Virus record (IMG/VR): IMGVR_UViG_3300046536_000256 | Location: 1 to 64,000 of that record | Length of the DNA: 64,000 nt | Reading direction: 5' to 3' (one strand) | Shown here: positions 1-64,000 of the stretch, in pieces | Position numbering within the stretch: the first letter of the stretch is position 1 | Layout of the letters: each line of letters begins with the position of its first letter | Translations under genes and position numbers: made by a program | Notes under the pieces: model-generated | Seen by the model: only the letters and a program-made list of their open reading frames with translations | What the model was told of the DNA's origin: nothing | Databases searched by the model: none

Positions 1-966
1 ATACCGACTGATCACCAGATCCCGTTGGATGTACGCGTAAGCTGCAATGCCGAACACAGCAACGATCATGATGTTGACTGCCCAGATCAACAGACGCAAA
101 CGAAGACGTTGACCGCGGAGTCGTTTGATTTCGGCCTTCTGTTCCATCAGCTCGCGTGCAGCAGCACCTTTGTCTTCTTGCACCGGATCTTCAGCAGGCC
201 GCTTAGTAGCCATTTCCAATACGTGATTGAGTTCGTCGTTGCTTTTCGCGCCAAACGTTTCCTCGTGTGTAATCCCCCATTCCTTCAGCAACTCGTAAGG
301 GAAGAAGATACATGTCCACACGTTACTCTTGTTAACCCAGAGCGCATCCTGCCAGTACCAAGCATCGTTTTGCTTGTAAGTATGAGGAGTAGGTAGAATT
401 CTCCCGGTCCACTTTCCGAGGACGGAAATCTGTTCCTCCGTGATAATCCGGGCGAGACGCTCTTTATCAGTTTCGATATGAACTACCTCAGCGTTTGGAA
501 GTGAAGGGGTGTTTGAGCCGATAACGTTTTGGTGTTCCCACTTCCCATCAAGCATTATCACGATGTGGCCTTTCCAGAACCAAGTATCCAGGTGGTTATA
601 CCCTTCAACGTCTGGGAACTCTTGGTCGTGCGGCCAGGTGCCCAAGAGATTAAGCGCGTTTGTTACTGTGGTGGGTTCGTCTACCAGCAGCCCCTCAGTG
701 TCGATCTCAGCCGGTTTGTCCTCAGACCAAGCCATCTCAGTGGTGAAGATCCATTGCTTCCCTAGCCAGGTTATGACGTCCCCTGGAACAGGAACAGGAA
801 CCTTTGTCAGTTCAAGTCCGTCATCCAAGCGACCGCGGAAGTTACGTTGTTGCACACCAGAAGCCAATTCAGCAAAGAACAGCTTCTTTACTTCGCTCCA
901 ATCAGGGTATTGCGGAGTGGAGGTCTTAGCGTTCAAATCAGTATCGTCTTGACTGCTAATGATCAT
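1..966 (-). CDS. Trp-rich repeat protein with C-terminal transmembrane helix (runs off the window edge)
   Basis: Translated by hand; absent from the ORF track because no stop lies in the window. ATG at 966, open to base 1 (MIISSQDDTDLNAK...LIWAVNIMIVAVFGIAAYAYIQRD). Three W-x-W...W segments, then a hydrophobic helix. Confidence 0.75.
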   Translation of the reverse strand, partial: MIISSQDDTDLNAKTSTPQYPDWSEVKKLFFAELASGVQQRNFRGRLDDGLELTKVPVPVPGDVITWLGKQWIFTTEMAWSEDKPAEIDTEGLLVDEPTTVTNALNLLGTWPHDQEFPDVEGYNHLDTWFWKGHIVIMLDGKWEHQNVIGSNTPSLPNAEVVHIETDKERLARIITEEQISVLGKWTGRILPTPHTYKQNDAWYWQDALWVNKSNVWTCIFFPYELLKEWGITHEETFGAKSNDELNHVLEMATKRPAEDPVQEDKGAAARELMEQKAEIKRLRGQRLRLRLLIWAVNIMIVAVFGIAAYAYIQRDLVISRY

Positions 967-1054
967 AAGAAAATCCTTATTTCAGGCAAAAAGTAAAGTA
1001 GTCCCACCTACTCCATCAGGGGTCACCTAATGGAGTAAATGGAGGCTAGGGTTA

Positions 1055-1633
1055 TCAAGCATCGATGATCCGTGTCAAATGAAACGGAAACATTACAACG
1101 GTGTCTTCGGAAAAGTTGTTGTAAGTCAACAGTCCGAATTCATGATGAGGGCTGAAGGTCTTAAGGCTGACCTGGAGGCTCTCGTTGTCAAGGGTGAGCA
1201 TGACCGAGTCGCGTTTGAACGCCTTGAGGACTACGGAGAAGGTCCGCAGGTAATCCCGGGTGAGGAATTCAACTATGTTCTGCATGGTTTCTACGCCCAC
1301 TGCACAACCGTACATCGATGGCTCATGCGCGCGTTTAGCGAAATCGTTGAACGTGCAAACAGCCGCCGAGCCGGTGTGGGAGATATCGGGTGTATTGAGT
1401 AGGCGGTTGTGCGGGAAGTTCGTGGTGCGGGTAATCTCTTTCAGCTCATCAAGAGCGAAAACAAATTCACGCAGTACATCAGTGTCGAGCAGGGTTTGGT
1501 TGAACTCTCTTACGAAGCCTATGTTGAGGGTCTTGTCGAGCTCCTCACGAGTGATAGGGGTTTCGTCTGGTTCAAGGTCGAGAGTGTTCATTCCATTGCC
1601 TGCCTCCGGTACTACTGCAAATGCAAGATTCAT
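1055..1633 (-). CDS. hypothetical protein
   Basis: 192-aa ORF with AAGGA SD, downstream of the promoter motif at 1736-1750. Confidence 0.75.
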   Translation of the reverse strand: MNLAFAVVPEAGNGMNTLDLEPDETPITREELDKTLNIGFVREFNQTLLDTDVLREFVFALDELKEITRTTNFPHNRLLNTPDISHTGSAAVCTFNDFAKRAHEPSMYGCAVGVETMQNIVEFLTRDYLRTFSVVLKAFKRDSVMLTLDNESLQVSLKTFSPHHEFGLLTYNNFSEDTVVMFPFHLTRIIDA

Positions 1634-1735
1634 ATTGGTGTCCTTAAAAAAGAGCGGTAATGTTGCTATAAATAACTAATGCGGTTTTATTAAAAAACTT
1701 ATTACAAGGTTAGAACGCTCTGTTCATTCAACTTA

Positions 1736-1750
1736 GTAATATAGGTTTGA
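1736..1750 (-). promoter_or_regulatory. putative early (virion RNAP) promoter TCAAACCTATATTAC
   Basis: Identical copies at 12117, 23066 and 36990; TATTAC core matches the phiKZ early-promoter consensus. Confidence 0.75.
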
Positions 1751-1766
1751 GTTTACCTAAGAGTTA

Positions 1767-1952
1767 CTAATGCAACACGATATTGTAGCGCCAGCCAATG
1801 ATTGCCCCAATAACCAGCGCGGTTACACACAAAGTGATGATTGCACGGAAGGTGCGACGTCTTCTACGTTCTTGCTTCTTGATGATGTCGGAATACATCT
1901 CTTCCATGAACGTAGATTCTTCTGGTGGTAGGTCACTTCCTGGTGTTGTCAT
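1767..1952 (-). CDS. small membrane protein
   Basis: 61 aa; basic RRRRR stretch followed by one hydrophobic helix; AGGAG SD. Confidence 0.7.
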   Translation of the reverse strand: MTTPGSDLPPEESTFMEEMYSDIIKKQERRRRRTFRAIITLCVTALVIGAIIGWRYNIVLH

Positions 1953-2022
1953 GAGAATCTCTCCTGTTCCGGTTTGTCGGTAATAAATGCGTCTTCTTGT
2001 TAAATTGCAGATATGCGGCTAT

Positions 2023-2054
2023 AAAGGAAGAGCACCCGAAGGCACTCTTCCTTT
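2023..2054. terminator. stem-loop, putative terminator
   Basis: AAAGGAAGAG...CTCTTCCTTT 10-bp inverted repeat just after the stop at 2066. Confidence 0.6.
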
Positions 2055-2065
2055 AGGCGGGAACA

Positions 2066-2656
2066 TTACGAACCTTCTGGGTAGGTCAGCTGACCGTAAT
2101 CGGTATCAGGGATGGTGATGATCGCCTGAACACCCAGAGCAAATGGGATCTGACCGTAAATGGTCGGGCCGTCAACTGTTAGCTTGGCAGCGTCGGAAAC
2201 GATGTCACTACCCTGGATTACCACATGAACCGCGGTGGTAAATGCTACCTTGGCGGCAGCTTGCTGAGCGCCTACAGCGGTGCCGTACGGCAACAGAACA
2301 ATGATCTTGTCGGTGACCCCATCGACATCCTTGTAGGCATAAACCCCGGGAGTGCTTTGGGCTTTGACTGTGGCAAGGTCCGCCTGTACAACCGGATCAA
2401 CTAGGTCGTAGCCATCGGCGTTGTGCAGGTCGGCCGCATGGTAAGTTTGGTTGACCGCAATGAAGTTCCGAGTAGCGGATTTAACGGTTAGGGAACGGAC
2501 GTTGGTTCCGCTACCCGCGAGTAACTCAAACGATAGGTCACTTTCCGTCAGACCCGTAAACAGCGCCTTCATCGGAACGTCGTCCTTATAACGATCCAGA
2601 TTGAATTCGATGAAACGGTCAACGAAAAGACCCATACGGGTAGCTTTAGTGGCCAT
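2066..2656 (-). CDS. hypothetical protein, paralog of 2800-3372 (possibly virion-associated)
   Basis: Start reassigned to MATKATRMG (GGAG SD). Shares YKD..M.A.F.GLT..DL and PGVYAY motifs with its neighbour. Confidence 0.7.
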   Translation of the reverse strand: MATKATRMGLFVDRFIEFNLDRYKDDVPMKALFTGLTESDLSFELLAGSGTNVRSLTVKSATRNFIAVNQTYHAADLHNADGYDLVDPVVQADLATVKAQSTPGVYAYKDVDGVTDKIIVLLPYGTAVGAQQAAAKVAFTTAVHVVIQGSDIVSDAAKLTVDGPTIYGQIPFALGVQAIITIPDTDYGQLTYPEGS

Positions 2657-2742
2657 TGATGAAACTCCGGGAGGAAAGAGAATAGGGTACAGAGTAAAAA
2701 CCCTGTTACATAGTATCCAGCCGGAATTACGGTCAAGCATAA

Positions 2743-2783
2743 ATAACCCCTACCCCGGCCAATGACGGCGGGGTAGGGGTTAT
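2743..2783. terminator. stem-loop, putative terminator
   Basis: 14-bp inverted repeat ATAACCCCTACCCC / GGGGTAGGGGTTAT between the two paralogs. Confidence 0.65.
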
Positions 2784-2799
2784 CTGAGGCGCAATGGAC

Positions 2800-3372
2800 T
2801 TAGAGGTCCAGTACTTCTTCATCGTCCAGTGTCGCGACTGGAACGGCGGCGAGCACGTATTCAACGTCACCAACGATGGTGTCGCCGTTTACGGAGATCA
2901 CGCCGTCGCCCAGAGCGATCTGGTCAGCAGGGATGTCGTAACGCAGAGCAGCGTACAGAGCAACCGACGCGTCGGCAGCTTGGATTTCGGCGGCAGTGCC
3001 GGCGGCAATCACAACGATGTGTTTCATGCTGCCGTCTTCGGCCAGGTACGCGTACACGCCAGGGGCGGTCAGGGCTTCAACAGCCGCTTTGCTTTCCAGT
3101 GGCTCAGCAACGGTCAGGTCCAGGACCTTTTCGCTGTGAACGCTGGCTGGGCGCCATTTCTGGTCAGGACCGGAAGTGAAGCCACGGCTGGACGATTGAA
3201 CGTGGGCGCTGTGGATGCCGTTGGCTTTGGTGACAGCACCGATTTCCAGGTCTTCCAGGGTCAGACCGTCGAACTTCGCCAACATCTCCGGCTTGTCCTT
3301 GTAGATCGCTTGGTTCTTGGCCACGAATGGACCCAGCAGCAACAGCAGAGGCAACAGTTTTACAGTAGACAT
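2800..3372 (-). CDS. hypothetical protein, paralog of 2066-2656
   Basis: Start reassigned to MSTVK (GAGGTG SD); full-length similarity to the downstream gene. Confidence 0.7.
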   Translation of the reverse strand: MSTVKLLPLLLLLGPFVAKNQAIYKDKPEMLAKFDGLTLEDLEIGAVTKANGIHSAHVQSSSRGFTSGPDQKWRPASVHSEKVLDLTVAEPLESKAAVEALTAPGVYAYLAEDGSMKHIVVIAAGTAAEIQAADASVALYAALRYDIPADQIALGDGVISVNGDTIVGDVEYVLAAVPVATLDDEEVLDL

Positions 3373-3449
3373 AATTGGTAACACCTCAAGAGTAATTGAA
3401 TCGGAATGATTCCTGGGCTAGTCCCTAAGCATATAATCCAAGACAAGTG

Positions 3450-3668
3450 CTATAATAAAAGACCTTTTGCTCCTAAGCCGATAAGCATTAGCCAGAACAG
3501 GACTCCACCCGTCTTGTACGGAGGAAACCTGTTCACCAATACCAGCCCTGTATACCCTAGCAGTGTAAGAATGAAAATGTAGTTTTGGGTAGCCATCCCC
3601 AACATGAATACAACAAACATGAAGAAGACGCTTCGCGGGTCAAGCAACCGCTGTAGTTCTGGTGTCAT
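3450..3668 (-). CDS. small membrane protein (2-3 TM)
   Basis: 72 aa, almost entirely hydrophobic helices. Confidence 0.65.
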   Translation of the reverse strand: MTPELQRLLDPRSVFFMFVVFMLGMATQNYIFILTLLGYTGLVLVNRFPPYKTGGVLFWLMLIGLGAKGLLL

Positions 3669-3730
3669 GCTTGGTCCCTGAAAGACAAAAAAGAAAAGGA
3701 AGGGTCAACAACCCCCTTCCTAACCTAGAG

Positions 3731-5434
3731 TTAACGCTTCATCGGTACAGCGGACAACTTGTCGCCCAGCAGGATGCTGCTTGCGTTGGCCAAGATCTTG
3801 GCAGTTTGCAAGCCGCCCTTCAGTGCGGTGATGGTAGCGTAGGCGGTGTCGTAAACCCCCAGCTCCTCACTGGTACCCGTCTCCCCGGTTGCCAGGTTGG
3901 TGCATGGAGGAACCACGTCACCCTCTATAGAGTTCCAGCGGAGTTCTTTGAACGGGGATACCTCGTCAGATGTCTGCCGCATCAGGTGGTTGTGCGAGGC
4001 GTAGCACACCTCGGCAAGCGCGGAGATGATCATGACCTTGATGGCGATTTCACGCTCATGCGGGGTGTCGGTGCCATCCTTGAATGGATCCGGCAGTTCC
4101 CTGTACAAACGAGTCAGAACACGCTTGCCCGCCGTTACCAGCGACGACCCCACGCCTGGCAACACACCGTTCACCAGAGCGCTCTTGACTGCCTTCACAA
4201 CGTCCTCGAACCGGTCAATGCGTTCTTTTACGTCCGAGTAGGTTTCGCCACCCACAAAGATCGTGATGAGCTCACCGCGCAGGTTACGGATACGCGTCTC
4301 GTTGAACTTGGCCCGCACACTGAAACGGTCACCCATTTCATACGAACTCAGTTCTTGTGCCACCGCATCAGCCCGAGCATTCAGCAACGCACGGGTTTCG
4401 TCGGGGATGTTGCTCAGGATCGAGCGAGTCCCATTGACAGTCAGGGTGCTCTGAACGATTGGAGCTCCGTGACTATTCAGCACGTCTTCCAAGTTGGTGT
4501 AGATCGGCGCGCCAAACATGGTCGCGATATCTTGCATCAACAGAGTGCCGACTGAACCACCGGCGTTGGTGTTGATAGCAACAAAGAACGCCGCGGGAAC
4601 ACCTTCCGGTTTACCAGTAACCCGTTCTTTAGCGCGCTGCGCTGCGGTAGCCGCGTTGAGGCGAGCCATGATCTGGCAAGTATCGTGTTCAACCGAACGA
4701 CCGATGACCAACACGGTACGACCACCTAGGCACATCGACAAGTTGATCAGCGTTTCCGAAAGGTCAGCCCCACGCCCCACATTACCGTCAATGATCAACG
4801 GGGTGAAGTCGGTGAAGTCGGTATCCCCACCATTGCCGTTCTTGGCAAAGCCTGGGTTACTGAACCCCATCTGAATCGGCAGGCCATTGGTGTGGACCAC
4901 TTTGTCTTCAGCCGTCTGCCCTTCCTTGAGTTCGATCTCAGGGTAGCGATCACCCGACGCCTTATAGATGTCGGTGATGATCTTGCTGAGTTCTTCGTCG
5001 TTGTTGGAGGAAGTCAGCGCCAGCTTGAACAGGCGTGGGTCGTCAACCGTAACGTTAACAGTCATGGCTTTCAGTTCTTCGATCACTGCGTTCATGCAGC
5101 TCTCAATGTACTTCTGTTCACGGAAGGTTGGGTGAGCGATAAAGACGTTGTACAACAACGACGTCAGCATCACGGTGGTGGTAGTGCCGTCGCCGCATTC
5201 GTGGTCGGTTTTGATCGCCGCTTCAGTAATCACGCGGTTGATCAGTTCGTGGCGTGGATCATCGAAGCGAATCGATTTAGCGACCGTCACGCCGTCCTTG
5301 GTGACCTTTACCGCGGTGCCGTTGGCAATGAACGCCAGCTTGCCGTTAGGACCCATGGTCGCGACTACAGCGCGTTTCACTTGGTCCACTACTTCTTTAA
5401 CGAATTCTTGGGTGTTAGCGATTGTTAGCATCAT
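3731..5434 (-). CDS. groEL: GroEL-like phage chaperonin
   Basis: TMGPNG, VTKDGVTVAKSI, GDGTTT ATP-binding motif, FED catalytic Asp region, GVLPGVG; 567 aa; no C-terminal GGM repeats. Confidence 0.95.
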   Translation of the reverse strand: MMLTIANTQEFVKEVVDQVKRAVVATMGPNGKLAFIANGTAVKVTKDGVTVAKSIRFDDPRHELINRVITEAAIKTDHECGDGTTTTVMLTSLLYNVFIAHPTFREQKYIESCMNAVIEELKAMTVNVTVDDPRLFKLALTSSNNDEELSKIITDIYKASGDRYPEIELKEGQTAEDKVVHTNGLPIQMGFSNPGFAKNGNGGDTDFTDFTPLIIDGNVGRGADLSETLINLSMCLGGRTVLVIGRSVEHDTCQIMARLNAATAAQRAKERVTGKPEGVPAAFFVAINTNAGGSVGTLLMQDIATMFGAPIYTNLEDVLNSHGAPIVQSTLTVNGTRSILSNIPDETRALLNARADAVAQELSSYEMGDRFSVRAKFNETRIRNLRGELITIFVGGETYSDVKERIDRFEDVVKAVKSALVNGVLPGVGSSLVTAGKRVLTRLYRELPDPFKDGTDTPHEREIAIKVMIISALAEVCYASHNHLMRQTSDEVSPFKELRWNSIEGDVVPPCTNLATGETGTSEELGVYDTAYATITALKGGLQTAKILANASSILLGDKLSAVPMKR

Positions 5435-5490
5435 TACAGATTACTCCAGAATACAAGGTTACAAAGTTAAAAGGTTAGGCTTACGTGTAA

Positions 5491-5505
5491 GTAATATAGG
5501 TCTGA
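5491..5505 (-). promoter_or_regulatory. putative early promoter TCAGACCTATATTAC
   Basis: One-mismatch copy of the repeated motif, ~55 nt upstream of the chaperonin start. Confidence 0.75.
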
Positions 5506-5520
5506 AAATATACAAATAAA

Positions 5521-5549
5521 TAAAGCTCTCCGGGTTAGGGAGAGCTTTA
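5521..5549. terminator. stem-loop, putative terminator
   Basis: TAAAGCTCTC / GAGAGCTTTA inverted repeat directly after the stop at 5555; A-rich flank gives a U-tract on minus. Confidence 0.65.
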
Positions 5550-5554
5550 CTCAG

Positions 5555-5860
5555 TTACTTACGGACTACGGGTTCCAACTGCACCAGACAGAACTTACCA
5601 TTGCGGTCCCAGAACTCAAACGTCGAGCTCGAGATAAAGCGATGGTGCACGTCGAGGTCGATGGTCACTTCGAGTTCAACACTGGTGTTCTTCAAGGCGA
5701 CTACCGCACCGATCATGTCGTTGGCGTAGTCTGGAATATCGCCCTCGAATTCCATGTAGACCTGGAGATCCCCGTCTTGAATCTGGTCGAACACCCGGTT
5801 CAATTGATCCAGGGTCAGGTTGTTAACGCACTTAACCTGATCCAATGGTGGGTTAGCCAT
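5555..5860 (-). CDS. hypothetical protein, paralog of 5860-6156
   Basis: 101 aa; aligns by eye with the upstream neighbour over its whole length. Confidence 0.7.
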   Translation of the reverse strand: MANPPLDQVKCVNNLTLDQLNRVFDQIQDGDLQVYMEFEGDIPDYANDMIGAVVALKNTSVELEVTIDLDVHHRFISSSTFEFWDRNGKFCLVQLEPVVRK

Positions 5861-6156
5861 CAGTGTCCTTCCTTACGTACCAGGTAGAACACGTTGGCCG
5901 GAGTTTGTACGAAGCGGAACTCGCCTTCGATCTTGCTCCTGCCATTCCAGTCTTTCAGCTCAAGGTAGACGTCCAGCTTTTTACCCAGGTTGTAAATCCC
6001 CTGAACCCGACCCAGCAGGTGATCGGTACTGACAGCTGCTACGGTTGGGTCAATACCGTAAACAACGTGGACACCCTCGTTCTTTTGCTGGTCCATCAAA
6101 CGCTTGAAACTATCAGCACTAAGTTTCTGAGCGAACTTCACGTTAGGCTGTGCCAT
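5860..6156 (-). CDS. hypothetical protein, paralog of 5555-5860
   Basis: 98 aa; stop/start overlaps on both sides. Confidence 0.7.
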   Translation of the reverse strand: MAQPNVKFAQKLSADSFKRLMDQQKNEGVHVVYGIDPTVAAVSTDHLLGRVQGIYNLGKKLDVYLELKDWNGRSKIEGEFRFVQTPANVFYLVRKEGH

Positions 6157-6701
6157 TACTCGGATTCCTTTTCAATGAGGTTTTGTTTCTGGATGTGGGT
6201 GAGGAGTTTCTCCAGAATGACATTGCCTTCTGGATATGAGAGTGGATCAAGGGGATCAACCGTTGCACCACTCTCAGTAAGGATAAAGGTGGGAACAACG
6301 CTAACGATTGGATACCGCCAACCGCGTAGTTCCTTGATCTCAGGAGTGGCCAAGAACGTCCAGGTGATCCCCATGCCGTTAAGGTTACAACGTGGATCAA
6401 ACAAACCAGCGTCTACCAATGCCTTCCACCGGGTATCAATCTCGAGCGGTGTTCTGGCGGTTACCCGTTCTACCATCTGGACGATGTCTTCGTCTTTGAT
6501 GTAAGTGTTATCCAGATGGGTGGTGGTAACGTTCCTGTGTGCCTGCCGAAGCTCTTCTGCTTCCCGGCGATGGCGGTTACCCGAGAACGTCATTTCCAAA
6601 CAACCGAAGGGTGCGTCACGAACTTCTTTAGTCCGAGTGTCACCACCCGAGCGTGTGACGCGTTCGCACAGCCACGCCCAACCTTTTCGCAACTGCTTCA
6701 T
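6156..6701 (-). CDS. hypothetical protein
   Basis: 181 aa, AAGGAG SD, coupled to the next gene. Confidence 0.7.
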   Translation of the reverse strand: MKQLRKGWAWLCERVTRSGGDTRTKEVRDAPFGCLEMTFSGNRHRREAEELRQAHRNVTTTHLDNTYIKDEDIVQMVERVTARTPLEIDTRWKALVDAGLFDPRCNLNGMGITWTFLATPEIKELRGWRYPIVSVVPTFILTESGATVDPLDPLSYPEGNVILEKLLTHIQKQNLIEKESE

Positions 6702-6721
6702 TGCAGTGCTCCTTATTTACC

Positions 6722-7240
6722 TTAGGTGTGTTTAACTGCTTTCGGTAGCTTTACTACCTGCGTCTTGCCGCCGGTATGAGGGTCCATATCCTTGGCAAGC
6801 TTAAGCGCCTTCTTGACACTTTTCCCCATCCGCAAAGCAGTGTCCACGTAAATCCCTCCCGACCCAATGGCCGTTGGAGGAAGACACTGCGTTAGAATGA
6901 AACTGTCCGGGATGTTGGGACCTTGCTTATAAGCCCCTTGCAGTAACCACCCATTATGAAACTCGTCGATCACGATGGCTGTAAAGTTCAGCTTGGACGG
7001 GATCTTCAAGTCGGTTCGATGGGTAATACCTTCCTTACACGCCAGCGCCTCTGTAAGGAAGGGTTCCACTCCAGGCATGCCGGCGCGACCAAAGGCAATA
7101 ACTTTCCGCCCCATGATCTTCCATTCTTCGCCCTCAGCCGGAGTCAGAATCTTCCGCACTTTTGCGTTGACCTTGGTCCCGTTGCGCGTGCGCATCGAAT
7201 CGGAAACCAGTTTGCCTTTAACCCAAACTACAGTAGTCAT
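6722..7240 (-). CDS. HslV/proteasome-beta-like Ntn-hydrolase peptidase
   Basis: N-terminal M-T-T nucleophile, D-S near residue 14, RKI lysine, AIGSGGIY (cf. HslV AIGSGGPY), terminal DPHTGG. Confidence 0.75.
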   Translation of the reverse strand: MTTVVWVKGKLVSDSMRTRNGTKVNAKVRKILTPAEGEEWKIMGRKVIAFGRAGMPGVEPFLTEALACKEGITHRTDLKIPSKLNFTAIVIDEFHNGWLLQGAYKQGPNIPDSFILTQCLPPTAIGSGGIYVDTALRMGKSVKKALKLAKDMDPHTGGKTQVVKLPKAVKHT

Positions 7241-7845
7241 ACTGTCTTCCTTGCTCGTTCTGTTATTACGATCTTCTGAATGGTCTGGGAGTACAGCTTT
7301 GGCCAGCTATCCGGAATATCGTCGCGATTAAAAATGGTCAGGGGAAAATGACTGGCGCGAGGATCGTCGAAGCTCTCGAACTGGGCGTCCGGAATCTCTT
7401 CCTCGTCATCAGGTTCATCGTCGGGACCATGCGCGTCGAACCAGTCATCCTGAGCGTCTTGGTCATGCGACTTCTCTTGCTCATCCACCTCCAAACGACG
7501 GAGATGTTTAGGCAGAGTTTGACACTCTTTGCACACGATCTTGGTCCACTTCTCCCGGGGGTATTCATCCACGAAATAAGGGGTGTGGGAGATCGCGTCG
7601 CAACGGGGTACTTCTTTCCCGCAGTCAGAACAGTCGACTGGTTCAGTTCGACGCTCTTCCAAGTACTTCACGTAGCACGGGTTACAGAGCAGATACATCT
7701 CCGAACCCATGCTGTCGTTCTCAGAAGTATGACCGTAAGCTTGATCACCTTCTTTCAGGTGTTCGCAATTACCGCCCTCGCAAACACCACCGCTCTCACC
7801 GAACCCCACAGATTTGGAGGTGCGCCCGTGAGTCATCCAGTTCAT
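7237..7845 (-). CDS. Cys-rich zinc-finger protein with acidic tail
   Basis: CEGGNCEH, CNPC, CSDC, CKEC, followed by a D/E-rich stretch. Confidence 0.65.
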   Translation of the reverse strand: MNWMTHGRTSKSVGFGESGGVCEGGNCEHLKEGDQAYGHTSENDSMGSEMYLLCNPCYVKYLEERRTEPVDCSDCGKEVPRCDAISHTPYFVDEYPREKWTKIVCKECQTLPKHLRRLEVDEQEKSHDQDAQDDWFDAHGPDDEPDDEEEIPDAQFESFDDPRASHFPLTIFNRDDIPDSWPKLYSQTIQKIVITERARKTV

Positions 7846-7991
7846 ACCTTCTCCTTATCTTTGGAATGCGCCCTTTCGAATTCAGCGATCCCTTGGCGGT
7901 AATCCGCCTCCACGGTGAGGACCTCGAACCCTTTAGACAGTTTGTTAGCTACACGCTTTGCCCGAGCTTTCTTGTCTTTGACTTTCATCAT
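7842..7991 (-). CDS. small basic protein (49 aa)
   Basis: Hand-found: MMKVKDKKARAKRVANKLSKG...; GAGG SD; ATGA overlap with the next gene. Confidence 0.6.
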   Translation of the reverse strand: MMKVKDKKARAKRVANKLSKGFEVLTVEADYRQGIAEFERAHSKDKEKV

Positions 7992-8012
7992 CGCAGTCCT
8001 CATCGAGTGACG

Positions 8013-8618
8013 TTACTGATACCGGAAGGTGGTATCAAGTGTAATACGGATCAACTGGCGGTTGGTGTCTTGACTAACCACATGACCCTCGTGGACAAAG
8101 GTGGAGTTGCCTAGGTAAACCACGTTTTCTTTTAGCCAGAAACTCTCCATCTTGGAAAGTTCAGGTCGCAGGTGCTCACAGTCACCACCATGACCAGCAG
8201 CACCATCAATGGTTCCAAGGAAACCTTCGCAAGCAATAAAGCTACTTGCCATGATAACCCCGCCGAGTTCTGACTGATATTGCAGACGGTGTTGGTCTTC
8301 TGTCAACATACGACCCGGAGTACCGTTTAGCCAACCACCACTGCTGCCCCAGCTGAATAGGTAGTTACCGTCAATATGCACGCCACCACGACGAAGTTTG
8401 TTGGACTTCTTCAGGAACTGTTCGTCGATGGTAACGTAAAACCCGGTGTGCTCCGGAATACCAGCGTTAGCGAGCATGGTATTCACAGCGTTATGATAGG
8501 TGTCTGGAACACCTTGCAACGGATGCCCCACAAGGTTACGCGCCATGTAAACATGCGCACCGGCGAACTCGGGAAAAGCGATCTCGCCCACAGGCCGAGC
8601 TTTGGAATGAAGCTGCAT
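8013..8618 (-). CDS. putative 2OG-Fe(II) oxygenase-like (DSBH) protein
   Basis: RRGGVHIDG (HxD), distal VHE and RQLIRI in beta-strand context, matching the facial triad plus 2OG-binding Arg. Confidence 0.55.
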   Translation of the reverse strand: MQLHSKARPVGEIAFPEFAGAHVYMARNLVGHPLQGVPDTYHNAVNTMLANAGIPEHTGFYVTIDEQFLKKSNKLRRGGVHIDGNYLFSWGSSGGWLNGTPGRMLTEDQHRLQYQSELGGVIMASSFIACEGFLGTIDGAAGHGGDCEHLRPELSKMESFWLKENVVYLGNSTFVHEGHVVSQDTNRQLIRITLDTTFRYQ

Positions 8619-8628
8619 AGCGAACTCC

Positions 8629-8982
8629 TTAATGAATGGAATGCGACTGGCTACCGGCTTTCTTCAAGGCCGCGGAGACCAAACTGTTCTGCCGGGTGTT
8701 GTCTTCGTTCATGAGCTTGAGCAGAGACGGACTGGCTTTAACCAACGGACTCATCTCCATCTCAAACCGACCACCCTTGCGGATATGCAGAACACCCAAC
8801 TGGTGACCGATCTCAGTGCTGGCGAATTCAATGAAATCGCCTTCGTTGCAGTAGGAGATGGCCAGCTGCAACATCCGGGGCATGGCGGTGTCGAAGTAAC
8901 TGAAGTAACGGACCATAATGACTTCTTTGGACTTACCACGAGTCATGGTGGCCACAACACGACGACGGTTAATAGTTTCCAT
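8629..8982 (-). CDS. hypothetical protein
   Basis: 117 aa, AAGGAG SD. Confidence 0.7.
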   Translation of the reverse strand: METINRRRVVATMTRGKSKEVIMVRYFSYFDTAMPRMLQLAISYCNEGDFIEFASTEIGHQLGVLHIRKGGRFEMEMSPLVKASPSLLKLMNEDNTRQNSLVSAALKKAGSQSHSIH

Positions 8983-8992
8983 GGCTCACTCC

Positions 8993-9400
8993 TTACAAAA
9001 ACATTATTAACAATTTATACTGATCGTTATCGAAATCAATCAGAAGCGATTCCAGTTTGTCTAGGTCGCTAAAGACGTACTCGTAACGAGGCCCGCTAAA
9101 CTTTTCAGCCCGATCCGCACGAACATCGGCAATAAAGGAAAGCAATTGGTCTTTACTGATGAGGCAGGTATTTTCAAACCCTATCTCACCAACATCGTCG
9201 TTCCAGAAATCGAACATAGCGGGGATGTGTTTCTTGAGGTAGTCCCCGCTGATCTCTACCCTCGGGCCCATCCAGAAGAGAGGTTCCTTGCAAAGAGGTA
9301 AGTCGCGATTAACCAAAGCACCGTCAAGTAAAACAACGAGCTCTTGGGTTTGCTTAAGTTCGGCGGTTGTAATTCTGGTAAGACACGGGTTAAGGGGCAT
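8993..9400 (-). CDS. hypothetical protein
   Basis: 135 aa, AAGGAG SD. Confidence 0.7.
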   Translation of the reverse strand: MPLNPCLTRITTAELKQTQELVVLLDGALVNRDLPLCKEPLFWMGPRVEISGDYLKKHIPAMFDFWNDDVGEIGFENTCLISKDQLLSFIADVRADRAEKFSGPRYEYVFSDLDKLESLLIDFDNDQYKLLIMFL

Positions 9401-9410
9401 TTGCTACTCC

Positions 9411-9851
9411 TTATCCGAGGATAATGATTTCGGCTTTAGGCGCGGCAACATCAACCGGCATTTTGTCGTCTGGCCAAACTTCGACACAAACACCCCTGTC
9501 ACCGTGCATGTCGGTGAGTTTGAAGGCCACCTCTCTTGGAATGGCCATTTCGTCGCTAGGGATGTAATGCTTACTGTTCTGGACAAGTAACCCGATCTTG
9601 ACTTCTTGCTCGATTGCGTTGGCTCGATCCATTTCAACAGCCAAAGCTTCTGGATCAACATCAGGAGTACGTGGGGTGGTCGTGAGCACACCAATACCAC
9701 CAGCCTTGACGCGAGCCTTGTTGAAGTCGTCCATCGACATGGTCTTCGTTGGCTCTTGCATCGACTGACGAATCATTTGCTGGAAAGCCAGTGCTTCTTG
9801 TTCCAGCGCCGCATTAAGACGACGGATAGCTTTTGCACGTTTACCGTTCAT
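9411..9851 (-). CDS. hypothetical protein
   Basis: 146 aa, overlaps the upstream stop. Confidence 0.7.
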   Translation of the reverse strand: MNGKRAKAIRRLNAALEQEALAFQQMIRQSMQEPTKTMSMDDFNKARVKAGGIGVLTTTPRTPDVDPEALAVEMDRANAIEQEVKIGLLVQNSKHYIPSDEMAIPREVAFKLTDMHGDRGVCVEVWPDDKMPVDVAAPKAEIIILG

Positions 9852-10101
9852 TGTTCAAAGCCTTTTTGAATGGGGTAGGAATGGGACGAATCTGGTTGCG
9901 ACGGATGAGGTACGGAGTCAGAGTGTAAACGACCCCGTCCTTGTCCTTGTAGGTAAAATCAAAGACGAGGTAATCATCAAATTCTGGATTCGGTGCTGCG
10001 AAGAACTCCTTCGTAACTTCAGCCATGAGCTGGGAGCTATAAAGAGACATGGAAGGAGAATCAGCGGTCAACTGGATCTTTACGCGTTTGCTATTAGACA
10101 T
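9841..10101 (-). CDS. hypothetical protein
   Basis: 86 aa, GAGGT SD. Confidence 0.7.
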   Translation of the reverse strand: MSNSKRVKIQLTADSPSMSLYSSQLMAEVTKEFFAAPNPEFDDYLVFDFTYKDKDGVVYTLTPYLIRRNQIRPIPTPFKKALNNER

Positions 10102-10182
10102 ACCTCTACCTCAAAGCAGGGTTATCGACACCAAGGAATAATTGGTTACAAGGTTGCTGATCCTTGGTGTCGTACAGGGTTA

Positions 10183-10920
10183 TTATTTCTTGGGCAACGA
10201 CAGCGTCTTACGCCCCTTAGTCCGTTCTTCCACACCGCCCAACATCATCAAGAAAGTCCTGGCGGCAGCAATAACTTCCCGGGCTTTAACAACAGACGGG
10301 TGGTCATGAGGGTGCTTCGTGTTGACCAAGAAGCTGGTATTGACCTCAATCGCCTTCTCTGCTTTCACCCGGGCTTCTTCAGCCGTGTCGATCTTTGGCA
10401 TTGGGTTACTACAACCCAGAAGCTCTTTAACAACACGTTCTTCCAACGCGGACACATCAGTTTCGTGGTAGGTGGTCTTCTGACCCCAGTGGACGTTCTC
10501 TTCTTTATAGCTGTCTTTAAAGGACAGAGGGTCGTGTCCCGTTTCCAGGATTGGGCCGCCGATAGGGGGGTTGTCAGGAAAGGTAACTTCCGCCGGCCCA
10601 CCAAACTCCGCTTTACCAAACTGTAGCCGACGAGGCTGGCGAGCGCCGTAGGGCAATTCCAACAACGGACCACCTCTTAGTTTAGGAAGCGGTGGTTCAG
10701 CCTGGATCTGTTTCTGTTTCAGTTCAGCGCACGAAGCGATTACGGCGTCGTGGAATTCCGCGGTAGTCTGGTCCGCACTTGCCCCGGTTAACTTGTCTGC
10801 CCACTCGTCAAACGCGTCATGAGCCTCATCGTGAGAGCACTCGTGAATCCCGCGGTACAGATCAATCCACTGTTCCATCGACTGGTGGAGAGATGCTGCT
10901 TTTCTGCTAACGTTGTTCAT
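10183..10920 (-). CDS. hypothetical protein with weak copy of the dispersed helical motif
   Basis: Start reassigned to MNNVSRK (ATGA overlap at 10917-10920). QWIDLYRGIHECSHDEA resembles the repeated motif. Confidence 0.65.
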   Translation of the reverse strand: MNNVSRKAASLHQSMEQWIDLYRGIHECSHDEAHDAFDEWADKLTGASADQTTAEFHDAVIASCAELKQKQIQAEPPLPKLRGGPLLELPYGARQPRRLQFGKAEFGGPAEVTFPDNPPIGGPILETGHDPLSFKDSYKEENVHWGQKTTYHETDVSALEERVVKELLGCSNPMPKIDTAEEARVKAEKAIEVNTSFLVNTKHPHDHPSVVKAREVIAAARTFLMMLGGVEERTKGRKTLSLPKK

Positions 10921-11042
10921 ACCAAGTTTTCCAATTTGACCAGACCAAAACAAACGTACACAACGACGATTGCTAGCGATACGAGGGTTGCACCACCGAG
11001 GATAATGACCGCCTTACGGAGGTCTGCTTTGTTAGTGCGCAT
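10917..11042 (-). CDS. small single-TM protein (41 aa)
   Basis: Hand-found: MRTNKADLRKAVIILGGATLVSLAIVVVYVCFGLVKLENLV; AAGGAG SD. Confidence 0.6.
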   Translation of the reverse strand: MRTNKADLRKAVIILGGATLVSLAIVVVYVCFGLVKLENLV

Positions 11043-11051
11043 GTTCACTCC

Positions 11052-11513
11052 TTAAAAGCGGAAAGTAGTTTTAACAACCCGACCTTGCTCGATCGAGGTG
11101 TCATACAACGGTTGAGGTTCATTCACCTTAGCCGGCTGATACAGGTAAGTGCAAGATGTGTAGATATCCTTCACATCCAAGTCTGATGGGTTACCAACGG
11201 TAACCGTGGCCATACCTTTACCGTCATCGGAGATAAACAGCATCCGATGACGACTGGCCTGATAATAGGCTCGCACTACACCCTTCAAGTCAGAGGCATC
11301 GGGGTTGACTGCCGTGTACGAGTTACCGCCATGAACCACCCCTGTGCCGGTCAGAATAAACCCATTGGTAATAGGTTGAATCTGAGTAACCCCTGGATCA
11401 CCCTGCCCTGTGGCGTGTTCGTACTCACCGCACAGGATACCGTTTGGAATGTCATCGGCTACAGCGGATAGCGACAACAGCGAAACTACTACGCCTACGA
11501 ACAACGATTTCAT
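11052..11513 (-). CDS. exported/periplasmic protein
   Basis: Sec signal MKSLFVGVVVSLLSLSAVA, beta-rich mature part, two Cys. Confidence 0.7.
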   Translation of the reverse strand: MKSLFVGVVVSLLSLSAVADDIPNGILCGEYEHATGQGDPGVTQIQPITNGFILTGTGVVHGGNSYTAVNPDASDLKGVVRAYYQASRHRMLFISDDGKGMATVTVGNPSDLDVKDIYTSCTYLYQPAKVNEPQPLYDTSIEQGRVVKTTFRF

Positions 11514-12046
11514 GCAGCCTCTCCTTGAGATTTACGGATTAGTTCCTCCAGTTCAATTGCTTCGATTGCGCGCAAGTGATCGGCAATGGCTTTACGGAAT
11601 TCGTTCAGCTTCTGTTTAAAGGAGCTGGACTCACCGGCACGCTTGAAGTCCCAACGGATTTCAAAGTCGTACAGTCCTTCACCGAAGATTTGCAGAATCA
11701 ATGTCTCTTTCGATACAAAGCCATGGAAGAACAACGGCTTGTCTTGGCACAGCACGCGGCTGAAAGGTTCGGTCGGGTCGATGGTCGCCCAACGCTCGAT
11801 CTCTTCCAGCATGCCGATTTGTTCGTACAGATCTTGCTGGTACGCGTTCAGTTGTTTGTTGAAGAAGACCAGGTCATTGGTCGCAGGGATGTCAACACGG
11901 TTGGCCCACTTGCCGTGTTTACCGAAATCGAACTCAACCCCAAAACGCAGGTCGCTGTGTTTGTTACGATGAGCCTCGGACAGAATCACGATGGAACGGT
12001 TCAAGAACGAAGCAGCCAGTTTACGGTCGCTGAAGATTACAGACAT
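11510..12046 (-). CDS. hypothetical protein
   Basis: 178 aa downstream of the promoter at 12117; ATGA overlap with the next gene. Confidence 0.7.
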   Translation of the reverse strand: MSVIFSDRKLAASFLNRSIVILSEAHRNKHSDLRFGVEFDFGKHGKWANRVDIPATNDLVFFNKQLNAYQQDLYEQIGMLEEIERWATIDPTEPFSRVLCQDKPLFFHGFVSKETLILQIFGEGLYDFEIRWDFKRAGESSSFKQKLNEFRKAIADHLRAIEAIELEELIRKSQGEAA

Positions 12047-12116
12047 GGTGAAGCTCCTAATAATTCGAGTGCAGTTCTTTACACCCGGTAAAAAGTTTAA
12101 TTGGTGTTACGGCAAA

Positions 12117-12131
12117 GTAATATAGGTTTGA
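12117..12131 (-). promoter_or_regulatory. putative early promoter TCAAACCTATATTAC
   Basis: Exact copy of the repeated motif in an AT-rich intergenic region. Confidence 0.75.
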
Positions 12132-12148
12132 AACTTAATGTAAGTTAA

Positions 12149-12589
12149 TTAAGCTTCGGCCATCCCGATGGTAATTGCAACAAACCCCATGGATTGGTAG
12201 AAAGCTAAGGAACCTCGGTTCCCCATAATGGAATTAACCTTCAGCTTACCAGGGTTGAACTCTTTCAACTTTGTAACCAACTGCCGGGCAATCCCCTTGC
12301 GACGGTGGGTCTCCGCCACAAACAGCTCGGAGATGGATTCAGGGTCATCGTGGGAGATCGAAACAAACCCCACGATCCGGCTGCCTTCTTTCGCTAACAC
12401 GAGCTTGTCGATGTTAGCAAAGGCTTCCATGGTCATGCGCTCACGATCCTCAGCGGAGATCGGGAACTTATCCTTAAAGAAGCTGTAATCTAATTCAGCC
12501 AACTCCCGGTACAGCTCAAACAAACCCAGGAAGAAAATATTGGAGGAATCCACATTGGCCAACTGCGTGTAGCGGATAAGAGCAGACAT
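12149..12589 (-). CDS. GNAT family acetyltransferase
   Basis: IVGFVSI, ISELFVAETHRRKGIARQLV (acetyl-CoA motif A), N..SLAFYQSMGF (motif B). Confidence 0.9.
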   Translation of the reverse strand: MSALIRYTQLANVDSSNIFFLGLFELYRELAELDYSFFKDKFPISAEDRERMTMEAFANIDKLVLAKEGSRIVGFVSISHDDPESISELFVAETHRRKGIARQLVTKLKEFNPGKLKVNSIMGNRGSLAFYQSMGFVAITIGMAEA

Positions 12590-12707
12590 CGAAAAATCCT
12601 TAATCGATTAATGAACCGGACGACCGGTAACGTATGTGCAGCAAGGTAAAAATAAAGCATACTCAACCACAGAACCCGAAGGCCCTGTGGTTGAGTTAAC
12701 GTTAAGA

Positions 12708-12968
12708 TTACTGGATAGAGACAATATCGTCTTTAATACCGCGACCAACGAACTGCTGTCCGTTAAAGATAACAAACCCTTCCGGATCAACGTACACGTG
12801 CCCTGTTTGGCAGAGCTCACCATTGACACTTATGGTGCGGGCGCCACGGATGGATACACCCATCGCCACTAGGTAAGCAGAAATCGCTCGCGCAACTTCT
12901 TCGCCGGTCAGGTCAATACTTACCCCGGGACCGAACTTAGTCGTGCCATTGCCGTATCTAACTTCCAT
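12708..12968 (-). CDS. hypothetical protein
   Basis: Start reassigned to MEVRYGNG (AGGAGGT SD); 86 aa. Confidence 0.65.
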   Translation of the reverse strand: MEVRYGNGTTKFGPGVSIDLTGEEVARAISAYLVAMGVSIRGARTISVNGELCQTGHVYVDPEGFVIFNGQQFVGRGIKDDIVSIQ

Positions 12969-12981
12969 TACCAAAGACCTC

Positions 12982-13443
12982 CTACTTGCTTGCAGTGCAG
13001 TCAGCCAGAACAATGAGGCCTTTGATAGGACCTACACCGTTTTCGGCTTCTGAATGGTTCGGGTCTTCAAACACGTAGGTGACGAAGTAAAGAGCACCAG
13101 GGGTGTCTTCTCGCTTCAACAGCAGTGTGGTTGGATCACCGGCCATCTCGGAAGCTTCACCGAGTTGGTTGTTGGTCAGGATATGACGATCGGGGAAGGC
13201 CGAACCCTTGTTGATAATGAAACCTTCTTTGGTCTGGATGACCGTGGTCTTGGCTACGACCGGTTTGTTGTCGGTAACAACTTTCTTACCCACGTACTTG
13301 TTGCTGGTGTACTTAGAGCAAACGAATGTGATGTCGCTCGAACTGCGGATGACCGGGTTAGGCTTGTTCTCATAAACCTGTTTGTTAGAGGCATGCGCAG
13401 CGAAAGTCAGTGCCAACAGTGCAAAGATACTAAGTGCTTTCAT
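12982..13443 (-). CDS. exported/periplasmic protein
   Basis: Sec signal MKALSIFALLALTFAAHA, two Cys, beta-rich. Confidence 0.7.
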   Translation of the reverse strand: MKALSIFALLALTFAAHASNKQVYENKPNPVIRSSSDITFVCSKYTSNKYVGKKVVTDNKPVVAKTTVIQTKEGFIINKGSAFPDRHILTNNQLGEASEMAGDPTTLLLKREDTPGALYFVTYVFEDPNHSEAENGVGPIKGLIVLADCTASK

Positions 13444-13481
13444 CTGTGTTTCTCCTAGTTACAAGTTGTATTGCTTAGTGC

Positions 13482-13799
13482 TTATTGTTTTGGGAAGTGA
13501 TGCCAGTTGCCGTCGCTATCTTGCATGCCGATGCCATCGAACAAGATGTTCGTGAAGTCAACACTAGTACCCAGCCCGTGGTGACGGACCATGTCTTGAG
13601 CGTAGCCGCGCTTGATCTCCTCCCACCGCTCAGGGGTACCGGTGAAGCCTTGTTGCCTAGCCTGCTCGATCGTGCATTCCTTCACCACAACAAAGGGTTG
13701 ACGCATTGGCATACCCGGGACGAGTGAGTCACACATCTTCGCCGTTACGGGAGCGCTTGGCATTGCCTTAACCAGGGTGTCACAGAGTTGCTTATTCAT
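13482..13799 (-). CDS. hypothetical protein
   Basis: Start reassigned to MNKQLCDT, overlapping the upstream stop. Confidence 0.6.
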   Translation of the reverse strand: MNKQLCDTLVKAMPSAPVTAKMCDSLVPGMPMRQPFVVVKECTIEQARQQGFTGTPERWEEIKRGYAQDMVRHHGLGTSVDFTNILFDGIGMQDSDGNWHHFPKQ

Positions 13800-14331
13800 G
13801 ACGGTTAGCCTTCTGGTCGCCGAGGAACTCTTCCACCATGGCTTTCGACGCCCGGTTAAAGCTCTTGAGTGCTTTACGACGATGACGCTCCACTTTACCA
13901 AACGGACCTTCTTCAACCATACGCATCCTGAACTCAGGACTGATGGTGATAAAGTTGGCCACGCCCCGTAGTTCAGTTTCACCCAGAGAGCGGATAGCCT
14001 TTAGCCGACCCTCAACCATCGCCTGGCGAGCCTCGGATACCGGAATGTTGAGGTTAGTAGCAGCCTTCCCCAATGAAACTGGATCGAGGACCATCACTAG
14101 GCCGGGACCCATTGTTCTTCCCGCACGACCGCCAACACCGCCGAAGGTAACTTCCTGACCCTTCAATTGGTGAAGAGGGTTAACGGCCTTCGACGTTTCA
14201 AGAGAGATCGCAACATCCGAACGTGGAGGGTTTATCTGGTACGGGTCGAAAGCACCTTCCAGATGTTTCGGTAAAGGTCTTGCCAGAACTTCGGCAATAC
14301 GCTTATCAGCATACGAGGTATCACGTTTCAT
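13792..14331 (-). CDS. hypothetical protein
   Basis: 179 aa, AAGGA SD, below the promoter variant at 14378. Confidence 0.65.
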   Translation of the reverse strand: MKRDTSYADKRIAEVLARPLPKHLEGAFDPYQINPPRSDVAISLETSKAVNPLHQLKGQEVTFGGVGGRAGRTMGPGLVMVLDPVSLGKAATNLNIPVSEARQAMVEGRLKAIRSLGETELRGVANFITISPEFRMRMVEEGPFGKVERHRRKALKSFNRASKAMVEEFLGDQKANRHE

Positions 14332-14377
14332 ATTTCAAGTCCTTGTACAACAAGTTAAAAGGTTTACTTACCGACTA

Positions 14378-14392
14378 GTGATATAGACCCAA
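14378..14392 (-). promoter_or_regulatory. variant promoter motif TTGGGTCTATATCAC
   Basis: Degenerate copy; shares the downstream AACCTTTTAACTT leader with the 5491 site. Confidence 0.45.
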
Positions 14393-14409
14393 CGCGATCT
14401 ACAAGTTAA

Positions 14410-14538
14410 TTACTTGCTAACCGCAGTACCACTAGCACCTTTGTAATACACCAGCGTCAAAGCCCCGGCAGAACAACCACCGAAGACCAGAACCACCATG
14501 AGGATAATTCCCCGCATCAAGATAGAACGCTTAGCCAT
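14410..14538 (-). CDS. small membrane protein (42 aa)
   Basis: Hand-found: MAKRSILMRGIILMVVLVFGGCSAGALTLVYY...; overlaps the upstream stop. Confidence 0.55.
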   Translation of the reverse strand: MAKRSILMRGIILMVVLVFGGCSAGALTLVYYKGASGTAVSK

Positions 14539-15334
14539 TACTTTTGCTCTTGAACCATTGATCTAGAGTTTTAGGTCGACGCTCCGGCATGTAGCCAACG
14601 GCGCCCATGTGGAAACCAAAGCGCCCAATCGGTTTGATCCGCGATTGGTTACAGATCTCCCGGAACCGATTACGAGATAGAGGAACACTCGGGCCATTGG
14701 TGTGGTCGATGACAAGATTGTCAAGGGCTGTTCTCTCAACCAGTGCCCGCATGACTTGTCTCAGTCCAACCGCAGTGAAACCTTTACCGAAGCCCTCCAA
14801 AGTAGCTCCGTCATGCAGAACGGCAAAGACTTTGATCTTGGGATAGTCGGTGTAGATTTCAATGCCTTCAGACGAGGAGGCCTTGATTAGCACCCAGTAT
14901 TCACGGATTACCGCTAGGACCGGGTAGTCCCTTTTGAACAAGCCATTGCTCGTAGCCTGCTTGAACATACGTTCGATTTCTGACGAATACATCTCGTGCT
15001 CCTTCTGGGTATTGCGAGAGCCGTCAACGCAGATTGGATGCGGAGTCAATTCTCCGGTGATCAACTTCTTGAGCGCCGCGCGCATTACATCTTCAGCCAA
15101 GCGGACGTGGTTAGTCCCGTCCGCTACAGGGAAGCCCATACCGACGTGGTCTTTCCCATACCTGTGAACACTCAGCATCACTTGGTTCTCAGAGTAGTCC
15201 GAATAGATAGTCAGACCGCCGTCAGCTGTTTTGTGGATCTTGACCTCATGCCCGCCCAGCAATACAACCTTTTCAATACCGTCAAACAGCCCGTTGTCGA
15301 CCAGCAAACCAAACAACTTGCGTAAAAGTTTCAT
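14531..15334 (-). CDS. hypothetical protein with internal domain duplication
   Basis: NGLF...IY(S/T)DY...VMRA occurs twice. Confidence 0.7.
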   Translation of the reverse strand: MKLLRKLFGLLVDNGLFDGIEKVVLLGGHEVKIHKTADGGLTIYSDYSENQVMLSVHRYGKDHVGMGFPVADGTNHVRLAEDVMRAALKKLITGELTPHPICVDGSRNTQKEHEMYSSEIERMFKQATSNGLFKRDYPVLAVIREYWVLIKASSSEGIEIYTDYPKIKVFAVLHDGATLEGFGKGFTAVGLRQVMRALVERTALDNLVIDHTNGPSVPLSRNRFREICNQSRIKPIGRFGFHMGAVGYMPERRPKTLDQWFKSKSNG

Positions 15335-15381
15335 AGATCGTTCCTACTAAACGCCTCCCCGGTTAGGAGGAGGCGCTATCG

Positions 15382-15978
15382 TTACTGTTGCTTACCGAAC
15401 TTGATCGGTTCTTGCTTGCCGGTATCGAATGCCGCCGCAGTCTTGGAGTCAGACACCACTTGACAAGACTTCTTCAGATCGAGACGAGGGAAGCCAGCAA
15501 AAGACAGGAGCTTGCCGCGCCAGAACCAGCCGAGCATGTTCTCGTACGTCCCACAGGCTTCCAGTTTTCGCGATTGGGCAATTTGGAATTCCTTCCGCCC
15601 ACCTTCGATCACGTCTTGTATTTTCAAGTAGAGTTTGCTGTTCAGTGTGGGGTTCTGTTCTTTGATCCACTGAACAACCGCCTTGTTCCCGTCAGGTCCA
15701 TTACGACTTTGGAAGGTCGTTCGCAACGTATCCTTCAAGTCGCCGGCATACATGCTGGCAACGCCGGCCGTTTCCTGGATGGTCAAGGTGACCGTACTCA
15801 GTACGTTTTCCGAGTCCTTGTCCAGCTTGGTGATGGTGGTTTCGGCGTTAACCGCCGAGTCGTGCGCGCTGGTGTACGTCCCCATAATCGTCACGCCGAC
15901 CAAAAGCAAACCAACCAACAGCACACCCAGGATACAACCTACCAGCATCCCGGCGGACATTTTCTTCGTAGTACTCAT
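15382..15978 (-). CDS. LemA-like membrane-anchored helical protein
   Basis: One N-terminal TM, coiled-coil body, C-terminal YENMLGWFWRGKLLSFAGFP resembling the LemA YN..i..FP...iA...GF end. Confidence 0.5.
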   Translation of the reverse strand: MSTTKKMSAGMLVGCILGVLLVGLLLVGVTIMGTYTSAHDSAVNAETTITKLDKDSENVLSTVTLTIQETAGVASMYAGDLKDTLRTTFQSRNGPDGNKAVVQWIKEQNPTLNSKLYLKIQDVIEGGRKEFQIAQSRKLEACGTYENMLGWFWRGKLLSFAGFPRLDLKKSCQVVSDSKTAAAFDTGKQEPIKFGKQQ

Positions 15979-17084
15979 GCGAATCTTTCCTTAGTCTGAA
16001 AAACATCTTCTTTAATGAAGAAGTAAGTGATGGCACCCGTTACCGAAAGGTTCAGTAGCACCAGTAGAACAACCCACCAAGTTGGCGGGTCTATCGCTTC
16101 CGTCATGTAAGCGAAGTCTTCGTTTGGCACGCGATTGAAATCTTTCTTGATCAAAGCATACTGCTCTTTAACCACGTCGATTCCAAACGCACGCTCGTAC
16201 GTCAAGGTTTGCAATTGCTTCAACAGAATCTGGTTGTTCTGTCCATCGGCGAACGACATTGCCTTTGCCCATTGGATCTGCTCGTTGTCATCGACACCGT
16301 AAAACAAGATGACGTCGTTCTTCCGAGGACCCTTCCAGTACTCCATGAGTGCATAGAAATAGTCTGGACCGTTTTTGGTTACGACCAAGATTATGTTCAT
16401 TTGCTTTAGGACGGCATCTTTAGTCAGCTGGTTGTTCAGCCAAATGTTGATGTCGTCATAATCCTGCTTGGTATCGTCCACTACACGGTAGAAGTTGTAA
16501 TAGTCGTACGGCAACGGATAAGAAGGCAACACCCCCACATACTTCGCAGAGATGGTTGGGTCTGTCTTGAAGCGGTTATCATCGATCAGGAGGTAGTTTC
16601 GCACCATCTCCGTCTCAGACGCAGGATCACCCACTTCCACGTCGCTCCAGCGCGGCGGCTCGCCCAAGCCACGGCGGTCTATTCGGTCAATCGTGTATCG
16701 GGTACCCAACGAGGTACGCACGTCCCAGTCGACGTCATAGGAGTGCTCATGGCAATACTTCGGCGAGCACGACCGTGAGGTAGTTGCTTTGCCCTTCGAG
16801 TCACGAGAGGTTGACGTTGTACACGTTTCCCCGCACTGATACGAATGACTGCATGAAACCTCATCACGATCTTTGCTGGTTACGTAACCGTTGATCACAT
16901 CAAAGTCGTGTGACTTCATAACCCCCGCCATTGCCAGCAACCCAAGACACAGCAACGTGGATACACCCACTGCCCCCAGTTGGCACAGCCACTCTTTCCA
17001 GCAGATCTTGTGGCCCCAGAAGAACTTGCAAAACGTGATCAAAATAATGGAGGGTATAGCCATTATCGCAAGGTAGAATCCCAT
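15975..17084 (-). CDS. membrane protein with Cys-rich segment and TPM(DUF477)-like domain
   Basis: Two N-terminal TMs, Cys cluster (CSHSYQCGETC...CSPKYC), MNIILVVT...YWKGPRKNDVILFYG, C-terminal TM. Confidence 0.5.
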   Translation of the reverse strand: MGFYLAIMAIPSIILITFCKFFWGHKICWKEWLCQLGAVGVSTLLCLGLLAMAGVMKSHDFDVINGYVTSKDRDEVSCSHSYQCGETCTTSTSRDSKGKATTSRSCSPKYCHEHSYDVDWDVRTSLGTRYTIDRIDRRGLGEPPRWSDVEVGDPASETEMVRNYLLIDDNRFKTDPTISAKYVGVLPSYPLPYDYYNFYRVVDDTKQDYDDINIWLNNQLTKDAVLKQMNIILVVTKNGPDYFYALMEYWKGPRKNDVILFYGVDDNEQIQWAKAMSFADGQNNQILLKQLQTLTYERAFGIDVVKEQYALIKKDFNRVPNEDFAYMTEAIDPPTWWVVLLVLLNLSVTGAITYFFIKEDVFQTKERFA

Positions 17085-17142
17085 TCCGGTTTCCTAATAG
17101 TCCTAAGGAAAGACCCCGGTGGTTAGCCGAGGTCTTCGAGGG

Positions 17143-17769
17143 TTACGCGTTTAGGACACCTTCGCCTTCACCGAACCCCAACAACCCCACACCCATGATG
17201 TGCGCTTGTTCAAACGTGACATCATGGCGGAAGCGCTGGTCGATTACCCACTCCAACGACGGCACATCCGGAACCACCGATTTGATTTCCGGTACTTCCT
17301 GTTCGAAGTCGAAGTCCTTGACGGTCAAACGGTTTATTGCGTACAGGATGAAGGTGAACAACGACACCAAGTGTTTCTGGCTGATACCTTCACGATCTGC
17401 GTAGGTTAACCCCCACAGCCGAACCCCCTCTGCGCTACCAGTGGTGGCAAACAACGAAGGATCGCCCTTGGCGATCAGCGTACGGTAATCCACCTCGCGA
17501 ATGGTCGTAAACAGATCAACCGCTTTCAGGTATTCCTGAATGTCACGTTTCAGCCCGGTCATTTGCGCGATGTACCCCGGCGTAGCACCGGGAACGTTCA
17601 TGGCCAAGTCGAACAGGGTCAACATGGTCCGCAGAGAGTCGTTGGCCTCGACAACCGCTTGGTCGTAGGTCAAACCCTTGGTGACTTGCAGTTCGGCCAC
17701 GTACGGCGACGACAGGGTCTTAGCGACTACATCGAAGATCCCGGTGATTGCTGGTGTATTGTTAACCAT
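17143..17769 (-). CDS. hypothetical protein with dispersed helical motif
   Basis: Start reassigned to MVNNTP; contains EWVIDQRFRHDVTFEQAHIMG and YVAELQVTKGLTYDQA. Confidence 0.7.
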   Translation of the reverse strand: MVNNTPAITGIFDVVAKTLSSPYVAELQVTKGLTYDQAVVEANDSLRTMLTLFDLAMNVPGATPGYIAQMTGLKRDIQEYLKAVDLFTTIREVDYRTLIAKGDPSLFATTGSAEGVRLWGLTYADREGISQKHLVSLFTFILYAINRLTVKDFDFEQEVPEIKSVVPDVPSLEWVIDQRFRHDVTFEQAHIMGVGLLGFGEGEGVLNA

Positions 17770-18286
17770 TGATAAACTTCCCAAAGACACGTTGTTTTCT
17801 GATTCGGCGAAACAAGCCCGAAAACCCAAAGAAAGGGAACAAGGCAATCTTCCCTTTGAAATGTGTTACGTTGTTCTCGATCATCCAAGCCTCGATCAGG
17901 TTGTGCTGAATATCCAGCTCATCCTCGGGGTTCCAACGATCGGCTTGACGCAACCAGCGCGGGTTAGCTTTAATCCGCACTGGGCTGACCACATCACCCA
18001 CCACCATCATGCCGTGATCACCTTGGTCAATAAACTCCTGGATGATCTGCGGATACACCTCGGCCTGACGGAAACATTCTTGCACGTAACCAACAGGATC
18101 TTTGGTCATGGCAATCGAGGTAATCAACCCTACAACCGCCTCAGCAGAATGGTTCTTTGCTTCCCGAGCAGCCAACTTCTTTAGCTTCTTAGGATTCGTG
18201 GTGAAGTTCTCTTTCAGGAACTTAAGGAAAGCAGCTTCCTGCTGGAGGGGAGTCAGCTGCTCTTTTACATCGACTACTTCATCCAT
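17762..18286 (-). CDS. hypothetical protein
   Basis: 174 aa, coupled to the next gene. Confidence 0.7.
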   Translation of the reverse strand: MDEVVDVKEQLTPLQQEAAFLKFLKENFTTNPKKLKKLAAREAKNHSAEAVVGLITSIAMTKDPVGYVQECFRQAEVYPQIIQEFIDQGDHGMMVVGDVVSPVRIKANPRWLRQADRWNPEDELDIQHNLIEAWMIENNVTHFKGKIALFPFFGFSGLFRRIRKQRVFGKFING

Positions 18287-18292
18287 GCTGCT

Positions 18293-18898
18293 TTACACCC
18301 GGTGAGAGATCTGACGCTCGACGATGATTTCGTAAGGGAAGTACATCAATCCCTCGCGCTCTTGTGGAGCAGGACCGACATTCACCCACATCGAAATCCC
18401 CTTCTTGCTTTCAGGGGTTGGGAACAATCGCCTGACCGTAGCGTAGCCCGCCTGATTGATAGCACGGTCCTTGCTGGTGTCGGGGTTTACTTTCATGAAC
18501 CATTCGACCCAGTCCATGTTTACGAACCGACGATCATCAACAGCGCTGAACGGGGTGGGCTCGATGCCAAACTCAGGATGACTGCTTGGAAGCAGATGCA
18601 TCATGCTCTCTTCATGGTCCTTGAAGACTTGAAGACAAGCCTTGACACGGCTGGCTGGAAACTCATGCATCCCCAACCCAGATTCAAATGCCCGCAGACG
18701 CTCATGCAGCCAACGAAGACGTTCGGGGGTTGCACGCAAGATCTCAACGAGCCGGGCTGGGAGATCGGGATACTTATCGACTTCGTGATCGATAAAACCC
18801 TGGATAGTGTTGCCGAGACCGCAATCGTGAATATCACCCAATGGCAGGTCTTTACGCATTTGTTCTTTTTCAGCTTCGTAGTCAGTGCGAACGCTCAT
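18293..18898 (-). CDS. hypothetical protein with dispersed helical motif
   Basis: 201 aa; VNMDWVEWFMKVNPDTSKDRAINQAG. Confidence 0.7.
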   Translation of the reverse strand: MSVRTDYEAEKEQMRKDLPLGDIHDCGLGNTIQGFIDHEVDKYPDLPARLVEILRATPERLRWLHERLRAFESGLGMHEFPASRVKACLQVFKDHEESMMHLLPSSHPEFGIEPTPFSAVDDRRFVNMDWVEWFMKVNPDTSKDRAINQAGYATVRRLFPTPESKKGISMWVNVGPAPQEREGLMYFPYEIIVERQISHRV

Positions 18899-18929
18899 GG
18901 TTGTTATCCTTACAGGGTTATAATTGAGG

Positions 18930-19661
18930 TTAGTACTTCTGAACGGTGACCTTTGTGCCTTCGAGGTGTGCTTCGAGATAGTGAACCTTCTCGAAATACT
19001 TGTACCACACCACCCACTTCATGGACAGTACGGTGCGGTGGATGCCGGCCTTCTTGAACTCAGGTTCAGTGATCCACTTCTCCGGTGCTTCGATAACTCT
19101 TGGACGTGGCAATTCACGGTCCAGTTGTTGCATGATCTTGAGCGCGGCTTCATGGGCTTGGAGAATCCCGATACCCTGTTTATTCGAGTACCACAGCAGC
19201 CACTCGGTACTTGGCTGAAGACCACCATTATTACCGTAGATGCTTGGCTCGTCGCTAGCCGGCTCGTAGCGCGCGGTAGCGGCGATTTCTTTGAGTTCGG
19301 CGATCGACTGCTGCATCCGCTCGATTTGTTGCTCAACACAAATAGCCGCGTGTTCAGCTACCCGGGTAACGTCCATGTTGCGTTGAGTGGCGTAGTACTC
19401 GACCCACTCCCGATTGATATCACTTTTGGCACCCTGAAACAGGGAAGGAATGGGACCGAAGCCGGATTCTTCTGCCTTAGCCGCCAGCCAAGCAAACCGT
19501 TCCATGATGACTTGGATGGTAACTTCGTCACTTGCACCTTTGTTGACCCGTTCCAGCAACTTGGCGAGCTGGTCGATAACAATTGTGTCGGCCCACTCTG
19601 GAAGCTGGAGGTCTTTACGAGACTTGCGGGCTACTGATTCTGGCGAAATGATTTGGACCAT
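18930..19661 (-). CDS. hypothetical protein
   Basis: 243 aa; INREWVEYYATQRNMDVTRVA weak motif copy, plus a coiled-coil segment. Confidence 0.7.
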   Translation of the reverse strand: MVQIISPESVARKSRKDLQLPEWADTIVIDQLAKLLERVNKGASDEVTIQVIMERFAWLAAKAEESGFGPIPSLFQGAKSDINREWVEYYATQRNMDVTRVAEHAAICVEQQIERMQQSIAELKEIAATARYEPASDEPSIYGNNGGLQPSTEWLLWYSNKQGIGILQAHEAALKIMQQLDRELPRPRVIEAPEKWITEPEFKKAGIHRTVLSMKWVVWYKYFEKVHYLEAHLEGTKVTVQKY

Positions 19662-20307
19662 GGTCTAATTCCTTTGAAAATTCACGTTCTTGACGAAGCT
19701 GGTTAATACGTCTAACCGCTTCAAATACTTGCGGCGGGTACTTGGTCTCATCGAACCAACCCCCAATGTACACTTCCAGACAACGGGTGCTGCGCAAGGC
19801 CTCTTTAAAGACCAAATGAATCCCGTTATCTACTTTGAAACTGATTAGGAATTTCCCCATTCCAATCAGCGTCTTGATCGTATCCCCGAGTACAACATTT
19901 GTTAGGCTACAGATGGGAGTACGATACTTCAGGCGGTCAGCAATCACCGCATGAAATTCCCGGGTCACCCCCAACGAGTGGAGTTTGTTCCAAGGCAATT
20001 CTTCTTTTACAACACGCTTAACACTGAGGAAGACCCCTTCGTATTCCGGGGTCCGACTGACAACGCTAAACTCTGCTACCCCTTGGCGCTTACGAGGACC
20101 CTTCTCCCAAGTGAACCCAGAGAGGGCTAACACAGGGTTGTCCTTGTGACCGCTCTTCAGGACACGGTCAGCGTAAGCTTTAAAGAACGGAGAGATCCCG
20201 CACCCTTCACCGATTGATTCGGCTATGTAGGGGCGGAGGCTATCCAAAGTTTTATGCAAATCCTTCACCTGACGAACATTGCTTATTGGCGCAATTTTTC
20301 CGTTCAT
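19615..20307 (-). CDS. hypothetical protein
   Basis: 230-aa ORF in a collinear minus-strand run. Confidence 0.65.
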   Translation of the reverse strand: MNGKIAPISNVRQVKDLHKTLDSLRPYIAESIGEGCGISPFFKAYADRVLKSGHKDNPVLALSGFTWEKGPRKRQGVAEFSVVSRTPEYEGVFLSVKRVVKEELPWNKLHSLGVTREFHAVIADRLKYRTPICSLTNVVLGDTIKTLIGMGKFLISFKVDNGIHLVFKEALRSTRCLEVYIGGWFDETKYPPQVFEAVRRINQLRQEREFSKELDHGPNHFARISSPQVS

Positions 20308-20352
20308 TACTGCTCTCTTATCCAGTCCATAGCGATTCCGGGTACAGTGGAA

Positions 20353-20709
20353 TCATCCCATAGACTCACGATCCCTTTCCATGTCCCGTCTGGTTTGCTC
20401 GTCCAGAGTAATGGTGTGCTGCTTGCACTTACCGCACTTGGACTCCTTAACCAGCTTGAACCCATAAGCAGAAATCAATACCGCTCGACCTTCTGCCATG
20501 ACTTGTGTAGTGATACACTGTCCTTTGCCTGGCAGTTTGACTTTGCGGAAGTTGTCGAATACCGACACACCAAAGGTAGCCAGCGCGTAGTCGTCGAAGA
20601 GCTCTTCTAAAGCTGCTTGGACATTCTCCTTGGGCAACCCCTCAAAGAACACGTCCAAGCGCTTACCGACCTCTTCAGCCACCTCATAATCGAATCGAGG
20701 TTCATTCAT
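20353..20709 (-). CDS. hypothetical protein
   Basis: 118 aa; overlaps the upstream stop; CGKC near the C-terminus. Confidence 0.65.
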   Translation of the reverse strand: MNEPRFDYEVAEEVGKRLDVFFEGLPKENVQAALEELFDDYALATFGVSVFDNFRKVKLPGKGQCITTQVMAEGRAVLISAYGFKLVKESKCGKCKQHTITLDEQTRRDMERDRESMG

Positions 20710-21427
20710 ACGGGAACATTCCGATGGAGCTTTGAAGGATAGAGACCAGACGTCTCAGATCGTTCTCACTGAAAATCCCCTCATCAGTGAAGGTGGCGAT
20801 TGCCTCGCCGTCAAGGATCCGGAGCAAGACCTCCCAGATATTGATGACGTCGGTCTTGTCATTGATACGGTAAATCGCCATTGTTCCGGTCAGATACCCC
20901 ATGACGACACGGAAGTCAGAAAACGTTTTACGTTCCTTATCCGTTACCATGCGGATTCTGATATCACCATCCAGTTGCAGCCACTCGTTAAAATTGGACA
21001 GGTAAACTTCCTGAGCTTCCAGAGTTTTACCCACTTTGGCCTTGATCACGTTGCCCTTCATCATCGCCTCGTAAGGCGTGATGTTGTCCCGCATACACTT
21101 ATCCATTACCCATTCCAAGGTAATGATCCGAGTGCCTTCGATAAACATCACCGGCGGCTCAGCAGGGAGGAACTTGGGGTCAGCCAAGTTCAGGGTCGTT
21201 TTAATTACACCAAGTGCCGCGGACCAACCACCGGTGACCCGACTCCTCAGATCAAAGATAGGCATCGCGTGATCGGTATTACCAGGGAACTTTTCTTTCA
21301 ACATCGCACGGTGTTGAGGGACGACAACCGTTTTCTTGTACCACTCGCCCCAAGCTTCTGGGAAGGCGTGCGGGTGGTCCATAAAAGGACTCGGCTCGTC
21401 TTTTCCAGGAACGTATTGATTTTCCAT
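20702..21427 (-). CDS. hypothetical protein; C-terminal domain paralogous to 21427-21750
   Basis: MVTDKERKTFSDF...EGIFSENDLRRL. Confidence 0.7.
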   Translation of the reverse strand: MENQYVPGKDEPSPFMDHPHAFPEAWGEWYKKTVVVPQHRAMLKEKFPGNTDHAMPIFDLRSRVTGGWSAALGVIKTTLNLADPKFLPAEPPVMFIEGTRIITLEWVMDKCMRDNITPYEAMMKGNVIKAKVGKTLEAQEVYLSNFNEWLQLDGDIRIRMVTDKERKTFSDFRVVMGYLTGTMAIYRINDKTDVINIWEVLLRILDGEAIATFTDEGIFSENDLRRLVSILQSSIGMFPYE

Positions 21428-21750
21428 TATGAGATCATCGCCTTGAACACGTTAGCCAAACGAATGAGGTCGTTCTCGTTGAACTTCTCTTCGTAGAGAT
21501 AGTCGCAACGCAATTCCCCTTCCACTTCGTAGATCCGTGCGCGTGGCTGCTGGATCACGCCGATCGTTTCGTTAACCACGATCACCTTAGCCAGCGGTGC
21601 AATGGACACCAGGAAATCGGTGAACTGTTTACGCTGCGAATCGGTGTGCATGGAGACGTTAACATTCCAACCGCCGTGCTCAACCCAGACTTTCATTTCC
21701 GGGAACCACATACCAGCACCCAGAAGAGGTTTTTCCATTACTTGTGTCAT
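21427..21750 (-). CDS. hypothetical protein (single copy of the domain in 20702-21427)
   Basis: Start reassigned to MTQVMEK (AAGGA SD); MHTDSQRKQFTDF...EEKFNENDLIRL. Confidence 0.7.
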   Translation of the reverse strand: MTQVMEKPLLGAGMWFPEMKVWVEHGGWNVNVSMHTDSQRKQFTDFLVSIAPLAKVIVVNETIGVIQQPRARIYEVEGELRCDYLYEEKFNENDLIRLANVFKAMIS

Positions 21751-21760
21751 TGTTTGTTCC

Positions 21761-22603
21761 TTATTTGGATTCTTCAAACCAAGGATCGGTTGGATCCATT
21801 GGGTCGTGGTATTTGATTTTAACCAAGAGGGGATCACTTGGGTCCCATGGAAGGATCTCCACGTTCTTCCGCATCTTGCCGTGAGCAAACTCATTGTCAA
21901 TCATGGACTTAGCGCCCACTTCGAAAGCATGACTGTGGTTAACACCATACGTCTCAACACACCAGTCCAACCACTCCTTGTTCAGACGACGACGATTGAC
22001 GGTGTCCAGTAGACACGGTTCGTTCTTTGACGGACGCAGGTCCGCGATCATAACCGGCTGGGAAACGTTATCTATCACCAGTCGTGGAGTAAGCTGGGAC
22101 TTTACCAAGCCTTCGAGTTCCTCAAAGACCCTATCCATGTCGCTTCCAGGAACCCACCCACGGAGATAGGCTTCCAAAGGAGCAGGGTCCATAGGTGTAC
22201 GCCAGGTAACCTCGCTAGGATCTGGGATGTGAGAAGACATGATCCGATTACCTCGGAGATCGTGACCGGGTTCTGGTCCTATTGCGGTTGGCTTAGTTCT
22301 ACCGTAAAAGGCATCACGAACCGAATCGACAACTTTCTCGACAACAGCTGCGTCTTGAAGAGGGCGGTTACCTTGCCAAGGGTTCTGGGTAACCTCCCCA
22401 CACGACGCATTGGGGTCGGTGTACATCCCCAGCTGAGCCGCTCTCCGACACTCCGAGTGACCCACGTCCTTTTCTTTAGGACCTTGTCCCATGAAACCTG
22501 GGTTATGCGGCTCATCCAGAAAGTCGATTACTTCTTTGGATACTTTAACTGGCTTGTCCAAACCCAAGAACAAACGAACCCCTTTGTACAGTTGTGTGAA
22601 CAT
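21761..22603 (-). CDS. hypothetical protein with dispersed helical motif
   Basis: 280 aa; LNKEWLDWCVETYGVNHSHAFEVG. Confidence 0.7.
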   Translation of the reverse strand: MFTQLYKGVRLFLGLDKPVKVSKEVIDFLDEPHNPGFMGQGPKEKDVGHSECRRAAQLGMYTDPNASCGEVTQNPWQGNRPLQDAAVVEKVVDSVRDAFYGRTKPTAIGPEPGHDLRGNRIMSSHIPDPSEVTWRTPMDPAPLEAYLRGWVPGSDMDRVFEELEGLVKSQLTPRLVIDNVSQPVMIADLRPSKNEPCLLDTVNRRRLNKEWLDWCVETYGVNHSHAFEVGAKSMIDNEFAHGKMRKNVEILPWDPSDPLLVKIKYHDPMDPTDPWFEESK

Positions 22604-22605
22604 GA

Positions 22606-23025
22606 TTACTCCTTAAGCTTATAAGAGAACACCGCGGGCTTAACTGACCAGTCTGACGGGAACTTGAGCGGGATGGCTTCGATAGAAGGCCACGATTCGA
22701 TCGGTTTGATGTGTCTTGGATCATTAATCAAATCGTTCAAAACCTTGGTGAATTCCTCAGCCCGCGTGCTCGACTTGATCATGGGTAATTCGATGATCCC
22801 GTCTTTACAGATCACCGGGTTAACTTCGCTAGCCAACTTGAGGATCTCTTCCACCGTGCCAAGTGGGGGCAAGGAAAAGAACTCCTTGCCCCACAATGCC
22901 ATCCAACGACTGATCGGGGTGTTCTTGTGTTCTTCAAACGTGAACTCGATCGCTGGTCGACGGTTAATGCGATAGATGCCTCCATCAGGGGCCACAGCGG
23001 TTCTAGGGGTATTTTCTTTTGCCAC
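22606..23025 (-). CDS. hypothetical protein
   Basis: 139 aa, AGGAGGT SD, first gene after the promoter at 23066. Confidence 0.7.
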   Translation of the reverse strand: MAKENTPRTAVAPDGGIYRINRRPAIEFTFEEHKNTPISRWMALWGKEFFSLPPLGTVEEILKLASEVNPVICKDGIIELPMIKSSTRAEEFTKVLNDLINDPRHIKPIESWPSIEAIPLKFPSDWSVKPAVFSYKLKE

Positions 23026-23065
23026 GATACTAACCTCCTAATAAAAGAATTCGTTATTCACAGTA

Positions 23066-23080
23066 GTAATATAGGTTTGA
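23066..23080 (-). promoter_or_regulatory. putative early promoter TCAAACCTATATTAC
   Basis: Exact copy of the repeated motif. Confidence 0.75.
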
Positions 23081-23110
23081 GTAATTGTAAAAATCAATTT
23101 AACGAACATA

Positions 23111-23143
23111 ACCCTACTCCGTCCTTTCGGCGCGGAGTAGGGT
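23111..23143 (-). terminator. stem-loop followed by TATGTT
   Basis: 11-bp stem ACCCTACTCCG / CGGAGTAGGGT after the stop at 23150. Confidence 0.65.
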
Positions 23144-23149
23144 TAGTAC

Positions 23150-24343
23150 TTATGCCGCTTCTTTCAGCTCAGGGCACTCGTCACGCAATGCGTACGCGAT
23201 ATTGCCAACGGCGGAGTTCGTGATGTTGAGGAAGGTGAGAATACCGGATGTGGCGTTCAGGCTGCAACTGAGGTCGAACAGATCGTCGCTCAGCTCATCG
23301 TGCTTCTTCTCATCCTGGTTCTTGGTGATCTCGTCCTTCAGTTTGGCCATCTTGCTTTTCACGTCAGTATGAATCTCCTGGATCTTCTTCTTGCTACCCT
23401 CAGTCTGATCAAGGGCACGCTTACTGTCAGCGATCCAAGATTTGGCCGCACTGACACTCTTGAAGTAGTCAGGGTGTGTACCGTTAACAAACCCCTCGAG
23501 AGCTTCGATAACGGCACCGGTCCTGACAGACATCTCTGTGTAGATCTTTCGGGCGCGTTCGCTGAACGACTTATCTTCGGCGCTTTCAACGAAGGACTCT
23601 TTGCGGGTCTTGATGGTCGCGAGGGCCTTGTCGAGACTTTCGCAGTTTCTTTTGATGGCGGTGGCATTCAACACGGAGAGCTCGAACACCTCCTTAACCA
23701 ACTGAATAACCTGCGGGACCGCCTTTGCGACTTCGGCGGGAGTTGGTTTACCGGCTTCACCAGCGGGCTTGGAATCAGCCGACTTAGATTTGTCGTCAGA
23801 CCCGCTCTTAGCCGGCTCAGATTTGGACGAGCTTTTGCCGATCTTGAGATCTTCCTTGACTTCTTCGACCTTCTTTTCCAGCTTGGTCTTTTCCGGGCCA
23901 GCTGGAAGTTTTTCAACCTTGGCTTCAACAGCCTTCACGGCGGACACAACGTTAGCCGGAGTAACCTTTGGAGCCTCCATCGCTTTAACCGCCACTTCAG
24001 CCTCAGCAACGGTTGCCTTGATCTTTGCGTCCTTCTCAGCGGCCGGTTTACCGAAGAGGAATTCCCAGAGCGATTTGAACATCTTCTGGATGTATTCCCA
24101 CATCTTCGAGATGCCTTTACCGATGGTGCCGAACAACCCGCCTTCTTCGTTACCGGTAATTTCGTCGAGACCAGATTCCAGACCGGCGGCGTACATGACA
24201 CCGTGTACGTAGCGTTGCGCGGCAGTAAGGTTCATGCCCTCACTGCCGGTGACTGTGTCAATAAACCCGGTCATCACTTTTTCAACGTGACTTGGATCTG
24301 GAATTTCGTTGTAATCGTCAGCAAAATCAACAATATGGTGCAT
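23150..24343 (-). CDS. phiKZ-type internal head protein
   Basis: Acidic N-terminal propeptide ending AGLESGLDEITGNE, then EGGLFGTIGKGISKMWEYIQKMFKSLWEFLFG amphipathic helix, then a long K/E/A helical body. Confidence 0.7.
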   Translation of the reverse strand: MHHIVDFADDYNEIPDPSHVEKVMTGFIDTVTGSEGMNLTAAQRYVHGVMYAAGLESGLDEITGNEEGGLFGTIGKGISKMWEYIQKMFKSLWEFLFGKPAAEKDAKIKATVAEAEVAVKAMEAPKVTPANVVSAVKAVEAKVEKLPAGPEKTKLEKKVEEVKEDLKIGKSSSKSEPAKSGSDDKSKSADSKPAGEAGKPTPAEVAKAVPQVIQLVKEVFELSVLNATAIKRNCESLDKALATIKTRKESFVESAEDKSFSERARKIYTEMSVRTGAVIEALEGFVNGTHPDYFKSVSAAKSWIADSKRALDQTEGSKKKIQEIHTDVKSKMAKLKDEITKNQDEKKHDELSDDLFDLSCSLNATSGILTFLNITNSAVGNIAYALRDECPELKEAA

Positions 24344-24410
24344 ACATTTCCCCTGGTGTACCGAATAAGTTAATGACCTATAGCATTCGAGGAAACAAAA
24401 AAATAAAGTA

Positions 24411-24448
24411 AGGTAACCAACGGAGGCCGCAACCCCCGTTGGTTATCT
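24411..24448. terminator. stem-loop, putative terminator
   Basis: AGGTAACCAACGG / CCGTTGGTTATCT; A-rich flank gives a U-tract on minus. Confidence 0.6.
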
Positions 24449-24449
24449 C

Positions 24450-24971
24450 TTATCGATGTATCGGTATTACTGTAGCGGTGCACTCTTTACCCCCATCCCT
24501 GCTTCCAATGCGGAAGCCGTTGTAACCGCCACCGGCCCGAGGGCCAAATAGCTCGCTGTACCCCATCGTGTAAGCCACCTGGAAACTTACCCCGTACCGA
24601 TGACGATAGTCCATTACAAAAGCCATGGACACTAAAGCTTCGTCAGCTAACGATACCGGTGGTAGTGGATCATCCAAATCGATGTAGCGTCGTGGTTCTT
24701 CTGAAAGGTGGTTATACAGCGCGGTACCGATGTTGACGGCCATGCTGTGACTCAGGCCGTATTTCATCATCGACCAACGCACCCAACGTGGATGCACTGC
24801 TCCCTCACCCCGTGTAAATAAACTAGGTTCTGTAGGTTCCGGTGTGTACTCCGACCGACCTGGTACCTTAAGCACCGGTGTAACGGTTTGGAGAATCCCG
24901 AAGAGCGGCATTGCCAAAGAACGCATTGCCCCTACGACCCCAAGACTTGCTGAAGTAGCTTTATTAATCAC
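24450..24971 (-). CDS. hypothetical protein with two copies of the dispersed helical motif
   Basis: Probable GTG start after GAGG; RWVRWSMMKYGLSHSMAVNIG and AFVMDYRHRYGVSFQVAYTMG. Confidence 0.65.
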   Translation of the reverse strand: MINKATSASLGVVGAMRSLAMPLFGILQTVTPVLKVPGRSEYTPEPTEPSLFTRGEGAVHPRWVRWSMMKYGLSHSMAVNIGTALYNHLSEEPRRYIDLDDPLPPVSLADEALVSMAFVMDYRHRYGVSFQVAYTMGYSELFGPRAGGGYNGFRIGSRDGGKECTATVIPIHR

Positions 24972-25251
24972 AAGCTTTACCTCACGTACTTTATCGTTGA
25001 ATTGGTTTTCAGTTTTCCTATTGTTGCAGCAGCAGCTTGAACATATCACGGCGTTTTTCCTTAAGACGCTCGATGTCGATATGGTCTCACTTTACTTTCA
25101 ACGGAGATCTGTCCAACGATTGAATCAAGGCCTCTTTTGTCTGATTGAATCGTCCAAGGATATGTCCGTACACCATTCACTGTTTACGCAGTGATTCCCA
25201 TGGGTAACTTCTGTAAGCTTACCTTCTCGTTATAATCCAGATAAACACTGG

Positions 25252-25422
25252 TTACCACAGCTCCAGTAGAACCGTGACCATTCTCTTAAACCAAGAGTAA
25301 TTCCGAGGTAATCGGTTGCGAGGACCAACTATGTATTGTTGGTAGTCGGCACTCCCCGAGGAATGGCCACGGTAGTAGCTGGAAGGCAGAGGCGTAATCG
25401 TGCGATTCGGTCTGTTCGACAT
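25252..25422 (-). CDS. small hypothetical protein (56 aa)
   Basis: Hand-found MSNRPNRTITPLPSS...LLELW; weak SD. Confidence 0.4.
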   Translation of the reverse strand: MSNRPNRTITPLPSSYYRGHSSGSADYQQYIVGPRNRLPRNYSWFKRMVTVLLELW

Positions 25423-25477
25423 AATTAATAAGTCCGTTTAGTTAAATAATAAATTGGCCAAGCAAAAGAAACAAAGG

Positions 25478-25505
25478 CTAGGCCTGCCCAATTGGGCAGG
25501 CCTAG
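25478..25505. terminator. 28-bp perfect palindrome, putative terminator
   Basis: CTAGGCCTGCCCAATTGGGCAGGCCTAG right after the stop at 25514. Confidence 0.65.
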
Positions 25506-25513
25506 TTTATTGC

Positions 25514-26836
25514 TTAGCCCATGAGAGCGGCGATGGAAGCCGGCAGCGCAACCTGAGCGGAACCACCAGCTGGTGCTGGCAGACCGATAGGTGCGCTGTC
25601 AGTACCTTCCGACAGGTTGCTGGAGATTGCACCCTGAGCCAGACGACCCAGACCCGAACCCAGCGCACCAGCTGCCAGACCCAGAGTACCAGCAGCGGTG
25701 TACTTGCCGAACTGGTTGTCGATCACGCCTTCCAGCATTTCACCAGCGAAGAACGAACCGACGATACCGGCAACTGCACCGATACCACTGCCGACGCTCA
25801 GGCTGCCACGGTGACCAGTTTCCAGAGCAGCGCCCAGCAGAGCACTACCTGCGGCAACCCAACCAGCACGCACGCCGTCGTCACGTTCACCACGCAGGGA
25901 GAAACGCGAACGAGCTTCAGCCGACTGAATAGCCGGTTTGAAGGTCTTGGCGAATTCCTGGAACTTGGCGTTTGCTTCAGGCACCTGGCTGACGAAGGTG
26001 TGGAACTGTGCATCGTTGCTCAGACCTTCCGGTGCTGCTTTGGCGGTTGCCGAAGCTTGTGGTTGGAAGGCCAGGTTCTCGGACAGGAACACGTTGTACA
26101 GCTCGTCGCGTTGCGCTTCGGTTGCGTAACCAATAACCACCAGGTCAGCAACAAAGATTTCCAGAGCGGTTTTCGGTTTGGCTTCGTTGTTCATAACAGT
26201 CGACTCGTTGGTGGCGGTGGATGCGGCAGGCGCAGCGGTTTCAACAGCAGGAGTGTTAACAGCGGTCAAAGCGATCAGAGTAGTTTTCATGGTTGGTTGC
26301 TCCAGGGAAGTGTTAGAAGTGTTAGAAGTTTGTTCGGCGGTAGCGGCAGGTGCCACTTGTTCTTGTACAGCCACACCGGATACCGGCGCGGGTTCAAGCG
26401 TTGCATTTTGTTGCTGGCCATGATTCAGGATCCATTCTTCGGAACCTGGTTCACCGACCAGTTGATGCGTTTCAGAGTGCACAACGCTTTCTGGCGCTGG
26501 GGTCTGAATGTTGATTACCGATTCACCGTGCAGCTCGTCCACTGGGATCAGTGTACCTTCCAGGGCCGCAGTTGCAGGGGATGTTGCAGCAGCCAGCAGA
26601 GTTGGATCTGCTTTACGCACTTGGTTCATGCTGAAGCCAGTACCGAGTGCTTCGTTAACGCGTTTCAGGAAAGTCTGACGATGCTGCTTTTCCAGGAACG
26701 CTTCGTCGAACATCTTGGCCTTCAGTACAGCCTGGATGGTTTGTGCATCGCCGCCATTGCCTTTGATTGTTTTCAAAGCTTCGATGGTAGCTTCCAGAGC
26801 CAGTTCATAAACAGGGCGTTCAATTTGCGAATTCAT
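25514..26836 (-). CDS. glycine-zipper membrane protein with low-complexity linker
   Basis: Start reassigned to MNSQIERP (AAGGAG SD). A/T/P/E-rich middle, C-terminal GxxxG-rich hydrophobic helices. Confidence 0.75.
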   Translation of the reverse strand: MNSQIERPVYELALEATIEALKTIKGNGGDAQTIQAVLKAKMFDEAFLEKQHRQTFLKRVNEALGTGFSMNQVRKADPTLLAAATSPATAALEGTLIPVDELHGESVINIQTPAPESVVHSETHQLVGEPGSEEWILNHGQQQNATLEPAPVSGVAVQEQVAPAATAEQTSNTSNTSLEQPTMKTTLIALTAVNTPAVETAAPAASTATNESTVMNNEAKPKTALEIFVADLVVIGYATEAQRDELYNVFLSENLAFQPQASATAKAAPEGLSNDAQFHTFVSQVPEANAKFQEFAKTFKPAIQSAEARSRFSLRGERDDGVRAGWVAAGSALLGAALETGHRGSLSVGSGIGAVAGIVGSFFAGEMLEGVIDNQFGKYTAAGTLGLAAGALGSGLGRLAQGAISSNLSEGTDSAPIGLPAPAGGSAQVALPASIAALMG

Positions 26837-26909
26837 TGGGTGTTGCTCCTTGTCGGGAAAGTGTAATGTTCTGCGTAACACAAAGATATTTGTATTACTT
26901 ACTGTGATA

Positions 26910-26924
26910 GTTATATAGACCTGA
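26910..26924 (-). promoter_or_regulatory. variant promoter motif TCAGGTCTATATAAC
   Basis: Degenerate copy in an AT-rich gap upstream of the glycine-zipper gene. Confidence 0.5.
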
Positions 26925-26960
26925 AAAAGAATATAAGTTAAAAATAAACGCAATCAAACA

Positions 26961-26998
26961 TATACCCCTTATCCCGCATTAGCGGGATAAGGGGTATA
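26961..26998 (-). terminator. 17-bp perfect stem-loop followed by TATGTT
   Basis: TATACCCCTTATCCCGC-ATTA-GCGGGATAAGGGGTATA immediately after the stop at 27001. Confidence 0.75.
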
Positions 26999-27000
26999 AA

Positions 27001-27432
27001 TTACTTACCGAGGCTGTACGCTTCGTTGGTAAAGGTTAGTTTACGGCCCGCCCAATCGGTTAATACGGTTTGGCACGCCAGGATGTCATACTGGTTAAAG
27101 TCGTAGGTCAAACTCATGTGCGGAATGTAACCCGCATACGGAGTCTCGTAACCAGCGGCTTTAAGGCGGAGGTGTTCTTCTTGCAAGTCCTTACTGGTCA
27201 AACGAAAGATCAAACCGTCACCCAGAATCTCCAACGCCACGACATGCGCTTCGAAGATTCGTGTAGGGTCCAGAACAGCTAGGGGTTTATCGATATCCCG
27301 CTCATCGTAGATCAGCGTTGAGTGGAAGTCATGCTTGGGTGCAGGAGCGATGCCAGCAGCACTCAGAAGAGTAATCAGCTCTGCTTCGAAGTCACTGGTC
27401 AGTTCAACCGAGATGTAGCTGTAATCCATCAT
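27001..27432 (-). CDS. 2H phosphoesterase, T4 57B/Acb1-like
   Basis: Two HxT/S motifs, FHSTLIY and YIPHMSLTYD, ~60 aa apart in a 143-aa protein; start reassigned to MMDYSYI. Confidence 0.75.
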   Translation of the reverse strand: MMDYSYISVELTSDFEAELITLLSAAGIAPAPKHDFHSTLIYDERDIDKPLAVLDPTRIFEAHVVALEILGDGLIFRLTSKDLQEEHLRLKAAGYETPYAGYIPHMSLTYDFNQYDILACQTVLTDWAGRKLTFTNEAYSLGK

Positions 27433-27440
27433 CAGGCGCC

Positions 27441-28160
27441 TCAGGAAGGGAAGGGGGTGTCCAATACAATCCCTTGGTGGTTGTCGACGATGTCCAAACA
27501 ACGGAACACAGCAAAGACCCCCTTGTGTTCAGTCGACAGCCGGTTCGCTTCTTCCATCGCCAGCGCCTTGGTCTGATGACGATAAGGAACGTTGTGGATG
27601 TTGACCGCGCCGGTTTGGGTTACCTTACCGATAATGAAACGACCCAGCGTCTTGGCGTACTTCGGTTTGTAACTTGCAGTGCCAGCCAGCGTGAGTTTGT
27701 TGTGGTACATCTGGAAACCTTCCCAGCGTGCATTCACCCACTGCATGACGTACTTGTCGCGGGAATCACGGTCCAGTACCTTGGGATCGAACGAGCCTTC
27801 TTCAAACAGCAGGTTCTCGAACTCTTCCCGTAAGGTGCAGTTCTTGTTATCCGGACGAGCAGCCACCGGAGGCATGCCATGACCCTGTTGCAATTCGCGA
27901 GTAGTGCGGCGCGTTAGGGGAATGGCCACGACGTAAGGATCCGTGTCGTTAGCCGGGGTGTAGACCATTACTGGTGCATCTTCTTTGACATTTGGACCAA
28001 TGCGTTCGTGCAGGACTTCTACCGCTTCTAACAGAGCGGCTTCAACGTTAGGTTGCCCCAACTCTACGGTGCGCTTGTTTACCCATGCTTGATCAATTGC
28101 GCGCAGCGAGAGTGGTTCGGTGGACAAGAAATCCACCGGAGTCAGTTCTTGAACAGTCAT
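27441..28160 (-). CDS. hypothetical protein
   Basis: 239 aa; C-terminal PYRHQTKALAMEEANRLS...FAVF motif of a type common in phage proteins. Confidence 0.7.
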   Translation of the reverse strand: MTVQELTPVDFLSTEPLSLRAIDQAWVNKRTVELGQPNVEAALLEAVEVLHERIGPNVKEDAPVMVYTPANDTDPYVVAIPLTRRTTRELQQGHGMPPVAARPDNKNCTLREEFENLLFEEGSFDPKVLDRDSRDKYVMQWVNARWEGFQMYHNKLTLAGTASYKPKYAKTLGRFIIGKVTQTGAVNIHNVPYRHQTKALAMEEANRLSTEHKGVFAVFRCLDIVDNHQGIVLDTPFPS

Positions 28161-28180
28161 TGCTTATTCTTTCCTTGAGT

Positions 28181-28648
28181 TTATTCGTGGCTACCCGGTA
28201 CATCGAAGTTTGGTAGCCCTGGAAGGTCTCCGTCCAGAATCTCGGAGACCCAGCGACCGCCGGCCATTTCAATCGCACGCCAATCAGCAGTTCCGCCGAT
28301 TTGTTTGGCGTACTCGTTTAGCAAACGCGGGTGATAGTTGTGGTCGCCCATGAGACAATGGCCGAGGCGATCAGCGATTCTGGAAAGGTCATCGTGATCA
28401 GCACCTTCTACCCGACCATCCGGGTGCAGGACTTGGACGCCGTACCACTTGCAATAGTTTTCCATCGTCACAATGGGTTTGCCGAAAGTAGACGGCGACT
28501 GACACAGCAGCGGAATGCCGCGTTGACTTACGTAGACCTTTGTCTTCGGTTGCCCCGGAACTGTGACCCACTGGATGATGTGTGGGTCACTCTCTTTATT
28601 ACGCCCCGGAACTTCTGCGGGTGCTTCTGGTTGAATTTCGTTCGCCAT
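28181..28648 (-). CDS. hypothetical protein
   Basis: 155 aa, GGAGA SD. Confidence 0.65.
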   Translation of the reverse strand: MANEIQPEAPAEVPGRNKESDPHIIQWVTVPGQPKTKVYVSQRGIPLLCQSPSTFGKPIVTMENYCKWYGVQVLHPDGRVEGADHDDLSRIADRLGHCLMGDHNYHPRLLNEYAKQIGGTADWRAIEMAGGRWVSEILDGDLPGLPNFDVPGSHE

Positions 28649-28926
28649 CTTTGTTTCTCCCCTGAAGAAGGTTGTTTAGGTCCGAATATCTTGTCGTGGA
28701 ATTTCATTGAAGCCACCATACCGAACGCAGCCCCACACCCCGCACTTATCCCAATGGTCCACTCCCCCTTAACTACTAGGGTAATAGCGGCTACGTCAAA
28801 CGCCGCCATTAAGAACGATGTGAAAAATACAGAGCGGGTGTGGTTACCTATTACGTTCTTGTACTGGAACCCTTTTAGAAACACCGCACAAAAAGACGAT
28901 CCAACACTAAGAGCATATAACAGCAT
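28528..28926 (-). CDS. small multi-pass membrane protein
   Basis: Three hydrophobic helices with a GCGAAFG glycine motif; tail overlaps the next gene by ~120 nt. Confidence 0.65.
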   Translation of the reverse strand: MLLYALSVGSSFCAVFLKGFQYKNVIGNHTRSVFFTSFLMAAFDVAAITLVVKGEWTIGISAGCGAAFGMVASMKFHDKIFGPKQPSSGEKQRWRTKFNQKHPQKFRGVIKRVTHTSSSGSQFRGNRRQRST

Positions 28927-29414
28927 TAGCTTAATCCGCTGTATTCAGTGTCATGGGTGGTAGGTTTGGCGGCAGCGTCTTTAGCGATCTGGTCCGCCTC
29001 TTCGTTATCAGGGATACCGGAGTGAGCCTTAACCTTAATGAACTTAACCTTATTCACCCTGAGCAACTCGTTCAGGATGATCCACAGGTCTTTGTTCTTG
29101 ACCATCTCGCCGTTGCGGGTAAGCCAGTCATTACGGTACCAGTTCTTGACCCACTTAGTCGAACCGTCAATGGTGTACTGTGAGTCGGTATAGATGTTGA
29201 TCCGGGCGTTCGGACCAAACTCCTCCAGCGTGGCAATTACTGCCATGATTTCCATGCGGTTGTTGGTAGTTAAGTAATAACCCTTGGAGAGTGTGACCTT
29301 CTGGTCTCCGCATCTCACCACAGCCCCATATCCGCCAGGCCCCGGGTTGCCCAAGGCGCTACCGTCAGTATGCACCTCGTAAACAATCACCGGAGCCTTC
29401 TTAGCTTTTGCCAT
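28926..29414 (-). CDS. rnhA: ribonuclease HI
   Basis: TDGSALGNPGPGGYG, TTNNRME, YTDSQY, VKNKDLW, KVKAHSG, NEEAD. Confidence 0.97.
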   Translation of the reverse strand: MAKAKKAPVIVYEVHTDGSALGNPGPGGYGAVVRCGDQKVTLSKGYYLTTNNRMEIMAVIATLEEFGPNARINIYTDSQYTIDGSTKWVKNWYRNDWLTRNGEMVKNKDLWIILNELLRVNKVKFIKVKAHSGIPDNEEADQIAKDAAAKPTTHDTEYSGLS

Positions 29415-30353
29415 CTAACACACCGCGCTATGCCGTAAGTATTTCAAATGAAAGGCCTTCTCTATTATCTTCAATAGATCGACCCGAGAGTTAATGCAGT
29501 CCCGAATATACCGGAGTTGATCCAAGATTAATTCTTCGCCCCGTTCTTGCAGTATCCGGAACAGTTGGTCGTCAAAATTGGGATGACCGAATTCAATGTG
29601 AAAACGATTACCCCTGAGATCGGGCGCAACCGCCCAAGCATCTTTAGCCGTTTGAAAGGCATACAGGGTAGTCCGTGGCAGAGTGATCTCCAAGAAGAAC
29701 ATCCGGCTACGGATATACACTGTGGGTGCTGTTAACCGTACACTAGTCCAAAATACATCGGAAATGTATAACAGTCCTACACAGTTGACGTGGCTATTCG
29801 TTGCATTCACATGTGTAAGATCGATGTCGGCGTTAGTAAAGAATGTGCAGTGCTCCAGACTACAGTCTACGATACTGACAGTAGACTTGGTTGAAATCAC
29901 CGAACAGGATTCAATCCAACAGTTAGAAATCCAAGCATTTTTAGAGACGGCGGCATCTAAGAGCTCTACCTCGTCAAACGTTACCCCCGTGTAACTGTTT
30001 CGTTCTTTACCGTCACTGACAAGCACATCAGAGATGGTGTAGTTACACCCGATGCTGTAGATGTTGGCAACGGCGCAACGCCCGTGAAAGGTGTCGTTCT
30101 TACTCGTGCAGTTCTTGAGTACCACATCGCAGTACTCAAGGTCCTCAATATCCTCGTCCTCGTTCACCTGAAGTGACAGGTATTTGTTCGAGTCCACCTC
30201 CACGATGGATTCAGGACAGAGGCTGTATTTCAACATGTACTGCCCAATCGGGAAGTAGTAGCGGTCAACGCCCTCAATAGGTGCCGCGAGTTCCGGGAGG
30301 GGCATCGCGTTCAGCTTTACCCCGTCCAAATACAGACCCGGTTTTTGTGTCAT
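29415..30353 (-). CDS. beta-helix-like repeat protein, paralog 3 of 3
   Basis: Periodic I/V-x-N/D/S-C/S repeats; shared N- and C-terminal motifs with its neighbours. Confidence 0.75.
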   Translation of the reverse strand: MTQKPGLYLDGVKLNAMPLPELAAPIEGVDRYYFPIGQYMLKYSLCPESIVEVDSNKYLSLQVNEDEDIEDLEYCDVVLKNCTSKNDTFHGRCAVANIYSIGCNYTISDVLVSDGKERNSYTGVTFDEVELLDAAVSKNAWISNCWIESCSVISTKSTVSIVDCSLEHCTFFTNADIDLTHVNATNSHVNCVGLLYISDVFWTSVRLTAPTVYIRSRMFFLEITLPRTTLYAFQTAKDAWAVAPDLRGNRFHIEFGHPNFDDQLFRILQERGEELILDQLRYIRDCINSRVDLLKIIEKAFHLKYLRHSAVC

Positions 30354-31288
30354 ATTGGATCTCCTAACGTTCTTTCGAATTCAGCCCACAGGACCTGGAT
30401 GATTCTCCGGCGAGAACGAATGCAATCTACCACGTAATGATAGATGTCTTTCGGCAGAGCCAGTTCACAGTCAACCAATAACTCGGTCAACTTGGCCTCG
30501 AACTCTGGGTCATCCACCGGGACGTTAAACCCACCGCCTTGCCGGGTGATGGCAAACTCATCATTCCCCGTCTGATAACAGTACAGTGTCAGGTTAGGGA
30601 AATCCAAGCTGAAGAAGTACAAGCGGTTAGGGATGTGGCAGTCATCCACCTTCAGGTACATCTCGTTCAAACGGCTGTCGATTATCCGGATGAAATTCGC
30701 GGCATGTACACTGGCGTCGTTGAACTTACTCCCCTCCAGAACCAACGCTCCCTTAGAAGAGAACGACGAGTTCTTCATCGTGGACCCTTCGATACGTGCC
30801 TGACCCTCTGTGTGGACCGTGGAGTTGATGATTGACGAGTTGAGTACGAAGCTACCATCAGAGATCGTAGCGTTCTCCAAACGCGAGCTGATGACCGTCT
30901 GGTTGACTAACGGGTGCAGACGCGCGGTTTGCATCGACGAACGCGAGATATCCGAGTTCACGATGTTGCAAGCATTGGTCACCGTGTTGCTCAATACGCA
31001 GTTACCAGTAAAGGTATCGCGGTAACTGCTGCTGTTCGTGACGGTTACCCACGCGTGATTCTCGTCATCATTGTCCTCTTCGATTTCCAAGTCGAGGTAA
31101 GCAGCAGAGTCAATCTTGACCACCGAGTGTTCATCAAGAAAGAAGTGGAGTGTTAGGATCCCCACGGCTACTCGGTATTGATCGAAATCCCCAACACCGC
31201 CTTCATCGTCAACAGAGGGGTAAGTGTTTAGCCGGATAGGTTCCAGCTTGTGACCGTCAATGTATACGCCAGTTTCGTGTTCCATCAA
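30350..31288 (-). CDS. beta-helix-like repeat protein, paralog 2 of 3
   Basis: GVYIDGHKL, NSSSYRDTF, IPNRLYFFSLDFP, YVVDCIRSR. Confidence 0.75.
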   Translation of the reverse strand: MMEHETGVYIDGHKLEPIRLNTYPSVDDEGGVGDFDQYRVAVGILTLHFFLDEHSVVKIDSAAYLDLEIEEDNDDENHAWVTVTNSSSYRDTFTGNCVLSNTVTNACNIVNSDISRSSMQTARLHPLVNQTVISSRLENATISDGSFVLNSSIINSTVHTEGQARIEGSTMKNSSFSSKGALVLEGSKFNDASVHAANFIRIIDSRLNEMYLKVDDCHIPNRLYFFSLDFPNLTLYCYQTGNDEFAITRQGGGFNVPVDDPEFEAKLTELLVDCELALPKDIYHYVVDCIRSRRRIIQVLWAEFERTLGDPI

Positions 31289-31344
31289 AAAGCTCCTAGC
31301 AAAACATAACCCACCGGAGTTTCCTCCGGCGGATTAGTGTTCAG

Positions 31345-32808
31345 TTAGACTGCGTAGATGTCGTCCCAAGGCCTTGTGCGGTCACCAACTTCGCGGACAA
31401 GCTGTCTAGCTTCATCCAACAGGCGAACGACTTTCAAACGAGACGTGATCGAGTCAGTCAGGTAACTCGCGATGCTGCGAGTCAGTAAGGTTGGTTGTGT
31501 GTGAAACCCTTCAGGGTCCATTGACAACTGCATAGCAATGAACTTCTGAATATCTTCGTCCGGAGTATCCAGACGCATGCGCTCCATGCTGTGTTGCTGA
31601 GTGCCCAGATCGAAATCCCGGCGAGTGGAGCGAACGAAGTACAACTTGTGTTGCGGGGTATCCAGCTCCAGGTAGGAGAACTTGTTGGGAACGTACACCG
31701 ACGGAGCGCTGATGTGCACACCATTGAAGCGGGTGTGTTTCACCAACAACTCACCCTCAGCGATTACACCCGATTTGTTCAGGTGGACATCTTTGACGGT
31801 AATACGGGTACCGCGAACGTTGGCGTCGAACAACTGGCTACCGGTAACCGTGACGTACCCGCTGCCGCTGACTTGAGTGTCGTGGATTTGTGAGTCGCGG
31901 TAAACACCGTGGGACACTGCCGAGTTAAACACCGAGGTACGCTTGAACTGACCCTCTTTAACGTTCATGCGTTCACGGATGTCTTTCGTCGGCACAGCTG
32001 GCTCTTCGCTCAGGTGGTTAAAGCCATACCCGTAACGATGGTCCACTTCCTTGGTACGCGCCAGTACAGAATTGTTCAGCACGTTAAAGGAAGACTCGGT
32101 GTTCACCAACAGTGATTCACCGATTGGCAGATCCTCGTTGCTGGACGAGTTGATCAAGACCAGTGTGCCATGAATGGCGAGGTTGGTTGGAGCGTGGCTG
32201 TTATGACGCGTTTCACCGCCACCCAGGGTAACTGTGGAGTTACCGTCCAGCAAGTAGTACGATTCAATCCCGTTGTTCTTCAACAGATACAGCGAGAAGA
32301 CTTTGTCGGCGTACAACTGGCTGACCTGGTGTGGCAAGTAGAACGCCTTCGGCAACAGGCTGTTACGGATGCGGTTGTAATCGACTTTCAAGCCGGTCGC
32401 AATCGGTTCCTGCAACACGCCTTCAAACATGAAGGTACCGGTGGCCTGAACCGATTGCAGCGCGTTGGCCACCGCTTCGGAGATCTTGGCTTCCGGGTCG
32501 AGGCCAGCCGCCTTCAGCACCTTTTCGGCGTTACGGATCTGGCGGTCGGTTGGCACTTCTTCGGCAACATCGGTGCCCGCAGGGGTTATGTGAGGCGCGG
32601 TAAAGCTCTTAGGATTATCCGAAGTCTCTTGAGCGATAGTCCCGATAGGTTCTTTGAAGGCCTTTTCCAGGTTCTTCTCGAACAGACTGTTTGCGGCTTC
32701 CTGAGTGAAACCTACTTCCTTTGCGGTGTCTAACGCCTTGAGCGCTTCGGCCACAGGCTTCAGGGTAAATTTATCCCCGTTGGCTGGTTTCTTTTCCACT
32801 TTACTCAT
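31345..32808 (-). CDS. beta-helix-like repeat protein with N-terminal extension, paralog 1 of 3
   Basis: Start reassigned to MSKVEKK (overlaps the ligase stop); VPNKFSYLELDTP, YLTDSITSR. Confidence 0.75.
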   Translation of the reverse strand: MSKVEKKPANGDKFTLKPVAEALKALDTAKEVGFTQEAANSLFEKNLEKAFKEPIGTIAQETSDNPKSFTAPHITPAGTDVAEEVPTDRQIRNAEKVLKAAGLDPEAKISEAVANALQSVQATGTFMFEGVLQEPIATGLKVDYNRIRNSLLPKAFYLPHQVSQLYADKVFSLYLLKNNGIESYYLLDGNSTVTLGGGETRHNSHAPTNLAIHGTLVLINSSSNEDLPIGESLLVNTESSFNVLNNSVLARTKEVDHRYGYGFNHLSEEPAVPTKDIRERMNVKEGQFKRTSVFNSAVSHGVYRDSQIHDTQVSGSGYVTVTGSQLFDANVRGTRITVKDVHLNKSGVIAEGELLVKHTRFNGVHISAPSVYVPNKFSYLELDTPQHKLYFVRSTRRDFDLGTQQHSMERMRLDTPDEDIQKFIAMQLSMDPEGFHTQPTLLTRSIASYLTDSITSRLKVVRLLDEARQLVREVGDRTRPWDDIYAV

Positions 32809-34768
32809 GAAGTGCTCCTGCTTTAATCTGTTGAATGAGTGCATCGATGCTCGAGGCAGCGGTTGCGTTAATCGTAGGGATATGCTGTTCAGCTGCTTTT
32901 AGTATCTTGCTCTGACCAGGCTTCTCCCCGATGAGGAGGTAATTGCAATCCTTGGTGAGTTTATCCACCAGTTCAATACCATGATCCCCGAAGTAGCTTT
33001 CCAGTTCTTCCCGGGCTTGACCGATGGTACCGGTGATGCAGACCTTCAGTTCCGTAATCGGACCCTCAGGCTCAACCAGAACATTAAGGTTCGCCAAGAT
33101 ACCTTCTGCGTTCTCCACGAACTCTTCACTTTCAAAGCTCAGGGCAATCGGGATAGACAAACCAGCAGAGAACCCTGGGATCTTGATCAGTTCGTCAGCA
33201 TTACCCAACCACTGAAGCAAGTTCACATTCCCCGGCCATGCGGCGGCCAGCTTCTTGGCACGCGTCAGATCAACACCAGGCAGACCCAGCGCCTTAATGA
33301 CACGGGACAACGGTTGACCTTTGCGCACTTCCTGAATGCGGTTGTAGATCTTCTCACCTACCACACGTTCATTTAGAAGAAGGATATCCACAGGCAACTT
33401 GATATAACCCTGTTCGATCAACTCGGCAACAGTCACAGGACCCAAGTCGTCGATATCCAGCGTGCGTTTGTGCGCAAGGTTCACGCAACGCAGCACAAGC
33501 TGTGCAGGACAGTCTGTGACGTTGGTACAGATGAGATCGGCACTCTGCTTGGTGATGCGCTTCTCCAGCGGCATGCAGCAGCTAGGGCACTCCTCAGGCG
33601 CTTTGAAGAGTTCACCTTCGCCATGTTCAATCACACGGTTCAGACGAGGGATCACATCCCCGTTACGAGTCACACCGATTACCGAACCTTTACGCAGCTC
33701 CACCGCTAGGAACTGTTTATAGTTGTCCAGATACGTGCGAGCACAGATCACCCCACCAATGCGGGTAGGAGCGTAAAGCCCCACCGGCACCACACGACCA
33801 GTACGAGTGGTATTCCACACGATATCGGTCAGAGTAGTAGCAACCTCCACATCTGGGTACTTGTACGCCAGCGCCCAGTTAGGGTACTTGTTGGTGACCC
33901 CCAGCTTTTCTTGCAATTCAAAGTCGTCGACCTTGATCACAATACCATCGGCTGGCCAGTCCTTGCTGTTGATGTTCTCCCGGATCGCTTCCAGCGACGC
34001 AACAGGCGCGCAATGGAAACCCAGCAGGGTCAGGTGGTTACGCAGTTCGCTGTACTTCTTCTTGCCCAAGGTACTGCTGCAATAGTAAGCGCCGAACCGC
34101 AGGATCCCTTTAACCGCGTGGTTCTGGTTCTCCGGCAAAGCACGAATCCAACCGCTGACTGCGTTACGAGGGGTAGCGGCTTGTTTAAGCGCTGTCTCGT
34201 TATACAGTTCAAAGTCGTGACAGGTGATGTGCCCTTCACCGCGGATGTTGACAGTGCCCGGGACAGGAACGTTGTTCAGGTCAGTCAGCATCCTTGGGAT
34301 GTTCAGACCGAACAAAGGCAAAGCATGGGTAACGTCTTCGCCCACCAGACCGGACCCACGAGTCACCATGGATATCAGTGGACCGTCGACATACGTCAGT
34401 TCCAACGCAATACCGTCCAGCTTAAGTTCATAGAAGAACAGAGTGTCTTCCGGGAACCGTGCGAGGAACTTGTCAACCGCGTCTTGGTTCAATCCCTTCT
34501 TCAAGCTCAGCATTGGGCTATCGAAGGTAACGGGTTTCAGGCCTTCATTAGTAGGCTCGTGGATTGGCACGGGTTTGCGAGCGGTTTCGAACAGTTCGGC
34601 AATTTCCGGGTGTTCCTCGGCCAACTCTTCGAAGCGCTCGACCATCTGGTCGTACAGATAATCTGGGATCTCAGACGTGTCCTTATTGAAATAAAGATCC
34701 GCGTGGTACATGATGTCACGATTTAAATCGTTCATCTCTGTGAAGATCGTTTTATGTTTTGCTTTCAT
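32801..34768 (-). CDS. ligA: NAD-dependent DNA ligase
   Basis: ELKLDG (KxDG), TRGSG..GEDVT, DGIVIK, OB domain, Cys4 zinc finger, HhH motifs, BRCT; start reassigned to MKAKHK. Confidence 0.97.
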   Translation of the reverse strand: MKAKHKTIFTEMNDLNRDIMYHADLYFNKDTSEIPDYLYDQMVERFEELAEEHPEIAELFETARKPVPIHEPTNEGLKPVTFDSPMLSLKKGLNQDAVDKFLARFPEDTLFFYELKLDGIALELTYVDGPLISMVTRGSGLVGEDVTHALPLFGLNIPRMLTDLNNVPVPGTVNIRGEGHITCHDFELYNETALKQAATPRNAVSGWIRALPENQNHAVKGILRFGAYYCSSTLGKKKYSELRNHLTLLGFHCAPVASLEAIRENINSKDWPADGIVIKVDDFELQEKLGVTNKYPNWALAYKYPDVEVATTLTDIVWNTTRTGRVVPVGLYAPTRIGGVICARTYLDNYKQFLAVELRKGSVIGVTRNGDVIPRLNRVIEHGEGELFKAPEECPSCCMPLEKRITKQSADLICTNVTDCPAQLVLRCVNLAHKRTLDIDDLGPVTVAELIEQGYIKLPVDILLLNERVVGEKIYNRIQEVRKGQPLSRVIKALGLPGVDLTRAKKLAAAWPGNVNLLQWLGNADELIKIPGFSAGLSIPIALSFESEEFVENAEGILANLNVLVEPEGPITELKVCITGTIGQAREELESYFGDHGIELVDKLTKDCNYLLIGEKPGQSKILKAAEQHIPTINATAASSIDALIQQIKAGALHE

Positions 34769-34839
34769 TGAAAAACCTTCAAGCATAAATAAGGTTAAGG
34801 TAGGAGCCTGAGGATACCTCCCCAAGCTCCATGGTATTC

Positions 34840-35172
34840 TTAATGAAGGGTGTGCTTTGGCTTATTGAGGAAGGAAGTCGTCGAGCCAACAATGACACCG
34901 ACTTTCATACGCTCAACATCCCCTACCAGCAAATGCGGATCCACCGACCGGAGGAATTGGAAAAGCATCGAAGGGTTGCCAGCCTCGTCGTCGATGATTT
35001 GTTTTACAAAACGGTGCGTAGAAGCCGGCAGAAGCATGGACAGCTTTTCTACCTCGTCTGCTTCGTCGTCGAGTACATCCATACACGTTTTATCGAGGAC
35101 GACGTCGTCAGGTTCCAAATCGAATGCAACCAGAAAAGCCCGGTACACTCTTAGCAATTCTTGTTTGGTCAT
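34840..35172 (-). CDS. degenerate nucleotidyltransferase-like paralog
   Basis: Start MTKQELL; aligns to the two upstream genes but lacks GGAL and DxD. Confidence 0.5.
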   Translation of the reverse strand: MTKQELLRVYRAFLVAFDLEPDDVVLDKTCMDVLDDEADEVEKLSMLLPASTHRFVKQIIDDEAGNPSMLFQFLRSVDPHLLVGDVERMKVGVIVGSTTSFLNKPKHTLH

Positions 35173-35261
35173 CAAGTGACCCCTTGTACAGTTGGTGAAG
35201 TTTCCCATTACGATGACTGGTACAGTTCTGTTTAATGTGTAATGGGAAACCCCAGCCGGTT

Positions 35262-35735
35262 TCAGCCCTTGGCACGATCGGCCATGAACTGATTGAGCGC
35301 TGCAATGTCTTTCAGGTCCTGAGGTTCTCGGTGGGTATCAAGCCACTCGCGTTTCAGGCACTGTTTATACGTCAGCAACGTCATTGGATCAAAGCAGGTC
35401 ATGCCGTCAATTTCGACAGTATCGTGAGGAATGTCAAACGGCCGAACAATGCAATTGACCGACCAAAACAAGGTCTGTGATTTATCAAGCAGCCGGATAA
35501 TACCGGAACCCTCTTCACACCAGACTAGGCGTTGTTTTTCGTTCAGCTCCTTGAAACGTTCAGGGGAAACCCAAACGTTCAGGTCAAGTGTGCTTTCACG
35601 GATACCCATCGCCATGAGCGCGCCACCGCCGCCCAGTACGAGTTCACCTGGTTCGAACCACTTGGGGCCTTCAATAGCTGGCGCGTTGGTTGCCAGGTCG
35701 TACAGGCGCTTCAGTTGTTCTTTGTTCCAGATCAT
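35262..35735 (-). CDS. Pol-beta-superfamily nucleotidyltransferase-like protein
   Basis: LVLGGGGALMAMGIRESTLDLNV and C-terminal LLTYK...QDLKDI. Confidence 0.6.
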   Translation of the reverse strand: MIWNKEQLKRLYDLATNAPAIEGPKWFEPGELVLGGGGALMAMGIRESTLDLNVWVSPERFKELNEKQRLVWCEEGSGIIRLLDKSQTLFWSVNCIVRPFDIPHDTVEIDGMTCFDPMTLLTYKQCLKREWLDTHREPQDLKDIAALNQFMADRAKG

Positions 35736-36172
35736 TACGCCATCCTCGCGGTAAGTCGGGGTGATCGCACTAGAGATTCGAGTTGGACAATTTCCATGAG
35801 GTCCCGTTCCCGCTTATTAGGTTTACGGTTCGGCATGGCCGCCAAGTGACGCTTCTGTTTCAGCATCTCACTTGGACTATAGATCCAGACGTTGTCCACG
35901 CAAACAATCCCAGTGGTGTCACTGAGTTCGTGCAGGTCAATGAAAGGATCGTACTCAATACGGGGTGAAACGTTTTCTTCAAGAAGTACCGGTTTGGACA
36001 TACCAACCCATTTGAACGTCATGGGGGATACGTCCACATCCAGATCCACGGTTTCTTCGCGGACGTCCATCATCACTAATGCACCACCGGCGCTCAGTAT
36101 CACCAAATGTGCCGGATCACCCAGAGCTGTTACCAGTGCTTTGTAGCGTGATATCACTTGATCCCTGTTCAT
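35735..36172 (-). CDS. Pol-beta-superfamily nucleotidyltransferase-like protein
   Basis: ILSAGGALVMMDVREETVDLDVD (intact DxD) and C-terminal MLKQK...RERDLMEI. Confidence 0.65.
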   Translation of the reverse strand: MNRDQVISRYKALVTALGDPAHLVILSAGGALVMMDVREETVDLDVDVSPMTFKWVGMSKPVLLEENVSPRIEYDPFIDLHELSDTTGIVCVDNVWIYSPSEMLKQKRHLAAMPNRKPNKRERDLMEIVQLESLVRSPRLTARMA

Positions 36173-36587
36173 CCTGTCGCCTCGACTGCGGTGTGATAAT
36201 TGCTGGGGCGATTGCCCTCAGTTGTTTAAAGAACTGCCCCGACGCCCAAGCATTAATGTTTTCGCGAACGTAACTGCCAAACAGTGATTCCTTGACGAAG
36301 TTCTCAAAGGCAACCTTTAAAGTTTCCTCAGAACTGCCGCTGCTTGGAACTAAACCTTTATCACGGATCTTCCGAACCGCTTCCGATAAACGGATACGGT
36401 CCAAGCTAATATCCATGATCCAGGCTGGATAACGTTTACGCAGCACAAAATACAAAGCGCCGTGTTCCTCTATAAAACCAAGAACAATCGTACTCTTTCT
36501 GTCTTCTGTTTCGGCTTCGATCAGAATTGGTTCGAAGGACCCATTAAAGAAGTCTGGGTCCAACTGGAAAAAAGACTTTAAGTTCAT
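36117..36587 (-). CDS. hypothetical protein
   Basis: 156-aa ORF in the operon. Confidence 0.65.
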   Translation of the reverse strand: MNLKSFFQLDPDFFNGSFEPILIEAETEDRKSTIVLGFIEEHGALYFVLRKRYPAWIMDISLDRIRLSEAVRKIRDKGLVPSSGSSEETLKVAFENFVKESLFGSYVRENINAWASGQFFKQLRAIAPAIITPQSRRQDEQGSSDITLQSTGNSSG

Positions 36588-36597
36588 GCACCCTTTC

Positions 36598-36876
36598 TCA
36601 GTGAGGCTGTTGTGTCAGGTAGTTGATGAGGTTCACCACACTCTGCTGAACCTGGTAAGTAGCGCCTGGGTTCAGGATGGTGTAGTTGATCGCACTACGA
36701 CCGGAATCGTCGAACTGAACCACCGCCTGGTTCGAACCGGCAAACGCGAGGATCGCAGTTTTAGGGTGACCAGGTTCCTGTTGGATATTAGCGCTGGCGA
36801 GACCAACACCACTTGGGTTGAAAGCGATAGAACCGTCGGGTTGTTCGGCGACGGGAATCTGGATGACGTTGTTCAT
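36598..36876 (-). CDS. hypothetical protein
   Basis: 92 aa, AAGGA SD, first gene after the promoter at 36990. Confidence 0.7.
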   Translation of the reverse strand: MNNVIQIPVAEQPDGSIAFNPSGVGLASANIQQEPGHPKTAILAFAGSNQAVVQFDDSGRSAINYTILNPGATYQVQQSVVNLINYLTQQPH

Positions 36877-36989
36877 TACGGTGTTCCTTTAGTTCTTGAA
36901 AAGGTGATTATGTCTTTGTTCCATAAACATGAGGGTTTCAGGTACAAATACAACCCAGCTGATCAAGACCCTAAAGTCTGAACAACTAG

Positions 36990-37004
36990 GTAATATAGGT
37001 TTGA
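36990..37004 (-). promoter_or_regulatory. putative early promoter TCAAACCTATATTAC
   Basis: Exact copy of the motif, 5 nt past the SbcC stop. Confidence 0.75.
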
Positions 37005-37009
37005 AATTA

Positions 37010-39475
37010 TTAAGCAATAATGCTGTCCTGATTTACTTCCCCCGTAAGAGTCAAACCTTCATACCGCATGGCGATTACGTTTGGTTTGTTAAACAATCCG
37101 TACTGGTTCACATAGTGCGAAACCATGAAGAGTTGTCGTGGTGACTTCTGCCGGGTGTATTCCTGAACGAAGCTAAAGAACCTGCCCCGATTAATCTCGT
37201 CCAAGTTAACCCCCACCTCGTCCATCAGCAACGGGTATTCAACCGGGTGGTACGAGAGCATCACAAACCGGAAAGCCCAGTCAATGAGGTCGCGTTCCCC
37301 TGCGCTGCAATCCGTAACGTCCGGCGTAGGCGAAGCATCCCCCACAATTACCGGGAACTTGTACGTCAGATCCCCGTTCTCTTTACTGCAAGGCTTAATA
37401 ACCAGAGGCTTGGCGTAGATCGTCTTGAACAAGGCGTTCATGTTGGTACACACCGCCTTGATGAAGTCACCCATCAGACGACCAATCAACCCCTTGTTCG
37501 GACACAACCCATCCATGTAGATGTCGACAATCAACAAACGTCGCTTCAACCGCTCGATGTCACCACTGATCGAGTTCACCACTGCTGTCAGGGAACGGTT
37601 CTTAATGATGGAGGTCATGTAGTGGTCTTTCTCCTCACTGAGGATACTGATCCGCTCATCCACCTTCTTCCGGAACTCGGCTTTCCCCTGATTACCCAAC
37701 CCGATCATGATCTCTTCCCGCAGCCCGTGTAACCGATTAACATCTCGGCTGTACGACACGATGTGATGCTGAGTCCGCTTCAAAGATTCCAGACGCTCTT
37801 TGTAGTGGGTGATCTGGTTGTTCTCGACCAACAATTCTTTCTCAACACTGGCCAAGTAGTGAGCGACGTCCAATGCGTTGTTTCTGTCCAGAAGCCCTAA
37901 GCGCGTGTCTAGGACGTTCTGTTCCATAAGCAACTCATCTTTCTTCGCCAACAGGCTAAACCGCTCAGAGAAGGCAAGCAGCGCGTTTAACAGTCGGTTT
38001 GAATCGGTTTTGCCGATGTCGTACTCTTTGATCAGGGTGGGCAAGATCCCGCAGTGGTTATTCTCACGGACAAACACAAACAGCTGGTTCATCCCCAAGT
38101 ACCAATCCGCGTCGTTCTCGATCTGACGCTTGACGTCGGCTTCTTCCTTCCTCAGGCGTTCGACCTTCGCCACCAGTGCAGCCTTCTGCTGTTTCAGGTG
38201 CTCGATCTCAGCCGGAGTAATACCGATCTTGAACGCATGCTCGCAATCAGGACATTCAACCGTTTCCGCTTTCTCATAGTGAGTCAGCTTGTGGGTCATA
38301 TCGTCCAACGACATGGTGGTGTGCCGCAGTTCGTTTGCCAGCTGATCTTGCAGCGTCAACCAACCCTTGTAGGTTGCCCCGTTGACCGCAGGATCGCTTA
38401 CCACGGTGATACGGCCCAAGAACTCACGGAAACCAGTGATCACCAGTTCTAAGTTGCCCAGCGGGATCTCAGGGTCATTGAACACCGGATACTGCTGCAA
38501 CAACACCGCGTACTGGGCCAGCTCTTGTTCCAACTTAGCCAAGTCCTCACGAATGTGATCCGCTTGAACCTGAAAGACTTCTGGGTCAGCCAAGAACTCT
38601 TCCAACCCGTCCAAGACCCCAGCGTGCTCAGCGATCACTCGCTTCAATACACCGGCTTGTTCTTGGTGACGGTTCATCAGTTCCGTGGTGAAATTAATCG
38701 CTTGGGCTACCTCTGGCTGGGTGTAGATAATCCCGCTCAGTTTATTTGTAGTCAATTGATCAACTAGGCGATTAAAGTCTTGGATCTTAACGGTTAAGTC
38801 ACGATCCACCGTAATGCCTTCCAGCCCGCCACGAACTAACAGTGAGTCCCGAAGTTCCCCTTCGATGGTCTTGATGCGGACTTCAAGTTCATCGATCCCG
38901 TACTCGTTAATCTCCGCGAGCTTACGGTTCTCTTCGGTGTAGCGTGCAATCTGATTCTTGATCGCCGCTTTCAACTCATTGCGTTCGTTCTTGAGTTTGG
39001 TCCACACCCCCAAGGCGTAGTCGGTGTCGTTCGGGTAGATCTGCATGAAGATCTCTTTTCGTTTACCGGGAGACATCAACGACAGCAGATCAACCACGCG
39101 CAAACCACTCAACACTTTATTGAGGGTAGAATCCAAGCGGAAATAACTCGACACCAATTCTTTCTGTGAAGCCCCCGTGCCGTTTGGATTGAGTTCCTTT
39201 CCATTCAGCTTAAAGCTATGACCGTTACCTTTACCGGTATACGAGTCTAGAGCGAAATGGCGGTCGCCGATTTGGATTTCGACATACTTGCGGCCGCCTG
39301 CTTCGTAGTTCCCATTTTCTGGGGGAAGCGGATTCATTTCTTTCAGAATGCTGGTCTTACCACTACCGTTCGTTGAAATGAACAGGTTAATCATGTGGGG
39401 AGTAGTCAGTTCAACTTTCTGGATCCCACTTTTCAACAAAGGAATGTATTGTTCCAGGATAAGTTTCAGCAACAT
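37010..39475 (-). CDS. sbcC: SbcC/Rad50 (T4 gp46-like) SMC ATPase
   Basis: Walker A STNGSGKTS, long coiled coils, CPDC zinc hook, CSAGE signature, LLMDE Walker B, SH switch. Confidence 0.92.
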   Translation of the reverse strand: MLLKLILEQYIPLLKSGIQKVELTTPHMINLFISTNGSGKTSILKEMNPLPPENGNYEAGGRKYVEIQIGDRHFALDSYTGKGNGHSFKLNGKELNPNGTGASQKELVSSYFRLDSTLNKVLSGLRVVDLLSLMSPGKRKEIFMQIYPNDTDYALGVWTKLKNERNELKAAIKNQIARYTEENRKLAEINEYGIDELEVRIKTIEGELRDSLLVRGGLEGITVDRDLTVKIQDFNRLVDQLTTNKLSGIIYTQPEVAQAINFTTELMNRHQEQAGVLKRVIAEHAGVLDGLEEFLADPEVFQVQADHIREDLAKLEQELAQYAVLLQQYPVFNDPEIPLGNLELVITGFREFLGRITVVSDPAVNGATYKGWLTLQDQLANELRHTTMSLDDMTHKLTHYEKAETVECPDCEHAFKIGITPAEIEHLKQQKAALVAKVERLRKEEADVKRQIENDADWYLGMNQLFVFVRENNHCGILPTLIKEYDIGKTDSNRLLNALLAFSERFSLLAKKDELLMEQNVLDTRLGLLDRNNALDVAHYLASVEKELLVENNQITHYKERLESLKRTQHHIVSYSRDVNRLHGLREEIMIGLGNQGKAEFRKKVDERISILSEEKDHYMTSIIKNRSLTAVVNSISGDIERLKRRLLIVDIYMDGLCPNKGLIGRLMGDFIKAVCTNMNALFKTIYAKPLVIKPCSKENGDLTYKFPVIVGDASPTPDVTDCSAGERDLIDWAFRFVMLSYHPVEYPLLMDEVGVNLDEINRGRFFSFVQEYTRQKSPRQLFMVSHYVNQYGLFNKPNVIAMRYEGLTLTGEVNQDSIIA

Positions 39476-39525
39476 GATATGGTTTCTTTATATTGACTAG
39501 TGGTCTACAGAATGAGGCAAGGAGT

Positions 39526-40521
39526 ATGAACTTAATCAACCATTTGGGTGTGGGCACTGTTGCCAGCACTAAGCAGACGAACACCAATGAGATCATGGTG
39601 TACCTGCCGAGCATGGCACCAGCCGCCGATGGTCGTGTGGTTGCCACTGCTAAGGAAGTCGAGAAGAAGAGCGAAAACGCCTATGGGGAGGAGACTACTA
39701 GCCGCGTACTGACGTCCAACACCTTCCCGGCGGTATGGCGTTCCATGGGGGACAGTAACCGGATTACCCCACCGGATGTGCGTGAAGGCTCTAAGGTTTC
39801 GATCTATCAGGTATCGGGCCAGAACACCTACTACTGGACCACCTTCGGCATCAACGCCGAAACCATGCGACTGGAAACAGTGGTCATGGGGTACCAGGCT
39901 AACCCGCAGCAAGATGAGAACACGCCGTTTAACATCGACAACTTCTACACCATGACCGTGTCGACCCACGAAGGGTTCATGGCGTTGAGGACCACCCAGT
40001 CTAACGGTGAGAAGGCAGCCTTTGAAGTTAAAGTCGATGGCATGAATGGTCGGATCATGATGGGTGGTAGTGGGGGTAACTTCCTCGTTAAAGATGATGT
40101 CGCTAAATCACTGACTTACGTGAATGCCGACAAGACCATCTTCCAAGTCGAAAAGAAGAACGTTAAGGTCTACGCTAAAGATTCGGTTACGTTTAACACG
40201 GACGAAAACTTTAACATCCTGACCAAGATGTTCAACTTGAAATGCAAGAACATCGCGATTGAAGCTGATACCGCGGATATCCGTATCGGTAAAACGAAAT
40301 GGACTGGTGATATCGATCAAACTGGGGATTACAAACAAGCCGGCGATTACGATCAAACCGGTGACTACACCCAGAAAGGTGATTACGACCAGACGGGCAA
40401 CATTAAGTCTTCTGGTACCATCCACGCAGATGTTGACGTAACATCCTTGGTGTCCTTGAACTACCACCTTACTTCCTTCGTTCAGAGTGGCAGTGGTGAA
40501 TCTGGTCCTCCTGTCCTTTAA
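39526..40521 (+). CDS. baseplate central spike (gpV/gp5-like)
   Basis: N-terminal OB-like region, beta-repeat body, GDYxQT hexapeptides, C-terminal SLNYHLTSFVQSGSGESGPP; start reassigned to MNLINH (AAGGAG SD). Confidence 0.8.
   Translation: MNLINHLGVGTVASTKQTNTNEIMVYLPSMAPAADGRVVATAKEVEKKSENAYGEETTSRVLTSNTFPAVWRSMGDSNRITPPDVREGSKVSIYQVSGQNTYYWTTFGINAETMRLETVVMGYQANPQQDENTPFNIDNFYTMTVSTHEGFMALRTTQSNGEKAAFEVKVDGMNGRIMMGGSGGNFLVKDDVAKSLTYVNADKTIFQVEKKNVKVYAKDSVTFNTDENFNILTKMFNLKCKNIAIEADTADIRIGKTKWTGDIDQTGDYKQAGDYDQTGDYTQKGDYDQTGNIKSSGTIHADVDVTSLVSLNYHLTSFVQSGSGESGPPVL
40306..40416 (+). repeat. 18-nt tandem coding repeat (GD[YI]xQ[TAK])
   Basis: GDIDQT GDYKQA GDYDQT GDYTQK GDYDQT GNIKSS, a triple beta-helix periodicity. 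Confidence 0.85.
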
Positions 40522-40529
40522 TAACCTTA

Positions 40530-40563
40530 CTACCTCCAGCCCCATTGCGGAGGCTGGAGGTAG
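40530..40563. terminator. stem-loop between convergent genes, followed by TATGTT on plus
   Basis: 12-bp stem CTACCTCCAGCC / GGCTGGAGGTAG. Confidence 0.7.
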
Positions 40564-40576
40564 GGGTTATGTTTGC

Positions 40577-43465
40577 TTAGAACACGTCGCGATGCGTAAA
40601 GAACTGGTTAGGTCCATCCGCACCATCATCAACAAAGCAAGGGATCGCTGAACCGCGGCGAGTAGCACTAACAACGTGGTTACTCATCACCATGTAATCC
40701 TTAACCTGCTGAAGTACGCCGTTTACTGCAATGCCGAACATCACTTCATTGTTGGCGACCTCCCGACGGACATCAGAACCCAACACTGCAATAACGTCAC
40801 CGTAACGAACCAAGTAACAGTACGTGGTTCCCGCAGGGTTAACCTTGAGTGCAAATTCCTCACCCAAGACCATCGCTTTACCGCCAATCACCAACCGGCC
40901 GCCCGCAGGTACGCGAACCCACCCAGCTTCGTTGACGTTGAATGGATCAACCTTGGTCACACCACCCACTTCCAACATGGTGTTTGTGAAAGCCCCATTG
41001 GTTGCGTCGTATTGGAACACCCCCTTGTTAGGGATTAGAATCGGAGGAAGGAGTTCGTCCACCAAGTCAAACTGCTGGGTCCCTGGGTAGAGACGAACGA
41101 CGTTGGTCTTGACCGGTGTGAACGCCGGGAAGGTAGACCCCCCAAACCCAGCACAGGTAAAGCTGATGTCGCCGTAGTTGTTACCGAATGGACGGGTCAA
41201 CACAAAGCCGGTGGTGTTTGCGTCGATGTTGACGATTTGCAAGTCGGAGTAATCCATCCGCGTACCGTCACCCGAACCCGACTTCCGATTCCCTACAGCC
41301 ACAGGCCCGCTAGCCGCGGTTATCGGCTTCAACGCTACCCCGTTGGTCTGTTTAAAGTCCAACGTAAAGATGTTGTTGATCACCGAGTATCTTGCTGCTG
41401 CTGCTTCAGCGTAACTCACCCCGTCAGAGACCACCACGAGCGCCTTGGTGCCCGTTACCGCAAAGACCTGGATCTCTGGTACCCGGAGGGTTGGGTCAAC
41501 CCCTGGGTTGAGCACAGCAGCCCTGTCGGTTAGATCGCGCATTACCGCTTGCATACTGAGCATGCTTGCAACAGCCATCTCGACATCAGCACCGACTGTC
41601 AACACTTGGTTTGCGAACGTGACACTGGCTTTACCCACATGCCGGTTGGCCGACGTAAACGCCAACGCATTGTACCCAACACCCGCCGAGGCTTTGTTAA
41701 CCGCAACCGCCATCGACACCGGTATCAGTCCAATGTCATCCATTGGGGTTCTTACTTCCGGCAGCCTTACGCCAAACACACCATCACCCGTTTGAGTGCT
41801 AACGATGCTAGCGTTGTTCCACGTCAGCAACGACCAACTGAACAAACCAGTACCGGGATTCAACCCGTAAACCAGATGTTGAGTAACCGCCGCGTTATGG
41901 GTCACCGGGATAATACGCTCGGGCAATGGACCGAATGGTGCATGACGACTTGGGGCAAAGACTTCGGTTATTGCATCCGACGGGTCTGCCACAGGACGTT
42001 GAGCCAGCATCCAGTCGATCACACTGGTGTAATCCGTGCGGTAACGCTTAACCCGCATCGCCAGCTTAGAACTACGGGCTTTAACCATGAGCCCCGAGTT
42101 CAACAACACACCAGGCGACTGACTAATGTTGTTAAGATCGAATGGGTTGTTCACAGTGAAGAACGAAGACCCGGCCGTAGGCAACAAGTTCGCATCCAAG
42201 GTGTCCTTGACGCGACTCCCGATGGTTTTGAACAACGCTGTCCCACCGGCCACCAACGTACCCGGAATGATTGACTCGGTAAACGAGAGCACCAGCTTAC
42301 TGACCAATGCGCCTTGAGTGACAACCACCCCCACGCTGACGTTCAAGTACATCTCGAAGTCAGTGGAGTTCCACACCAACACAGTAACCGGATCAGGTCG
42401 AGCCGGGTCCCCGGCAATGGTAGCGCCAGCCGGCAAGGTGAGGAAGTCGGCAAGGTTATACGTGTGGAAGCCGTTAGCCGGACCCGGGGCGGGTGAGGCA
42501 CTTCCCATCTTGTCAAATGACGCCAGGTAAGAGCTGTTCACCAGTTCCGTCATGGATGGAGCCGTTGTCACGGCATTGACCGAGAAGAACCGATGATCAA
42601 TCCGCAACACACCCGCTGCCAACGCTACCGAGATCCCCAAGCCTTTATAGACCGCGTTGGCGAAGTTGTTGTAGAGGAGGTAGTTACGGTTAGCCGCTGG
42701 AAGAGGCAGTGTGGAAGCGAAGTTGTAAATCTTCTTATCGCCCAAGGGACGGAAGAACCCCACCTTACCGTCGGTTGTATCCCCGCCGGTCATGTTCCAG
42801 TTCGCCCCGGTGTAGCGCGCGGCTAGGTTAGTGACCTCACTGAGACGAGCACGGGACAAGCCTTTCAACGGCAACCCCACAAACAAACTCTGTTTACTGT
42901 AACGCCCTTCATCCGACCGTGGGGAATAGATCAGACGATCGCCATCAATCAGAATCGGCACCCGGCCATTGGACAGCAGATAACGGCTCGGTTCAGGTGT
43001 TGCTGGGAGAACCGTTTCGTAATCGTCCGGGTAGTAGTACGACGCGAACTGAAACACCCCGTTCTGCTGGTAAAGAGTGGGGTCGAAGTCAGCGGTGTTC
43101 GCATCCAAGGAGGCCTTGGCCCCAGCAGGCGTTACAAAGGCGTTTACGCTGGCGTAACTGATGGACTCAGCCAATGTAGCGGTTCGGAAGTTATCCTTCT
43201 TGTCGAGCCCCACAGTGTCTTTGGTCTCACCGTGCGCCGCACCCCGTATTGCCAAGTGTGCATCAATCGGGGCAATACTGCTGTTGATCCACTGAGTAAC
43301 GTGGGTATCGAGCCCATCCAGCTGATCTTTAATGCTCTTATTGAATTCGCGAACCCGGTCTTCAGCTTTAACCGTGAAGTCATTGAGCTTGTGGATCACC
43401 GCCCCAAAGGTAGGTTCCGGATTCTCAATGACAGGAGGTTCCGCTATAGGCCTGACAATAATCAT
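40577..43465 (-). CDS. large tail/baseplate-associated structural protein (paralog)
   Basis: 962 aa, beta-rich; HGETKDTVGLDKKDNFRTATLAE repeat and C-terminal TRRGSAIP shared with its neighbours. Confidence 0.7.
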   Translation of the reverse strand: MIIVRPIAEPPVIENPEPTFGAVIHKLNDFTVKAEDRVREFNKSIKDQLDGLDTHVTQWINSSIAPIDAHLAIRGAAHGETKDTVGLDKKDNFRTATLAESISYASVNAFVTPAGAKASLDANTADFDPTLYQQNGVFQFASYYYPDDYETVLPATPEPSRYLLSNGRVPILIDGDRLIYSPRSDEGRYSKQSLFVGLPLKGLSRARLSEVTNLAARYTGANWNMTGGDTTDGKVGFFRPLGDKKIYNFASTLPLPAANRNYLLYNNFANAVYKGLGISVALAAGVLRIDHRFFSVNAVTTAPSMTELVNSSYLASFDKMGSASPAPGPANGFHTYNLADFLTLPAGATIAGDPARPDPVTVLVWNSTDFEMYLNVSVGVVVTQGALVSKLVLSFTESIIPGTLVAGGTALFKTIGSRVKDTLDANLLPTAGSSFFTVNNPFDLNNISQSPGVLLNSGLMVKARSSKLAMRVKRYRTDYTSVIDWMLAQRPVADPSDAITEVFAPSRHAPFGPLPERIIPVTHNAAVTQHLVYGLNPGTGLFSWSLLTWNNASIVSTQTGDGVFGVRLPEVRTPMDDIGLIPVSMAVAVNKASAGVGYNALAFTSANRHVGKASVTFANQVLTVGADVEMAVASMLSMQAVMRDLTDRAAVLNPGVDPTLRVPEIQVFAVTGTKALVVVSDGVSYAEAAAARYSVINNIFTLDFKQTNGVALKPITAASGPVAVGNRKSGSGDGTRMDYSDLQIVNIDANTTGFVLTRPFGNNYGDISFTCAGFGGSTFPAFTPVKTNVVRLYPGTQQFDLVDELLPPILIPNKGVFQYDATNGAFTNTMLEVGGVTKVDPFNVNEAGWVRVPAGGRLVIGGKAMVLGEEFALKVNPAGTTYCYLVRYGDVIAVLGSDVRREVANNEVMFGIAVNGVLQQVKDYMVMSNHVVSATRRGSAIPCFVDDGADGPNQFFTHRDVF

Positions 43466-43527
43466 AGCTCTACTCCGTGTTGAATGTGGAAAGTCAAAGG
43501 GGAATTACTTCCCCATGACCGTGGTCG

Positions 43528-46500
43528 TTACGGCAACAGCTCAGCGTTATGCAGGAAGGCAAACGTACCTTCGTCCTGAGGGAACCCGGTACTGACTGGG
43601 ATAATGCCACCCTCACGCGTGTAACTCAGCTGATACTGTCCGACCATCAACGGCTGGTGCCGAGTAATCGAGAGGATCTGCTGGCTGTTGGTTACCACTG
43701 TTGCCGCTTTGAGCATGTTGCCGGATTTACGCATCTTGACTTCGGTCACAAGATAACGAGGTTTGTCGTCCTGTACCGTTGCGTAAATGTAGAACGTTTT
43801 GTTTTGTGGCGCTGGATCAATGTCACGCAAATCGATCGTCCCACCCTCCATGGCGTACGCTGTGCCGTTTACCAACATCCGGATGTTATCTTGCAGGAAG
43901 AGAGTCCAACCTGTTTCCGGATAAGCCGAGGCCACCAAGTAATAGTCGAGGCTATTATCCGGGTTGGTCTTCTTGATCAACGCACCCGCCCCGCCTGTGA
44001 GCATGTACGGCTGTGGGTTACCCGCCGAGATCGAGGTGCTGTCAGGTGTGTTGCCAGCAAGGGTAACGTCCGCCATCCCGATCTTAGGAAGCATGGTGAC
44101 AATGTCCCCTTGCGTCCAACTGGATGAACCGCCGTAAACACCGGTGACCTTGTTAGTTACTAGGTCAATGTCGAAAAGACACAGTTGTTTGGTGTTAATG
44201 GTCTGTGTGGTGACAGTCGAAAACGGACCCATCACGTACACTTTCAGCTTGCCATTGTCCCGGTACGCCGTGAGCAACGCTTTCTGTTTCAACGCGGTGG
44301 CGAGTAGCAGGTTAGCGTCGGCCATCTTCACGTTAACGCAGGTGCGTACATGAGGAGGGGCATCCAACACCGTGATGTCTTTAATCCAGAACACGCCCGG
44401 ATGATCAGCGTTGGGGGTTTCGACAACCGGGGTAAACAGCACCACTTGGGTACGGGTTTGCGAGAGGGTCGCGTCGAAGAAGTAGATCAGCGCGATACCA
44501 ATGTTAAGCCCGTTGAACATCCCTCCCGCTTCACTGCCCAGAACGTTCAAGCTGAAGCCCCAGTACTTAGTAGACTGGAACACAGCCGGGATCATCGCTT
44601 TAAGCTTGTCGATGATGTTCTGGCGAATGCCGTAGAACGAATCCGCGGCATACGTCGCTTTCTTCAATCCCGGGTCCAACGTTCGAGTAACCGTCCGTGG
44701 GAAAGAGATCAACACGTTGTTACCAGCGGGTGCTTTGAACAACGTATTACGCGGGAACGTTTGGTTAGCCGAAGAGTAAGACGCCCAACCGCAGGCACTG
44801 AAACTCGTGCTCCCACACTCCACACCCCCAGCCGCCAACTCAGCCGCAGAACCAGTCATACCGATGGTGAGGTCGTTATGTCCTAGGTTGGTCTCGTACA
44901 CCGCCCCTGTTAATGGGCGCGAGAAAATGTCCCCTATCGAGAGGTTGTTGACCCCCGGACGGACTTGATACCCACCCGTGACTAACCGCGTGTAAATTTT
45001 GCGGGTACCCGAGCTCTGTTCCACTGCCCCAAAGATCTCGCTGTCCGCGGTGTAGGTAACCGATCCTGGGTAGGTCCCGTTAAGAATCGGAGACTTCAGC
45101 ACGGGCTTCAAGATACGACGGAAGCTCAACTGAATCGCTTGAAGATCCAAACGACCACTTAACAGACTGGCATCCGATGTCTTGTTCTTGTAACGACTGA
45201 CCTCGGCAACCGACGGGAAGATGTTGCCATCCTGAATTGTCGAGGTGACGACGTCGCCGTTATCCAAAATCACCGTAGAGGCATTACTGGACTGGAAGGT
45301 GGCGTTGTAAAAATTGGTAAGGTACAGGTCCATGTACCCTGACCGTTCCGCTGGGGTGGAGTCCGTGAAGCCAACACTCAGCGCGGGTAATTTAGCGATT
45401 TGGGTCATCACCCCCGTAACACAGTTGAGCTCCCACCCGATGTCGGTCATCAATGTAATGTTGATGTTAACACCCGGCGCTGTGTAAATAGCGGCAAACC
45501 CCGGCATGATGTGGATGTAGTTGACGTTCGGCACACCCGGCTTCGGACACGAGACCACCATCGTCCGACCACTTTTAGACAGCGTAGCGATTGGCTGACG
45601 GAACGACCAAGGGCCGTACTTGATGATGGTGTTGTTGCCGTCCTTTGTGGTTGCGTTGGGTTGAACGTAACTGGCGTTGGTGAATGGGGTTCCATCCCAA
45701 TCCGTGTACGTTACCTTCAGCAGTTGCCAAGCCACAGCAAGACCGCTTTGAATATCCGACACCTTAACCCGGAAGAACGCATAGTTGTCAGCGTAAGCCG
45801 TCCCATAGTTCTGCACCAATACCAGATAGTCGCCCATGTGATGGATGGTGGCTCGGTTGTTGTTCACCCACGGGGCGCCAGCGAACAGTGCGTTAACAGC
45901 GGTCATGTCAACCCGGACATACCGATGCGCACTTGGATCAAAGGTGCCGTTGGTCAAGCAGACGAACCAGTCAGGGGTAGCAGGGTTGCCCACCATCATC
46001 GCCTTACCGTTACTGCCGGCAATAATCGCGGTGGGGTTAATCCCCAAAGCTACCAATGAAGCCGGAGCATACTTGTACCCGGTGTAAATGATCTTCCCCG
46101 CTGGCTGGTCATAGTTCTCTACGTATGAATAGTAGAGCCCTTGCTGACGACCGTCGTAGTGGTTGGTGAGCATCATCAACATCCCACTGTTTTCCATACA
46201 GAAACCAGAGGTGTCGTAGAGCGCGCCCAAACCTTCGAAGGACCCATCGATGTTCGGCGGAATGTAGCTGTCGCCCGCAAAACGGCTGAGCGGCATGATT
46301 CCCTGAAACATTGCTGCGTCAGTGTCAGCCTTATACGACTTGGCTAACTGACCCACACCCATCGGGGTACTGAAGACGTCACTACGAATCCCCGCCAGTT
46401 CTTCTGCCAGTGTTGCGGTGGCGAAGTTGTCGTGGTTCCCCATGGTGATGTCAAACTTGGTGGTCTGGTGGGGAACGTTGTAATTCTCGTCGTGGGCTTT

Positions 46501-47115
46501 CAGTTGGTTCAGACGAGTGGTCTTCCCCGTCTTTAAACGATCGAAGGCGAGGCGTGAGGCAGCGGTAACCTTATCGTTGGCAGCAGGGTCGCGTGAACTG
46601 GAGAGCTTTTCCAGGTAAACGAAAAACCAGGTCAGCTCATACCAGTCAGTGATCTCGGTTTTAATGCTGTGCGAATGCAGCGACGACGGCAGGGTCGGCG
46701 GCATGTTAAAGACTTTGTCCCAGGTCAGTGGGCGTTTGCCGTTCTGAATCTGGTCCATCCAGTTGACCAAGTCATTGCGCGGAACGAAGTACGCCCCGAT
46801 GCTTTGATAGTCAACCGAAACTTGGCTGTTAGCATCCAAGATGTTTTGTGGCAAACGAATGAACGTTTTGATAGAACGCCCGGTAACCTCGCAGAAAGGA
46901 ACAAACTCCTCTTCCAAGAAGTAATCCCGGTCAAGCACCATTACCGCGCCACGTTGGTCGTACACGGTTACAAGCGCGGGTTCAGCGAAGAAGGGTGCAC
47001 CGTTCGGGAGAACCCACGGACAAGTCTTGTCGGTGAGCGCAATGACTTCCCCGACAACAGTGTTGACGGGTTCAGTGCCATGAATGTCAAACTTTACCGG
47101 TCTGATAAGGTCCAT
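43528..47115 (-). CDS. large tail fibre/baseplate structural protein (paralog)
   Basis: 1195 aa; APFF anchor module, NIDGSFEG, TFYIYA...ELLP ending. Confidence 0.75.
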   Translation of the reverse strand: MDLIRPVKFDIHGTEPVNTVVGEVIALTDKTCPWVLPNGAPFFAEPALVTVYDQRGAVMVLDRDYFLEEEFVPFCEVTGRSIKTFIRLPQNILDANSQVSVDYQSIGAYFVPRNDLVNWMDQIQNGKRPLTWDKVFNMPPTLPSSLHSHSIKTEITDWYELTWFFVYLEKLSSSRDPAANDKVTAASRLAFDRLKTGKTTRLNQLKAHDENYNVPHQTTKFDITMGNHDNFATATLAEELAGIRSDVFSTPMGVGQLAKSYKADTDAAMFQGIMPLSRFAGDSYIPPNIDGSFEGLGALYDTSGFCMENSGMLMMLTNHYDGRQQGLYYSYVENYDQPAGKIIYTGYKYAPASLVALGINPTAIIAGSNGKAMMVGNPATPDWFVCLTNGTFDPSAHRYVRVDMTAVNALFAGAPWVNNNRATIHHMGDYLVLVQNYGTAYADNYAFFRVKVSDIQSGLAVAWQLLKVTYTDWDGTPFTNASYVQPNATTKDGNNTIIKYGPWSFRQPIATLSKSGRTMVVSCPKPGVPNVNYIHIMPGFAAIYTAPGVNINITLMTDIGWELNCVTGVMTQIAKLPALSVGFTDSTPAERSGYMDLYLTNFYNATFQSSNASTVILDNGDVVTSTIQDGNIFPSVAEVSRYKNKTSDASLLSGRLDLQAIQLSFRRILKPVLKSPILNGTYPGSVTYTADSEIFGAVEQSSGTRKIYTRLVTGGYQVRPGVNNLSIGDIFSRPLTGAVYETNLGHNDLTIGMTGSAAELAAGGVECGSTSFSACGWASYSSANQTFPRNTLFKAPAGNNVLISFPRTVTRTLDPGLKKATYAADSFYGIRQNIIDKLKAMIPAVFQSTKYWGFSLNVLGSEAGGMFNGLNIGIALIYFFDATLSQTRTQVVLFTPVVETPNADHPGVFWIKDITVLDAPPHVRTCVNVKMADANLLLATALKQKALLTAYRDNGKLKVYVMGPFSTVTTQTINTKQLCLFDIDLVTNKVTGVYGGSSSWTQGDIVTMLPKIGMADVTLAGNTPDSTSISAGNPQPYMLTGGAGALIKKTNPDNSLDYYLVASAYPETGWTLFLQDNIRMLVNGTAYAMEGGTIDLRDIDPAPQNKTFYIYATVQDDKPRYLVTEVKMRKSGNMLKAATVVTNSQQILSITRHQPLMVGQYQLSYTREGGIIPVSTGFPQDEGTFAFLHNAELLP

Positions 47116-47181
47116 TGTGTTAGCCTTTTAAAAGAGAGGGGAGGAGGGGTTCACCCTGCCTCCTCTCCAACACGTTGTTGT

Positions 47182-50100
47182 TTAAGGGAGAAGCTCACCC
47201 GCACGTAGCCATGGGATTTGACCTTCCGCGTTAGCCAAGCCAGAAGCCGCAGGGATAGAGTTCCCCCGCTTAGTCTCGGTAATCCGGTGGCCATCCAACG
47301 CAAACACGTTGTACCGTTCGATCGTGAGGATCTGGCGGTCGTTCGTGATTACTGTCCCCACCCACAGTTGGTAGTTAGTCTCCAACCGTTTTTCCTTGGC
47401 GATGTCATACCGCGGAACACCTTTATCCAGAATGGCGTAGATGTAGAACGTTTTCCACTGAGGAGCCGGGTCAATATCACGCAAGTCAATAGACCCCAAC
47501 GGCAAGACGTACAGTGTGCCGTAGAAGACCACGTTGATGTCAGTCTTGAAGAAGATGATCCAACCTACCTCAGGATACACCGACCCAATCAATGGGTAGT
47601 TAACGAGCCCTTCCGAGATAGTAGCCGCACCACCCGTCGACAAGTCCCACCCACGCATGACCTGAATCCCGTTATCCGGCGTCATGATCCAGCCACCACC
47701 TCGACTGGAGTGGTCCATTACGTTCAGACCGCTCCAAGCATGGGACGCGTCGCGGTTGTTGTACGTAAGGAGGAAATCCCGGGTGAATTGATCCCCTGGG
47801 GTTTGAGCCATCACCCCGCAGCCATGAAGCACACTGAGGACACTCCCGTTCAGGTAGTACTGAATCCGCATTGGACCCATGGTGCTTTGTGGCGTCTCGT
47901 AATCCCCAGAGTTGTAGACCCGCAGTATGTTCACGCCACAGCTCGGAGCCCTGTGGTGAGCGATGTTGATCACCGTGAACCCAGTTACTACGTATCGCCC
48001 GCCGCTGACCGCGTAGGTCGGTTGCAGGGTCATGATGGTTGTGAACAGCGTGAACTGATCAGGGGTTCCGTCAGCGTCCGTATACTGAACAGAACACGTT
48101 ACCGGCAACCAACCAAACTTGGCTGTCAGGTTAGAGAACGTCGGATCACACACGGTGACATGACGCGCGCGACCACGGTTCATGATCGCCGGAACTTCCA
48201 CTTGGGCCTTGATGCTCTCCACGATATACGCCGGGTACAGAATCTCCAGCGTAGGGACAATAGTAATCGTCCCATCGGTTTCAATGCGCTGGGTGTGTTG
48301 CTGTACCAGCACAATGTCACCGGCCGCTACACCGCCTGGCCAAGCGTTACCGATCAGCTCCCGGTTAAAGCTGCTCTTTTGTGAGTTCACGCAGAACTGG
48401 GATTCCCCTACATCAACCCCGTAAGTATCCAGTTTGGCCGAGGGCACAACAACAGTAGCCCCGCCCAGACCAGCGTTCGCATTCACTCGACGAATGTTGT
48501 TGGTCAATGGCCTAGAAACAATGTTGCTCATGAAAAGGTTCTGGATTTCCGATCGGACAGCGAACTTACCCGATACGGTTTTCCAGTACATCTTCAGGGA
48601 GGTTGCCACCGACCGGTGTGCCGCTACGTAGTACTCACCGCCCGGGTTGTACAACATTCCCCGTGGGTTAATCCCAGACTCGGTTGGAGCGGTCAACGTC
48701 TCCGCCAAAATACTCTTGGGTGAGACAACATCCTGCATGTTCCCGAAAAACTTGTTGACTGTAGCAAACCGGGTCTTAGCAGTCGGGAATGACATGCTAA
48801 TAGTCGCCCGGGGAAAGCCGGTAAAACCAAAAGCACCCGCCGAAATAAGCCGACCATCATCCAAGATGTTGGCACCTTGTGCTTGGTAGAAGAAGACAAG
48901 GTAATACATGAATATCGACTGGCGATACGGGACAGGGATCAAGTTGTCGGCCGATGCACCGAAGTTAACGTTAAACGGTGCGGTACGACTCTTCAACGTG
49001 AACACGCCCGTTACCGGGTTAAAGTCGTAGTTGATTTCCAGGGTGTTCCAAAATGCAGAGTTCACCGTTGGACTTACGTAAGAGGTGTACTGTCCCGCCA
49101 AGAACTTAACCGCATAACTCGCTGGGTTGTTAGGGTTCTGCGCCACCAGAGTCAGACAGCTTCGGTAGCACCCAAGGAATCCGTTAGACGGGTAAGGTGA
49201 AAACGTATGGTACCCTTTGGTAACGTTACCGCTACCGTCCCGCACCGTGGTGTACCAGCTGAAGTACGGCGAGTTGTTCCACTGCACCCCGTCGGCGTCC
49301 ATGAAGCTGACGTTCTGACGGGTTGCCACGACGTCCACCTGTGCCTTAATACTGGCGATCGGCACACGGAAAATGTGTTTGAACGACAGGTTCGAGTACA
49401 AGTCAGGGTCCAGCCCCTGGACCGGCGCTGCCACTGAAGCGGATAGGAAAATGTAAACCCAATCCCCCATCATGGCCACACTCACCATGTTAAACAGTTC
49501 GCTGACGGTATGAGCACCAGGGTTGTACTGAATGGCATCTACTAGGGGACGCAGGTTGATCTTCGAGTAAACGTGCTTAGCCGGGTCCAGGGAGCCGTTT
49601 GTCACGCCAACGTAAAAGATGTCCTTGAAACTGTCGCCTACCAGAATACATTCGTCACCACTACCTTGAGCGATCCGATCCACGTTAGCGTTGTCTGGAT
49701 CAAAGCGGGGGTGCTCGTACTTAAAGCCGGTGTATGTCAATAGCGCGTTGGGTGCATCGGGATCGGTCAAAACCGAGTAATACAGCCCACGGGTACGACC
49801 ATCCATACGGTTCCAGAGAACTGTAATGGAGTTATCGTTTTCCAGACACATCGCGCCTGTTTCAATCACACCCCCAAACCCTTCAAACGAACCATCAATG
49901 TTTGGGGGAATAAAGTTGGTGTTACCGAACTGGGCGATCGGCATGGTCTTGGCTTCGAGGAACTCGTCGGCGTTAAAGCCGTAGTGCTCGATGATGGTCT
50001 TCAGCTCCTGAGGACGCAGGTGCATGTCGTCACGCCCTTGCAAGACATCTGCAAAGGTAGCCGTAGAGAAGTTATCAACCTTCTCCAGCGCAACGTCGTT

Positions 50101-50799
50101 GGCTTTTAAGCCGTGGGCGTCGTAAGACTCAGCGTGGTTCTTCAGAAACAGATCCAGCATCCGGCCATACACACCGATGTACCAGTCAACCAACTCCATG
50201 AAGTGAGTCAGACGACGTTCAATGATGTCCATGCCGTTGCGCGCAATCAAGGCTTGCATGTCACCGAGGAACTCGATGGTGTCCTGGAACGCTACAATGT
50301 CGTACAGCACACTGTGGGCGTGCAGGGTAGGCGGGAACACAGAAGGCTTGTCGCGGAGGTTCTCCCAGTACACAGGCCGGTCGTCATTAATACAGTCGAC
50401 GATCAACCCCAGCATGGTGCTGTCCAACAGAGGGAATTCCCCGACGACGTGGTAAGAGATCGTACCCCCGGTGATCTCTGGCTTCTTCAGGGTGATCATG
50501 CACGCCACAGGCTGAGCCACCAGCTCTGTCAAACGGGGCATGATTTTGAAGATCTCGTAGTCTTCGTCCAAGATCATTGGCTCGCCGTTGGGGAACTTCA
50601 TCCGCAGGCTTTCTACAAAGAACGGGGCATGGCGGGCCACGATGACGCGAGTAAACACACCGGCATCTACCTTGAACGGTTCATCTGTGATCTCGTTCTC
50701 AGGATTCGTCCGGCGGGTATCGGTCTTGTACTCCTGAACAATGGGGAATTGCATATCCCACTCCTTAGTTAGGGGTATTGTGTAATTAGCGGAAGTCAA
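47182..50799 (-). CDS. large tail fibre/baseplate structural protein (paralog)
   Basis: 1205 aa, collinear with 43528-47115 (FIPPNIDGSFEG, GSIDLRDIDPAPQ, ELLP). Confidence 0.75.
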   Translation of the reverse strand: MTSANYTIPLTKEWDMQFPIVQEYKTDTRRTNPENEITDEPFKVDAGVFTRVIVARHAPFFVESLRMKFPNGEPMILDEDYEIFKIMPRLTELVAQPVACMITLKKPEITGGTISYHVVGEFPLLDSTMLGLIVDCINDDRPVYWENLRDKPSVFPPTLHAHSVLYDIVAFQDTIEFLGDMQALIARNGMDIIERRLTHFMELVDWYIGVYGRMLDLFLKNHAESYDAHGLKANDVALEKVDNFSTATFADVLQGRDDMHLRPQELKTIIEHYGFNADEFLEAKTMPIAQFGNTNFIPPNIDGSFEGFGGVIETGAMCLENDNSITVLWNRMDGRTRGLYYSVLTDPDAPNALLTYTGFKYEHPRFDPDNANVDRIAQGSGDECILVGDSFKDIFYVGVTNGSLDPAKHVYSKINLRPLVDAIQYNPGAHTVSELFNMVSVAMMGDWVYIFLSASVAAPVQGLDPDLYSNLSFKHIFRVPIASIKAQVDVVATRQNVSFMDADGVQWNNSPYFSWYTTVRDGSGNVTKGYHTFSPYPSNGFLGCYRSCLTLVAQNPNNPASYAVKFLAGQYTSYVSPTVNSAFWNTLEINYDFNPVTGVFTLKSRTAPFNVNFGASADNLIPVPYRQSIFMYYLVFFYQAQGANILDDGRLISAGAFGFTGFPRATISMSFPTAKTRFATVNKFFGNMQDVVSPKSILAETLTAPTESGINPRGMLYNPGGEYYVAAHRSVATSLKMYWKTVSGKFAVRSEIQNLFMSNIVSRPLTNNIRRVNANAGLGGATVVVPSAKLDTYGVDVGESQFCVNSQKSSFNRELIGNAWPGGVAAGDIVLVQQHTQRIETDGTITIVPTLEILYPAYIVESIKAQVEVPAIMNRGRARHVTVCDPTFSNLTAKFGWLPVTCSVQYTDADGTPDQFTLFTTIMTLQPTYAVSGGRYVVTGFTVINIAHHRAPSCGVNILRVYNSGDYETPQSTMGPMRIQYYLNGSVLSVLHGCGVMAQTPGDQFTRDFLLTYNNRDASHAWSGLNVMDHSSRGGGWIMTPDNGIQVMRGWDLSTGGAATISEGLVNYPLIGSVYPEVGWIIFFKTDINVVFYGTLYVLPLGSIDLRDIDPAPQWKTFYIYAILDKGVPRYDIAKEKRLETNYQLWVGTVITNDRQILTIERYNVFALDGHRITETKRGNSIPAASGLANAEGQIPWLRAGELLP

Positions 50800-50800
50800 A

Positions 50801-50832
50801 CAACTGATCTATGCGGTGGCATAGATCAGTTG
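50801..50832. terminator. 14-bp stem-loop
   Basis: CAACTGATCTATGC-GGTG-GCATAGATCAGTTG after the Tfa stop. Confidence 0.7.
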
Positions 50833-50841
50833 CGGGGCTGG

Positions 50842-51369
50842 TTATGGAGAGGTTGGCCAGTCAATGGTGGTTGGGTAACCGGCTTGTTGGTCGACCTTGC
50901 TCAACGCCAACTTGTAAGCCGCGTAAGCTTTAAAGGTCTTCGCGTCCGCATCGCTCAACAGTCCGGCAATGAAAGCATCCGCCATTCCGATCGTAGCTTG
51001 GTTGGCAACCCCCATCAACTGGTCACGTTGGGCCTGAGCGGCCAAAGACGCATCAAGAAGCCACACGGTACCATTCCAGGCGTAATGAACCCCAGGACAA
51101 GGAACCCGTGTATATTCACTAGGCAACTCCTCGAGGGTACGCCACTCCTTCGGAGCACCAGTGGTTACACTGTAGACCGTCCCACGTTGATCGATGACTT
51201 GGGTTGGAACCCCGTCAACGTTTACCCACACCTTACCGGCGTCTGCGGCCACCAACAGATCTTCCACCTCGATAGCGTTGCTCGGCAATGGGAAACCCAA
51301 CCCCGGAACTTCGCAAATGGTAATCGGTCCGTACAAAATACCCAGTTCATCGAATTCGTAAATATTCAT
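50842..51369 (-). CDS. tail fibre assembly chaperone (Tfa-like)
   Basis: DQRGTVYS..TG, HYAWNGTVW, helical C-terminus ending QQAGYPTTIDWPTSP; directly follows the fibre gene. Confidence 0.88.
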   Translation of the reverse strand: MNIYEFDELGILYGPITICEVPGLGFPLPSNAIEVEDLLVAADAGKVWVNVDGVPTQVIDQRGTVYSVTTGAPKEWRTLEELPSEYTRVPCPGVHYAWNGTVWLLDASLAAQAQRDQLMGVANQATIGMADAFIAGLLSDADAKTFKAYAAYKLALSKVDQQAGYPTTIDWPTSP

Positions 51370-51376
51370 AAATACC

Positions 51377-53233
51377 TCAGATCATTTTAAACCGGCCAGG
51401 GTAGGCAACGTTTGTTGGACGTGTTTCATTGCCACCAGAATCACTTGTAACCCCAGGAACCCAGAGGGAATAGTTGTTATAACCACCGCCCATCATTTGC
51501 GTACCAAAACCACCTGCGCCTGGAATGTTGTGATGGTGATCCTCGTACATGTCGTCTTGCGTACTACCGCCTGCGCGACCACCATCGAGTCCTGCACCTT
51601 CGCTCAGGATACGTGTGAATCGACCACGGGTTTCTGGACCGCGGAAGGTAGTAGTACCGTTACCTTGAGTCCAACCACCTTCCATGCCACCACGAGCGGC
51701 TTCAGTGGTCAGCATTCCCGATGACTCCGCATGATCCCACAGCCATGGCAGGTCGGCACGTTGCAGGATAGGACCACTAACCGGACCATAGCCACCAGGG
51801 TTGAAGGAGTACGTGGTCTCCATGATCGGACGACCCAGAGGGGTACTGTCGAAACGGCTGATAGGAATCCAGTTACCCGCTCCGTCGCTGCGCAGGTGCC
51901 AGTAGTCGCCAGACCCCATGAGGACCAAGAACGGATAACCTTCCGCACGCAGGTGTGTGTGGAACTTGATTTTGTCCGATCCAGATGCAGCAACCTTAAG
52001 GGTGTTGCCGGTGTTGTCCGAACGGCGAACAATGAAGTCCGTCACACCCAAGGTAGAGTCGGATAGCGGCAACACGGTCGTAACGTTCGACCCCGAGGCG
52101 TCGATGATGACCACGCCATGCTGATCGCCGGTCAACGTAGTGTCAGTGTTGACATACGTGATGCCAGCGGTAGTTCCGCCGGCTTTGGCAAGTGTTACCG
52201 CGGTGCTAATCGCACTGCTGACCCCGCCAATAGAATCCACCGCCGTGGCAGAAATAGTGAGCAGTGTATCCGCCAGTACAGAGGGTACGCCGAACGTCAC
52301 TTGTTCGTTTGCCGCGATGTGCACGGTCTTGCTAAAAACCACCCCAACCGGGCCATCTTGGGTCAGCGTGTACGTAACCGGACCACCGTCATTCGCAGAA
52401 CCGCCACTCACAGTAACCGCGTAACCAGGGCCACCGTTCAGGGTGATCTTGGCCGCTGTTAGGCTGGTCGGAGGATTAGGAACCGGACCACCAGGACCGA
52501 TAACCAAGGTTCCGGCAATCAGTTTCCGGAAAGCCTCTTTCAATACCGCGATAGTTACGAGCTTGTTGGCACTGCTGCCTTCAAGGTCTTCGTTAGTAGC
52601 CGCGCCCATATTCGGCACGAAGTCCAAACCAATGCTGCTCGCGTCACCGAAGTGAGCCTCGATGAGGTCGGCCGCCATGTGTTCTTCTAACAGTGCTTTA
52701 ACTGTCAGACCCTGGCTCGGATCGATGTTGGCCAAGACCAAGCTACGAACAGCCGTCATGAACTCTTCGTAGTCGTAGGTTTGAGTCGCCGGGTGAGAGT
52801 GAGGATCGCTTGGGAACTCGACAGGAACACCTACCAGATCATCCCAGTCAGCGATACGAGGGCTGTTGACAATGTTGGCAACCAGGGTGGCGAAGGCAAT
52901 CTGATCCAGTACAAATGGACCACCGAGACTGGTGTAGTCAGACAACAGGACTTCGTTGTCCACCGGCTTCAGCATAATCACTGAGCCGAAGGCATTTCGT
53001 TTGTAGCCATTGACAAAACGACTGAACTCGTGACCAAAGCAGTAGTCGACACCCAATACCAACGGGGTGGCTGTGCCTTGGCGCCACAGCGTAAAGTTCT
53101 TGCTGAAGAAGGGCGCCGCGCGCGGTACCCACTCCACTCGAGTCGTTACGCCAGCGGTCTTGATGACTTCTTGTTTGATGTCGTTATCAACGCGTTCTTG
53201 AAAGGGGTTCCAGAGATAAGTGATCGCAGCCAT
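51377..53233 (-). CDS. tail fibre protein, chimeric (jumbo-phage anchor, Ig/FN3-like domain, collar-type tip)
   Basis: N-terminus shares PRAAPFF and WDDLVGVP...HSH with the big tail paralogs; C-terminus LPWLWDHA...TTTFRGPETRGRF...GSTQDD...HHH collar module. Confidence 0.85.
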   Translation of the reverse strand: MAAITYLWNPFQERVDNDIKQEVIKTAGVTTRVEWVPRAAPFFSKNFTLWRQGTATPLVLGVDYCFGHEFSRFVNGYKRNAFGSVIMLKPVDNEVLLSDYTSLGGPFVLDQIAFATLVANIVNSPRIADWDDLVGVPVEFPSDPHSHPATQTYDYEEFMTAVRSLVLANIDPSQGLTVKALLEEHMAADLIEAHFGDASSIGLDFVPNMGAATNEDLEGSSANKLVTIAVLKEAFRKLIAGTLVIGPGGPVPNPPTSLTAAKITLNGGPGYAVTVSGGSANDGGPVTYTLTQDGPVGVVFSKTVHIAANEQVTFGVPSVLADTLLTISATAVDSIGGVSSAISTAVTLAKAGGTTAGITYVNTDTTLTGDQHGVVIIDASGSNVTTVLPLSDSTLGVTDFIVRRSDNTGNTLKVAASGSDKIKFHTHLRAEGYPFLVLMGSGDYWHLRSDGAGNWIPISRFDSTPLGRPIMETTYSFNPGGYGPVSGPILQRADLPWLWDHAESSGMLTTEAARGGMEGGWTQGNGTTTFRGPETRGRFTRILSEGAGLDGGRAGGSTQDDMYEDHHHNIPGAGGFGTQMMGGGYNNYSLWVPGVTSDSGGNETRPTNVAYPGRFKMI

Positions 53234-53355
53234 TTAAAGCACTCCTAGTGGGGGTCCTGTGGGATATCTTATGACCTGCACCCCATAGTGATAACGGCGT
53301 CTACATACTGTTTATAGGGCCGAATTTTCATAGAATCGTAAGGAGTCCACCCCCT

Positions 53356-54594
53356 ATGTACACTTATCAAAGGGCTGTTGGCATTAACCAACTTGTCCCC
53401 AGAGGAGAAGAACTTTTAGATATTTCTGCTGTACAGACCAAAGATCTTTTTGCTTTGTACAGCGAGCTGGTCATTGTGGTGACGGATGCATTCGCGAAAC
53501 GTGACGTGGCCATTGTCGCAGTTACTTATCAAAACGAGCTGGGGCTGTTTGTTGGAACGATCCAGGAGTGGCTTGATACCAAGGCTACGGTCCCGTTGAT
53601 CACCAGCAACACCTTGCCAGGTACCGAATACCGCTTCGTGACCAGCCACGACATTCAGTACGAATGGTTCACCCTGTTACCCGGGGATGTGCGGCTTGCT
53701 GACGACCGTCAAGACCTGCTGACCAAAACATCGGCACCTGACATCCGGGTTACTAAGACCGACAACACTGAGGTGGATTACCAAGCCTTGGTTAGTCGTT
53801 CCTTGTGGACCATCAACGGTCACTTGACCCGGGCCATCAAAGGCACCCGCTGCATCTACCTGTTGAACGCTGGTAAGCACTTTAACGTCGACGATAACGT
53901 TCACGTTAACTCGCTGAACTTCAACACGGTGTCTACGCTCAACACGTATCCGGTTACCGCTGATCAAATAGAGTTTATAGACCATGGCACTTATCGCAGC
54001 CTGCGGTTGGATGCGCCGGTGTCGCTGGTCGGCAAGACTGTGTGGATGTCGATCGGTGGCCGGTTGTACCTGAACGATGTGGTTCAGGCGAATGGCGAGA
54101 AAGGTGTTACCATTCGCACGGAGAAAGTGGATTGGTTCAGTCGGGTGTTTGACTCGAAAGAACTGATCGATCTGACTTCGGTGATTGATAAGGATCGCCA
54201 GATTGTTGGCAGTGACTTCTTCCAGACTGAAGACTTCTTTACGAAGCTCCTGACGGACGTGTCCACGTTCTTCATCATTCTGGATAACCCGAACTTGTAC
54301 GTCACGCTGGAACCGGTGACGAAGTACAGTTATCCCTTTACGTTTCATACGGACGAAACGAGACGTATCCCGTTGATGGTTAGCAATGGCTTGCTGCCCA
54401 AATACTTCACTCGAAAGCTGCTGAACCGGAGGCTACTCGACATTGATATTGGCGTTAACAAGCGTTATCTCAACAAGACTACCGGTATCCACAACGAGGG
54501 GGAACTCTTTCATGGATACACCAATCGGTTTTCTCCAAGTACTCTCTCAGAAGGGTACCTACTTTACATTCGTGGTTTGATACAAGGGACCTAA
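53356..54594 (+). CDS. probable virion structural protein
   Basis: 412 aa, beta-rich, within the morphogenesis block; function not recognised. Confidence 0.6.
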   Translation: MYTYQRAVGINQLVPRGEELLDISAVQTKDLFALYSELVIVVTDAFAKRDVAIVAVTYQNELGLFVGTIQEWLDTKATVPLITSNTLPGTEYRFVTSHDIQYEWFTLLPGDVRLADDRQDLLTKTSAPDIRVTKTDNTEVDYQALVSRSLWTINGHLTRAIKGTRCIYLLNAGKHFNVDDNVHVNSLNFNTVSTLNTYPVTADQIEFIDHGTYRSLRLDAPVSLVGKTVWMSIGGRLYLNDVVQANGEKGVTIRTEKVDWFSRVFDSKELIDLTSVIDKDRQIVGSDFFQTEDFFTKLLTDVSTFFIILDNPNLYVTLEPVTKYSYPFTFHTDETRRIPLMVSNGLLPKYFTRKLLNRRLLDIDIGVNKRYLNKTTGIHNEGELFHGYTNRFSPSTLSEGYLLYIRGLIQGT

Positions 54595-54596
54595 CT

Positions 54597-55175
54597 ATGT
54601 TTGCTTTTTTCAGTGGTGCATTCTTCACGGATAAAGTCCGGGGAGTGATTACCATGTTCCTTCTGGTGTTACTGGTTGGACTGTGGGGTGCTCAGTATTT
54701 CTGGCCTCGTCATGCGAATACGCTCGACGACCAGACCATCGATGCTTTGAAAGACGTTCGTGGTCAGCTGGAGCGTGTTGCCAATAACCTGGACAAGTCC
54801 AGTGAGGCACAGACGGCGTTGAACCAGACATTGGCCAGACAACTGGACTCCGCCAAACAAGTACGGGATGAAGGCTATGCGAAACTGTTTAAAGAGTATG
54901 GGCTGGATCTGGGCGTTGCTCCTGTTGACCCCAATGATCCTTTCGGGCTGCGGGCACCAGACCACGATCTCGGAGGGCAACCTGTACCTCCAAGCTCAGG
55001 CTCAGCAGGTGCAGATCAATACTTACAAGAGTCAGCTCCAAGCAACCAAGGCAAGACTAACCCAAGTGGTGCCGGAGGTTCAAAGCCAAAACCAGGAGCC
55101 ACCTCGGGCGCTACTGGCGGATCTAACGGTGTACCTGACCCAGAACGACTGCACGTCGTTTCCCGCGGCAGTTAA
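54597..55175 (+). CDS. putative inner-membrane spanin (i-spanin)
   Basis: Single N-terminal TM, then coiled coil; C-terminal half overlaps a lipoprotein ORF in the +1 frame. Confidence 0.6.
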   Translation: MFAFFSGAFFTDKVRGVITMFLLVLLVGLWGAQYFWPRHANTLDDQTIDALKDVRGQLERVANNLDKSSEAQTALNQTLARQLDSAKQVRDEGYAKLFKEYGLDLGVAPVDPNDPFGLRAPDHDLGGQPVPPSSGSAGADQYLQESAPSNQGKTNPSGAGGSKPKPGATSGATGGSNGVPDPERLHVVSRGS

Positions 55176-55347
55176 AGACCAGTGTTATAAGGCAACCCGG
55201 GTCAAGCTAATCGAAGTCACGCGTCTCCTTGATGAAACCAAGATGCGTGAATACGCCGGTCAGCGAACCATTGCCCAATTGATTTCCAGTATCGACGTCT
55301 TGATTGACGGGATGGCCACTCCGGAACCACTGAAGCCACCTGAATAG
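54868..55347 (+). CDS. putative outer-membrane lipoprotein spanin (o-spanin)
   Basis: Hydrophobic WIWALLLLTPMI followed by lipobox LSG-C; start may be 54868, 54877 or 54898. Confidence 0.6.
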   Translation: MKAMRNCLKSMGWIWALLLLTPMILSGCGHQTTISEGNLYLQAQAQQVQINTYKSQLQATKARLTQVVPEVQSQNQEPPRALLADLTVYLTQNDCTSFPAAVKDQCYKATRVKLIEVTRLLDETKMREYAGQRTIAQLISSIDVLIDGMATPEPLKPPE

Positions 55348-55366
55348 TAAAACGCGACATAATCCA

Positions 55367-55408
55367 CTACCCTCCCCTGAGCCCTTTCGAGGCGCCAGGG
55401 GAGGGTAG
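55367..55408. terminator. bidirectional stem-loop with TATGT on both sides
   Basis: 13-bp stem CTACCCTCCCCTG / CAGGGGAGGGTAG between convergent genes. Confidence 0.7.
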
Positions 55409-55429
55409 GGGTATGTTTGCTTGGATTAC

Positions 55430-55882
55430 TTACGCAGCAGGTGTAGGCGGGTCATCAGGAGGCTTTGGAGCAATGGCTCCTGCTACTCGACTACGTATCT
55501 TGTCGGCCATTGGAGCAAGCTCCATCAACGTAGACAAGATCTTGTTCGCGTTCATCCACGTCCAAGCCACAATGATCGGACCCACGTTCATGATAACCAT
55601 GGAAAGGTTACTGGGCCAAACCCCATGAACAGTGACCGAGACGTTAGTGGTCCAGGCGTTTGCTAGTGCTGCAAGGCAAAGAGTCCACACTGCAACCGCA
55701 CCAAAGATGTTGCGCAGTATGACACTCCATTTCCCAAACACTTCCCGTTCAATCCCACCAGGTATATGCGTGGAATCGACGAGAGTGACTGGGGCTACTT
55801 CTTTTTCTGGTTCAGGTGGTGGGAGAGGTCCAGGGCTCGGTGTTTCGCCTGGTCCGCTTCCGATAGGATCGACAGTGGCCAT
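55430..55882 (-). CDS. two-TM membrane protein, holin candidate
   Basis: Two hydrophobic helices flanked by Pro-rich termini; adjacent to the spanin-like pair. Confidence 0.45.
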   Translation of the reverse strand: MATVDPIGSGPGETPSPGPLPPPEPEKEVAPVTLVDSTHIPGGIEREVFGKWSVILRNIFGAVAVWTLCLAALANAWTTNVSVTVHGVWPSNLSMVIMNVGPIIVAWTWMNANKILSTLMELAPMADKIRSRVAGAIAPKPPDDPPTPAA

Positions 55883-56469
55883 TGTTGGTACACCCCATAA
55901 TCTTTTGCTATTTGTTCACAACGGTACAGGGCAATGGCGCCAGCGTCAGTGGTGTGTTCATCCATCAATGAGATATCAAAATCACCAGCTTCAAGCCCGC
56001 CGTATTCCTTAAGGCCTTTTTGTACATCTTCTTTGGTAGTACCCCGGAAGTTTGCTTTCACAATTTCCTTGGCTTGGTTCGGCAGCACATACGACAAGTG
56101 TACATCGTTTTCAGTGAAGGACTGCCGGAGTAACGCAACGCACTGAATCAACTGCTTGAACGTCAGAGGAGACATCCCCATGAAGTTATCTTCGCAGATC
56201 CCCGTGTCCGGTTGATGAATCTCAACCAAGGTCTTGAGGCTGCGATACAAGCCGTAGGTTCTTGCCAGGAGCTTGGTACCTGCCAGGTCATCGAACTGGA
56301 CGGGAATGTCGTAGAGCACCTTCTCACCGTAGATCGTGTTGGCGTAAACCAACTTAAACTTCTCCGACTTCTCAATGTTCACATCTACGACAAACACACC
56401 CATGTTGGTGGTTGAAGGGTCAATCCCCATGACCCTTACTACACCAGGATGCCTTAGACCCTTAGGCAT
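55795..56469 (-). CDS. ruvC: RuvC-like Holliday junction resolvase
   Basis: VMGIDPSTTNMG, ICEDNF, TKEDVQ, EHTTDAGAIA acidic catalytic residues. Confidence 0.82.
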   Translation of the reverse strand: MPKGLRHPGVVRVMGIDPSTTNMGVFVVDVNIEKSEKFKLVYANTIYGEKVLYDIPVQFDDLAGTKLLARTYGLYRSLKTLVEIHQPDTGICEDNFMGMSPLTFKQLIQCVALLRQSFTENDVHLSYVLPNQAKEIVKANFRGTTKEDVQKGLKEYGGLEAGDFDISLMDEHTTDAGAIALYRCEQIAKDYGVYQQWPLSILSEADQAKHRALDLSHHLNQKKK

Positions 56470-57068
56470 ATGAAACCGAGCTTAGACCCATGCAGGATCT
56501 GAACCACGGCAACCATGTCAGAAGAGCTTAGCAAGAACTCTTCGGGGGCTTTGTCGGCGGTGCCTTTATACACGAGTTTAAAACCGCCCGTGCACAGGTC
56601 ACCGATGGTACCCGACTTCCATTGACCCACAACCCGGTAGGAGTTCAACAGGGTTGAGAGTTTCCAAGCTACGGTGTTGTCCGTGTTCTCGGTAGGGTAC
56701 GTGTTACCGACCCCTACTTCATCCAAGAACTCCAGCTCGTTGGCGCTGTGAACCGCAACGGGGGATGTTAGCCAAGAGTATTCATCGGAGGCGAAGGACA
56801 ACACATTACCAATCACCAATTCAGTGTCAGCCGCTTTAGCCGCTTCTGCTTTGTTGGTGAAGGTAACGATGACTTCCTTGGTATTGACGTTAATCAATTC
56901 CAAGTAGAGCTTACCGTCAGCAGCCCGGAAGGCCTGAGACTGTTTAAAGTCGCCAGCGTTCAGAGACGTCTGATAAAACATGTTGGCCATCGAGACGGCC
57001 TCAGAGGACAAAGTCCCTTCCATCAAGGGAAGGTGCACTTCCCCTTTCAGGATCGCTGGGGTTTCCAT
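56454..57068 (-). CDS. probable virion structural (baseplate region) protein
   Basis: 204 aa in the baseplate operon; context only. Confidence 0.55.
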   Translation of the reverse strand: METPAILKGEVHLPLMEGTLSSEAVSMANMFYQTSLNAGDFKQSQAFRAADGKLYLELINVNTKEVIVTFTNKAEAAKAADTELVIGNVLSFASDEYSWLTSPVAVHSANELEFLDEVGVGNTYPTENTDNTVAWKLSTLLNSYRVVGQWKSGTIGDLCTGGFKLVYKGTADKAPEEFLLSSSDMVAVVQILHGSKLGFICLRV

Positions 57069-57071
57069 GGG

Positions 57072-58019
57072 TTAGTTCCCTTGGCCGGTGGTGGTGTCAG
57101 TGGCGTTGGTGTGCAGCAGCATAGGCTCGCTGGCACCGTGGTCGTAAGCCAACTGGATCTTGGTGTTGGTGATAGCGTTGCGACCGTCACGTTCGGTCAC
57201 GTAGTGGCCAGCAACTGCGCTGAGCACTTCGGTGTACTTGATGGTTGCGCCGCCGGCAATTTGACCGTCGAACTGGGTGTCGATACCCCAAGCCACCATC
57301 ACTTCGTTAATAGAAGCGTAGCTGGTGTCGCCGAACTTGCCTTTACACGCCATGGCAATTTCGTTCAGGTCCTGCTGAGTCAGCGAGCAATCCAAGATCG
57401 CCGAGCTGTTCAGGTAGGTATCCGAGATTGGCACCGAGCCCACCGACGTAAAGTCCACCGGCTGAGGATTGAACAGGTCATCCTTGGTCGGTACGTACGG
57501 TTTGGCGTTCTCGTTACCGGCGTCGTCGCGGGTGATCTTGTTGACTTCCGGACTGTAGCTATCGAAGTTAATCAACTTAAGATAGTACACAGCGTAAGTT
57601 TCACCGTCATCCCAGACCTCGATCACCCGCATACGGTAGTTCAGGCGGTTGACGTTATCCAAGTCGCTGGAGAGCGGACGAGCGATGAACGGGATCGGGA
57701 CGAACAGGTTCATGTCAATCGGCTGATGCTGGTTGACCTTGAGCTTTGTAGTACCGATGGACGTTTTGCCGTCAGCGTCGGAACCGCGAATGCCGATACC
57801 GTAGAACTTCAGTTCGAAGTCACGACCGTTCTTCAACCCAATGGATTCGTCACCCATGATGTTGTAACGTTCGTTGAGGGTGGTGTACTGAGGCAGGTTG
57901 ATCTTCTGGTTGGTCGCGCAGCATTTACCAATCAGGTTACCGAAGGCGGTGTTTGTAACAGCTTGGGTAGGAACCTCCGAACGGTTCTGGTCTTGTACTT
58001 CAGCGCTAGAGATAGCCAT
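57072..58019 (-). CDS. probable baseplate protein
   Basis: 315 aa with strongly biased highly-expressed codons; context and phiKZ-type appearance. Confidence 0.6.
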   Translation of the reverse strand: MAISSAEVQDQNRSEVPTQAVTNTAFGNLIGKCCATNQKINLPQYTTLNERYNIMGDESIGLKNGRDFELKFYGIGIRGSDADGKTSIGTTKLKVNQHQPIDMNLFVPIPFIARPLSSDLDNVNRLNYRMRVIEVWDDGETYAVYYLKLINFDSYSPEVNKITRDDAGNENAKPYVPTKDDLFNPQPVDFTSVGSVPISDTYLNSSAILDCSLTQQDLNEIAMACKGKFGDTSYASINEVMVAWGIDTQFDGQIAGGATIKYTEVLSAVAGHYVTERDGRNAITNTKIQLAYDHGASEPMLLHTNATDTTTGQGN

Positions 58020-58031
58020 CGAAAAAAGTTC

Positions 58032-58439
58032 CTATAAGAAATAGATAATGAAAGAGTTCTGAAAGCGCATAGAATTTGGGCTCATCACCACAGTCAGGCC
58101 GTTGTAAGCCAAGGACAACACCCCTATGTCTTCCGGAAGCAAATCCAGGTTAACTTGTTTGTTGATCCACGTTGTCACGCTCGTTTTATTGATCATGGCT
58201 TCGCGGTTGCCTTGTTGATCTTTCGGGAACCAAAGCGACTTCTGTTGGCTGTAAGGACTAACGTCTAGACGTTTATGTTCGTAGATCTCTGGTACCGTAC
58301 CGTCACGGCTCACCAAAAAGACCTGGTCCCCTGTAATACGATTCACACGCTGGCGGGCAAAGGTGACACTGTTAACGTCACTTATCTTGCGTTTATAACA
58401 ATAGTCCTTACGGATCAGGTTGATTTCCCGGGTAGCCAT
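58032..58439 (-). CDS. hypothetical (baseplate operon) protein
   Basis: 135 aa, GGAGG SD. Confidence 0.6.
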   Translation of the reverse strand: MATREINLIRKDYCYKRKISDVNSVTFARQRVNRITGDQVFLVSRDGTVPEIYEHKRLDVSPYSQQKSLWFPKDQQGNREAMINKTSVTTWINKQVNLDLLPEDIGVLSLAYNGLTVVMSPNSMRFQNSFIIYFL

Positions 58440-58440
58440 G

Positions 58441-60636
58441 TCAACCTCCTGCCATCATCAAGGGATCGTGGGGGAAGTTCAGCTTGCCGTAGTACGTCCC
58501 TTCCGGAAGGTCGACCGGTGGCTTCGGAATGTCTGCCAATGGGAGCTGTCTGAAGTACGACGTGTCTGACATCCTTACTGCATACTTCCGCAGGTCGGTA
58601 TCTAGGTCCACAGACTTCAGGATATCCCCGGTGATGATCGTTGCGACGCCCTCCGAGTCCATCACCGCCTTCGGCCTGATCGCGTCTGTAATCGGGGTCA
58701 CAGACGCCATGTAGCGGATCCCGTCAATGTGACCACGGGTCAGCAGCTTAGCGTTCTCGAAGTCCCCGTAAGAACCGTTGCCTTTACCAATCCATTTCGG
58801 ATCGCCGATAAAGGTTTCGTTCTTCAGCTCCGTCAAGTCAATACCGTCGTCCATCTCCTTGATCACTTGAATGGTGTACGAAGACAACCCAGTCATAATG
58901 TCAATGAGATCGCTCTGCTTAACACGGAGTGATGGATGATTGTTACTGTCCCAACCGGTAATGCGCTTGAAGATGTCCCAGGCAAAGTTCCTGGCTTCAT
59001 CGGCAGAGTACTCCGAGAAGTCAAGTTCATAGCCGTCGATCAAGTCCTTGTACGACGTGTAGCTGGTCAGGGTATCCAGGAAGCCCGTCTCGTACATGTC
59101 CAAGCAAGTGTTCTTAACCCGCGCCCGCATGTTGAGGTCGTAGTACTTACTGAAGATCTTCCGGTGGTTCCACTGGGCTTGGTACACACCCGTGGCGTAG
59201 GTCATCAAGTATTCAGGGGCGATGAACGTATCCACCGGTATCCACTGATCCCGAATGCCCTTAGCGTCAGGCATGTTGATGAAGGCTGGTCCACCAATCC
59301 CAATCAGCTCTTCGATCGAAGGTGGCTTGATCTTCATGACGTTGGCGTACTGGACCGGCTCAATCGCCAGCGGTTCTTCACCGTAAGTCAAGTCAATCAG
59401 GTAACGCCAGATGTAGTAAGCATCGCCTACTGGCAAGCGCACCGAACGACCGTTCTTTGGATCAACCACTAGGATCTTGCCTTTAAACAGACCCTTACCC
59501 GCCAAGTAGATCCACTCGTTGTACACCGTGGACATCAAGGTATCGATGTGCCGGTTGGTGTAATCCCGCATTGTGGATTCGAGGGTCTTGGTAGGGAGTT
59601 CCGAATGCAGGCTGAACTGACCCTTCTGGAGTGCGTCTGCGTAGTAGATCGAGGTCTGGTCGTAGTTGTCCTTAGCAACGTTCTGCTGCTTGGTGATCAA
59701 CGCCTGGGTGTTAATAAAGGTAGCCGCTCGCCCGTAGTCCGCCATCAGGTTCATCTGAAGCTTACGGTAGACTGGGGTGGGGGTAACGTCGACCAACTGA
59801 GTCTCAGTGGTCTCCACCATGTCGTACTTGGCCAGAGGGATCGAGGCGGTTGTCAACATGTTGTCCATGAGCTTGCCGAAGGTGTACTGCTGCCCCGGGT
59901 TGTTCTTGACCCACGCGATGTTCCGATACAACCACATGATCTGGAAACGGCTAAGACTATTCTTATATCTGGAGAAGTCCCCGTAGGAGTCTATCCGCGC
60001 CCAAATGTAGAAGTCATGGACGTTTCTTGTGCCGATGGCTTCAAAGCGAATGGTGCAAATAGCTTTGATCAAATCCGCGTACAACTGCATAATCGCTACC
60101 GGCAACATCAAGTTGTCGGTGATCATGTAATCGTTTTCGAAGATGTGCGCCTGTTCAACCTTCACCCAGGTCTGGAGTTGAGGGATCAGTTGATCCTCGT
60201 TCCACAGCACCAAGCTCTGGTTGTACTTGAGGATCTTATAGTCCTCTGCCCCGATCGTCTCGGTATATGGGATCGGAGCCAATATACCGCGTATTAATTC
60301 TGACTGCGCGGGATACTTATCGTTCAGGCGTATAAACAGATCGCCACCGGAGTTGTACTCCCGGAAGGTGGCCAAGTGAACTTCCATGTTTACTTTGTTG
60401 AAAACGATGTCTTCGCCAGTGTCCACGGACTTGACGTACATCAATTCGTCTGTGGGGTGGTAATCCCCGTTCATGTTCATGTAGTAGCGCCAGGTGGTCT
60501 TGTCAGAGCTGACCGCGTACCCCGCATTTACCAGCATGTTGTTGTCGCGTACAGCAACTGCCTCGATTTTGATCACCATGGTTCGCGCTAAGCGGAACAC
60601 ACTGGTTAGATATGCATCCAATTCGATATTGTTCAT
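58441..60636 (-). CDS. probable baseplate wedge/structural protein
   Basis: 731 aa, divergent from the portal as in phiKZ-like gene order (recalled, not searched). Confidence 0.6.
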   Translation of the reverse strand: MNNIELDAYLTSVFRLARTMVIKIEAVAVRDNNMLVNAGYAVSSDKTTWRYYMNMNGDYHPTDELMYVKSVDTGEDIVFNKVNMEVHLATFREYNSGGDLFIRLNDKYPAQSELIRGILAPIPYTETIGAEDYKILKYNQSLVLWNEDQLIPQLQTWVKVEQAHIFENDYMITDNLMLPVAIMQLYADLIKAICTIRFEAIGTRNVHDFYIWARIDSYGDFSRYKNSLSRFQIMWLYRNIAWVKNNPGQQYTFGKLMDNMLTTASIPLAKYDMVETTETQLVDVTPTPVYRKLQMNLMADYGRAATFINTQALITKQQNVAKDNYDQTSIYYADALQKGQFSLHSELPTKTLESTMRDYTNRHIDTLMSTVYNEWIYLAGKGLFKGKILVVDPKNGRSVRLPVGDAYYIWRYLIDLTYGEEPLAIEPVQYANVMKIKPPSIEELIGIGGPAFINMPDAKGIRDQWIPVDTFIAPEYLMTYATGVYQAQWNHRKIFSKYYDLNMRARVKNTCLDMYETGFLDTLTSYTSYKDLIDGYELDFSEYSADEARNFAWDIFKRITGWDSNNHPSLRVKQSDLIDIMTGLSSYTIQVIKEMDDGIDLTELKNETFIGDPKWIGKGNGSYGDFENAKLLTRGHIDGIRYMASVTPITDAIRPKAVMDSEGVATIITGDILKSVDLDTDLRKYAVRMSDTSYFRQLPLADIPKPPVDLPEGTYYGKLNFPHDPLMMAGG

Positions 60637-60657
60637 AATTTACTCATGAGGTTTACG

Positions 60658-63600
60658 ATGGCTAGGGAAAATCGTCCTGGTACGAGAGGTAATTTCCAGG
60701 TAGACTACACAGCCCTACGGGCCGACATTAACAACATCAACCCGGTCGTGAAGAGCACGCTACGTAACGCGGTTCCTCGCAACGGCCAAAGCCCTGAACG
60801 CGATGAGATGCAGGGCAAGACAACAGTTAACGCCCACAAGCTGGAGCGGCTTAGCAACATTATCAGTAACAACATCAACGCCGCTGTCGACTTGCGTACC
60901 ATCACACCTTACATCGGTAAGGCTGAACTGATTTGGGACGCTATCATGCTCTACCCTAACGGTAAGCAGGAGAAGACCCTCAACTACGACACCCGGCCAT
61001 CAAAGCTCAAGAATTCTAAGCTTCATGACGAACTTCGTGCGGTCTGGGATAACTACTACACGAACGACTATAAAATCGAGGCGGATCTGCGCTCGATGGC
61101 TCATGACATGCTTTGGAATACCGGCAGTTATGTTCTGTTCAACTTGAGTCGTCCTGGACTGGATTATCTGATCAATGGTTCTGAGCTGTTGCCGGAAGAC
61201 AAAAACGCTCGTCGGTCCGGTAACGAAGCTTACGACAACTACATGAACAAAGCGACGCAGGCGGTTAACGAGGAGTTCGTTAAGGACAGTGCGTCCGGCA
61301 AGTACCTCACGCGTAACCGTGGTCGTTTCGTTCGTGACCCCAATGCCAAGGACCAACCTAGCCAGGTAAGTGGTCTGGAAGCGATCATGAGTGGTCGCCA
61401 GACGTACTCGGGGAATGAGTTCCCGATCTTCGGCGGTGAAGCGTACAAGGACGACAAGGGTGAGCAGTTCAACTTTGGCATCACTCTGACCGATAACCCG
61501 TCCCTGCTTTATCTCCAGAAACTCAGCGCGGTTACTCGTCAGTCTGACGTTAACGCGGTCATGGGGACTGAAGACCTTAACCTGCACATTAGCTCGGCGA
61601 TGATTACCGCCGCGGCGCGCGCAGAGAAGGAAGAAGCCAAGAAGGGTGGTAAAGGACCTAAAGCTCCAAACGCCCAAACCAAGAACCTGACCGAGCAACA
61701 AGCGGACTCGATATCGAAGGACTTGTTTCCTAACCGTAACGTGGCTCACCAGTCAATTCAGTTCGTTAAACACAACGATGCATTGTCGGGTAACCTGTAC
61801 GGCCGCGGCCTGACCTGGCACGTTCCTTCTGAAGCGGTGATCCCAATCCACCGTCAAGGCAGTAACGGTAAGCACGAAGACTACATCTTCCTTCTGGACG
61901 ACGATGGTAACTTCCTCAAGAATACCGCGGATGCGGAGTTCTACCAGTCGATGAAGAAGAACGCCAACTCGATCGCTAACAAGCCTAAGGGCGGTAGCAC
62001 TGACAGCCTGATCTCCAACTTGAAGACTATTCAGGAAGGTAAAGACTGTGAGTTCGACATGTCTGAGTTTGCCGAGATGGCTAAAGCCAGTATTGTTCGT
62101 CAATTCATGTCGGCTATTATTAGCGGTAAGGGTGACAACATCTCGATCAGCATCGACGAGGAAACCAACAAGATCTTCTTGGCGCGGATGTTTAAGCGTC
62201 AGTCGGTCCGTTGCTTGTACGTTCCGGGTGAAAGTGTTACGTACATGGCGTTCAACTACAACCGTTTGGGTATTGGTCAATCCCTGACCCAAGCAGCCAA
62301 GATGCACATTGCCCGTCTGGCAGCCTTTGACGTCGCTGACGCCATGGCTAACCTGGAAGCAGCCCAACCCCACAGCCTGATGTCGATTAACATCGCTAAG
62401 GAGGATCCCGACCCCGCAGCCACCATCGCGATCGCTCGGTCTGTGTTCTTCGAGGCCAACCCTCGGATTCACAGCATTCTCTCAACGGCCCAACTCTCTA
62501 TACCCCAGATTGTGGACTCCTTGCGGGAATCGTCCTTGACGGTGAAGATCAATGCGGGGGAAAACCCTCATATGCCTACACCGGATATCGACATCTCCCA
62601 CATGGAAAAGCAGGTCTTCAAACCTGTTGACCAAGCCAGCCGTGAAGAGGTCCTTAACAAGATCTCCAACTACTTTGGTCTACCCCGCAGCTGGCTGGAC
62701 ATTGTGGACGGTGGCGAGAACCAGTTCCAAATTGAAGCGTTGACTGAGCACCAGATGCTCCTGAACCAAGGGGCTAATTGGCAAGATCAGTGGTGCGACA
62801 TGATCATGGACTTTGAGCGTAAGCACATGTCTGTGAACGGTCCTTTCCTAAATGACTTGGTTAAAGTCATTGTGGACAACAAACCTCTTTGGTCACCGGA
62901 CAGTAAGGAGCCGTTGGAAGGCTCTGACGAAGAGAAGATCAAGTTGATCCTCACTGACTTCGTCAACAACATCTATTGCTGGTTGCCTACCCCGTCTAGT
63001 ACCGAGAGCCATGCAAAGCTCAAAGACAAGCTGGACGCGGTGGACGCACTGGTGCAAGCGTGGACCGACCTGTCGGGCTACGAGAAGATGTTGCCGGTGG
63101 TGGCTACGGCTCTGGGGTTGGAAGACGGCGATTACAACGCAGACACGATTAAGGAAGCTCTCAAGGCAGCCTATGTCACGGAAGCGTTTAAGCGATTCAA
63201 CTTGCCGATGCCGTTCGATGAGATTATCAGCGAAGGCAAAGGCGGTGGCATGGCGTCGCTGGTTAACGCGGTTGTGCATCAGCGGGTTAACTTGGCTGAG
63301 TTCTTGGCGAAGTTCACCATTGACGTGGCTGGCGCTGACAAGAAGTTGATCAAAGAGCACCAAGCGAAAATCGCTAAGGCCTTGGCTGCGCTCGAAGAGA
63401 CCGTGAACAAGGTAACCGGCGGCGGTGATGATCAACAACAAGTCGATGGCGACGGTAACCCTATCCCTGGCGGTGACGACCAAGGTAATTTGGGCGGAGC
63501 CGGTGGTGACGACAGTGGGTTGACTGGCGGTGACGATAACGACCTGGGTGGTGGAGGTGGTGACGATGATCTGACGGACGATACTCCTCCGGCGGATGAC

Positions 63601-63732
63601 AAACCAGCTGACACTGACGAACCTGCTCCAGATGACGACACTGCCAAGAAAGGCGATGACGACAACGCGGACGGACTCGATCCAGCGAAGAATGACCCTG
63701 AAGAAGACCCTTTCACCACAGGGAAAAAATAA
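60658..63732 (+). CDS. probable portal protein
   Basis: ~1020 aa, mostly helical; HIARLAAF...INIAKEDP and NYFGLPRSWL resemble T4 gp20 clip/wing motifs; S/G-x-E sites; acidic G/D tail; GAGGT SD. Confidence 0.62.
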   Translation: MARENRPGTRGNFQVDYTALRADINNINPVVKSTLRNAVPRNGQSPERDEMQGKTTVNAHKLERLSNIISNNINAAVDLRTITPYIGKAELIWDAIMLYPNGKQEKTLNYDTRPSKLKNSKLHDELRAVWDNYYTNDYKIEADLRSMAHDMLWNTGSYVLFNLSRPGLDYLINGSELLPEDKNARRSGNEAYDNYMNKATQAVNEEFVKDSASGKYLTRNRGRFVRDPNAKDQPSQVSGLEAIMSGRQTYSGNEFPIFGGEAYKDDKGEQFNFGITLTDNPSLLYLQKLSAVTRQSDVNAVMGTEDLNLHISSAMITAAARAEKEEAKKGGKGPKAPNAQTKNLTEQQADSISKDLFPNRNVAHQSIQFVKHNDALSGNLYGRGLTWHVPSEAVIPIHRQGSNGKHEDYIFLLDDDGNFLKNTADAEFYQSMKKNANSIANKPKGGSTDSLISNLKTIQEGKDCEFDMSEFAEMAKASIVRQFMSAIISGKGDNISISIDEETNKIFLARMFKRQSVRCLYVPGESVTYMAFNYNRLGIGQSLTQAAKMHIARLAAFDVADAMANLEAAQPHSLMSINIAKEDPDPAATIAIARSVFFEANPRIHSILSTAQLSIPQIVDSLRESSLTVKINAGENPHMPTPDIDISHMEKQVFKPVDQASREEVLNKISNYFGLPRSWLDIVDGGENQFQIEALTEHQMLLNQGANWQDQWCDMIMDFERKHMSVNGPFLNDLVKVIVDNKPLWSPDSKEPLEGSDEEKIKLILTDFVNNIYCWLPTPSSTESHAKLKDKLDAVDALVQAWTDLSGYEKMLPVVATALGLEDGDYNADTIKEALKAAYVTEAFKRFNLPMPFDEIISEGKGGGMASLVNAVVHQRVNLAEFLAKFTIDVAGADKKLIKEHQAKIAKALAALEETVNKVTGGGDDQQQVDGDGNPIPGGDDQGNLGGAGGDDSGLTGGDDNDLGGGGGDDDLTDDTPPADDKPADTDEPAPDDDTAKKGDDDNADGLDPAKNDPEEDPFTTGKK

Positions 63733-63746
63733 AAGATAGACCTTAA

Positions 63747-63780
63747 TACTACTCCTCTAGCCTAGGCTAGAGGAGTAGTA
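63747..63780. terminator. 34-bp perfect palindrome between convergent genes, followed by TATGTT on plus
   Basis: TACTACTCCTCTAGCCTAGGCTAGAGGAGTAGTA. Confidence 0.7.
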
Positions 63781-63793
63781 CGTTTATGTTTGG

Positions 63794-64000
63794 TTAGTTG
63801 TCATCCCAAGGATCAGACTGAATAATCCAGCCCGGGTATTGGCGGTCGATCTCTTTCATTTGCTCAGAGAACGACAACAGATATTCCCGATCCACATGCG
63901 GGATATGGTCGATCATGTTTTCTGGGTGGCCGATGACCAGCATGAGGTTCTTCCCGGACATCATCCCAGGGTTCTCATGCGCTCTACCCACCAGTTGCTG
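63794..64000 (-). CDS. C-terminal end of a gene entering from beyond the window
   Basis: Frame open to the edge (QQLVGRAHENPG...WDDN stop). Confidence 0.55.
   Translation of the reverse strand, partial: QQLVGRAHENPGMMSGKNLMLVIGHPENMIDHIPHVDREYLLSFSEQMKEIDRQYPGWIIQSDPWDDN

What the first reader, a model, noticed from the sequence alone, without database searches (positions are those of the whole stretch)
3731..7240. Possible phage proteostasis module: chaperonin plus HslV-like Ntn peptidase
Seen: a 172-aa protein with Met-Thr-Thr start, conserved D/K positions and AIGSGG(I)Y 1.3 kb from the chaperonin. Established: proteasome beta and HslV subunits use an N-terminal Thr exposed by Met removal. 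No HslU-type ATPase is present in the window. Inference: an ATPase-independent or host-HslU-dependent protease that could destroy host defence proteins or misfolded phage proteins.
Basis: partly seen in the sequence, partly recalled or inferred. Interest (0 to 1): 0.6.

Follow-up and report, generated by a model that had tools for sequence, protein, structure and literature searches.

The report
Phage proteasome-like peptidase beside chaperonin
A 233-kb soil (rhizosphere) phage carries a small proteasome-like peptidase gene, one of three copies, 1.3 kb from its own chaperonin gene; the two are transcribed separately and sit together only in the closest relatives, so this is a new member of a described but uncharacterised phage protein family, not a demonstrated "proteostasis module".

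Summary
Window 6722-7240 (-) encodes a 172-aa protein starting Met-Thr-Thr. It has the Asp/Lys/Gly-Ser-Gly catalytic set of proteasome beta/HslV. Its stop lies 1,287 bp from the start of a 567-aa chaperonin gene (3731-5434, -; 44% identical to phage EL gp146).

The fold is confirmed: AF2 pLDDT 92, Z 16 to HslV and to 20S beta5, with Thr2 aligned on Thr1. The whole 233-kb phage genome has no HslU or other AAA/AAA_2 ATPase.

"HslV" is too narrow a label. The curated HslV and Proteasome models do not match, and helix H2 is missing. [quoted passage not shown] 2021), a family with no known function.

The "module" is not supported:
- A strong terminator and an EL/phiKZ-type promoter separate the peptidase operon from a monocistronic chaperonin gene.
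- The two genes are adjacent only in this phage and two close relatives.
- They are 131-137 kb apart in EL and another relative. No peptidase lies within 10 kb of the chaperonin in RisingSun or USC-1. SPN3US has the peptidase but no chaperonin.

This gene is a lineage-specific third paralog; the ancestral locus, beside PhuZ, holds two more copies. The likeliest function is an ATPase-independent Thr peptidase made early in infection. That is inferred, not shown.

The parts
6722..7240 (-). PPH-type (HslV-like) N-terminal-threonine peptidase gene, 172 aa. Nucleophile Thr2; Asp14, Lys30, Gly126-Ser127-Gly128, Asp153, Thr156.
   Evidence: ORF; phrog_1040 E 3.5e-22; AF2 pLDDT 92; HslV/beta5 Z 16; hhalign to E. 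coli HslV prob 91%; residue conservation.
7237..7845 (-). Cys-rich 202-aa protein (g202, phrog_8344, unknown function). Its stop overlaps the peptidase start (ATGA). It is adjacent to the peptidase in all three genomes of the clade, in varying order.
   Evidence: 93 kb from the peptidase in SPN3US.
6156..6701 (-). 181-aa protein with no family match, 20 nt downstream of the peptidase gene. It has a 41% identical homolog in G001; no match was found in the G002 locus.
5860..6156 (-). 98-aa protein, homolog of EL gp144 (34% identity). It marks the EL-syntenic chaperonin neighbourhood.
5555..5860 (-). 101-aa protein of unknown function, the last gene of the operon that holds the peptidase.
5517..5553 (-). 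Intrinsic terminator (15-bp stem, U-rich tail) ending the peptidase operon.
   Evidence: scan; -20.6 kcal/mol, z -7.5, 0 of 200 shuffles; a hairpin at the same place in G001 and G002.
5491..5507 (-). Promoter motif TTTCAGACCTATATTAC (EL/phiKZ type), 57 nt upstream of the chaperonin start codon.
   Evidence: published consensus for EL WTTTYAAACCTACATTATY and phiKZ TATATTAC (PMC7058600); same position in EL, G001, G002, G003.
3731..5434 (-). Phage chaperonin (GroEL/Cpn60 family, EL gp146-like), 567 aa, carrying the GDGTTT motif.
3700..3716 (-). Terminator-like hairpin with a T-run just after the chaperonin stop codon.
   Evidence: -13.5 kcal/mol, weak z of -1.9.
12117..12133 (-). Nearest upstream promoter motif of the same class (TTTCAAACCTATATTAC). 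It heads the 6.6-kb same-strand gene array that contains the peptidase gene.
   Evidence: No further motif lies between 5507 and 12117, even at 3 mismatches.

Best explanation
Gene 6722-7240 encodes a catalytically competent N-terminal-threonine peptidase of the phage branch of the proteasome/HslV superfamily (PPH type, lacking helix H2). It is not a bona fide HslV.

Inferred mechanism: host methionine aminopeptidase removes Met1. The free Thr then acts as nucleophile with Asp14 and Lys30. Gly126-Ser127-Gly128, Asp153 and Thr156 support the site as in 20S beta subunits.

Three observations point away from an HslU-type partner. The helix H2 region is deleted; my recollection, not verified here, is that in HslV this region forms part of the surface that HslU contacts. 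The family fails the HslV models. The phage encodes no AAA+ unfoldase. The enzyme therefore most likely works without one, on peptides or on unfolded or disordered proteins, as proposed for BPH and the uncapped 20S.

The gene lies in a long operon headed by an EL/phiKZ-type promoter, a class reported as early in OBP, so it is probably made early in infection.

It is a lineage-specific third paralog. The ancestral locus, beside PhuZ as in EL gp15, holds two more copies with intact catalytic residues.

Its position next to the chaperonin gene is a local arrangement shared with two close relatives. The chaperonin is a separate monocistronic unit. No evidence ties the two functionally.
For: Fold and active site:
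- AF2 pLDDT 92, pTM 0.87.
- Foldseek top hit is HslV 1g3i (E 1.6e-6).
- VIA Z 16.1 to HslV 4g4e (rmsd 2.6 over 145 aa, 26% identity), tied with beta5 at Z 15.8; model Thr2 aligns on Thr1.
- All 81 PDB sequence hits to the profile are proteasome beta, HslV or BPH.
- hhalign to E. coli HslV aligns MTT, D14/D17, K30/K33 and GSGG.
- The catalytic set is invariant in 120 relatives, and selection is purifying.

Not HslV:
- No hit to NF003964, TIGR03692 or PF00227, while the E. coli HslV control scores 304 and 288 bits.
- The model has only one short helix (59-67) between strands 45-54 and 84-92.
- hhalign shows a gap of about 17 residues there.
- The family-wide median for that segment is 29 residues.
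- PPH/RPC are described as lacking H2 (PMC8665760).

No unfoldase.

Transcription: and PMC7058600.

Paralogy and synteny.

Linkage survey.
Against: - No activity, oligomer state, substrate or expression data exist for this protein or for any PPH.
- BPH, the nearest ATPase-free analogue, showed no activity in standard assays (PMC5777263), so 'active peptidase' is not guaranteed.
- The self-association test gave no answer.
- Independence from HslU is inferred from a missing helix and from gene absence. The host is unknown (rhizosphere metagenome) and may well have HslU.
- Early expression rests on promoter-motif similarity only; no RNA runs hold this DNA.
- PPH membership was not tested by direct comparison with the published representative.
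- Adjacency to the chaperonin is kept in three genomes, so some local functional tie cannot be excluded.
Confidence: 0.6

Rival explanations
1. Host-HslU-dependent protease. The phage subunit assembles into HslV-like rings that dock on the host's HslU. This would redirect or poison the host HslUV system during infection.
For: HslV is the closest solved relative by identity (22-26%) and by hhalign. There is no propeptide, as in HslV. No phage ATPase exists. The relatives with named hosts infect Gammaproteobacteria, which from general knowledge carry HslUV; this phage's own host is unknown.
Against: Helix H2 is deleted. HslU binding is reported to induce structural changes at the HslV pore region that follows H2 (PMC5777263); that H2 forms part of the HslU contact surface is my recollection, not checked here. 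The curated HslV models give no hit at all. Fuchs et al. found no AAA+ co-occurrence for PPH. BPH, also descended from HslV, lost its HslU-interface residues and did not pull down HslU.
Confidence: 0.15
2. A real proteostasis pair. The peptidase and the phage chaperonin act together (fold-or-degrade triage of phage or host proteins), and their adjacency reflects that.
For: The genes lie 0.9-1.8 kb apart in three related genomes. Both units follow the same promoter class. EL-like phages and G003 also carry both genes somewhere in the genome.
Against: The two genes are in separate transcription units, divided by a strong terminator. They are 131-137 kb apart in EL and G003. No peptidase lies within 10 kb of the chaperonin in RisingSun or USC-1. 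SPN3US-like phages have the peptidase without a chaperonin. The three genomes with adjacency are syntenic over the whole region, so they count as one evolutionary event. The ancestral peptidase locus is beside PhuZ, not the chaperonin.
Confidence: 0.1
3. Not a general protease. It could be an Ntn enzyme with another chemistry or a narrow target: a ligase or transpeptidase like connectase, an amidase, or a site-specific processing enzyme for one phage or host protein.
For: The proteasome-like superfamily includes the ligase connectase, and some members are predicted not to form rings (PMC8665760). Loss of H2 may alter assembly. A Cys-rich gene (g202) is tightly coupled to the peptidase in all three genomes and could be a partner or a substrate.
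Against: The full proteasome catalytic set, including the Asp166/Ser169 equivalents, is conserved. Nothing specific points to another chemistry. g202 homologs are 93 kb away from the peptidase in SPN3US.
Confidence: 0.12
4. Subunit of a hetero-oligomeric particle built from the phage's three paralogs, analogous to the diversified beta subunits of eukaryotic proteasomes.
For: There are three paralogs in this genome and in G003, two in G001 and G002, and one in EL. All three copies here keep the catalytic residues. The third G003 copy starts Met-Ser-Thr and has Arg where Lys30 should be, as in a diverging subunit.
Against: EL manages with one copy. The paralogs are only 25-35% identical and lie in different loci and transcription units.
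Confidence: 0.1

Closest known systems
[quoted passage not shown] Equivalent annotation: PHROG 1040 'peptidase HslV family'.
   Same: Occurs in tailed phages. Has an N-terminal Thr without a propeptide, the Thr/Asp/Lys triad, a compact subunit that lacks helix H2, and no co-occurring AAA+ partner. Function is unknown. The 244-aa paralog at the EL gp15 locus carries a C-terminal extension as RPC does.
   Different: At 172 aa it is longer than the typical ~140 aa; profile hits run continuously from 133 to 181 aa. There are three paralogs in one jumbo-phage genome, one of them placed beside a chaperonin gene. Direct clustering with the published PPH representative was not tested.
Bacterial HslV (ClpQ), the peptidase of the HslUV ATP-dependent protease
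   Same: Best solved structural match (Z 16, 22-26% identity). Shares the Met-Thr-Thr start, Asp17, Lys33 and the GSGG motif.
   Different: No hit to the HslV equivalog HMMs. Helix H2 is missing. It carries the 20S-like Asp-x-x-Thr/Ser-Gly-Gly motif. No hslU is encoded by the phage.
BPH (Betaproteobacteria proteasome homolog), PMC5777263
   Same: A group I descendant of HslV with no propeptide, no known unfoldase and a proposed ATP-independent role. It is among the profile and fold hits.
   Different: BPH keeps H1-H4, has a long acidic pore loop, and is a bacterial heptameric double ring. The oligomer state of the phage protein is unknown.
Phage EL gp146 chaperonin. From my own knowledge it is an experimentally characterised, co-chaperonin-independent phage GroEL homolog.
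   Same: The window's 567-aa protein is 44% identical over 99% of its length. It has the same flanking genes (EL gp144, gp147, gp148 homologs) and the same promoter motif upstream. No Cpn10 is found in the genome.
   Different: In EL no proteasome-like gene lies near gp146; EL's single copy (gp15) is 131 kb away beside PhuZ.
Erwinia phage RAY gp116 ('HslVU protease family', nucleus-localised; Prichard et al. 2023 preprint)
   Same: A jumbo-phage protein named after the HslUV system.
   Different: gp116 is a 569-aa HslU/ClpX-type AAA+ ATPase (AAA_2, AAA), not the peptidase. The peptidase profile finds nothing in RAY, and gp116 has no relative in this genome. Its nuclear localisation therefore cannot be transferred to this protein.

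Membership tests
HslV (NCBIfam TIGR03692 / NF003964 equivalogs) | Score above the curated cut-off of the HslV models | tested here: not met
   No hit even at E<=10 for the window protein, its two paralogs or EL gp15. The E. coli HslV control scores 303.8 and 288.2 bits.
HslV | N-terminal Thr directly after Met, plus Asp17, Lys33 and Gly-Ser-Gly | tested here: met
   hhalign to E. coli HslV aligns MTT, D14/D17, K30/K33 and GSGG. These residues are invariant in 120 relatives.
HslV | Full alpha-beta-beta-alpha sandwich with helices H1-H4 and a short pore linker after H2 | tested here: not met
   The AF2 model has only helix 59-67 between strands 45-54 and 84-92. hhalign shows a gap of about 17 residues in the H1/H2 region.
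HslV | Cognate HslU AAA+ partner encoded with it | tested here: not met
   TIGR00390, PF07724 and PF00004 are absent from the complete 233-kb genome, with controls positive. No relative of RAY gp116 is present. A host-encoded HslU cannot be examined because the host is unknown.
HslV | Dodecamer of two hexameric rings | tested here: inconclusive
   Complex prediction with 3 copies returned no answer. This needs experiment.
PPH (Fuchs et al. 2021) | Lacks helix H2 while keeping the S1-S11 core and the catalytic triad | tested here: met
   definition in PMC8665760.
PPH | Found in tailed phages and prophage regions, without an AAA+ neighbour | tested here: met
   63 phage records at E<=1e-3, spanning jumbo and 40-55 kb phages. 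Viral fold matches. Atlas clusters are 63-91% viral.
PPH | Compact size of about 140 residues | tested here: inconclusive
   172 aa here. The profile search links it at E 1e-10 to 1e-17 to many 135-148-aa proteins; the median of the best 120 is 154 aa.
PPH | Clusters by sequence with the published representative WP_042125023.1 | not tested
   The sequence is not on hand. The supplement holds no sequences, and the accession look-up of NCBI-sourced hits did not return it.
20S proteasome beta subunit (Pfam PF00227) | Pfam gathering score; propeptide | tested here: not met
   No PF00227 hit at E<=0.1. The start is Met-Thr with no propeptide. The fold match to beta5 is nevertheless as good as to HslV (Z 15.8).
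PHROG 1040 'peptidase HslV family' | Profile match | tested here: met
   E 3.5e-22, 80 bits, residues 1-168.
Cpn60/GroEL chaperonin (EL gp146 type), for the neighbouring gene | Cpn60_TCP1 domain above cut-off; GDGTTT nucleotide motif; full-length similarity to EL gp146 | tested here: met
   84.4 bits against a cut-off of 34.3. GDGTTTT is in the translation. 44% identity over 99% of the length.

The most novel reading that the evidence does not exclude
The PPH paralogs of this phage lineage form a virus-owned, AAA+-independent proteasome-like particle, possibly hetero-oligomeric and possibly regulated by the tightly coupled Cys-rich g202 protein. Made early in infection, the particle would selectively remove host proteins (defence or quality-control factors). 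The extra chaperonin-adjacent copy would then have been recruited to work alongside the phage chaperonin as a fold-or-degrade pair.
Probability: 0.08. Interest if true: 0.75.

Novelty: new member of a known kind. Interest (0 to 1): 0.3.

Why it matters
Proteasome-like peptidases of phages (PPH) were described in 2021 as the first truly viral members of the proteasome family. The literature searched here reports no function, structure, partner or expression data for them.

This genome and its relatives offer a compact comparative system:
- One to three paralogs per genome, all with intact catalytic residues where examined, except one diverged G003 copy.
- An ancestral locus beside the PhuZ tubulin gene.
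- A derived copy beside the chaperonin gene.
- No phage unfoldase.

Cultured relatives (EL gp15, SPN3US gp1) make the question testable: what does a virus do with an ATPase-less proteasome homolog?

The finding itself does not change the picture. The protein family is already annotated in phage databases, the chaperonin is an EL gp146 homolog, and the proposed module is not borne out.

Tried and rejected
- Nuclear-localisation lead. A preprint reports RAY gp116 ('HslVU protease family') inside the phage nucleus. gp116 turned out to be a 569-aa HslU-type ATPase. The peptidase profile finds nothing in RAY. The lead was dropped.
- Self-association. Complex prediction with 3 copies gave 'no answer' (score 0.00, controls not run). 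This is not evidence either way.
- g202 structure. AF2 on a 4-sequence alignment gave pLDDT 54, too poor to search.
- g202 as a conserved partner. Its homologs in SPN3US-like phages lie 93 kb from the peptidase, so linkage is local only.
- Near-identical DNA in the phage collection: none.
- Single-sequence phmmer against PDB: no true hit. The profile was needed.
- First word search: only 5 close relatives. The alignment query reached 206.
- Phylogeny of 19 family members: the deep nodes are unresolved. The chaperonin-linked copies form a clade (86/92), but duplication versus transfer cannot be decided.
- Direct tie to the published PPH representative: the supplement search and the accession look-up found nothing.
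- RNA evidence: only four rhizosphere DNA runs hold the stretch and none is RNA.
I re-ran it reading the locus by reference.
- The large representative search was not used, because the family scans had already placed the protein.


Full report
**What is there**

The window is the first 64 kb of a complete 233,283-bp IMG/VR virus record with direct terminal repeats. Its DNA is held by rhizosphere metagenome runs.

Between 8618 and 3731 all genes run on the minus strand, in this order:
- a 201-aa gene (phrog_8970);
- a 53-aa ORF;
- g202, a 202-aa Cys-rich protein (phrog_8344);
- the 172-aa gene of the finding (6722-7240);
- g181, g98 and g101;
- the 567-aa chaperonin gene (3731-5434).

The protein starts MTTVVW, has D14 and K30, and contains TAIGSGGIYVD. 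The peptidase stop and the chaperonin start are 1,287 bp apart.

**The peptidase**

Pfam and NCBIfam give no hit. PHROG 1040, 'peptidase HslV family', matches at E 3.5e-22.

An AF2 model built on 13 relatives is confident (pLDDT 92, pTM 0.87). Its matches are:
- Foldseek top hit HslV 1g3i;
- VIA-align Z 16.1 to HslV 4g4e (rmsd 2.6 over 145 residues, 26% identity), tied with 20S beta5 at Z 15.8;
- model Thr2 aligned on the catalytic Thr1 in both cases.

A profile of the family hits only proteasome beta, HslV and BPH chains in the PDB (best E 6.6e-5). That alignment also brings out the 20S-type Asp166-x-x-Ser169-Gly motif (here D153-P-H-T156-G-G). hhalign against E. coli HslV (prob 91%, E 1e-6) aligns MTT, D14/D17, K30/K33 and GSGG.

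In the 120 best of 206 profile hits, M1, T2, D14, K30, G126 and G128 are invariant. S/T127, D153 and T/S156 are kept in 117-118 sequences. Against the two orthologs, pN is 0.14-0.20 while pS is saturated at 0.73-0.74.

The fold and an intact Ntn active site under purifying selection are therefore shown. Catalysis itself is inferred.

**Why it is not simply HslV**

- The curated HslV equivalog models and Pfam Proteasome do not match, whereas E. coli HslV scores about 300 bits.
- The model has a single short helix (59-67) where HslV and beta subunits have H1 and H2.
- hhalign shows a deletion of about 17 residues at that place, and the short segment is family-wide (median 29 residues).

[quoted passage not shown] It is about 140 aa, occurs in Caudovirales and prophages, and together with RPC is the only group lacking H2. 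They found no AAA+ co-occurrence or telling genomic context for these new homologs, and no function is known.

The window protein fits that description. The profile search connects it continuously to many 135-148-aa proteins on phage-sized contigs. I could not compare it directly with the published representative.

**No unfoldase**

TIGR00390 (HslU), AAA_2 and AAA are absent from the whole genome while all control genomes ring. The HslU-like gp116 of phage RAY has no relative there. Cpn10 is also absent, as expected for an EL-type chaperonin.

**Paralogs and synteny**

The genome has three copies: the window gene, plus a tandem pair at 146,313-146,849 (178 aa) and 146,852-147,586 (244 aa, with a C-terminal extension). 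All three start MTT and keep D, K and GSG.

A comparison with phage EL shows two things:
- The tandem pair occupies the position of EL's single copy, gp15, between the gp13/gp14 homologs and PhuZ (gp16).
- The chaperonin neighbourhood is also EL-syntenic (g98 ~ gp144, chaperonin ~ gp146, g194/g224 ~ gp147, g192 ~ gp148), but EL has no peptidase there.

The window gene is thus an extra, lineage-specific paralog. Relatives carry two copies (G001, G002), three in tandem (G003) or one (EL).

**Transcription architecture**

Immediately after g101 lies a 15-bp-stem hairpin with a U-rich tail (-20.6 kcal/mol, z -7.5). It is followed by TTTCAGACCTATATTAC at 5491-5507, 57 nt upstream of the chaperonin start. 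A second terminator-like hairpin follows the chaperonin gene.

The promoter motif is clearly non-random:
- The core ACCTATATTAC occurs 5 times in the window against 0.45 expected.
- It occurs 15 times in the genome, always on the minus strand.
- It matches the published EL (WTTTYAAACCTACATTATY) and phiKZ (TATATTAC) promoter consensus. The related OBP promoter was judged early (PMC7058600).
- It precedes the chaperonin gene in EL, G001, G002 and G003.
- It precedes the tandem peptidase pair at 147,681.

No further copy lies between 5507 and 12,117, even at three mismatches. The window peptidase therefore belongs to the gene array headed by the motif at 12,117-12,133. The chaperonin gene is a separate monocistronic unit.

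Early timing is an inference from motif class. No RNA data exist.

**Is there a chaperonin-peptidase module?**

| Genome | Arrangement |
|---|---|
| G000 (this phage), G001, G002 | adjacent; peptidases 68-75% identical; whole region syntenic, so one evolutionary event |
| EL | 131 kb apart |
| G003 | 137 kb apart |
| RisingSun, USC-1 | no peptidase ORF within 10 kb of the chaperonin; positive controls recovered |
| SPN3US | peptidase (gp1) present, no chaperonin |

Small temperate-type phages carry the gene in the nin/terminase-proximal accessory region.

**Most likely function**

My best reading (confidence about 0.6) is an ATPase-independent Thr peptidase of the PPH family, made early and acting on peptides or unfolded or disordered proteins.

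The shown steps are the fold, the catalytic residues, the conservation, the absence of a phage unfoldase, the separate transcription unit and the paralogy.

The inferred steps are Met removal, ring assembly, activity, independence from host HslU, timing and substrates.

Four rivals remain open and are listed with their tests:
- a host-HslU-dependent protease;
- a true pair with the chaperonin;
- a non-protease Ntn chemistry or a narrow processing role;
- a hetero-oligomer of the paralogs.

**Verdict**

The gene is a new member, in an interesting multi-copy setting, of a known but uncharacterised phage family. The neighbouring chaperonin is an EL gp146 homolog. The 'module' is a local gene arrangement without support from transcription or from wider comparative data. 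Interest is modest (0.3).

Noticed in passing
outside the window: G000 146313-146849 and 146852-147586 (loci L002/L003): Two further proteasome-like paralogs sit in tandem (178 aa and 244 aa; the longer has a C-terminal extension of about 70 aa). They occupy the position of EL gp15 beside PhuZ and are preceded by the same promoter motif at 147,681. Both start MTT and keep the catalytic residues.
   Followed up: partly
window 1736-1752, 5491-5507, 12117-12133, 23066-23082, 36990-37006 (all - strand); 15 sites genome-wide: The promoter-like motif TTTCARACCTATATTAC matches the published EL/phiKZ consensus. Every copy is on the minus strand and far more copies occur than expected (5 against 0.45 in the window). 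It looks usable for mapping this phage's presumably early transcription units.
   Followed up: partly
window 7237-7845 (-); L005 10519-11112; L006 9564-10004 and 10549-10896: The Cys-rich g202 family (conserved C27/H29/C54/C57 core, acidic tail) is always directly coupled to the chaperonin-side peptidase. It comes before the peptidase here, after it in G001, and on both sides in G002. It could be a partner, a regulator or a cassette mate. The AF2 model was too poor to use.
   Followed up: partly
L007 11274-11894 (G003, third tandem paralog): This copy starts Met-Ser-Thr (Ser instead of Thr as nucleophile). By spacing it has Arg where Lys30/Lys33 should be. It may be a diverging or inactive subunit.
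   Followed up: no
window 2066-2740 and 2800-3384 (-): Two paralogous genes (224 and 194 aa) lie just downstream of the chaperonin. Both are homologs of EL gp147 and match PHROGs 18233, 32964 and 21620 (virion structural protein).
   Followed up: no
window 11052-11513 (-); homolog at L006 8510-9037: A 153-aa protein with a signal-peptide-like N-terminus (MKSLFVGVVVSLLSLSAVA) sits in the same promoter-headed operon as the peptidase. This suggests an exported product, probably early.
   Followed up: no
window 9411-9851 (-): The last ~40 residues of this 146-aa protein match PHROG 3295, 'RNA polymerase beta subunit' (E 1.2e-9). It may be a fragment or a small RNAP-related protein.
   Followed up: no
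Erwinia phage RAY KU886224.1 86352-88061 (L029): RAY gp116, reported as nucleus-localised, is an HslU/ClpX-type AAA+ ATPase. So some nucleus-forming phages carry an HslU-like unfoldase, whereas this phage carries only peptidase homologs. A relative of RAY (Special G) has a protein with a proteasome-like fold in BFVD.
   Followed up: partly

What the first reader, a model, noticed from the sequence alone, without database searches (positions are those of the whole stretch)
10810..24797. A ~25-aa helical micro-domain dispersed over at least six otherwise unrelated genes
Seen, consensus (W/F)V-x7-(Y/H)GVS-x3-A-x3-G. Strong copies: AFVMDYRHRYGVSFQVAYTMG (24561-24632), EWVIDQRFRHDVTFEQAHIMG (17192-17256), RWVRWSMMKYGLSHSMAVNIG (24726-24797), EWLDWCVETYGVNHSHAFEVG (21914-21985) and DWVEWFMKVNPDTSKDRAINQAG (18447-18525). 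Weaker copies: EWVEYYATQRNMDVTRVA (19347-19419), QWIDLYRGIHECSHDEA (10810-10880) and YVAELQVTKGLTYDQA. The flanking sequences are unrelated and often low-complexity. Inference: a mobile helix-turn-helix tag that docks many early proteins onto one partner, such as the phage nucleus shell or import gate, a membrane protein or a host complex. I know no described family matching it.
Basis: partly seen in the sequence, partly recalled or inferred. Interest (0 to 1): 0.72.

Follow-up and report, generated by a model that had tools for sequence, protein, structure and literature searches.

The report
New two-unit domain in jumbo-phage early proteins
The repeated motif is real: it is half of an undescribed ~48-residue unit that usually pairs into a ~105-residue domain, found in seven early-operon proteins of this nucleus-forming jumbo phage and in relatives such as Pseudomonas phage EL, with its function still unknown.

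Summary

**What the motif is**
- The unit has an extended arm with (D/E)-E-P-S-x-F, about 10 residues, W-x2-W in helix A, a turn, then helix B.
- Thirteen significant units lie in seven minus-strand genes. Six are in the window (17143, 18293, 18930, 20702, 21761, 24450) and one lies at 171367.
- A profile built only from other genomes scores these seven ORFs at 26-97 bits. The best score in shuffled proteomes is 8.8 bits.
- The 10183 copy is not supported.

**The wider family**
- An exhaustive search found 95 representatives, three of them this genome's own. Of the 92 from elsewhere, 73 have two units; their median length is 156 aa.
- The two unit types are homologous (hhalign probability 97%).
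- AlphaFold2 predicts the paired domain at pLDDT 95-98.
- No Pfam family or structural relative was found. Window proteins match no PHROG. Phage EL has four members.

**Context**
- The genome is an EL-like, chimallin-encoding jumbo phage.
- The genes sit behind an early-type promoter motif.

**Function**
- Function is inferred only. The most likely reading is an autonomous protein-binding domain of a diversifying early-protein family.
- The "docking tag" idea is neither shown nor excluded.

The parts
24450..24971 (-). Gene for a 173-aa family member. The likely start is GTG at 24971, after a GAGG. The protein has a hydrophobic N-terminus, a two-unit domain and a Gly-rich tail.
   Evidence: Start inferred from the sequence and from homologues P0003 and P0005. 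AF2 gives pLDDT 95-98 for residues ~38-143.
24714..24851 (-). Unit 1 of the 24450 protein (arm with EPSLF, then W-x2-W helix, YGLS turn, second helix).
24543..24689 (-). Unit 2 of the 24450 protein.
   Evidence: strand 111-115, then helices 116-126 and 130-142
24414..24445 (-). Terminator-like hairpin with a 14-bp stem, directly after the 24450 gene.
23066..23079 (-). Early-type promoter motif CAAACCTATATTAC, heading the run of minus-strand genes from 23025 down to 17143.
   Evidence: Exact copies in intergenic DNA. It shares its core with the published EL and phiKZ motifs (PMC7058600). Such motifs mark early promoters read by the virion RNA polymerase (PMC7598289).
21761..22603 (-). Gene for a 280-aa protein with a unique N-terminal ~190 aa and one lone unit.
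   Evidence: E 3.9e-8. The unit is conserved in the orthologue on L003.
21896..22042 (-). Lone unit of the 21761 protein.
21430..21750 (-). Gene for a stand-alone 107-aa protein that is homologous to the C-terminal domain of the 20702 protein. It is not a member of the unit family.
   Evidence: BLASTP: 27% identity, E 4e-11
20702..21427 (-). Gene for a 241-aa protein: an N-terminal two-unit domain fused to a C-terminal domain that also exists alone next door.
   Evidence: leave-one-out E 1.3e-5; E 2e-17
21281..21418 (-). Unit 1 of the 20702 protein (DEPSPF ... W-x2-W).
21035..21184 (-). Unit 2 of the 20702 protein.
18930..19661 (-). Gene for a 243-aa protein with three units, of types 1, 1 and 2.
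   Evidence: (E 5e-9). A 57%-identical orthologue keeps all three units.
19326..19475 (-). Unit A of the 18930 protein.
   Evidence: E 2.9e-5
19125..19271 (-). Unit B of the 18930 protein (DEPSIY ... EWLLWY).
   Evidence: AF2 model of this unit: pLDDT 93.
18939..19091 (-). Unit C of the 18930 protein (type 2).
18293..18898 (-). Gene for a 201-aa protein with a unique N-terminal ~145 aa and one lone unit. This gene is absent from the syntenic contig L003.
   Evidence: E 7e-5; 26.5 bits
18428..18586 (-). Lone unit of the 18293 protein.
17143..17769 (-). Gene for a 208-aa protein made almost wholly of three units, of types 1, 1 and 2.
   Evidence: three stretches
17641..17748 (-).
   Evidence: Weak in this genome. 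Orthologues show xPxxFD ... W-L-A-E-Y.
17338..17484 (-). Middle unit of the 17143 protein (GDPSLF ... LWGL).
17185..17316 (-). C-terminal type-2 unit of the 17143 protein.
17085..17142 (-). Possible hairpin at the end of the operon. Its T-run is weak and the scan did not call it.
   Evidence: Read from the intergenic sequence. Not listed.
10810..10880 (-). It is not a significant member. At most it is a degenerate type-2 hairpin at the extreme N-terminus (W-x13-EAH).
   Evidence: Absent. The stretch is conserved in the orthologue.

Best explanation
**What it is (well supported).** The motif is the helical half of a ~48-residue unit.
- The unit has an extended arm carrying (D/E)-E-P-S-x-F that folds back as a small beta-hairpin. 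Helix A follows and begins W-V-x-W. After a short turn (often G-hydrophobic-S/T) comes helix B, with A-x3-G.
- Two diverged copies normally sit in tandem and are predicted to form one compact ~105-residue domain. Type 1 reads Y-x-P-x3-EPS-x-F ... W-x2-W. Type 2 reads P ... S-(L/M)-x-W-V ... E-A-H-x2-G.
- The family is undescribed. It is found in Pseudomonas phage EL and in related uncultivated jumbo phages, and it has been amplified in this EL-like, chimallin-encoding phage to seven genes.
- Five of those genes lie in one presumptive early operon (about 23.08 to 17.1 kb). A sixth ends at a strong terminator at 24.4 kb.
- Architectures vary by duplication and fusion: stand-alone pair, 1-1-2 triplets, lone units after unrelated N-terminal regions, and one fusion to a domain whose stand-alone copy is the neighbouring gene.

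**How it works (inferred, not shown).** I take it to be an autonomous protein-binding domain of early, non-virion proteins.
- The near-invariant aromatic and proline residues build the fold. The unusually conserved unit-1 arm may add a fixed contact.
- The rest of the surface, and the fused regions, diversify between paralogues. On this reading the family supplies a set of early host-takeover or counter-defence binders, not a passive address label.
For: **Reality and homology of the unit**
- Leave-one-out searches, external-profile searches and shuffled controls all support it.
- The exhaustive profile search gave 95 hits at E<=1e-3 among 1.84 billion representatives.
- Type 1 and type 2 profiles align in register at 97% probability, E 4e-11.
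- The motif stretches are conserved in orthologues of 31-57% identity.

**Fold**
- AF2 gives pLDDT 93 for one unit.
- It gives pLDDT 95-98 over residues ~38-143 of the 24450 protein, with pTM 0.66 despite about 65 disordered residues.

**Autonomy of the domain**
- Of 92 external representatives, 73 have two units. Median length is 156 aa, and 59 are 185 aa or shorter.

**Not DNA-binding-like**
- Median pI of the matched protein stretches is 6.2.
- No HTH or RHH Pfam model matches, even at E<=10.

**Conservation pattern**
- Conserved positions are Y, P, E-P, F, W and W, with the rest variable. The unit-1 arm is far more conserved than the unit-2 arm.

**Early, non-virion context**
- The promoter motif CAAACCTATATTAC sits at 23066-23079. 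A related copy lies just upstream of the chimallin gene, and another lies upstream of the 171367 member.
- The literature links such motifs to early promoters read by the virion polymerase (PMC7598289, PMC7058600).
- The EL members are annotated as hypothetical, not structural.
- Another 234-kb phage contig carries at least five members within 12 kb, beside an Acb1 gene.

**Domain shuffling**
- The C-terminal domain of the 20702 protein matches the product of 21430-21750.
Against: - No binding partner, localisation or phenotype is known for any member. The functional part rests on analogy with other small early phage proteins.
- No fused domain of known function was found to give a lead.
- The single complex prediction returned no answer.
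- Packing of the two units is inferred from pLDDT and pTM only. Coordinates could not be inspected.
- Early expression is inferred from a promoter motif, not measured.
Confidence: 0.45

Rival explanations
1. The module is a transferable docking or sorting domain that brings many early proteins to one common partner. Candidates are the chimallin shell, the PicA/Imp1 import site, the early infection vesicle, or a host complex.
For: - The unit-1 arm is almost invariant across a family that otherwise shares 15-25% identity (Y 97%, E 98%, P 99%, W 100%). The equivalent unit-2 arm is loose. This asymmetry suggests a functional contact beyond fold stability.
- The module is fused to unrelated regions in the 21761, 18293, 171367 and 20702 proteins and in EL gp89 and gp92.
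- The phage encodes chimallin.
- Import cargo is recognised as folded surfaces, which a small domain could supply (PMC12908238).
Against: - Most family members consist of the domain alone, with no cargo.
- The family was not found in nine of ten other chimallivirus-type genomes searched. These included phiKZ, 201phi2-1, SPN3US, RisingSun and OBP. A core sorting signal for conserved machinery is therefore unlikely.
- No interaction was tested successfully.
Confidence: 0.2
2. The unit is a self-association module. Type 1 and type 2 units pack within a chain. Lone units (the 21761 and 18293 proteins, EL gp84) and the spare unit of the 1-1-2 proteins pair between chains. Family members would then form homo- or hetero-oligomers.
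For: - The two units are homologous and are predicted as one confident body. This is the usual outcome when a dimerising unit duplicates.
- Lone-unit and three-unit architectures exist.
Against: - The homodimer prediction for the lone unit gave no answer. The score was 0.00, the chains folded poorly, and this is not evidence either way.
- A single unit alone is predicted confidently as a monomer.
- Oligomerisation would not by itself explain what the proteins do.
Confidence: 0.15
3. The domain binds nucleic acid. Each unit would act as a ribbon-helix-helix-like or HTH-like element, and the tandem pair as a single-chain pseudo-dimer regulating early phage or host gene expression.
For: - Predicted unit topology is strand, helix, tight turn, helix, about 45 aa. 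The turn is G-x-S/T/N in the window's strong copies.
- Weak Foldseek alignments to the RHH protein ORF56 and to homeodomain hairpins.
Against: - No RHH or HTH Pfam model matches any of 102 units at E<=10.
- Structure searches give E>=3 or Z<=3.7, and RHH chains do not rank near the top.
- Median pI is 6.2 and no basic residue is conserved.
- The G of the turn is not conserved across the family.
Confidence: 0.1
4. The resemblance is chance, or a generic helix-capping pattern (G-hydrophobic-S/T-x2-E-A) with no common ancestry.
For: The G-V-S-x-E-x-A stretch alone also matches designed helical repeat proteins and a proteasome subunit at E about 0.4. The helix-cap part taken alone is therefore generic.
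Against: - The full unit, including the upstream EPSxF arm and W-x2-W, scores 26-97 bits against 8.8 bits or less in shuffles.
- It recovers a coherent family from 1.84 billion proteins.
- It is conserved in orthologues.
Confidence: 0.01

Closest known systems
Pseudomonas phage EL gp89 and gp92 (PHROG 31119, unknown function), gp84 and gp133 (hypothetical proteins)
   Same: - They carry the same unit or units, found with a family profile at E 4e-8 to 2e-4.
- gp89 and gp92 have NEPS(L/V)F ... W-x-x-W-Y plus a type-2 unit at the C-terminus. gp133 is a bare pair. gp84 has a lone unit whose turn and helix B closely resemble the 21761 unit.
- BFVD lists gp133 as the only probable structural match, probability 0.98.
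- EL's chimallin is 53% identical to this genome's.
   Different: - None has a described function.
- The window's proteins do not reach PHROG 31119. That family is defined by the EL-specific N-terminal domain.
- The window phage has more members (seven against four) and different fusions.
Ribbon-helix-helix (Arc/MetJ/CopG) superfamily
   Same: Similar unit size and strand-helix-turn-helix order. The window's strong copies have a G-x-S/T/N turn. The domain works as a pair of units.
   Different: - No sequence or profile match.
- No convincing structural match.
- The domain is acidic to neutral.
- An extra EPSxF arm pairs with the strand inside each unit. No inter-unit ribbon is seen in the secondary-structure read-out.
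phiKZ-like internal head protein paralogues (Pfam PF12699; phiKZ gp92-97, gp162, gp163)
   Same: The phenomenon is the same: one paralogous domain shared by many proteins encoded side by side in a chimallivirus (bioRxiv 10.1101/2024.03.24.586471).
   Different: That is a different domain. The window proteins have no PF12699 match. The phiKZ proteins are virion-packaged and proteolysed. The present genes lie behind early-type promoters, and the EL homologues are not annotated as structural.
Cargo recognition by the chimallivirus importer PicA/Imp1
   Same: Import depends on surface residues of a folded protein and can be transferred by fusing a folded domain such as GFPmut1 (PMC12908238).
   Different: No link between this family and PicA was tested. 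PicA is a core chimallivirus gene, whereas this family is patchy.

Membership tests
Undescribed two-unit family (EL gp84/gp89/gp92/gp133-like) | Significant match to a unit profile built only from proteins of other genomes | tested here: met
   Seven ORFs score 26.5-96.7 bits. The shuffled maximum is 8.8 bits. The two-unit profile gives E 8e-36 to 7e-5.
Undescribed two-unit family (EL gp84/gp89/gp92/gp133-like) | Type-1 signature Y-x-P-x3-4-E-P-S-x-F ... W-x2-W and type-2 signature P ... S-(L/M)-x-W-V ... E-A-H-x2-G | tested here: met
   The window units are listed. Lone units and the 17143 units are partly degenerate.
Undescribed two-unit family (EL gp84/gp89/gp92/gp133-like) | Predicted arm plus alpha-hairpin unit, with two units forming one confident domain | tested here: met
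   pLDDT 93 for one unit. pLDDT 95-98 and pTM 0.66 for the pair. Inter-unit packing is inferred, because coordinates could not be inspected.
Classical DNA-binding helix-turn-helix domains | Match to an HTH family model | tested here: not met
   No Pfam family for the window proteins, for 54 full-length members, or for 102 units at E<=10.
Classical DNA-binding helix-turn-helix domains | Three-helix core with a recognition helix, and a basic surface | tested here: not met
   There are two helices per unit. Median pI is 6.2 and no basic residue is conserved.
Ribbon-helix-helix superfamily | Strand-helix-helix unit of about 45 aa | tested here: met
   DSSP of the model shows strand 111-115, helix 116-126 and helix 130-142.
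Ribbon-helix-helix superfamily | Conserved G-x-S/T/N turn between the helices | tested here: inconclusive
   The turn is present in the window's strong copies. It is not among the conserved columns of the family.
Ribbon-helix-helix superfamily | Sequence or structure match to known RHH proteins | tested here: not met
   No RHH Pfam hit. ORF56 matches only at E 4.9, probability 0.08. No RHH chain is in the VIA top 50.
Ribbon-helix-helix superfamily | Antiparallel beta-ribbon formed between the two units | not testable with these tools
DSSP shows the unit-2 strand paired with its own arm and with residue 49.
phiKZ-like internal head proteins (PF12699) | Match to PF12699 | tested here: not met
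   with a threshold of E<=1
PHROG 31119 (EL gp89/gp92) | Match to the PHROG profile | tested here: not met
   Window proteins have no PHROG at E<=0.01. EL gp89 and gp92 match at E 1e-151 or lower.

The most novel reading that the evidence does not exclude
The two-unit domain, through its near-invariant Y-x-P-x3-EPS-x-F/W-x2-W arm, is a transferable sorting or docking domain. It would send a whole class of early proteins of EL-like nucleus-forming phages to one site, such as the nuclear shell or import site, or the early infection vesicle. That would be the first modular, fusable address domain known for the phage nucleus system, carried on a fold with no known relative.
Probability: 0.12. Interest if true: 0.85.

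Novelty: new variant of a known kind. Interest (0 to 1): 0.5.

Why it matters
Nucleus-forming jumbo phages carry long early operons of proteins without known relatives, and their roles in takeover, compartment building and counter-defence are mostly unknown.

This finding gathers seven such proteins of one phage, four of the cultivable model phage EL, and about 90 metagenomic clusters into one family. The family has a confidently predicted, apparently unmatched fold and a sharply conserved arm.

That gives a concrete, testable handle. EL can be grown on P. aeruginosa, so localisation, pull-downs and knock-downs of gp84, gp89, gp92 and gp133 are feasible.

If the conserved arm binds one partner, it would reveal a shared early target or a sorting principle. 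If the paralogues bind different targets, it is a new scaffold for phage-host protein inhibitors. Either way a Pfam-type family definition can now be written.

Tried and rejected
- **GenBank phage searches.** Megablast and tblastn with the locus and with two family proteins found no match.
- **Pfam and PHROGs on the window proteins.** Nothing was found.
- **Pfam on the wider family.** Nothing on 54 members, on 102 units at E<=10, or on 10 long members. No fused known domain turned up. P0086 and P0095 look like repeat-driven false positives.
- **PDB sequence profile.** It matched only the generic helix cap, at E about 0.4.
- **Structure searches on both models.** PDB Foldseek, AFDB clusters, AFDB Swiss-Prot, ESM Atlas, BFVD and VIA-wide found no relative apart from EL gp133 and gp84.
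- **ESM Atlas feature search.** Nothing.
- **RHH idea.** I considered it because of the strand-helix-GxS-helix pattern. Profiles and structure searches do not support it.
- **DNA-binding HTH.** Rejected on pI and on the lack of matches.
- **Homodimer prediction of the lone 21761 unit.** No answer, which is not evidence either way.
- **Whole-record search of the 234-kb contig L022.** The record is not held.
- **phiKZ chimallin as a direct query.** No hit. PHROG 4795 then identified the chimallin gene.
- **Possible extra copies.** The 112803 ORF scores 12.3 bits and is borderline. The ORFs at 170108(+) and 133136 are likely noise.

Full report
**1. Where the window lies**

The window is the first 64 kb of a 233,283-bp uncultivated virus genome with direct terminal repeats. 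It was assembled from rhizosphere metagenomes.

- A large virion protein is about 55% identical to those of Pseudomonas phage EL and Erwinia phages RisingSun and Joad.
- The genome encodes a nuclear shell protein (chimallin, PHROG 4795, E 4e-133) at 134894-136909, next to an RNA-polymerase beta-prime-like gene. This chimallin is 53% identical to EL's.
- It is therefore an EL-like, nucleus-forming jumbo phage.
- The likely protein-coding genes between about 9.4 and 25 kb all read on the minus strand.

**2. The observation checked**

The seven coordinate pairs translate to the quoted peptides.

About 22 residues upstream of the W there is a second conserved block, (D/E)-E-P-(S)-x-(F/L/Y), often preceded by (R/Q)-Y-x-P. 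The repeated unit is thus about 48 aa.

Thirteen units lie in seven proteins:

| Gene | Units |
|---|---|
| 24450 | 2 |
| 21761 | 1 |
| 20702 | 2 |
| 18930 | 3 |
| 18293 | 1 |
| 17143 | 2, plus a degenerate third |
| 171367-172503 (outside the window) | 2 |

The statistics support this.
- In leave-one-protein-out tests the omitted protein ranks 1st to 3rd of 2,557 six-frame ORFs, with E from 8e-11 to 0.07.
- A unit profile built only from proteins of other genomes gives exactly these seven ORFs 26.5-96.7 bits. The next ORF (112803) gets 12.3 bits, and five shuffled proteomes peak at 8.8 bits.
- A two-unit profile gives the same list.
- The 10183 copy is never recovered. It does keep W-x13-E-A-H, and the stretch is conserved in its orthologue.

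**3. A wider family**

I ran an exhaustive HMMER search of 1.84 billion representatives with the 13-unit profile. It returned 95 proteins at E<=1e-3 and 18 at E<=1e-10. Three are this genome's own.

Of the other 92:
- 73 have two units, 6 have three, 10 have one and 3 have none.
- Median length is 156 aa, and 59 are 185 aa or shorter.

Column statistics on the family alignment (92 rows: 85 external representatives plus the seven proteins of this genome) show two differentiated unit types.
- Type 1: Y (97%), x, P (84%), x3-4, E (98%), P (99%), S (76%), x, F (84%) ... W (100%), x2, W (83%).
- Type 2: P (90%) ... S (80%), L/M, x, W (80%), V (89%) ... E (71%), A (84%), H (51%), x2, G (74%).

Profiles of the two types, built without the window's sequences, align in register with 97% probability, E 4e-11. 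The pair therefore arose by internal duplication.

Sources are Logan, ENA and JGI assemblies, often contigs of 223-236 kb.

- A syntenic contig from a relative (L003) carries orthologues of 31-57% identity, in which the unit blocks are among the best conserved stretches.
- A second 234-kb phage contig (L022) carries at least five members within 12 kb, in a region that also holds Acb1 and RNase H genes.
- Among ten named phage genomes searched, only EL has members. These are gp84 (lone unit), gp89 and gp92 (C-terminal pair) and gp133 (bare pair).
- None was found in RisingSun, FishSpeaker, Miami, VP4B, phiKZ, 201phi2-1, OBP or SPN3US.

**4. Structure**

With the 13 units as each other's alignment, AlphaFold2 predicts one unit at mean pLDDT 93. 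It shows an extended arm with a beta-bridge between the EPSxF aromatic and the residue just before helix A, then two helices.

With a 54-protein alignment, the 173-aa product of 24450 is predicted at pLDDT 95-98 from residue ~38 to ~143. Helices span 61-71, 75-90, 116-126 and 130-142, with short strands at 107-108 and 111-115. pTM is 0.66 even though about 65 terminal residues are disordered. I read this as one compact two-unit domain, but I could not inspect coordinates.

No relative was found in any library:
- PDB by Foldseek, E>=3.
- AlphaFold DB clusters and Swiss-Prot.
- ESM Atlas, TM<=0.37.
- A Foldseek-independent PDB scan, best Z 3.5-3.7.
- BFVD returned only EL gp133 (probability 0.98) and gp84.

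**5. What it is not**

- *No described family.* No Pfam family matches the window proteins, 54 full-length members, or 102 isolated units even at E<=10. No PHROG matches the window proteins.
- *Not a DNA-binding HTH.* The matched protein stretches have a median pI of 6.2, and no basic position is conserved.
- *Not clearly RHH.* The strand-helix-G-x-S-helix order recalls ribbon-helix-helix proteins. Neither profiles nor structure searches support membership, and the turn glycine is not conserved across the family.
- *Not just a helix cap.* The G-hydrophobic-S/T-x2-E-A piece taken alone is a generic helix cap. It also matches designed repeat proteins at E about 0.4. The significance comes from the whole unit.

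**6. Architecture and mobility**

All-against-all BLAST links the window proteins only through the unit region. The N-terminal parts of the 21761, 18293 and 171367 proteins are unrelated to each other.

The C-terminal ~105 aa of the 20702 protein is homologous to the stand-alone 107-aa product of the neighbouring gene 21430-21750 (27% identity, E 4e-11). This is a clear domain fusion.

The 18293 gene is absent from the syntenic contig L003.

Several small relatives begin with a basic amphipathic helix (MKRFFKRVK-like), which may place them on a membrane. This is an inference.

**7. Expression context**

The 14-mer CAAACCTATATTAC occurs 14 times in the genome at two mismatches or fewer. All copies are on the minus strand, and 12 are intergenic.

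- In the window it lies at 1736, 5491, 12117, 23066 and 36990.
- It shares its core with the published EL motif (WTTTYAAACCTACATTATY) and the phiKZ motif (TATATTAC), both given in PMC7058600, table 2.
- Such conserved AT-rich motifs upstream of operons are the early promoters read by the virion RNA polymerase in these phages (PMC7598289).
- One copy lies just upstream of the chimallin gene. Another lies upstream of the 171367 member.
- The copy at 23066-23079 heads the gene run 23025 to 17143, which holds five family genes.
- The 24450 gene ends at a terminator-like hairpin with a 14-bp stem.
- Sigma-70-like promoters are fewer than expected: 3 found against 6.8 expected.

Early expression is thus inferred, not measured.

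**8. Mechanism**

Shown:
- A homologous, conserved, confidently folding two-unit domain.
- Amplification and shuffling of that domain in presumptive early operons.
- No DNA-binding features.

Inferred: it is an autonomous protein-binding domain. Most members are nothing but this domain, the conserved residues are the kind that build a core, and the remaining surface diverges.

The much stronger conservation of the unit-1 arm than of the unit-2 arm hints at an additional fixed contact.

A homodimer prediction for the lone 21761 unit returned no answer. No fused domain of known function gives a lead.

**9. Verdict**

- The family is undescribed. It belongs to a familiar kind of thing, namely lineage-specific paralogous families in jumbo-phage early regions.
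- It is moderately interesting, mainly because phage EL offers a direct experimental route.

Noticed in passing
window 1736-1749, 5491-5504, 12117-12130, 23066-23079, 36990-37003 (all minus strand): Conserved 14-mer CAAACCTATATTAC in intergenic DNA. There are 14 copies genome-wide at two mismatches or fewer, all on the minus strand. One lies just upstream of the chimallin gene. The core is the same as the published EL and phiKZ early-promoter motifs.
   Followed up: partly
window 21430-21750 and 20705-21025 (minus strand): A stand-alone 107-aa protein is homologous to the C-terminal domain of the neighbouring 241-aa family member (27% identity, E 4e-11). This is a local duplication and fusion.
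   Followed up: yes
window 3731-5434 (minus strand): GroEL-like chaperonin gene (PHROG 5725, E 9e-128), a feature also known from phage EL.
   Followed up: no
window 40577-53233 (minus strand): Four adjacent large paralogues (962, 1195, 1190 and 618 aa) share an N-terminal module annotated as virion, tail or tail-fibre protein (PHROGs 2163 and 3573).
   Followed up: no
window 23150-24343 (minus strand): A 397-aa protein with a K/E/A-rich low-complexity centre. It has paralogues elsewhere in the genome (103311-104303, 104320-105411 and, more weakly, 85904-86956).
   Followed up: no
window 17762-18286 (minus strand): A 174-aa protein inside the family operon has a 39%-identical paralogue at 214455-215036. 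It is highly conserved in the relative's contig L003.
   Followed up: no
window 14410-17084 (minus strand): A run of predicted membrane proteins (42, 198 and 369 aa, with hydrophobic N- or C-terminal segments) lies directly downstream of the family operon. The 198- and 369-aa genes keep the same sizes and order in L003.
   Followed up: no
window 12149-12589 (minus strand): GNAT acetyltransferase gene. A similar gene lies near family members in L003, in L022 and in phage EL (gp137, four genes after gp133).
   Followed up: no
genome 112803-113342 (outside the window; locus L002): A borderline possible eighth member (PEPEF ... EWVMW). It scores 12.3 bits against a shuffled maximum of 8.8.
   Followed up: partly
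L020 162-770 and L022 4203-4631: In other phage contigs, family members lie beside an ART-PolyVal ADP-ribosyltransferase domain gene, or about 5 kb from an Acb1 (anti-CBASS) gene. This hints at a counter-defence neighbourhood.
   Followed up: no
window 16900-25500: Sigma-70-type promoter-like sites are fewer than in shuffled sequence (3 against 6.8 +/- 2.4). This fits transcription that does not depend on the host polymerase.
   Followed up: no

What the first reader, a model, noticed from the sequence alone, without database searches (positions are those of the whole stretch)
15382..17084. Phage version of a LemA plus TPM-domain two-gene membrane system
Seen: overlapping genes, one a TM-anchored helical bundle ending like LemA, the other a 3-TM protein with a Cys-rich periplasmic segment and a TPM-like core (NIILVV...YW.G..KNDVIL). 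Established: bacterial lemA genes often sit beside TPM/DUF477 genes, and their function is poorly understood. Inference: a periplasm-facing complex that remodels or monitors the host inner membrane during infection.
Basis: partly seen in the sequence, partly recalled or inferred. Interest (0 to 1): 0.6.

Follow-up and report, generated by a model that had tools for sequence, protein, structure and literature searches.

The report
Phage LemA-like plus TPM-like membrane pair
Two overlapping genes of a 233-kb rhizosphere jumbo phage encode very diverged relatives of the bacterial LemA and TPM-domain membrane proteins; the pair is always linked, occurs in about 1% of sequenced phages, and its function is untested but now open to experiment.

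Summary
Two minus-strand genes, 15975-17084 (369 aa, P0001) and 15382-15978 (198 aa, P0002), overlap by ATGA. P0002 has one N-terminal TM helix and a helical domain. It misses Pfam LemA itself, but its family profile finds the LemA crystal structure 2etd (E 3.4e-7) and aligns to canonical bacterial LemA (HHalign 97.3%, E 2e-11; TPM control 0.6%). P0001 has 3 TM helices, a Cys/His-rich beta domain and a TPM-like domain (residues ~180-320). The four best of 48,161 PDB representatives are TPM domains (Z 8.7-9.3), and the sequence signal is weak but specific. In 78 of 78 testable viral loci the LemA-like gene lies directly downstream on the same strand, and no third gene is conserved. About 480 of 50,697 phage records carry each gene. 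Bacteria show the same partnership in the opposite order (lemA then TPM; adjacent in 22 of 23 TPM-bearing genomes sampled). Complex prediction gives weak support (0.46; controls 0.00). The "virion structural protein" label on the P0002 family has no proteomic support where I could check. The function is inferred, not shown: a periplasm-facing complex that remodels or stabilises the host inner membrane. I class it as a new variant of a known kind, of moderate interest.

The parts
15975..17084 (-). P0001 gene: 369-aa, 3-TM inner-membrane protein with a Cys/His beta domain and a TPM-like domain (PHROG 2087)
   Evidence: ORF and translation; PHROG 2087 E 3e-117; AF2 pLDDT 94.4; start ATG 17084 preceded by AGGAA at 17091-17095; M1 and P11 invariant among close homologues
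17019..17081 (-). P0001 TM helix 1 (residues 2-22); N-terminus predicted periplasmic
   Evidence: AF2 helix 2-22; family N-tail carries no charge
16914..17000 (-). P0001 TM helix 2 (residues 29-57); the short TM1-TM2 loop is the only net-positive loop, so predicted cytoplasmic
   Evidence: AF2 helix 29-57; family mean K+R 2.2 against D+E 1.3 in the loop
16599..16910 (-). P0001 beta-rich Cys/His domain (residues 59-162). C78-x-H80 and C111-x-x-H114 sit at two beta-hairpin turns. It looks like a zinc-ribbon-type metal or disulfide site; no known family was found.
   Evidence: Strands 59-76, 81-94, 100-112, 117-124; C84 invariant and C78, H80, C111, H114 at 90% or more in 59 sequences; C78, C84, C88, C106, C111, H80, H114 invariant in 22 closer sequences; median 7 Cys and 4 His here against 0 Cys in the TPM part; no Pfam or PDB sequence hit
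16125..16547 (-). P0001 TPM-like alpha/beta domain (residues ~180-320), including the W250-x-G252-xxx-N256-D257-V-I-L motif
   Evidence: VIA-align Z 8.7-9.3 to 3pw9, 7tbr, 5anp and 8c7i over 180-318; Foldseek top hits are TPM domains; an Atlas cluster that is 100% PF04536 aligns on 180-318; 12 of 59 family members hit PF04536; HHalign E 2e-4 with the motif aligned
16008..16082 (-). P0001 TM helix 3 (residues 335-359), followed by a short C-terminal tail predicted cytoplasmic
   Evidence: AF2 helix 335-359; 57 of 59 members have 3 TM
15382..15978 (-). P0002 gene: 198-aa single-pass membrane protein of the LemA superfamily (PHROG 1383)
   Evidence: ORF and translation; PHROG 1383 E 5e-65; ATG 15978 overlaps the P0001 stop (ATGA) and follows AAGGAAAG
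15880..15954 (-). P0002 N-terminal TM anchor (residues ~9-33), N-in and C-out
   Evidence: AF2 helix starts at residue 9; family N-tail K+R 1.4 against D+E 0.1, and after the TM 0.8 against 1.5
15463..15879 (-). P0002 LemA-like helical domain (residues ~34-172), predicted periplasmic
   Evidence: HHalign to canonical LemA over query positions 21-171, 97.3%, E 2.1e-11; A3 profile against 2etd E 3.4e-7 over positions 28-158; 21 of 136 members hit PF04011
17109..17137 (-). GC-rich hairpin with a CTAACC loop between the upstream gene's stop and the P0001 start; a possible terminator or processing site that bounds the pair on its 5' side
   Evidence: Sequence; hairpin scan. Not flagged by the consensus terminator scan
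15350..15377 (-). GC-rich hairpin with a CTAACC loop directly after the P0002 stop; a possible terminator that bounds the pair on its 3' side
   Evidence: Sequence; hairpin scan. Only 3 T follow, so it was not flagged

Best explanation
The two genes are a self-contained, phage-borne and highly diverged version of the bacterial LemA/TPM membrane system. P0001 probably inserts in the host inner membrane with its N-terminus out, a short cytoplasmic TM1-TM2 loop, a large periplasmic part (Cys/His beta domain plus TPM-like domain) and a third TM helix. P0002 is a type-II membrane protein whose LemA-like helical domain also faces the periplasm. They appear to be translationally coupled (ATGA overlap) and most likely form a heteromeric complex in the inner membrane. 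By analogy with LemA proteins, which restructure membranes and drive vesiculation when overproduced, and with TPM domains, which have been proposed to chaperone the assembly of membrane-linked complexes, I infer that the complex reshapes or stabilises the host cytoplasmic membrane during infection. The purpose would be to keep the membrane intact and energised until programmed lysis. Shown here: homology, architecture, strict linkage and distribution. Inferred: topology, complex formation and the membrane-remodelling or stabilising role.
For: LemA homology: 21 of 136 diverse family members hit PF04011 (best E 1.8e-7) and no other family is hit by more than 2. The family profile finds the LemA structure 2etd at E 3.4e-7, next best 0.044. 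HHalign against 25 canonical LemA gives 97.3%, E 2.1e-11, 151 columns, with a TPM control of 0.6%. 2etd is also the rank-1 Foldseek hit, though weakly, and Atlas look-alike clusters are named LemA or carry PF04011. TPM homology: the top four of 48,161 PDB representatives are TPM domains, Z 8.7-9.3, rmsd 3.0-3.3 A, 124-129 residues. Foldseek and the Atlas agree. 12 of 59 members hit PF04536 and no other family is hit by more than 1. HHalign gives E 2-3e-4 with the W-x-G...N-D-V-I-L motif aligned, against a LemA control of 0.2-0.7%. Linkage: 78 of 78 testable IMG/VR loci have the LemA-like gene directly downstream on the same strand. No third gene is conserved. 484 and 475 phage records carry the two genes, with the same host breakdown. 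8 of 13 bacterial-assembly copies keep the pair. One 553-aa natural fusion exists. Bacterial parallel: in 101 Pseudomonadota genomes, 22 of 23 with a TPM gene have it next to lemA. Complex: ipSAE 0.46 (runs 0.41, 0.46, 0.54), best of 3 controls 0.00, verdict weak support. The mark was reached by 58 of 80 solved complexes and 2 of 110 mismatched pairs, but at 0.60 or under by only 7 of those 80 and by both mismatches that passed. The runs share at least 81% of contacts and the partner pLDDT is at least 69. Topology: positive-inside counts, and a Cys-rich beta domain. Function by analogy: LemA/MamQ membrane remodelling (preprint 10.64898/2026.10.21.759321); TPM as an assembly chaperone that partners PspA and zinc-ribbon proteins (PMC11237479; PMC12419801).
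Against: Neither window protein hits PF04011 or PF04536, even at E<=10, and the whole phage genome has no PF04011 hit at E<=1. The P0002 model is mediocre (pLDDT 69) and its fold match to 2etd is not significant (E 0.69, TM 0.35). The TPM sequence signal is only E ~1e-3 to 1e-4. The complex score falls in the range that the tool calls weak. The fusion is known from a single metagenomic contig and could be an assembly or indel artefact. Gene order is reversed relative to bacteria, and P0001's architecture differs from bacterial TPM partners, so the function may have diverged. PaLemA1's soluble domain is described as cytoplasmic, so orientation varies within the family. The LemA functional data come from one unreviewed preprint that relies on overproduction. 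No expression, localisation or phenotype data exist for any phage homologue, and no paper on them was found.
Confidence: 0.55

Rival explanations
1. The pair is a superinfection-exclusion or inter-phage competition device. As a periplasm-facing inner-membrane complex, it would block DNA entry or cell-wall penetration by later-arriving phages, like T4 Imm/Sp (comparison from my own knowledge).
For: Membrane location with large periplasmic domains. It lies among uncharacterised non-structural genes with no PHROG match. It is carried only by large virulent phages. It behaves as an autonomous cassette set in unrelated neighbourhoods.
Against: Exclusion proteins are usually lineage-specific and evolve fast. 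This pair is conserved at 25-50% identity across phages of Vibrio, Acinetobacter, Sinorhizobium, Delftia, Aeromonas and Enterobacterales, which points to a conserved host feature as the target. It also has clear homology to a housekeeping-type bacterial membrane system. No PADLOC hit.
Confidence: 0.15
2. The pair belongs to the lysis machinery or its timing. P0002 would act like an i-spanin or antiholin-type type-II membrane protein, with P0001 as its regulator.
For: P0002 has the outline of an i-spanin (N-terminal TM plus a helical periplasmic domain, with two Cys in its subfamily). It gives faint PHROG hits to holin (E 3e-4, TM region only) and to Rz-like spanin (E 0.1). In PhiW-14 and AAS21 an endolysin or cell-wall hydrolase lies 1.1-2.4 kb away.
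Against: The LemA link is orders of magnitude stronger than the holin or spanin hits. No lipoprotein (o-spanin) or holin gene is conserved next to the pair. The Cys pair is absent from most of the family. Proximity to lysis genes is not general, as ICP1, RAY, LIMEstone1 and this window show.
Confidence: 0.1
3. P0002 is a virion structural protein, as PHROG 1383 and many RefSeq records label it.
For: PHROG 1383 is annotated 'virion structural protein'. The PhiW-14 gene 87 product and several Ackermannviridae homologues carry that label.
Against: In LIMEstone1 the homologues are ORF194 and ORF195, and neither is among the 39 virion proteins confirmed by mass spectrometry. RAY gp46 is absent from the RAY/Deimos-Minion mass-spectrometry table. 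The protein is a TM-anchored LemA homologue that is obligately paired with a 3-TM protein. The pair lies outside structural gene blocks. The label looks propagated by similarity.
Confidence: 0.05
4. The resemblance to LemA and TPM is convergent or spurious, and these are unrelated phage membrane proteins.
For: Direct Pfam, NCBIfam and PADLOC scans of the two proteins are negative. The narrow 18-sequence profile finds nothing in the PDB. Helical bundles and alpha/beta sandwiches are common folds.
Against: Independent lines converge with clean cross-controls. The two families are also partnered in bacteria, which is very unlikely by chance.
Confidence: 0.03

Closest known systems
Bacterial lemA-TPM(-TPM) operons (Pfam PF04011 plus PF04536, e.g. 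the BA41/BA42 type)
   Same: The same two protein superfamilies are encoded side by side on one strand. Both have a single-pass LemA-type protein and a membrane-anchored TPM-domain protein. In my sample of 101 Pseudomonadota genomes, 22 of 23 TPM-bearing genomes have a TPM gene within about 1 kb of lemA. Profile-level homology was shown for both partners.
   Different: Gene order is reversed: phage TPM-like then LemA-like, bacteria lemA then TPM in 21 of the 22. Bacteria usually have two or more tandem TPM genes (15 of 22), the phage has one. In the 8 bacterial partners printed, the architecture is signal/TM, TPM, TM and a Gly-rich tail (Gly 0.33-0.65 of the last 40 residues; 13 of 21 have 2 hydrophobic segments). 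P0001 instead has 2 TM, a Cys/His beta domain, TPM and 1 TM, with no Gly-rich tail. Sequence divergence is such that neither window protein passes the Pfam thresholds.
LemA family proteins with experimental data: MamQ, P. aeruginosa LemA1 and LemA2 (preprint 10.64898/2026.10.21.759321); crystal structure TM0961, PDB 2etd
   Same: An N-terminal membrane anchor plus a helical domain of about 150 residues. The family profile aligns over nearly the whole 2etd chain (E 3.4e-7).
   Different: The phage clade is separate and does not reach Pfam's threshold. PaLemA1 is described with a cytoplasmic domain and PaLemA2 as a periplasmic outer-membrane lipoprotein, whereas P0002 is predicted to be inner-membrane anchored with a periplasmic domain. 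Membrane-remodelling activity has not been tested for any phage member.
B. subtilis pspA-ydjGHL type operons (PspA, zinc-ribbon membrane protein YdjG, TPM protein YdjH; PMC11237479)
   Same: A TPM domain is combined with a zinc-ribbon-type Cys-rich membrane protein and a membrane-remodelling partner. P0001 unites a Cys/His hairpin domain and a TPM domain in one chain and pairs with a LemA-like protein.
   Different: The remodelling partner there is PspA (ESCRT-III-like), not LemA, and the domains are on separate proteins. No sequence relationship between P0001's beta domain and YdjG was tested or shown.
PHROG 2087 (unknown function) and PHROG 1383 ('virion structural protein')
   Same: The window proteins are full-length members (E 3e-117 and 5e-65).
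   Different: The PHROG annotations give no function for 2087. For 1383 the label is not supported by the virion proteomes I could check. The LemA/TPM relationship is not part of those annotations.

Membership tests
LemA (Pfam PF04011) | The protein itself matches the PF04011 HMM at or above the gathering score (26.2 bits) | tested here: not met
   P0002 has no PF04011 hit even at E<=10. The whole 233-kb genome has no hit at E<=1.
LemA (Pfam PF04011) | Family-level (superfamily) homology by profile methods | tested here: met
   21 of 136 family members hit PF04011, best E 1.8e-7. A3 profile against 2etd: E 3.4e-7. HHalign against 25 canonical LemA: 97.3%, E 2.1e-11, 151 columns; TPM control 0.6%.
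LemA (Pfam PF04011) | Architecture: one N-terminal TM helix followed by a helical domain of about 150 residues | tested here: met
   AF2 secondary structure. 134 of 136 members have 1 TM, as do 24 of 25 canonical LemA.
LemA (Pfam PF04011) | Fold superposable on the LemA crystal structure 2etd | tested here: inconclusive
   2etd is the rank-1 Foldseek hit of 350,542 chains, but with E 0.69 and TM 0.28/0.35, and the model pLDDT is only 69.
LemA (Pfam PF04011) | Membrane-restructuring or vesiculation activity on overproduction | not testable with these tools
   Reported for 13 bacterial LemA proteins in preprint 10.64898/2026.10.21.759321. No data exist for phage members.
TPM domain (Pfam PF04536) | The protein itself matches the PF04536 HMM at or above the gathering score (22.1 bits) | tested here: not met
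   P0001 has no hit at E<=10. 12 of 59 family members give weak hits, best E 1.3e-3.
TPM domain (Pfam PF04536) | Alpha/beta/alpha sandwich fold superposable on solved TPM domains | tested here: met
   VIA-align: 3pw9 Z 9.3, 7tbr 9.0, 5anp 9.0, 8c7i 8.7, with 2kw7, 9h70, 2kpt and 6adq_J also listed; rmsd 3.0-3.3 A over 124-129 residues for the top four, model range 180-318. Foldseek probability 0.99 to 3pvh/3ptj, E 6e-3. An Atlas cluster that is 100% PF04536 aligns 127 residues at rmsd 3.1.
TPM domain (Pfam PF04536) | Profile-profile sequence homology to canonical TPM domains, including the W-x-x-G...N-G-x-L-L-V core motif | tested here: inconclusive
   HHalign E 1.6e-4 to 3e-4, probability 40-50%, 66-118 columns. 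W250-x-G252..N256-D257-V-I-L aligns with the TPM W-k-i-G..N-G-x-L-L motif. LemA control 0.2-0.7%.
TPM domain (Pfam PF04536) | Usual bacterial partner architecture (signal/TM, TPM, TM, Gly-rich tail) | tested here: not met
   P0001 has 2 TM, a Cys/His beta domain, TPM and 1 TM, with no Gly-rich tail. Of 21 canonical partners, 13 have 2 hydrophobic segments, and the 8 printed have Gly fractions of 0.33-0.65 in the last 40 residues.
TPM domain (Pfam PF04536) | Phosphatase/nucleotidase activity or metal binding (itself disputed for the family) | not testable with these tools
   The literature is divided (PMC13456599; PMC12419801).
Bacterial LemA-TPM two-gene system | The two genes are adjacent on one strand and co-inherited | tested here: met
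   78 of 78 testable viral loci. Bacterial control: 22 of 23. The order is reversed in phages.
Virion structural protein (PHROG 1383 label) | Detected in purified virions | tested here: not met
   LIMEstone1 ORF195 is absent from the 39-protein virion mass-spectrometry list. RAY gp46 is absent from the mass-spectrometry table.
Two-component spanin (Rz/Rz1 type) | An i-spanin with an adjacent or embedded outer-membrane lipoprotein gene, within a lysis cassette | tested here: not met
   No conserved third gene near the pair in 80 loci. The PHROG Rz-like hit is only E 0.1.

The most novel reading that the evidence does not exclude
The pair is a widespread phage-encoded membrane-maintenance device, a viral counterpart of the LemA/TPM/PspA envelope-stress machinery. 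On this reading, large virulent phages use it to keep the host inner membrane sealed and energised, or to build extra membrane or vesicles. That would set lysis timing and blunt abortive-infection systems that kill by depolarising the membrane. The conserved Cys/His beta domain, absent from the bacterial partners, would be the phage-specific sensor or docking element.
Probability: 0.15. Interest if true: 0.8.

Novelty: new variant of a known kind. Interest (0 to 1): 0.55.

Why it matters
About 1% of sequenced phage genomes carry this obligately linked pair (484 and 475 of 50,697 records). Carriers span unrelated lineages and include model and applied phages: Ackermannviridae used for biocontrol, ICP1 of Vibrio cholerae, the nucleus-forming Erwinia phage RAY, RaK2-like giants and some T5-like phages. 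In databases the two genes are 'hypothetical' or, probably wrongly, 'virion structural'. Linking them to LemA and TPM turns two dark-matter phage families into a testable hypothesis, at a time when LemA is being proposed as a driver of bacterial membrane remodelling. Phage versions could also help the bacterial field. They are compact and come from genetically tractable phages, and they suggest that the LemA-TPM partnership, not either protein alone, is the functional unit.

Tried and rejected
Direct scans of both proteins against Pfam, NCBIfam and PADLOC gave nothing relevant.

The narrow 18-sequence P0002 profile found nothing in PDB sequences; only the 136-sequence profile reached 2etd. The P0001 profile found nothing meaningful in PDB sequences.

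megablast of the region against phage records found no match, so there is no close sequenced relative.

The search for related loci in bacterial genomes failed with A3 and A2 because no stretch was conserved enough. With A1 it found no relative. With A4 it found 13 loci, mostly MAG contigs that are probably mis-binned phage.

The Achromobacter genome that carries a copy has no canonical LemA.

PHROG scans of nine neighbouring genes found nothing, so the local context gives no functional clue.

The consensus promoter and terminator scan found nothing above shuffles.

Literature searches for LemA with TPM, with phage or with virion proteomics found no paper on phage homologues. The 'LemA' hit in the LIMEstone paper is the author name Lemattre. 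The RAY cell-biology paper does not mention gp45 or gp46.

Only DNA contig-level rhizosphere runs hold the sequence and none is RNA. Read laying was therefore not used and expression could not be assessed.

I do not claim that its fold is new.

The holin, spanin and virion-structural readings were considered and set aside for the reasons given under rivals.
Full report
WHAT IS THERE. The window is the first 64 kb of a complete 233,283-bp virus record with direct terminal repeats. It was assembled from rhizosphere metagenomes. It encodes typical jumbo-phage functions: a GroEL-like chaperonin, an NAD-dependent ligase, an SbcC-like protein, tail-fibre paralogues and a large virion protein. At the stated coordinates there are two minus-strand ORFs, 15975-17084 (369 aa, P0001) and 15382-15978 (198 aa, P0002). 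The P0002 ATG overlaps the P0001 stop as ATGA and follows AAGGAAAG. The P0001 ATG follows AGGAA. GC-rich hairpins that share a CTAACC loop lie just upstream (17109-17137) and just downstream (15350-15377) of the pair. The consensus terminator scan did not flag them.

ANATOMY. The P0001 AlphaFold2 model is confident (pLDDT 94.4, pTM 0.82). It shows helices at 2-22, 29-57 and 335-359, long beta hairpins at 59-132, and an alpha/beta domain at about 180-320. Across 59 homologues the conserved residues include D60, K71, C78, H80, C84, C111, H114, D117, W120, P143, W250, G252, N256 and D257. In 22 closer homologues five Cys and two His are invariant. C78-x-H80 and C111-x-x-H114 lie at the turns of two hairpins. 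I read this arrangement as zinc-ribbon-like, which is an inference because no coordinates were available to me. The beta domain has a median of 7 Cys and 4 His, while the TPM-like part has none. P0002 has one N-terminal TM helix and is then all-helical, but its model is mediocre (pLDDT 69). Family-wide, 57 of 59 P0001 relatives have three hydrophobic segments and 134 of 136 P0002 relatives have one. Charge counts make the P0001 TM1-TM2 loop and the P0002 N-tail the positive, and so cytoplasmic, parts. That places both large domains in the periplasm.

IS IT LemA? Directly, no. Pfam, NCBIfam and PADLOC give nothing for P0002, and the whole genome has no PF04011 hit at E<=1. At family level, yes. 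An exhaustive profile search found 990 representatives of the P0002 family. Of 136 diverse members, 21 individually hit PF04011 (best E 1.8e-7), and no other Pfam family is hit by more than 2. The 136-sequence profile finds the LemA crystal structure 2etd at E 3.4e-7 over positions 28-158, with the next hit at 0.044. I then collected 25 canonical LemA proteins from a sample of Pseudomonadota genomes. HHalign of the phage family against them gives 97.3% probability, E 2.1e-11, over 151 columns from the TM anchor to the end of the domain. The cross-control against TPM gives 0.6%. Foldseek ranks 2etd first but not significantly (E 0.69). A language-model look-alike search points to viral clusters named LemA or partly carrying PF04011.

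IS IT TPM? Again there is no direct Pfam hit. Fold evidence is good. The four best of 48,161 PDB representatives are TPM domains: AtTLP18.3, Rhom172_1776, BA41 and Psb32. They score Z 8.7-9.3 at rmsd 3.0-3.3 A with 124-129 residues aligned, all on model residues 180-318, and four more TPM structures appear lower in the list. Foldseek lists the same set (best E 6e-3, probability 0.99). In the ESM Atlas the first match outside the protein's own family is a cluster that is 100% PF04536, on residues 180-318. The sequence evidence is weak but specific. 12 of 59 family members hit PF04536 (best E 1.3e-3) and no other family is hit by more than one. HHalign against 21 lemA-adjacent bacterial TPM proteins gives E 1.6e-4 to 3e-4 (probability 40-50%), against a LemA control of 0.2-0.7%.

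DO THE GENES GO TOGETHER? tblastn finds P0001 relatives in 484 and P0002 relatives in 475 of 50,697 phage records, with nearly identical host breakdowns and adjacent coordinates. Carriers include AAS21 (Demerecviridae), ICP1, PhiW-14, RAY (Agricanvirus), LIMEstone1 (Ackermannviridae), RaK2-like giants and T4-like Aeromonas phages. All records listed are 100-470 kb. Of 80 IMG/VR loci retrieved with the P0001 family, 78 have a P0002-family gene directly downstream on the same strand. The commonest spacing is the same -4 overlap. The other two contigs end about 100 nt after the first gene. No other gene family is shared across lineages, so this is a self-contained two-gene cassette. One 553-aa protein joins the two in a single ORF (1-333 P0001-like at E 3e-49; 366-552 P0002-like at E 3.7e-33). 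Its linker is compatible with both domains lying on the same side of the membrane, but it is known from one 9.5-kb contig only. Only 13 of 185,579 species-representative genomes hold a relative, and most of these are MAG contigs. The one isolate copy (Achromobacter anxifer) lies next to RecE-like and UvsX-like phage genes. Complex prediction gave weak support: ipSAE 0.46 (runs 0.41, 0.46, 0.54), best of three controls 0.00. The mark was reached by 58 of 80 solved complexes and 2 of 110 mismatched pairs, but at 0.60 or under by only 7 of those 80 and by both mismatches that passed. The runs agree in at least 81% of contacts and the partner pLDDT is at least 69. Because the prior from synteny is high, I take this as mild corroboration.

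THE BACTERIAL PARALLEL. In 101 Pseudomonadota genomes, 75 have LemA and 23 have a TPM gene. In 22 of those 23 a TPM gene lies within about 1 kb of lemA. In 21 of the 22 the order is lemA then TPM, and 15 of the 22 have at least two tandem TPM genes. The phage cassette differs in several ways. The order is reversed. There is one TPM-like gene. P0001 carries two extra N-terminal TM helices and the Cys/His beta domain. It lacks the Gly-rich tail seen in the bacterial partners I examined.

HOW IT PROBABLY WORKS. A recent preprint reports that LemA proteins (MamQ, PaLemA1, PaLemA2 and others) restructure membranes and drive vesiculation when overproduced, and that they associate with PspA and divisome proteins (10.64898/2026.10.21.759321). 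Comparative genomics proposes that TPM domains help assemble membrane-linked complexes rather than act as phosphatases, and notes their partnership with PspA and zinc-ribbon membrane proteins (PMC11237479; PMC12419801). Experimental data on TPM domains are mixed (PMC13456599). From this I infer that P0001 and P0002 form a periplasm-facing inner-membrane complex that reshapes or stabilises the host membrane during infection. Conservation across phages of very different hosts suggests that the target is a general membrane feature. Nothing about function is shown. My estimates are about 0.9 for the homology, 0.65 for a physical complex and 0.35 for the membrane-remodelling or maintenance role.

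RIVALS. Superinfection exclusion, a lysis-timing or spanin-like role, and a virion component were all considered. The 'virion structural protein' label of PHROG 1383 is not backed where I could check it. LIMEstone1 ORF194 and ORF195 are absent from its 39-protein virion proteome, and RAY gp46 is absent from the RAY mass-spectrometry table. The holin and spanin hits are faint and limited to the TM or coiled region, and no lipoprotein or holin partner is conserved.

NOVELTY AND SCORE. No paper on phage LemA or TPM homologues was found. Some automatic cluster names already say 'LemA family', so the LemA likeness is not entirely unseen. The TPM identity of the partner, the obligate pairing, the reversed order and the added Cys/His domain appear to be undescribed. 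I class it as a new variant of a known kind, with interest 0.55.

LIMITS. Expression could not be assessed because no RNA runs exist, and read laying was not used.

Noticed in passing
window 5517-5553, 15100-15125, 15350-15377, 17109-17137 (all minus strand): Four GC-rich hairpins share a CTAACC loop, all on the transcribed strand. 4 of the 40 CTAACC sites in the window lie in such loops. One (5517-5553) has a clear T-run, two bracket the LemA/TPM pair, and one lies inside the coding region of 14531-15334. This may be a phage-specific terminator or RNA-processing motif.
   Followed up: partly
window 14410-14538 (-): A 42-aa ORF overlaps the end of the 267-aa gene upstream. It has a hydrophobic N-terminus ending in VFGG-C, which resembles a lipoprotein signal, so it may be a very small lipoprotein. 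It has no PHROG match.
   Followed up: no
window 15975-17084 and 15382-15978: The public gene calls for both proteins start at internal Met codons: residue 8 of P0001 (362 aa) and residue 7 of P0002 (192 aa). The upstream ATGs have better ribosome-binding sites, and the extra residues are conserved in homologues, so the longer forms are more likely correct.
   Followed up: partly
window 40577-53233 (-): Four consecutive large genes (962, 1195, 1205 and 618 aa) share an N-terminal module (PHROG 2163) with tail-fibre-like families. Two of them also match PHROG 3573 over nearly their whole length, with a faint third match. This looks like a paralogous set of tail fibres or receptor-binding proteins.
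   Followed up: no
window 3731-5434 (-): A phage-encoded GroEL-like chaperonin (PHROG 5725, E 9e-128).
   Followed up: no
L085 (Achromobacter anxifer LMG 26857, contig of 486,889 bp), module at 5947-7678: This is the only isolate genome among 185,579 species representatives with the pair. It lies next to RecE-like exonuclease and UvsX-like recombinase genes, so it is probably a resident phage-derived element. The genome has no canonical LemA.
   Followed up: partly
L084, L086-L096 (MAG contigs labelled Paceibacterota, 'Rickettsia typhi', Saccharibacteria, Kaiserbacteria, SR1 and others): Contigs in metagenome-assembled 'bacterial' genomes carry the phage pair. Most are short, and they are probably mis-binned phage contigs rather than genes of those organisms.
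   Followed up: no
L159 (JGI contig Ga0181608_113487), 1012-2673 and 4548-5141: This single contig encodes the fused P0001-P0002 protein (553 aa). It also carries a Gad2-family gene (PF26128) three genes downstream of the fusion (4548-5141).
   Followed up: no
L158 (Dickeya phage LIMEstone1) 3624-4193; L157 (Erwinia phage RAY) 2402-2995: The RefSeq/GenBank labels 'virion structural protein' and 'putative structural protein' on the LemA-like gene are not supported by the published mass-spectrometry tables of these phages. The label appears to have spread by similarity, possibly from PhiW-14 gene 87.
   Followed up: yes
Bacterial loci L097-L156: In the sampled Pseudomonadota, lemA is usually followed by two or more TPM genes, the second much more diverged (E 1e-7 to 1e-17 against 1e-36 to 1e-46). 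This suggests a three-gene unit in bacteria, where the phage has two genes.
   Followed up: partly
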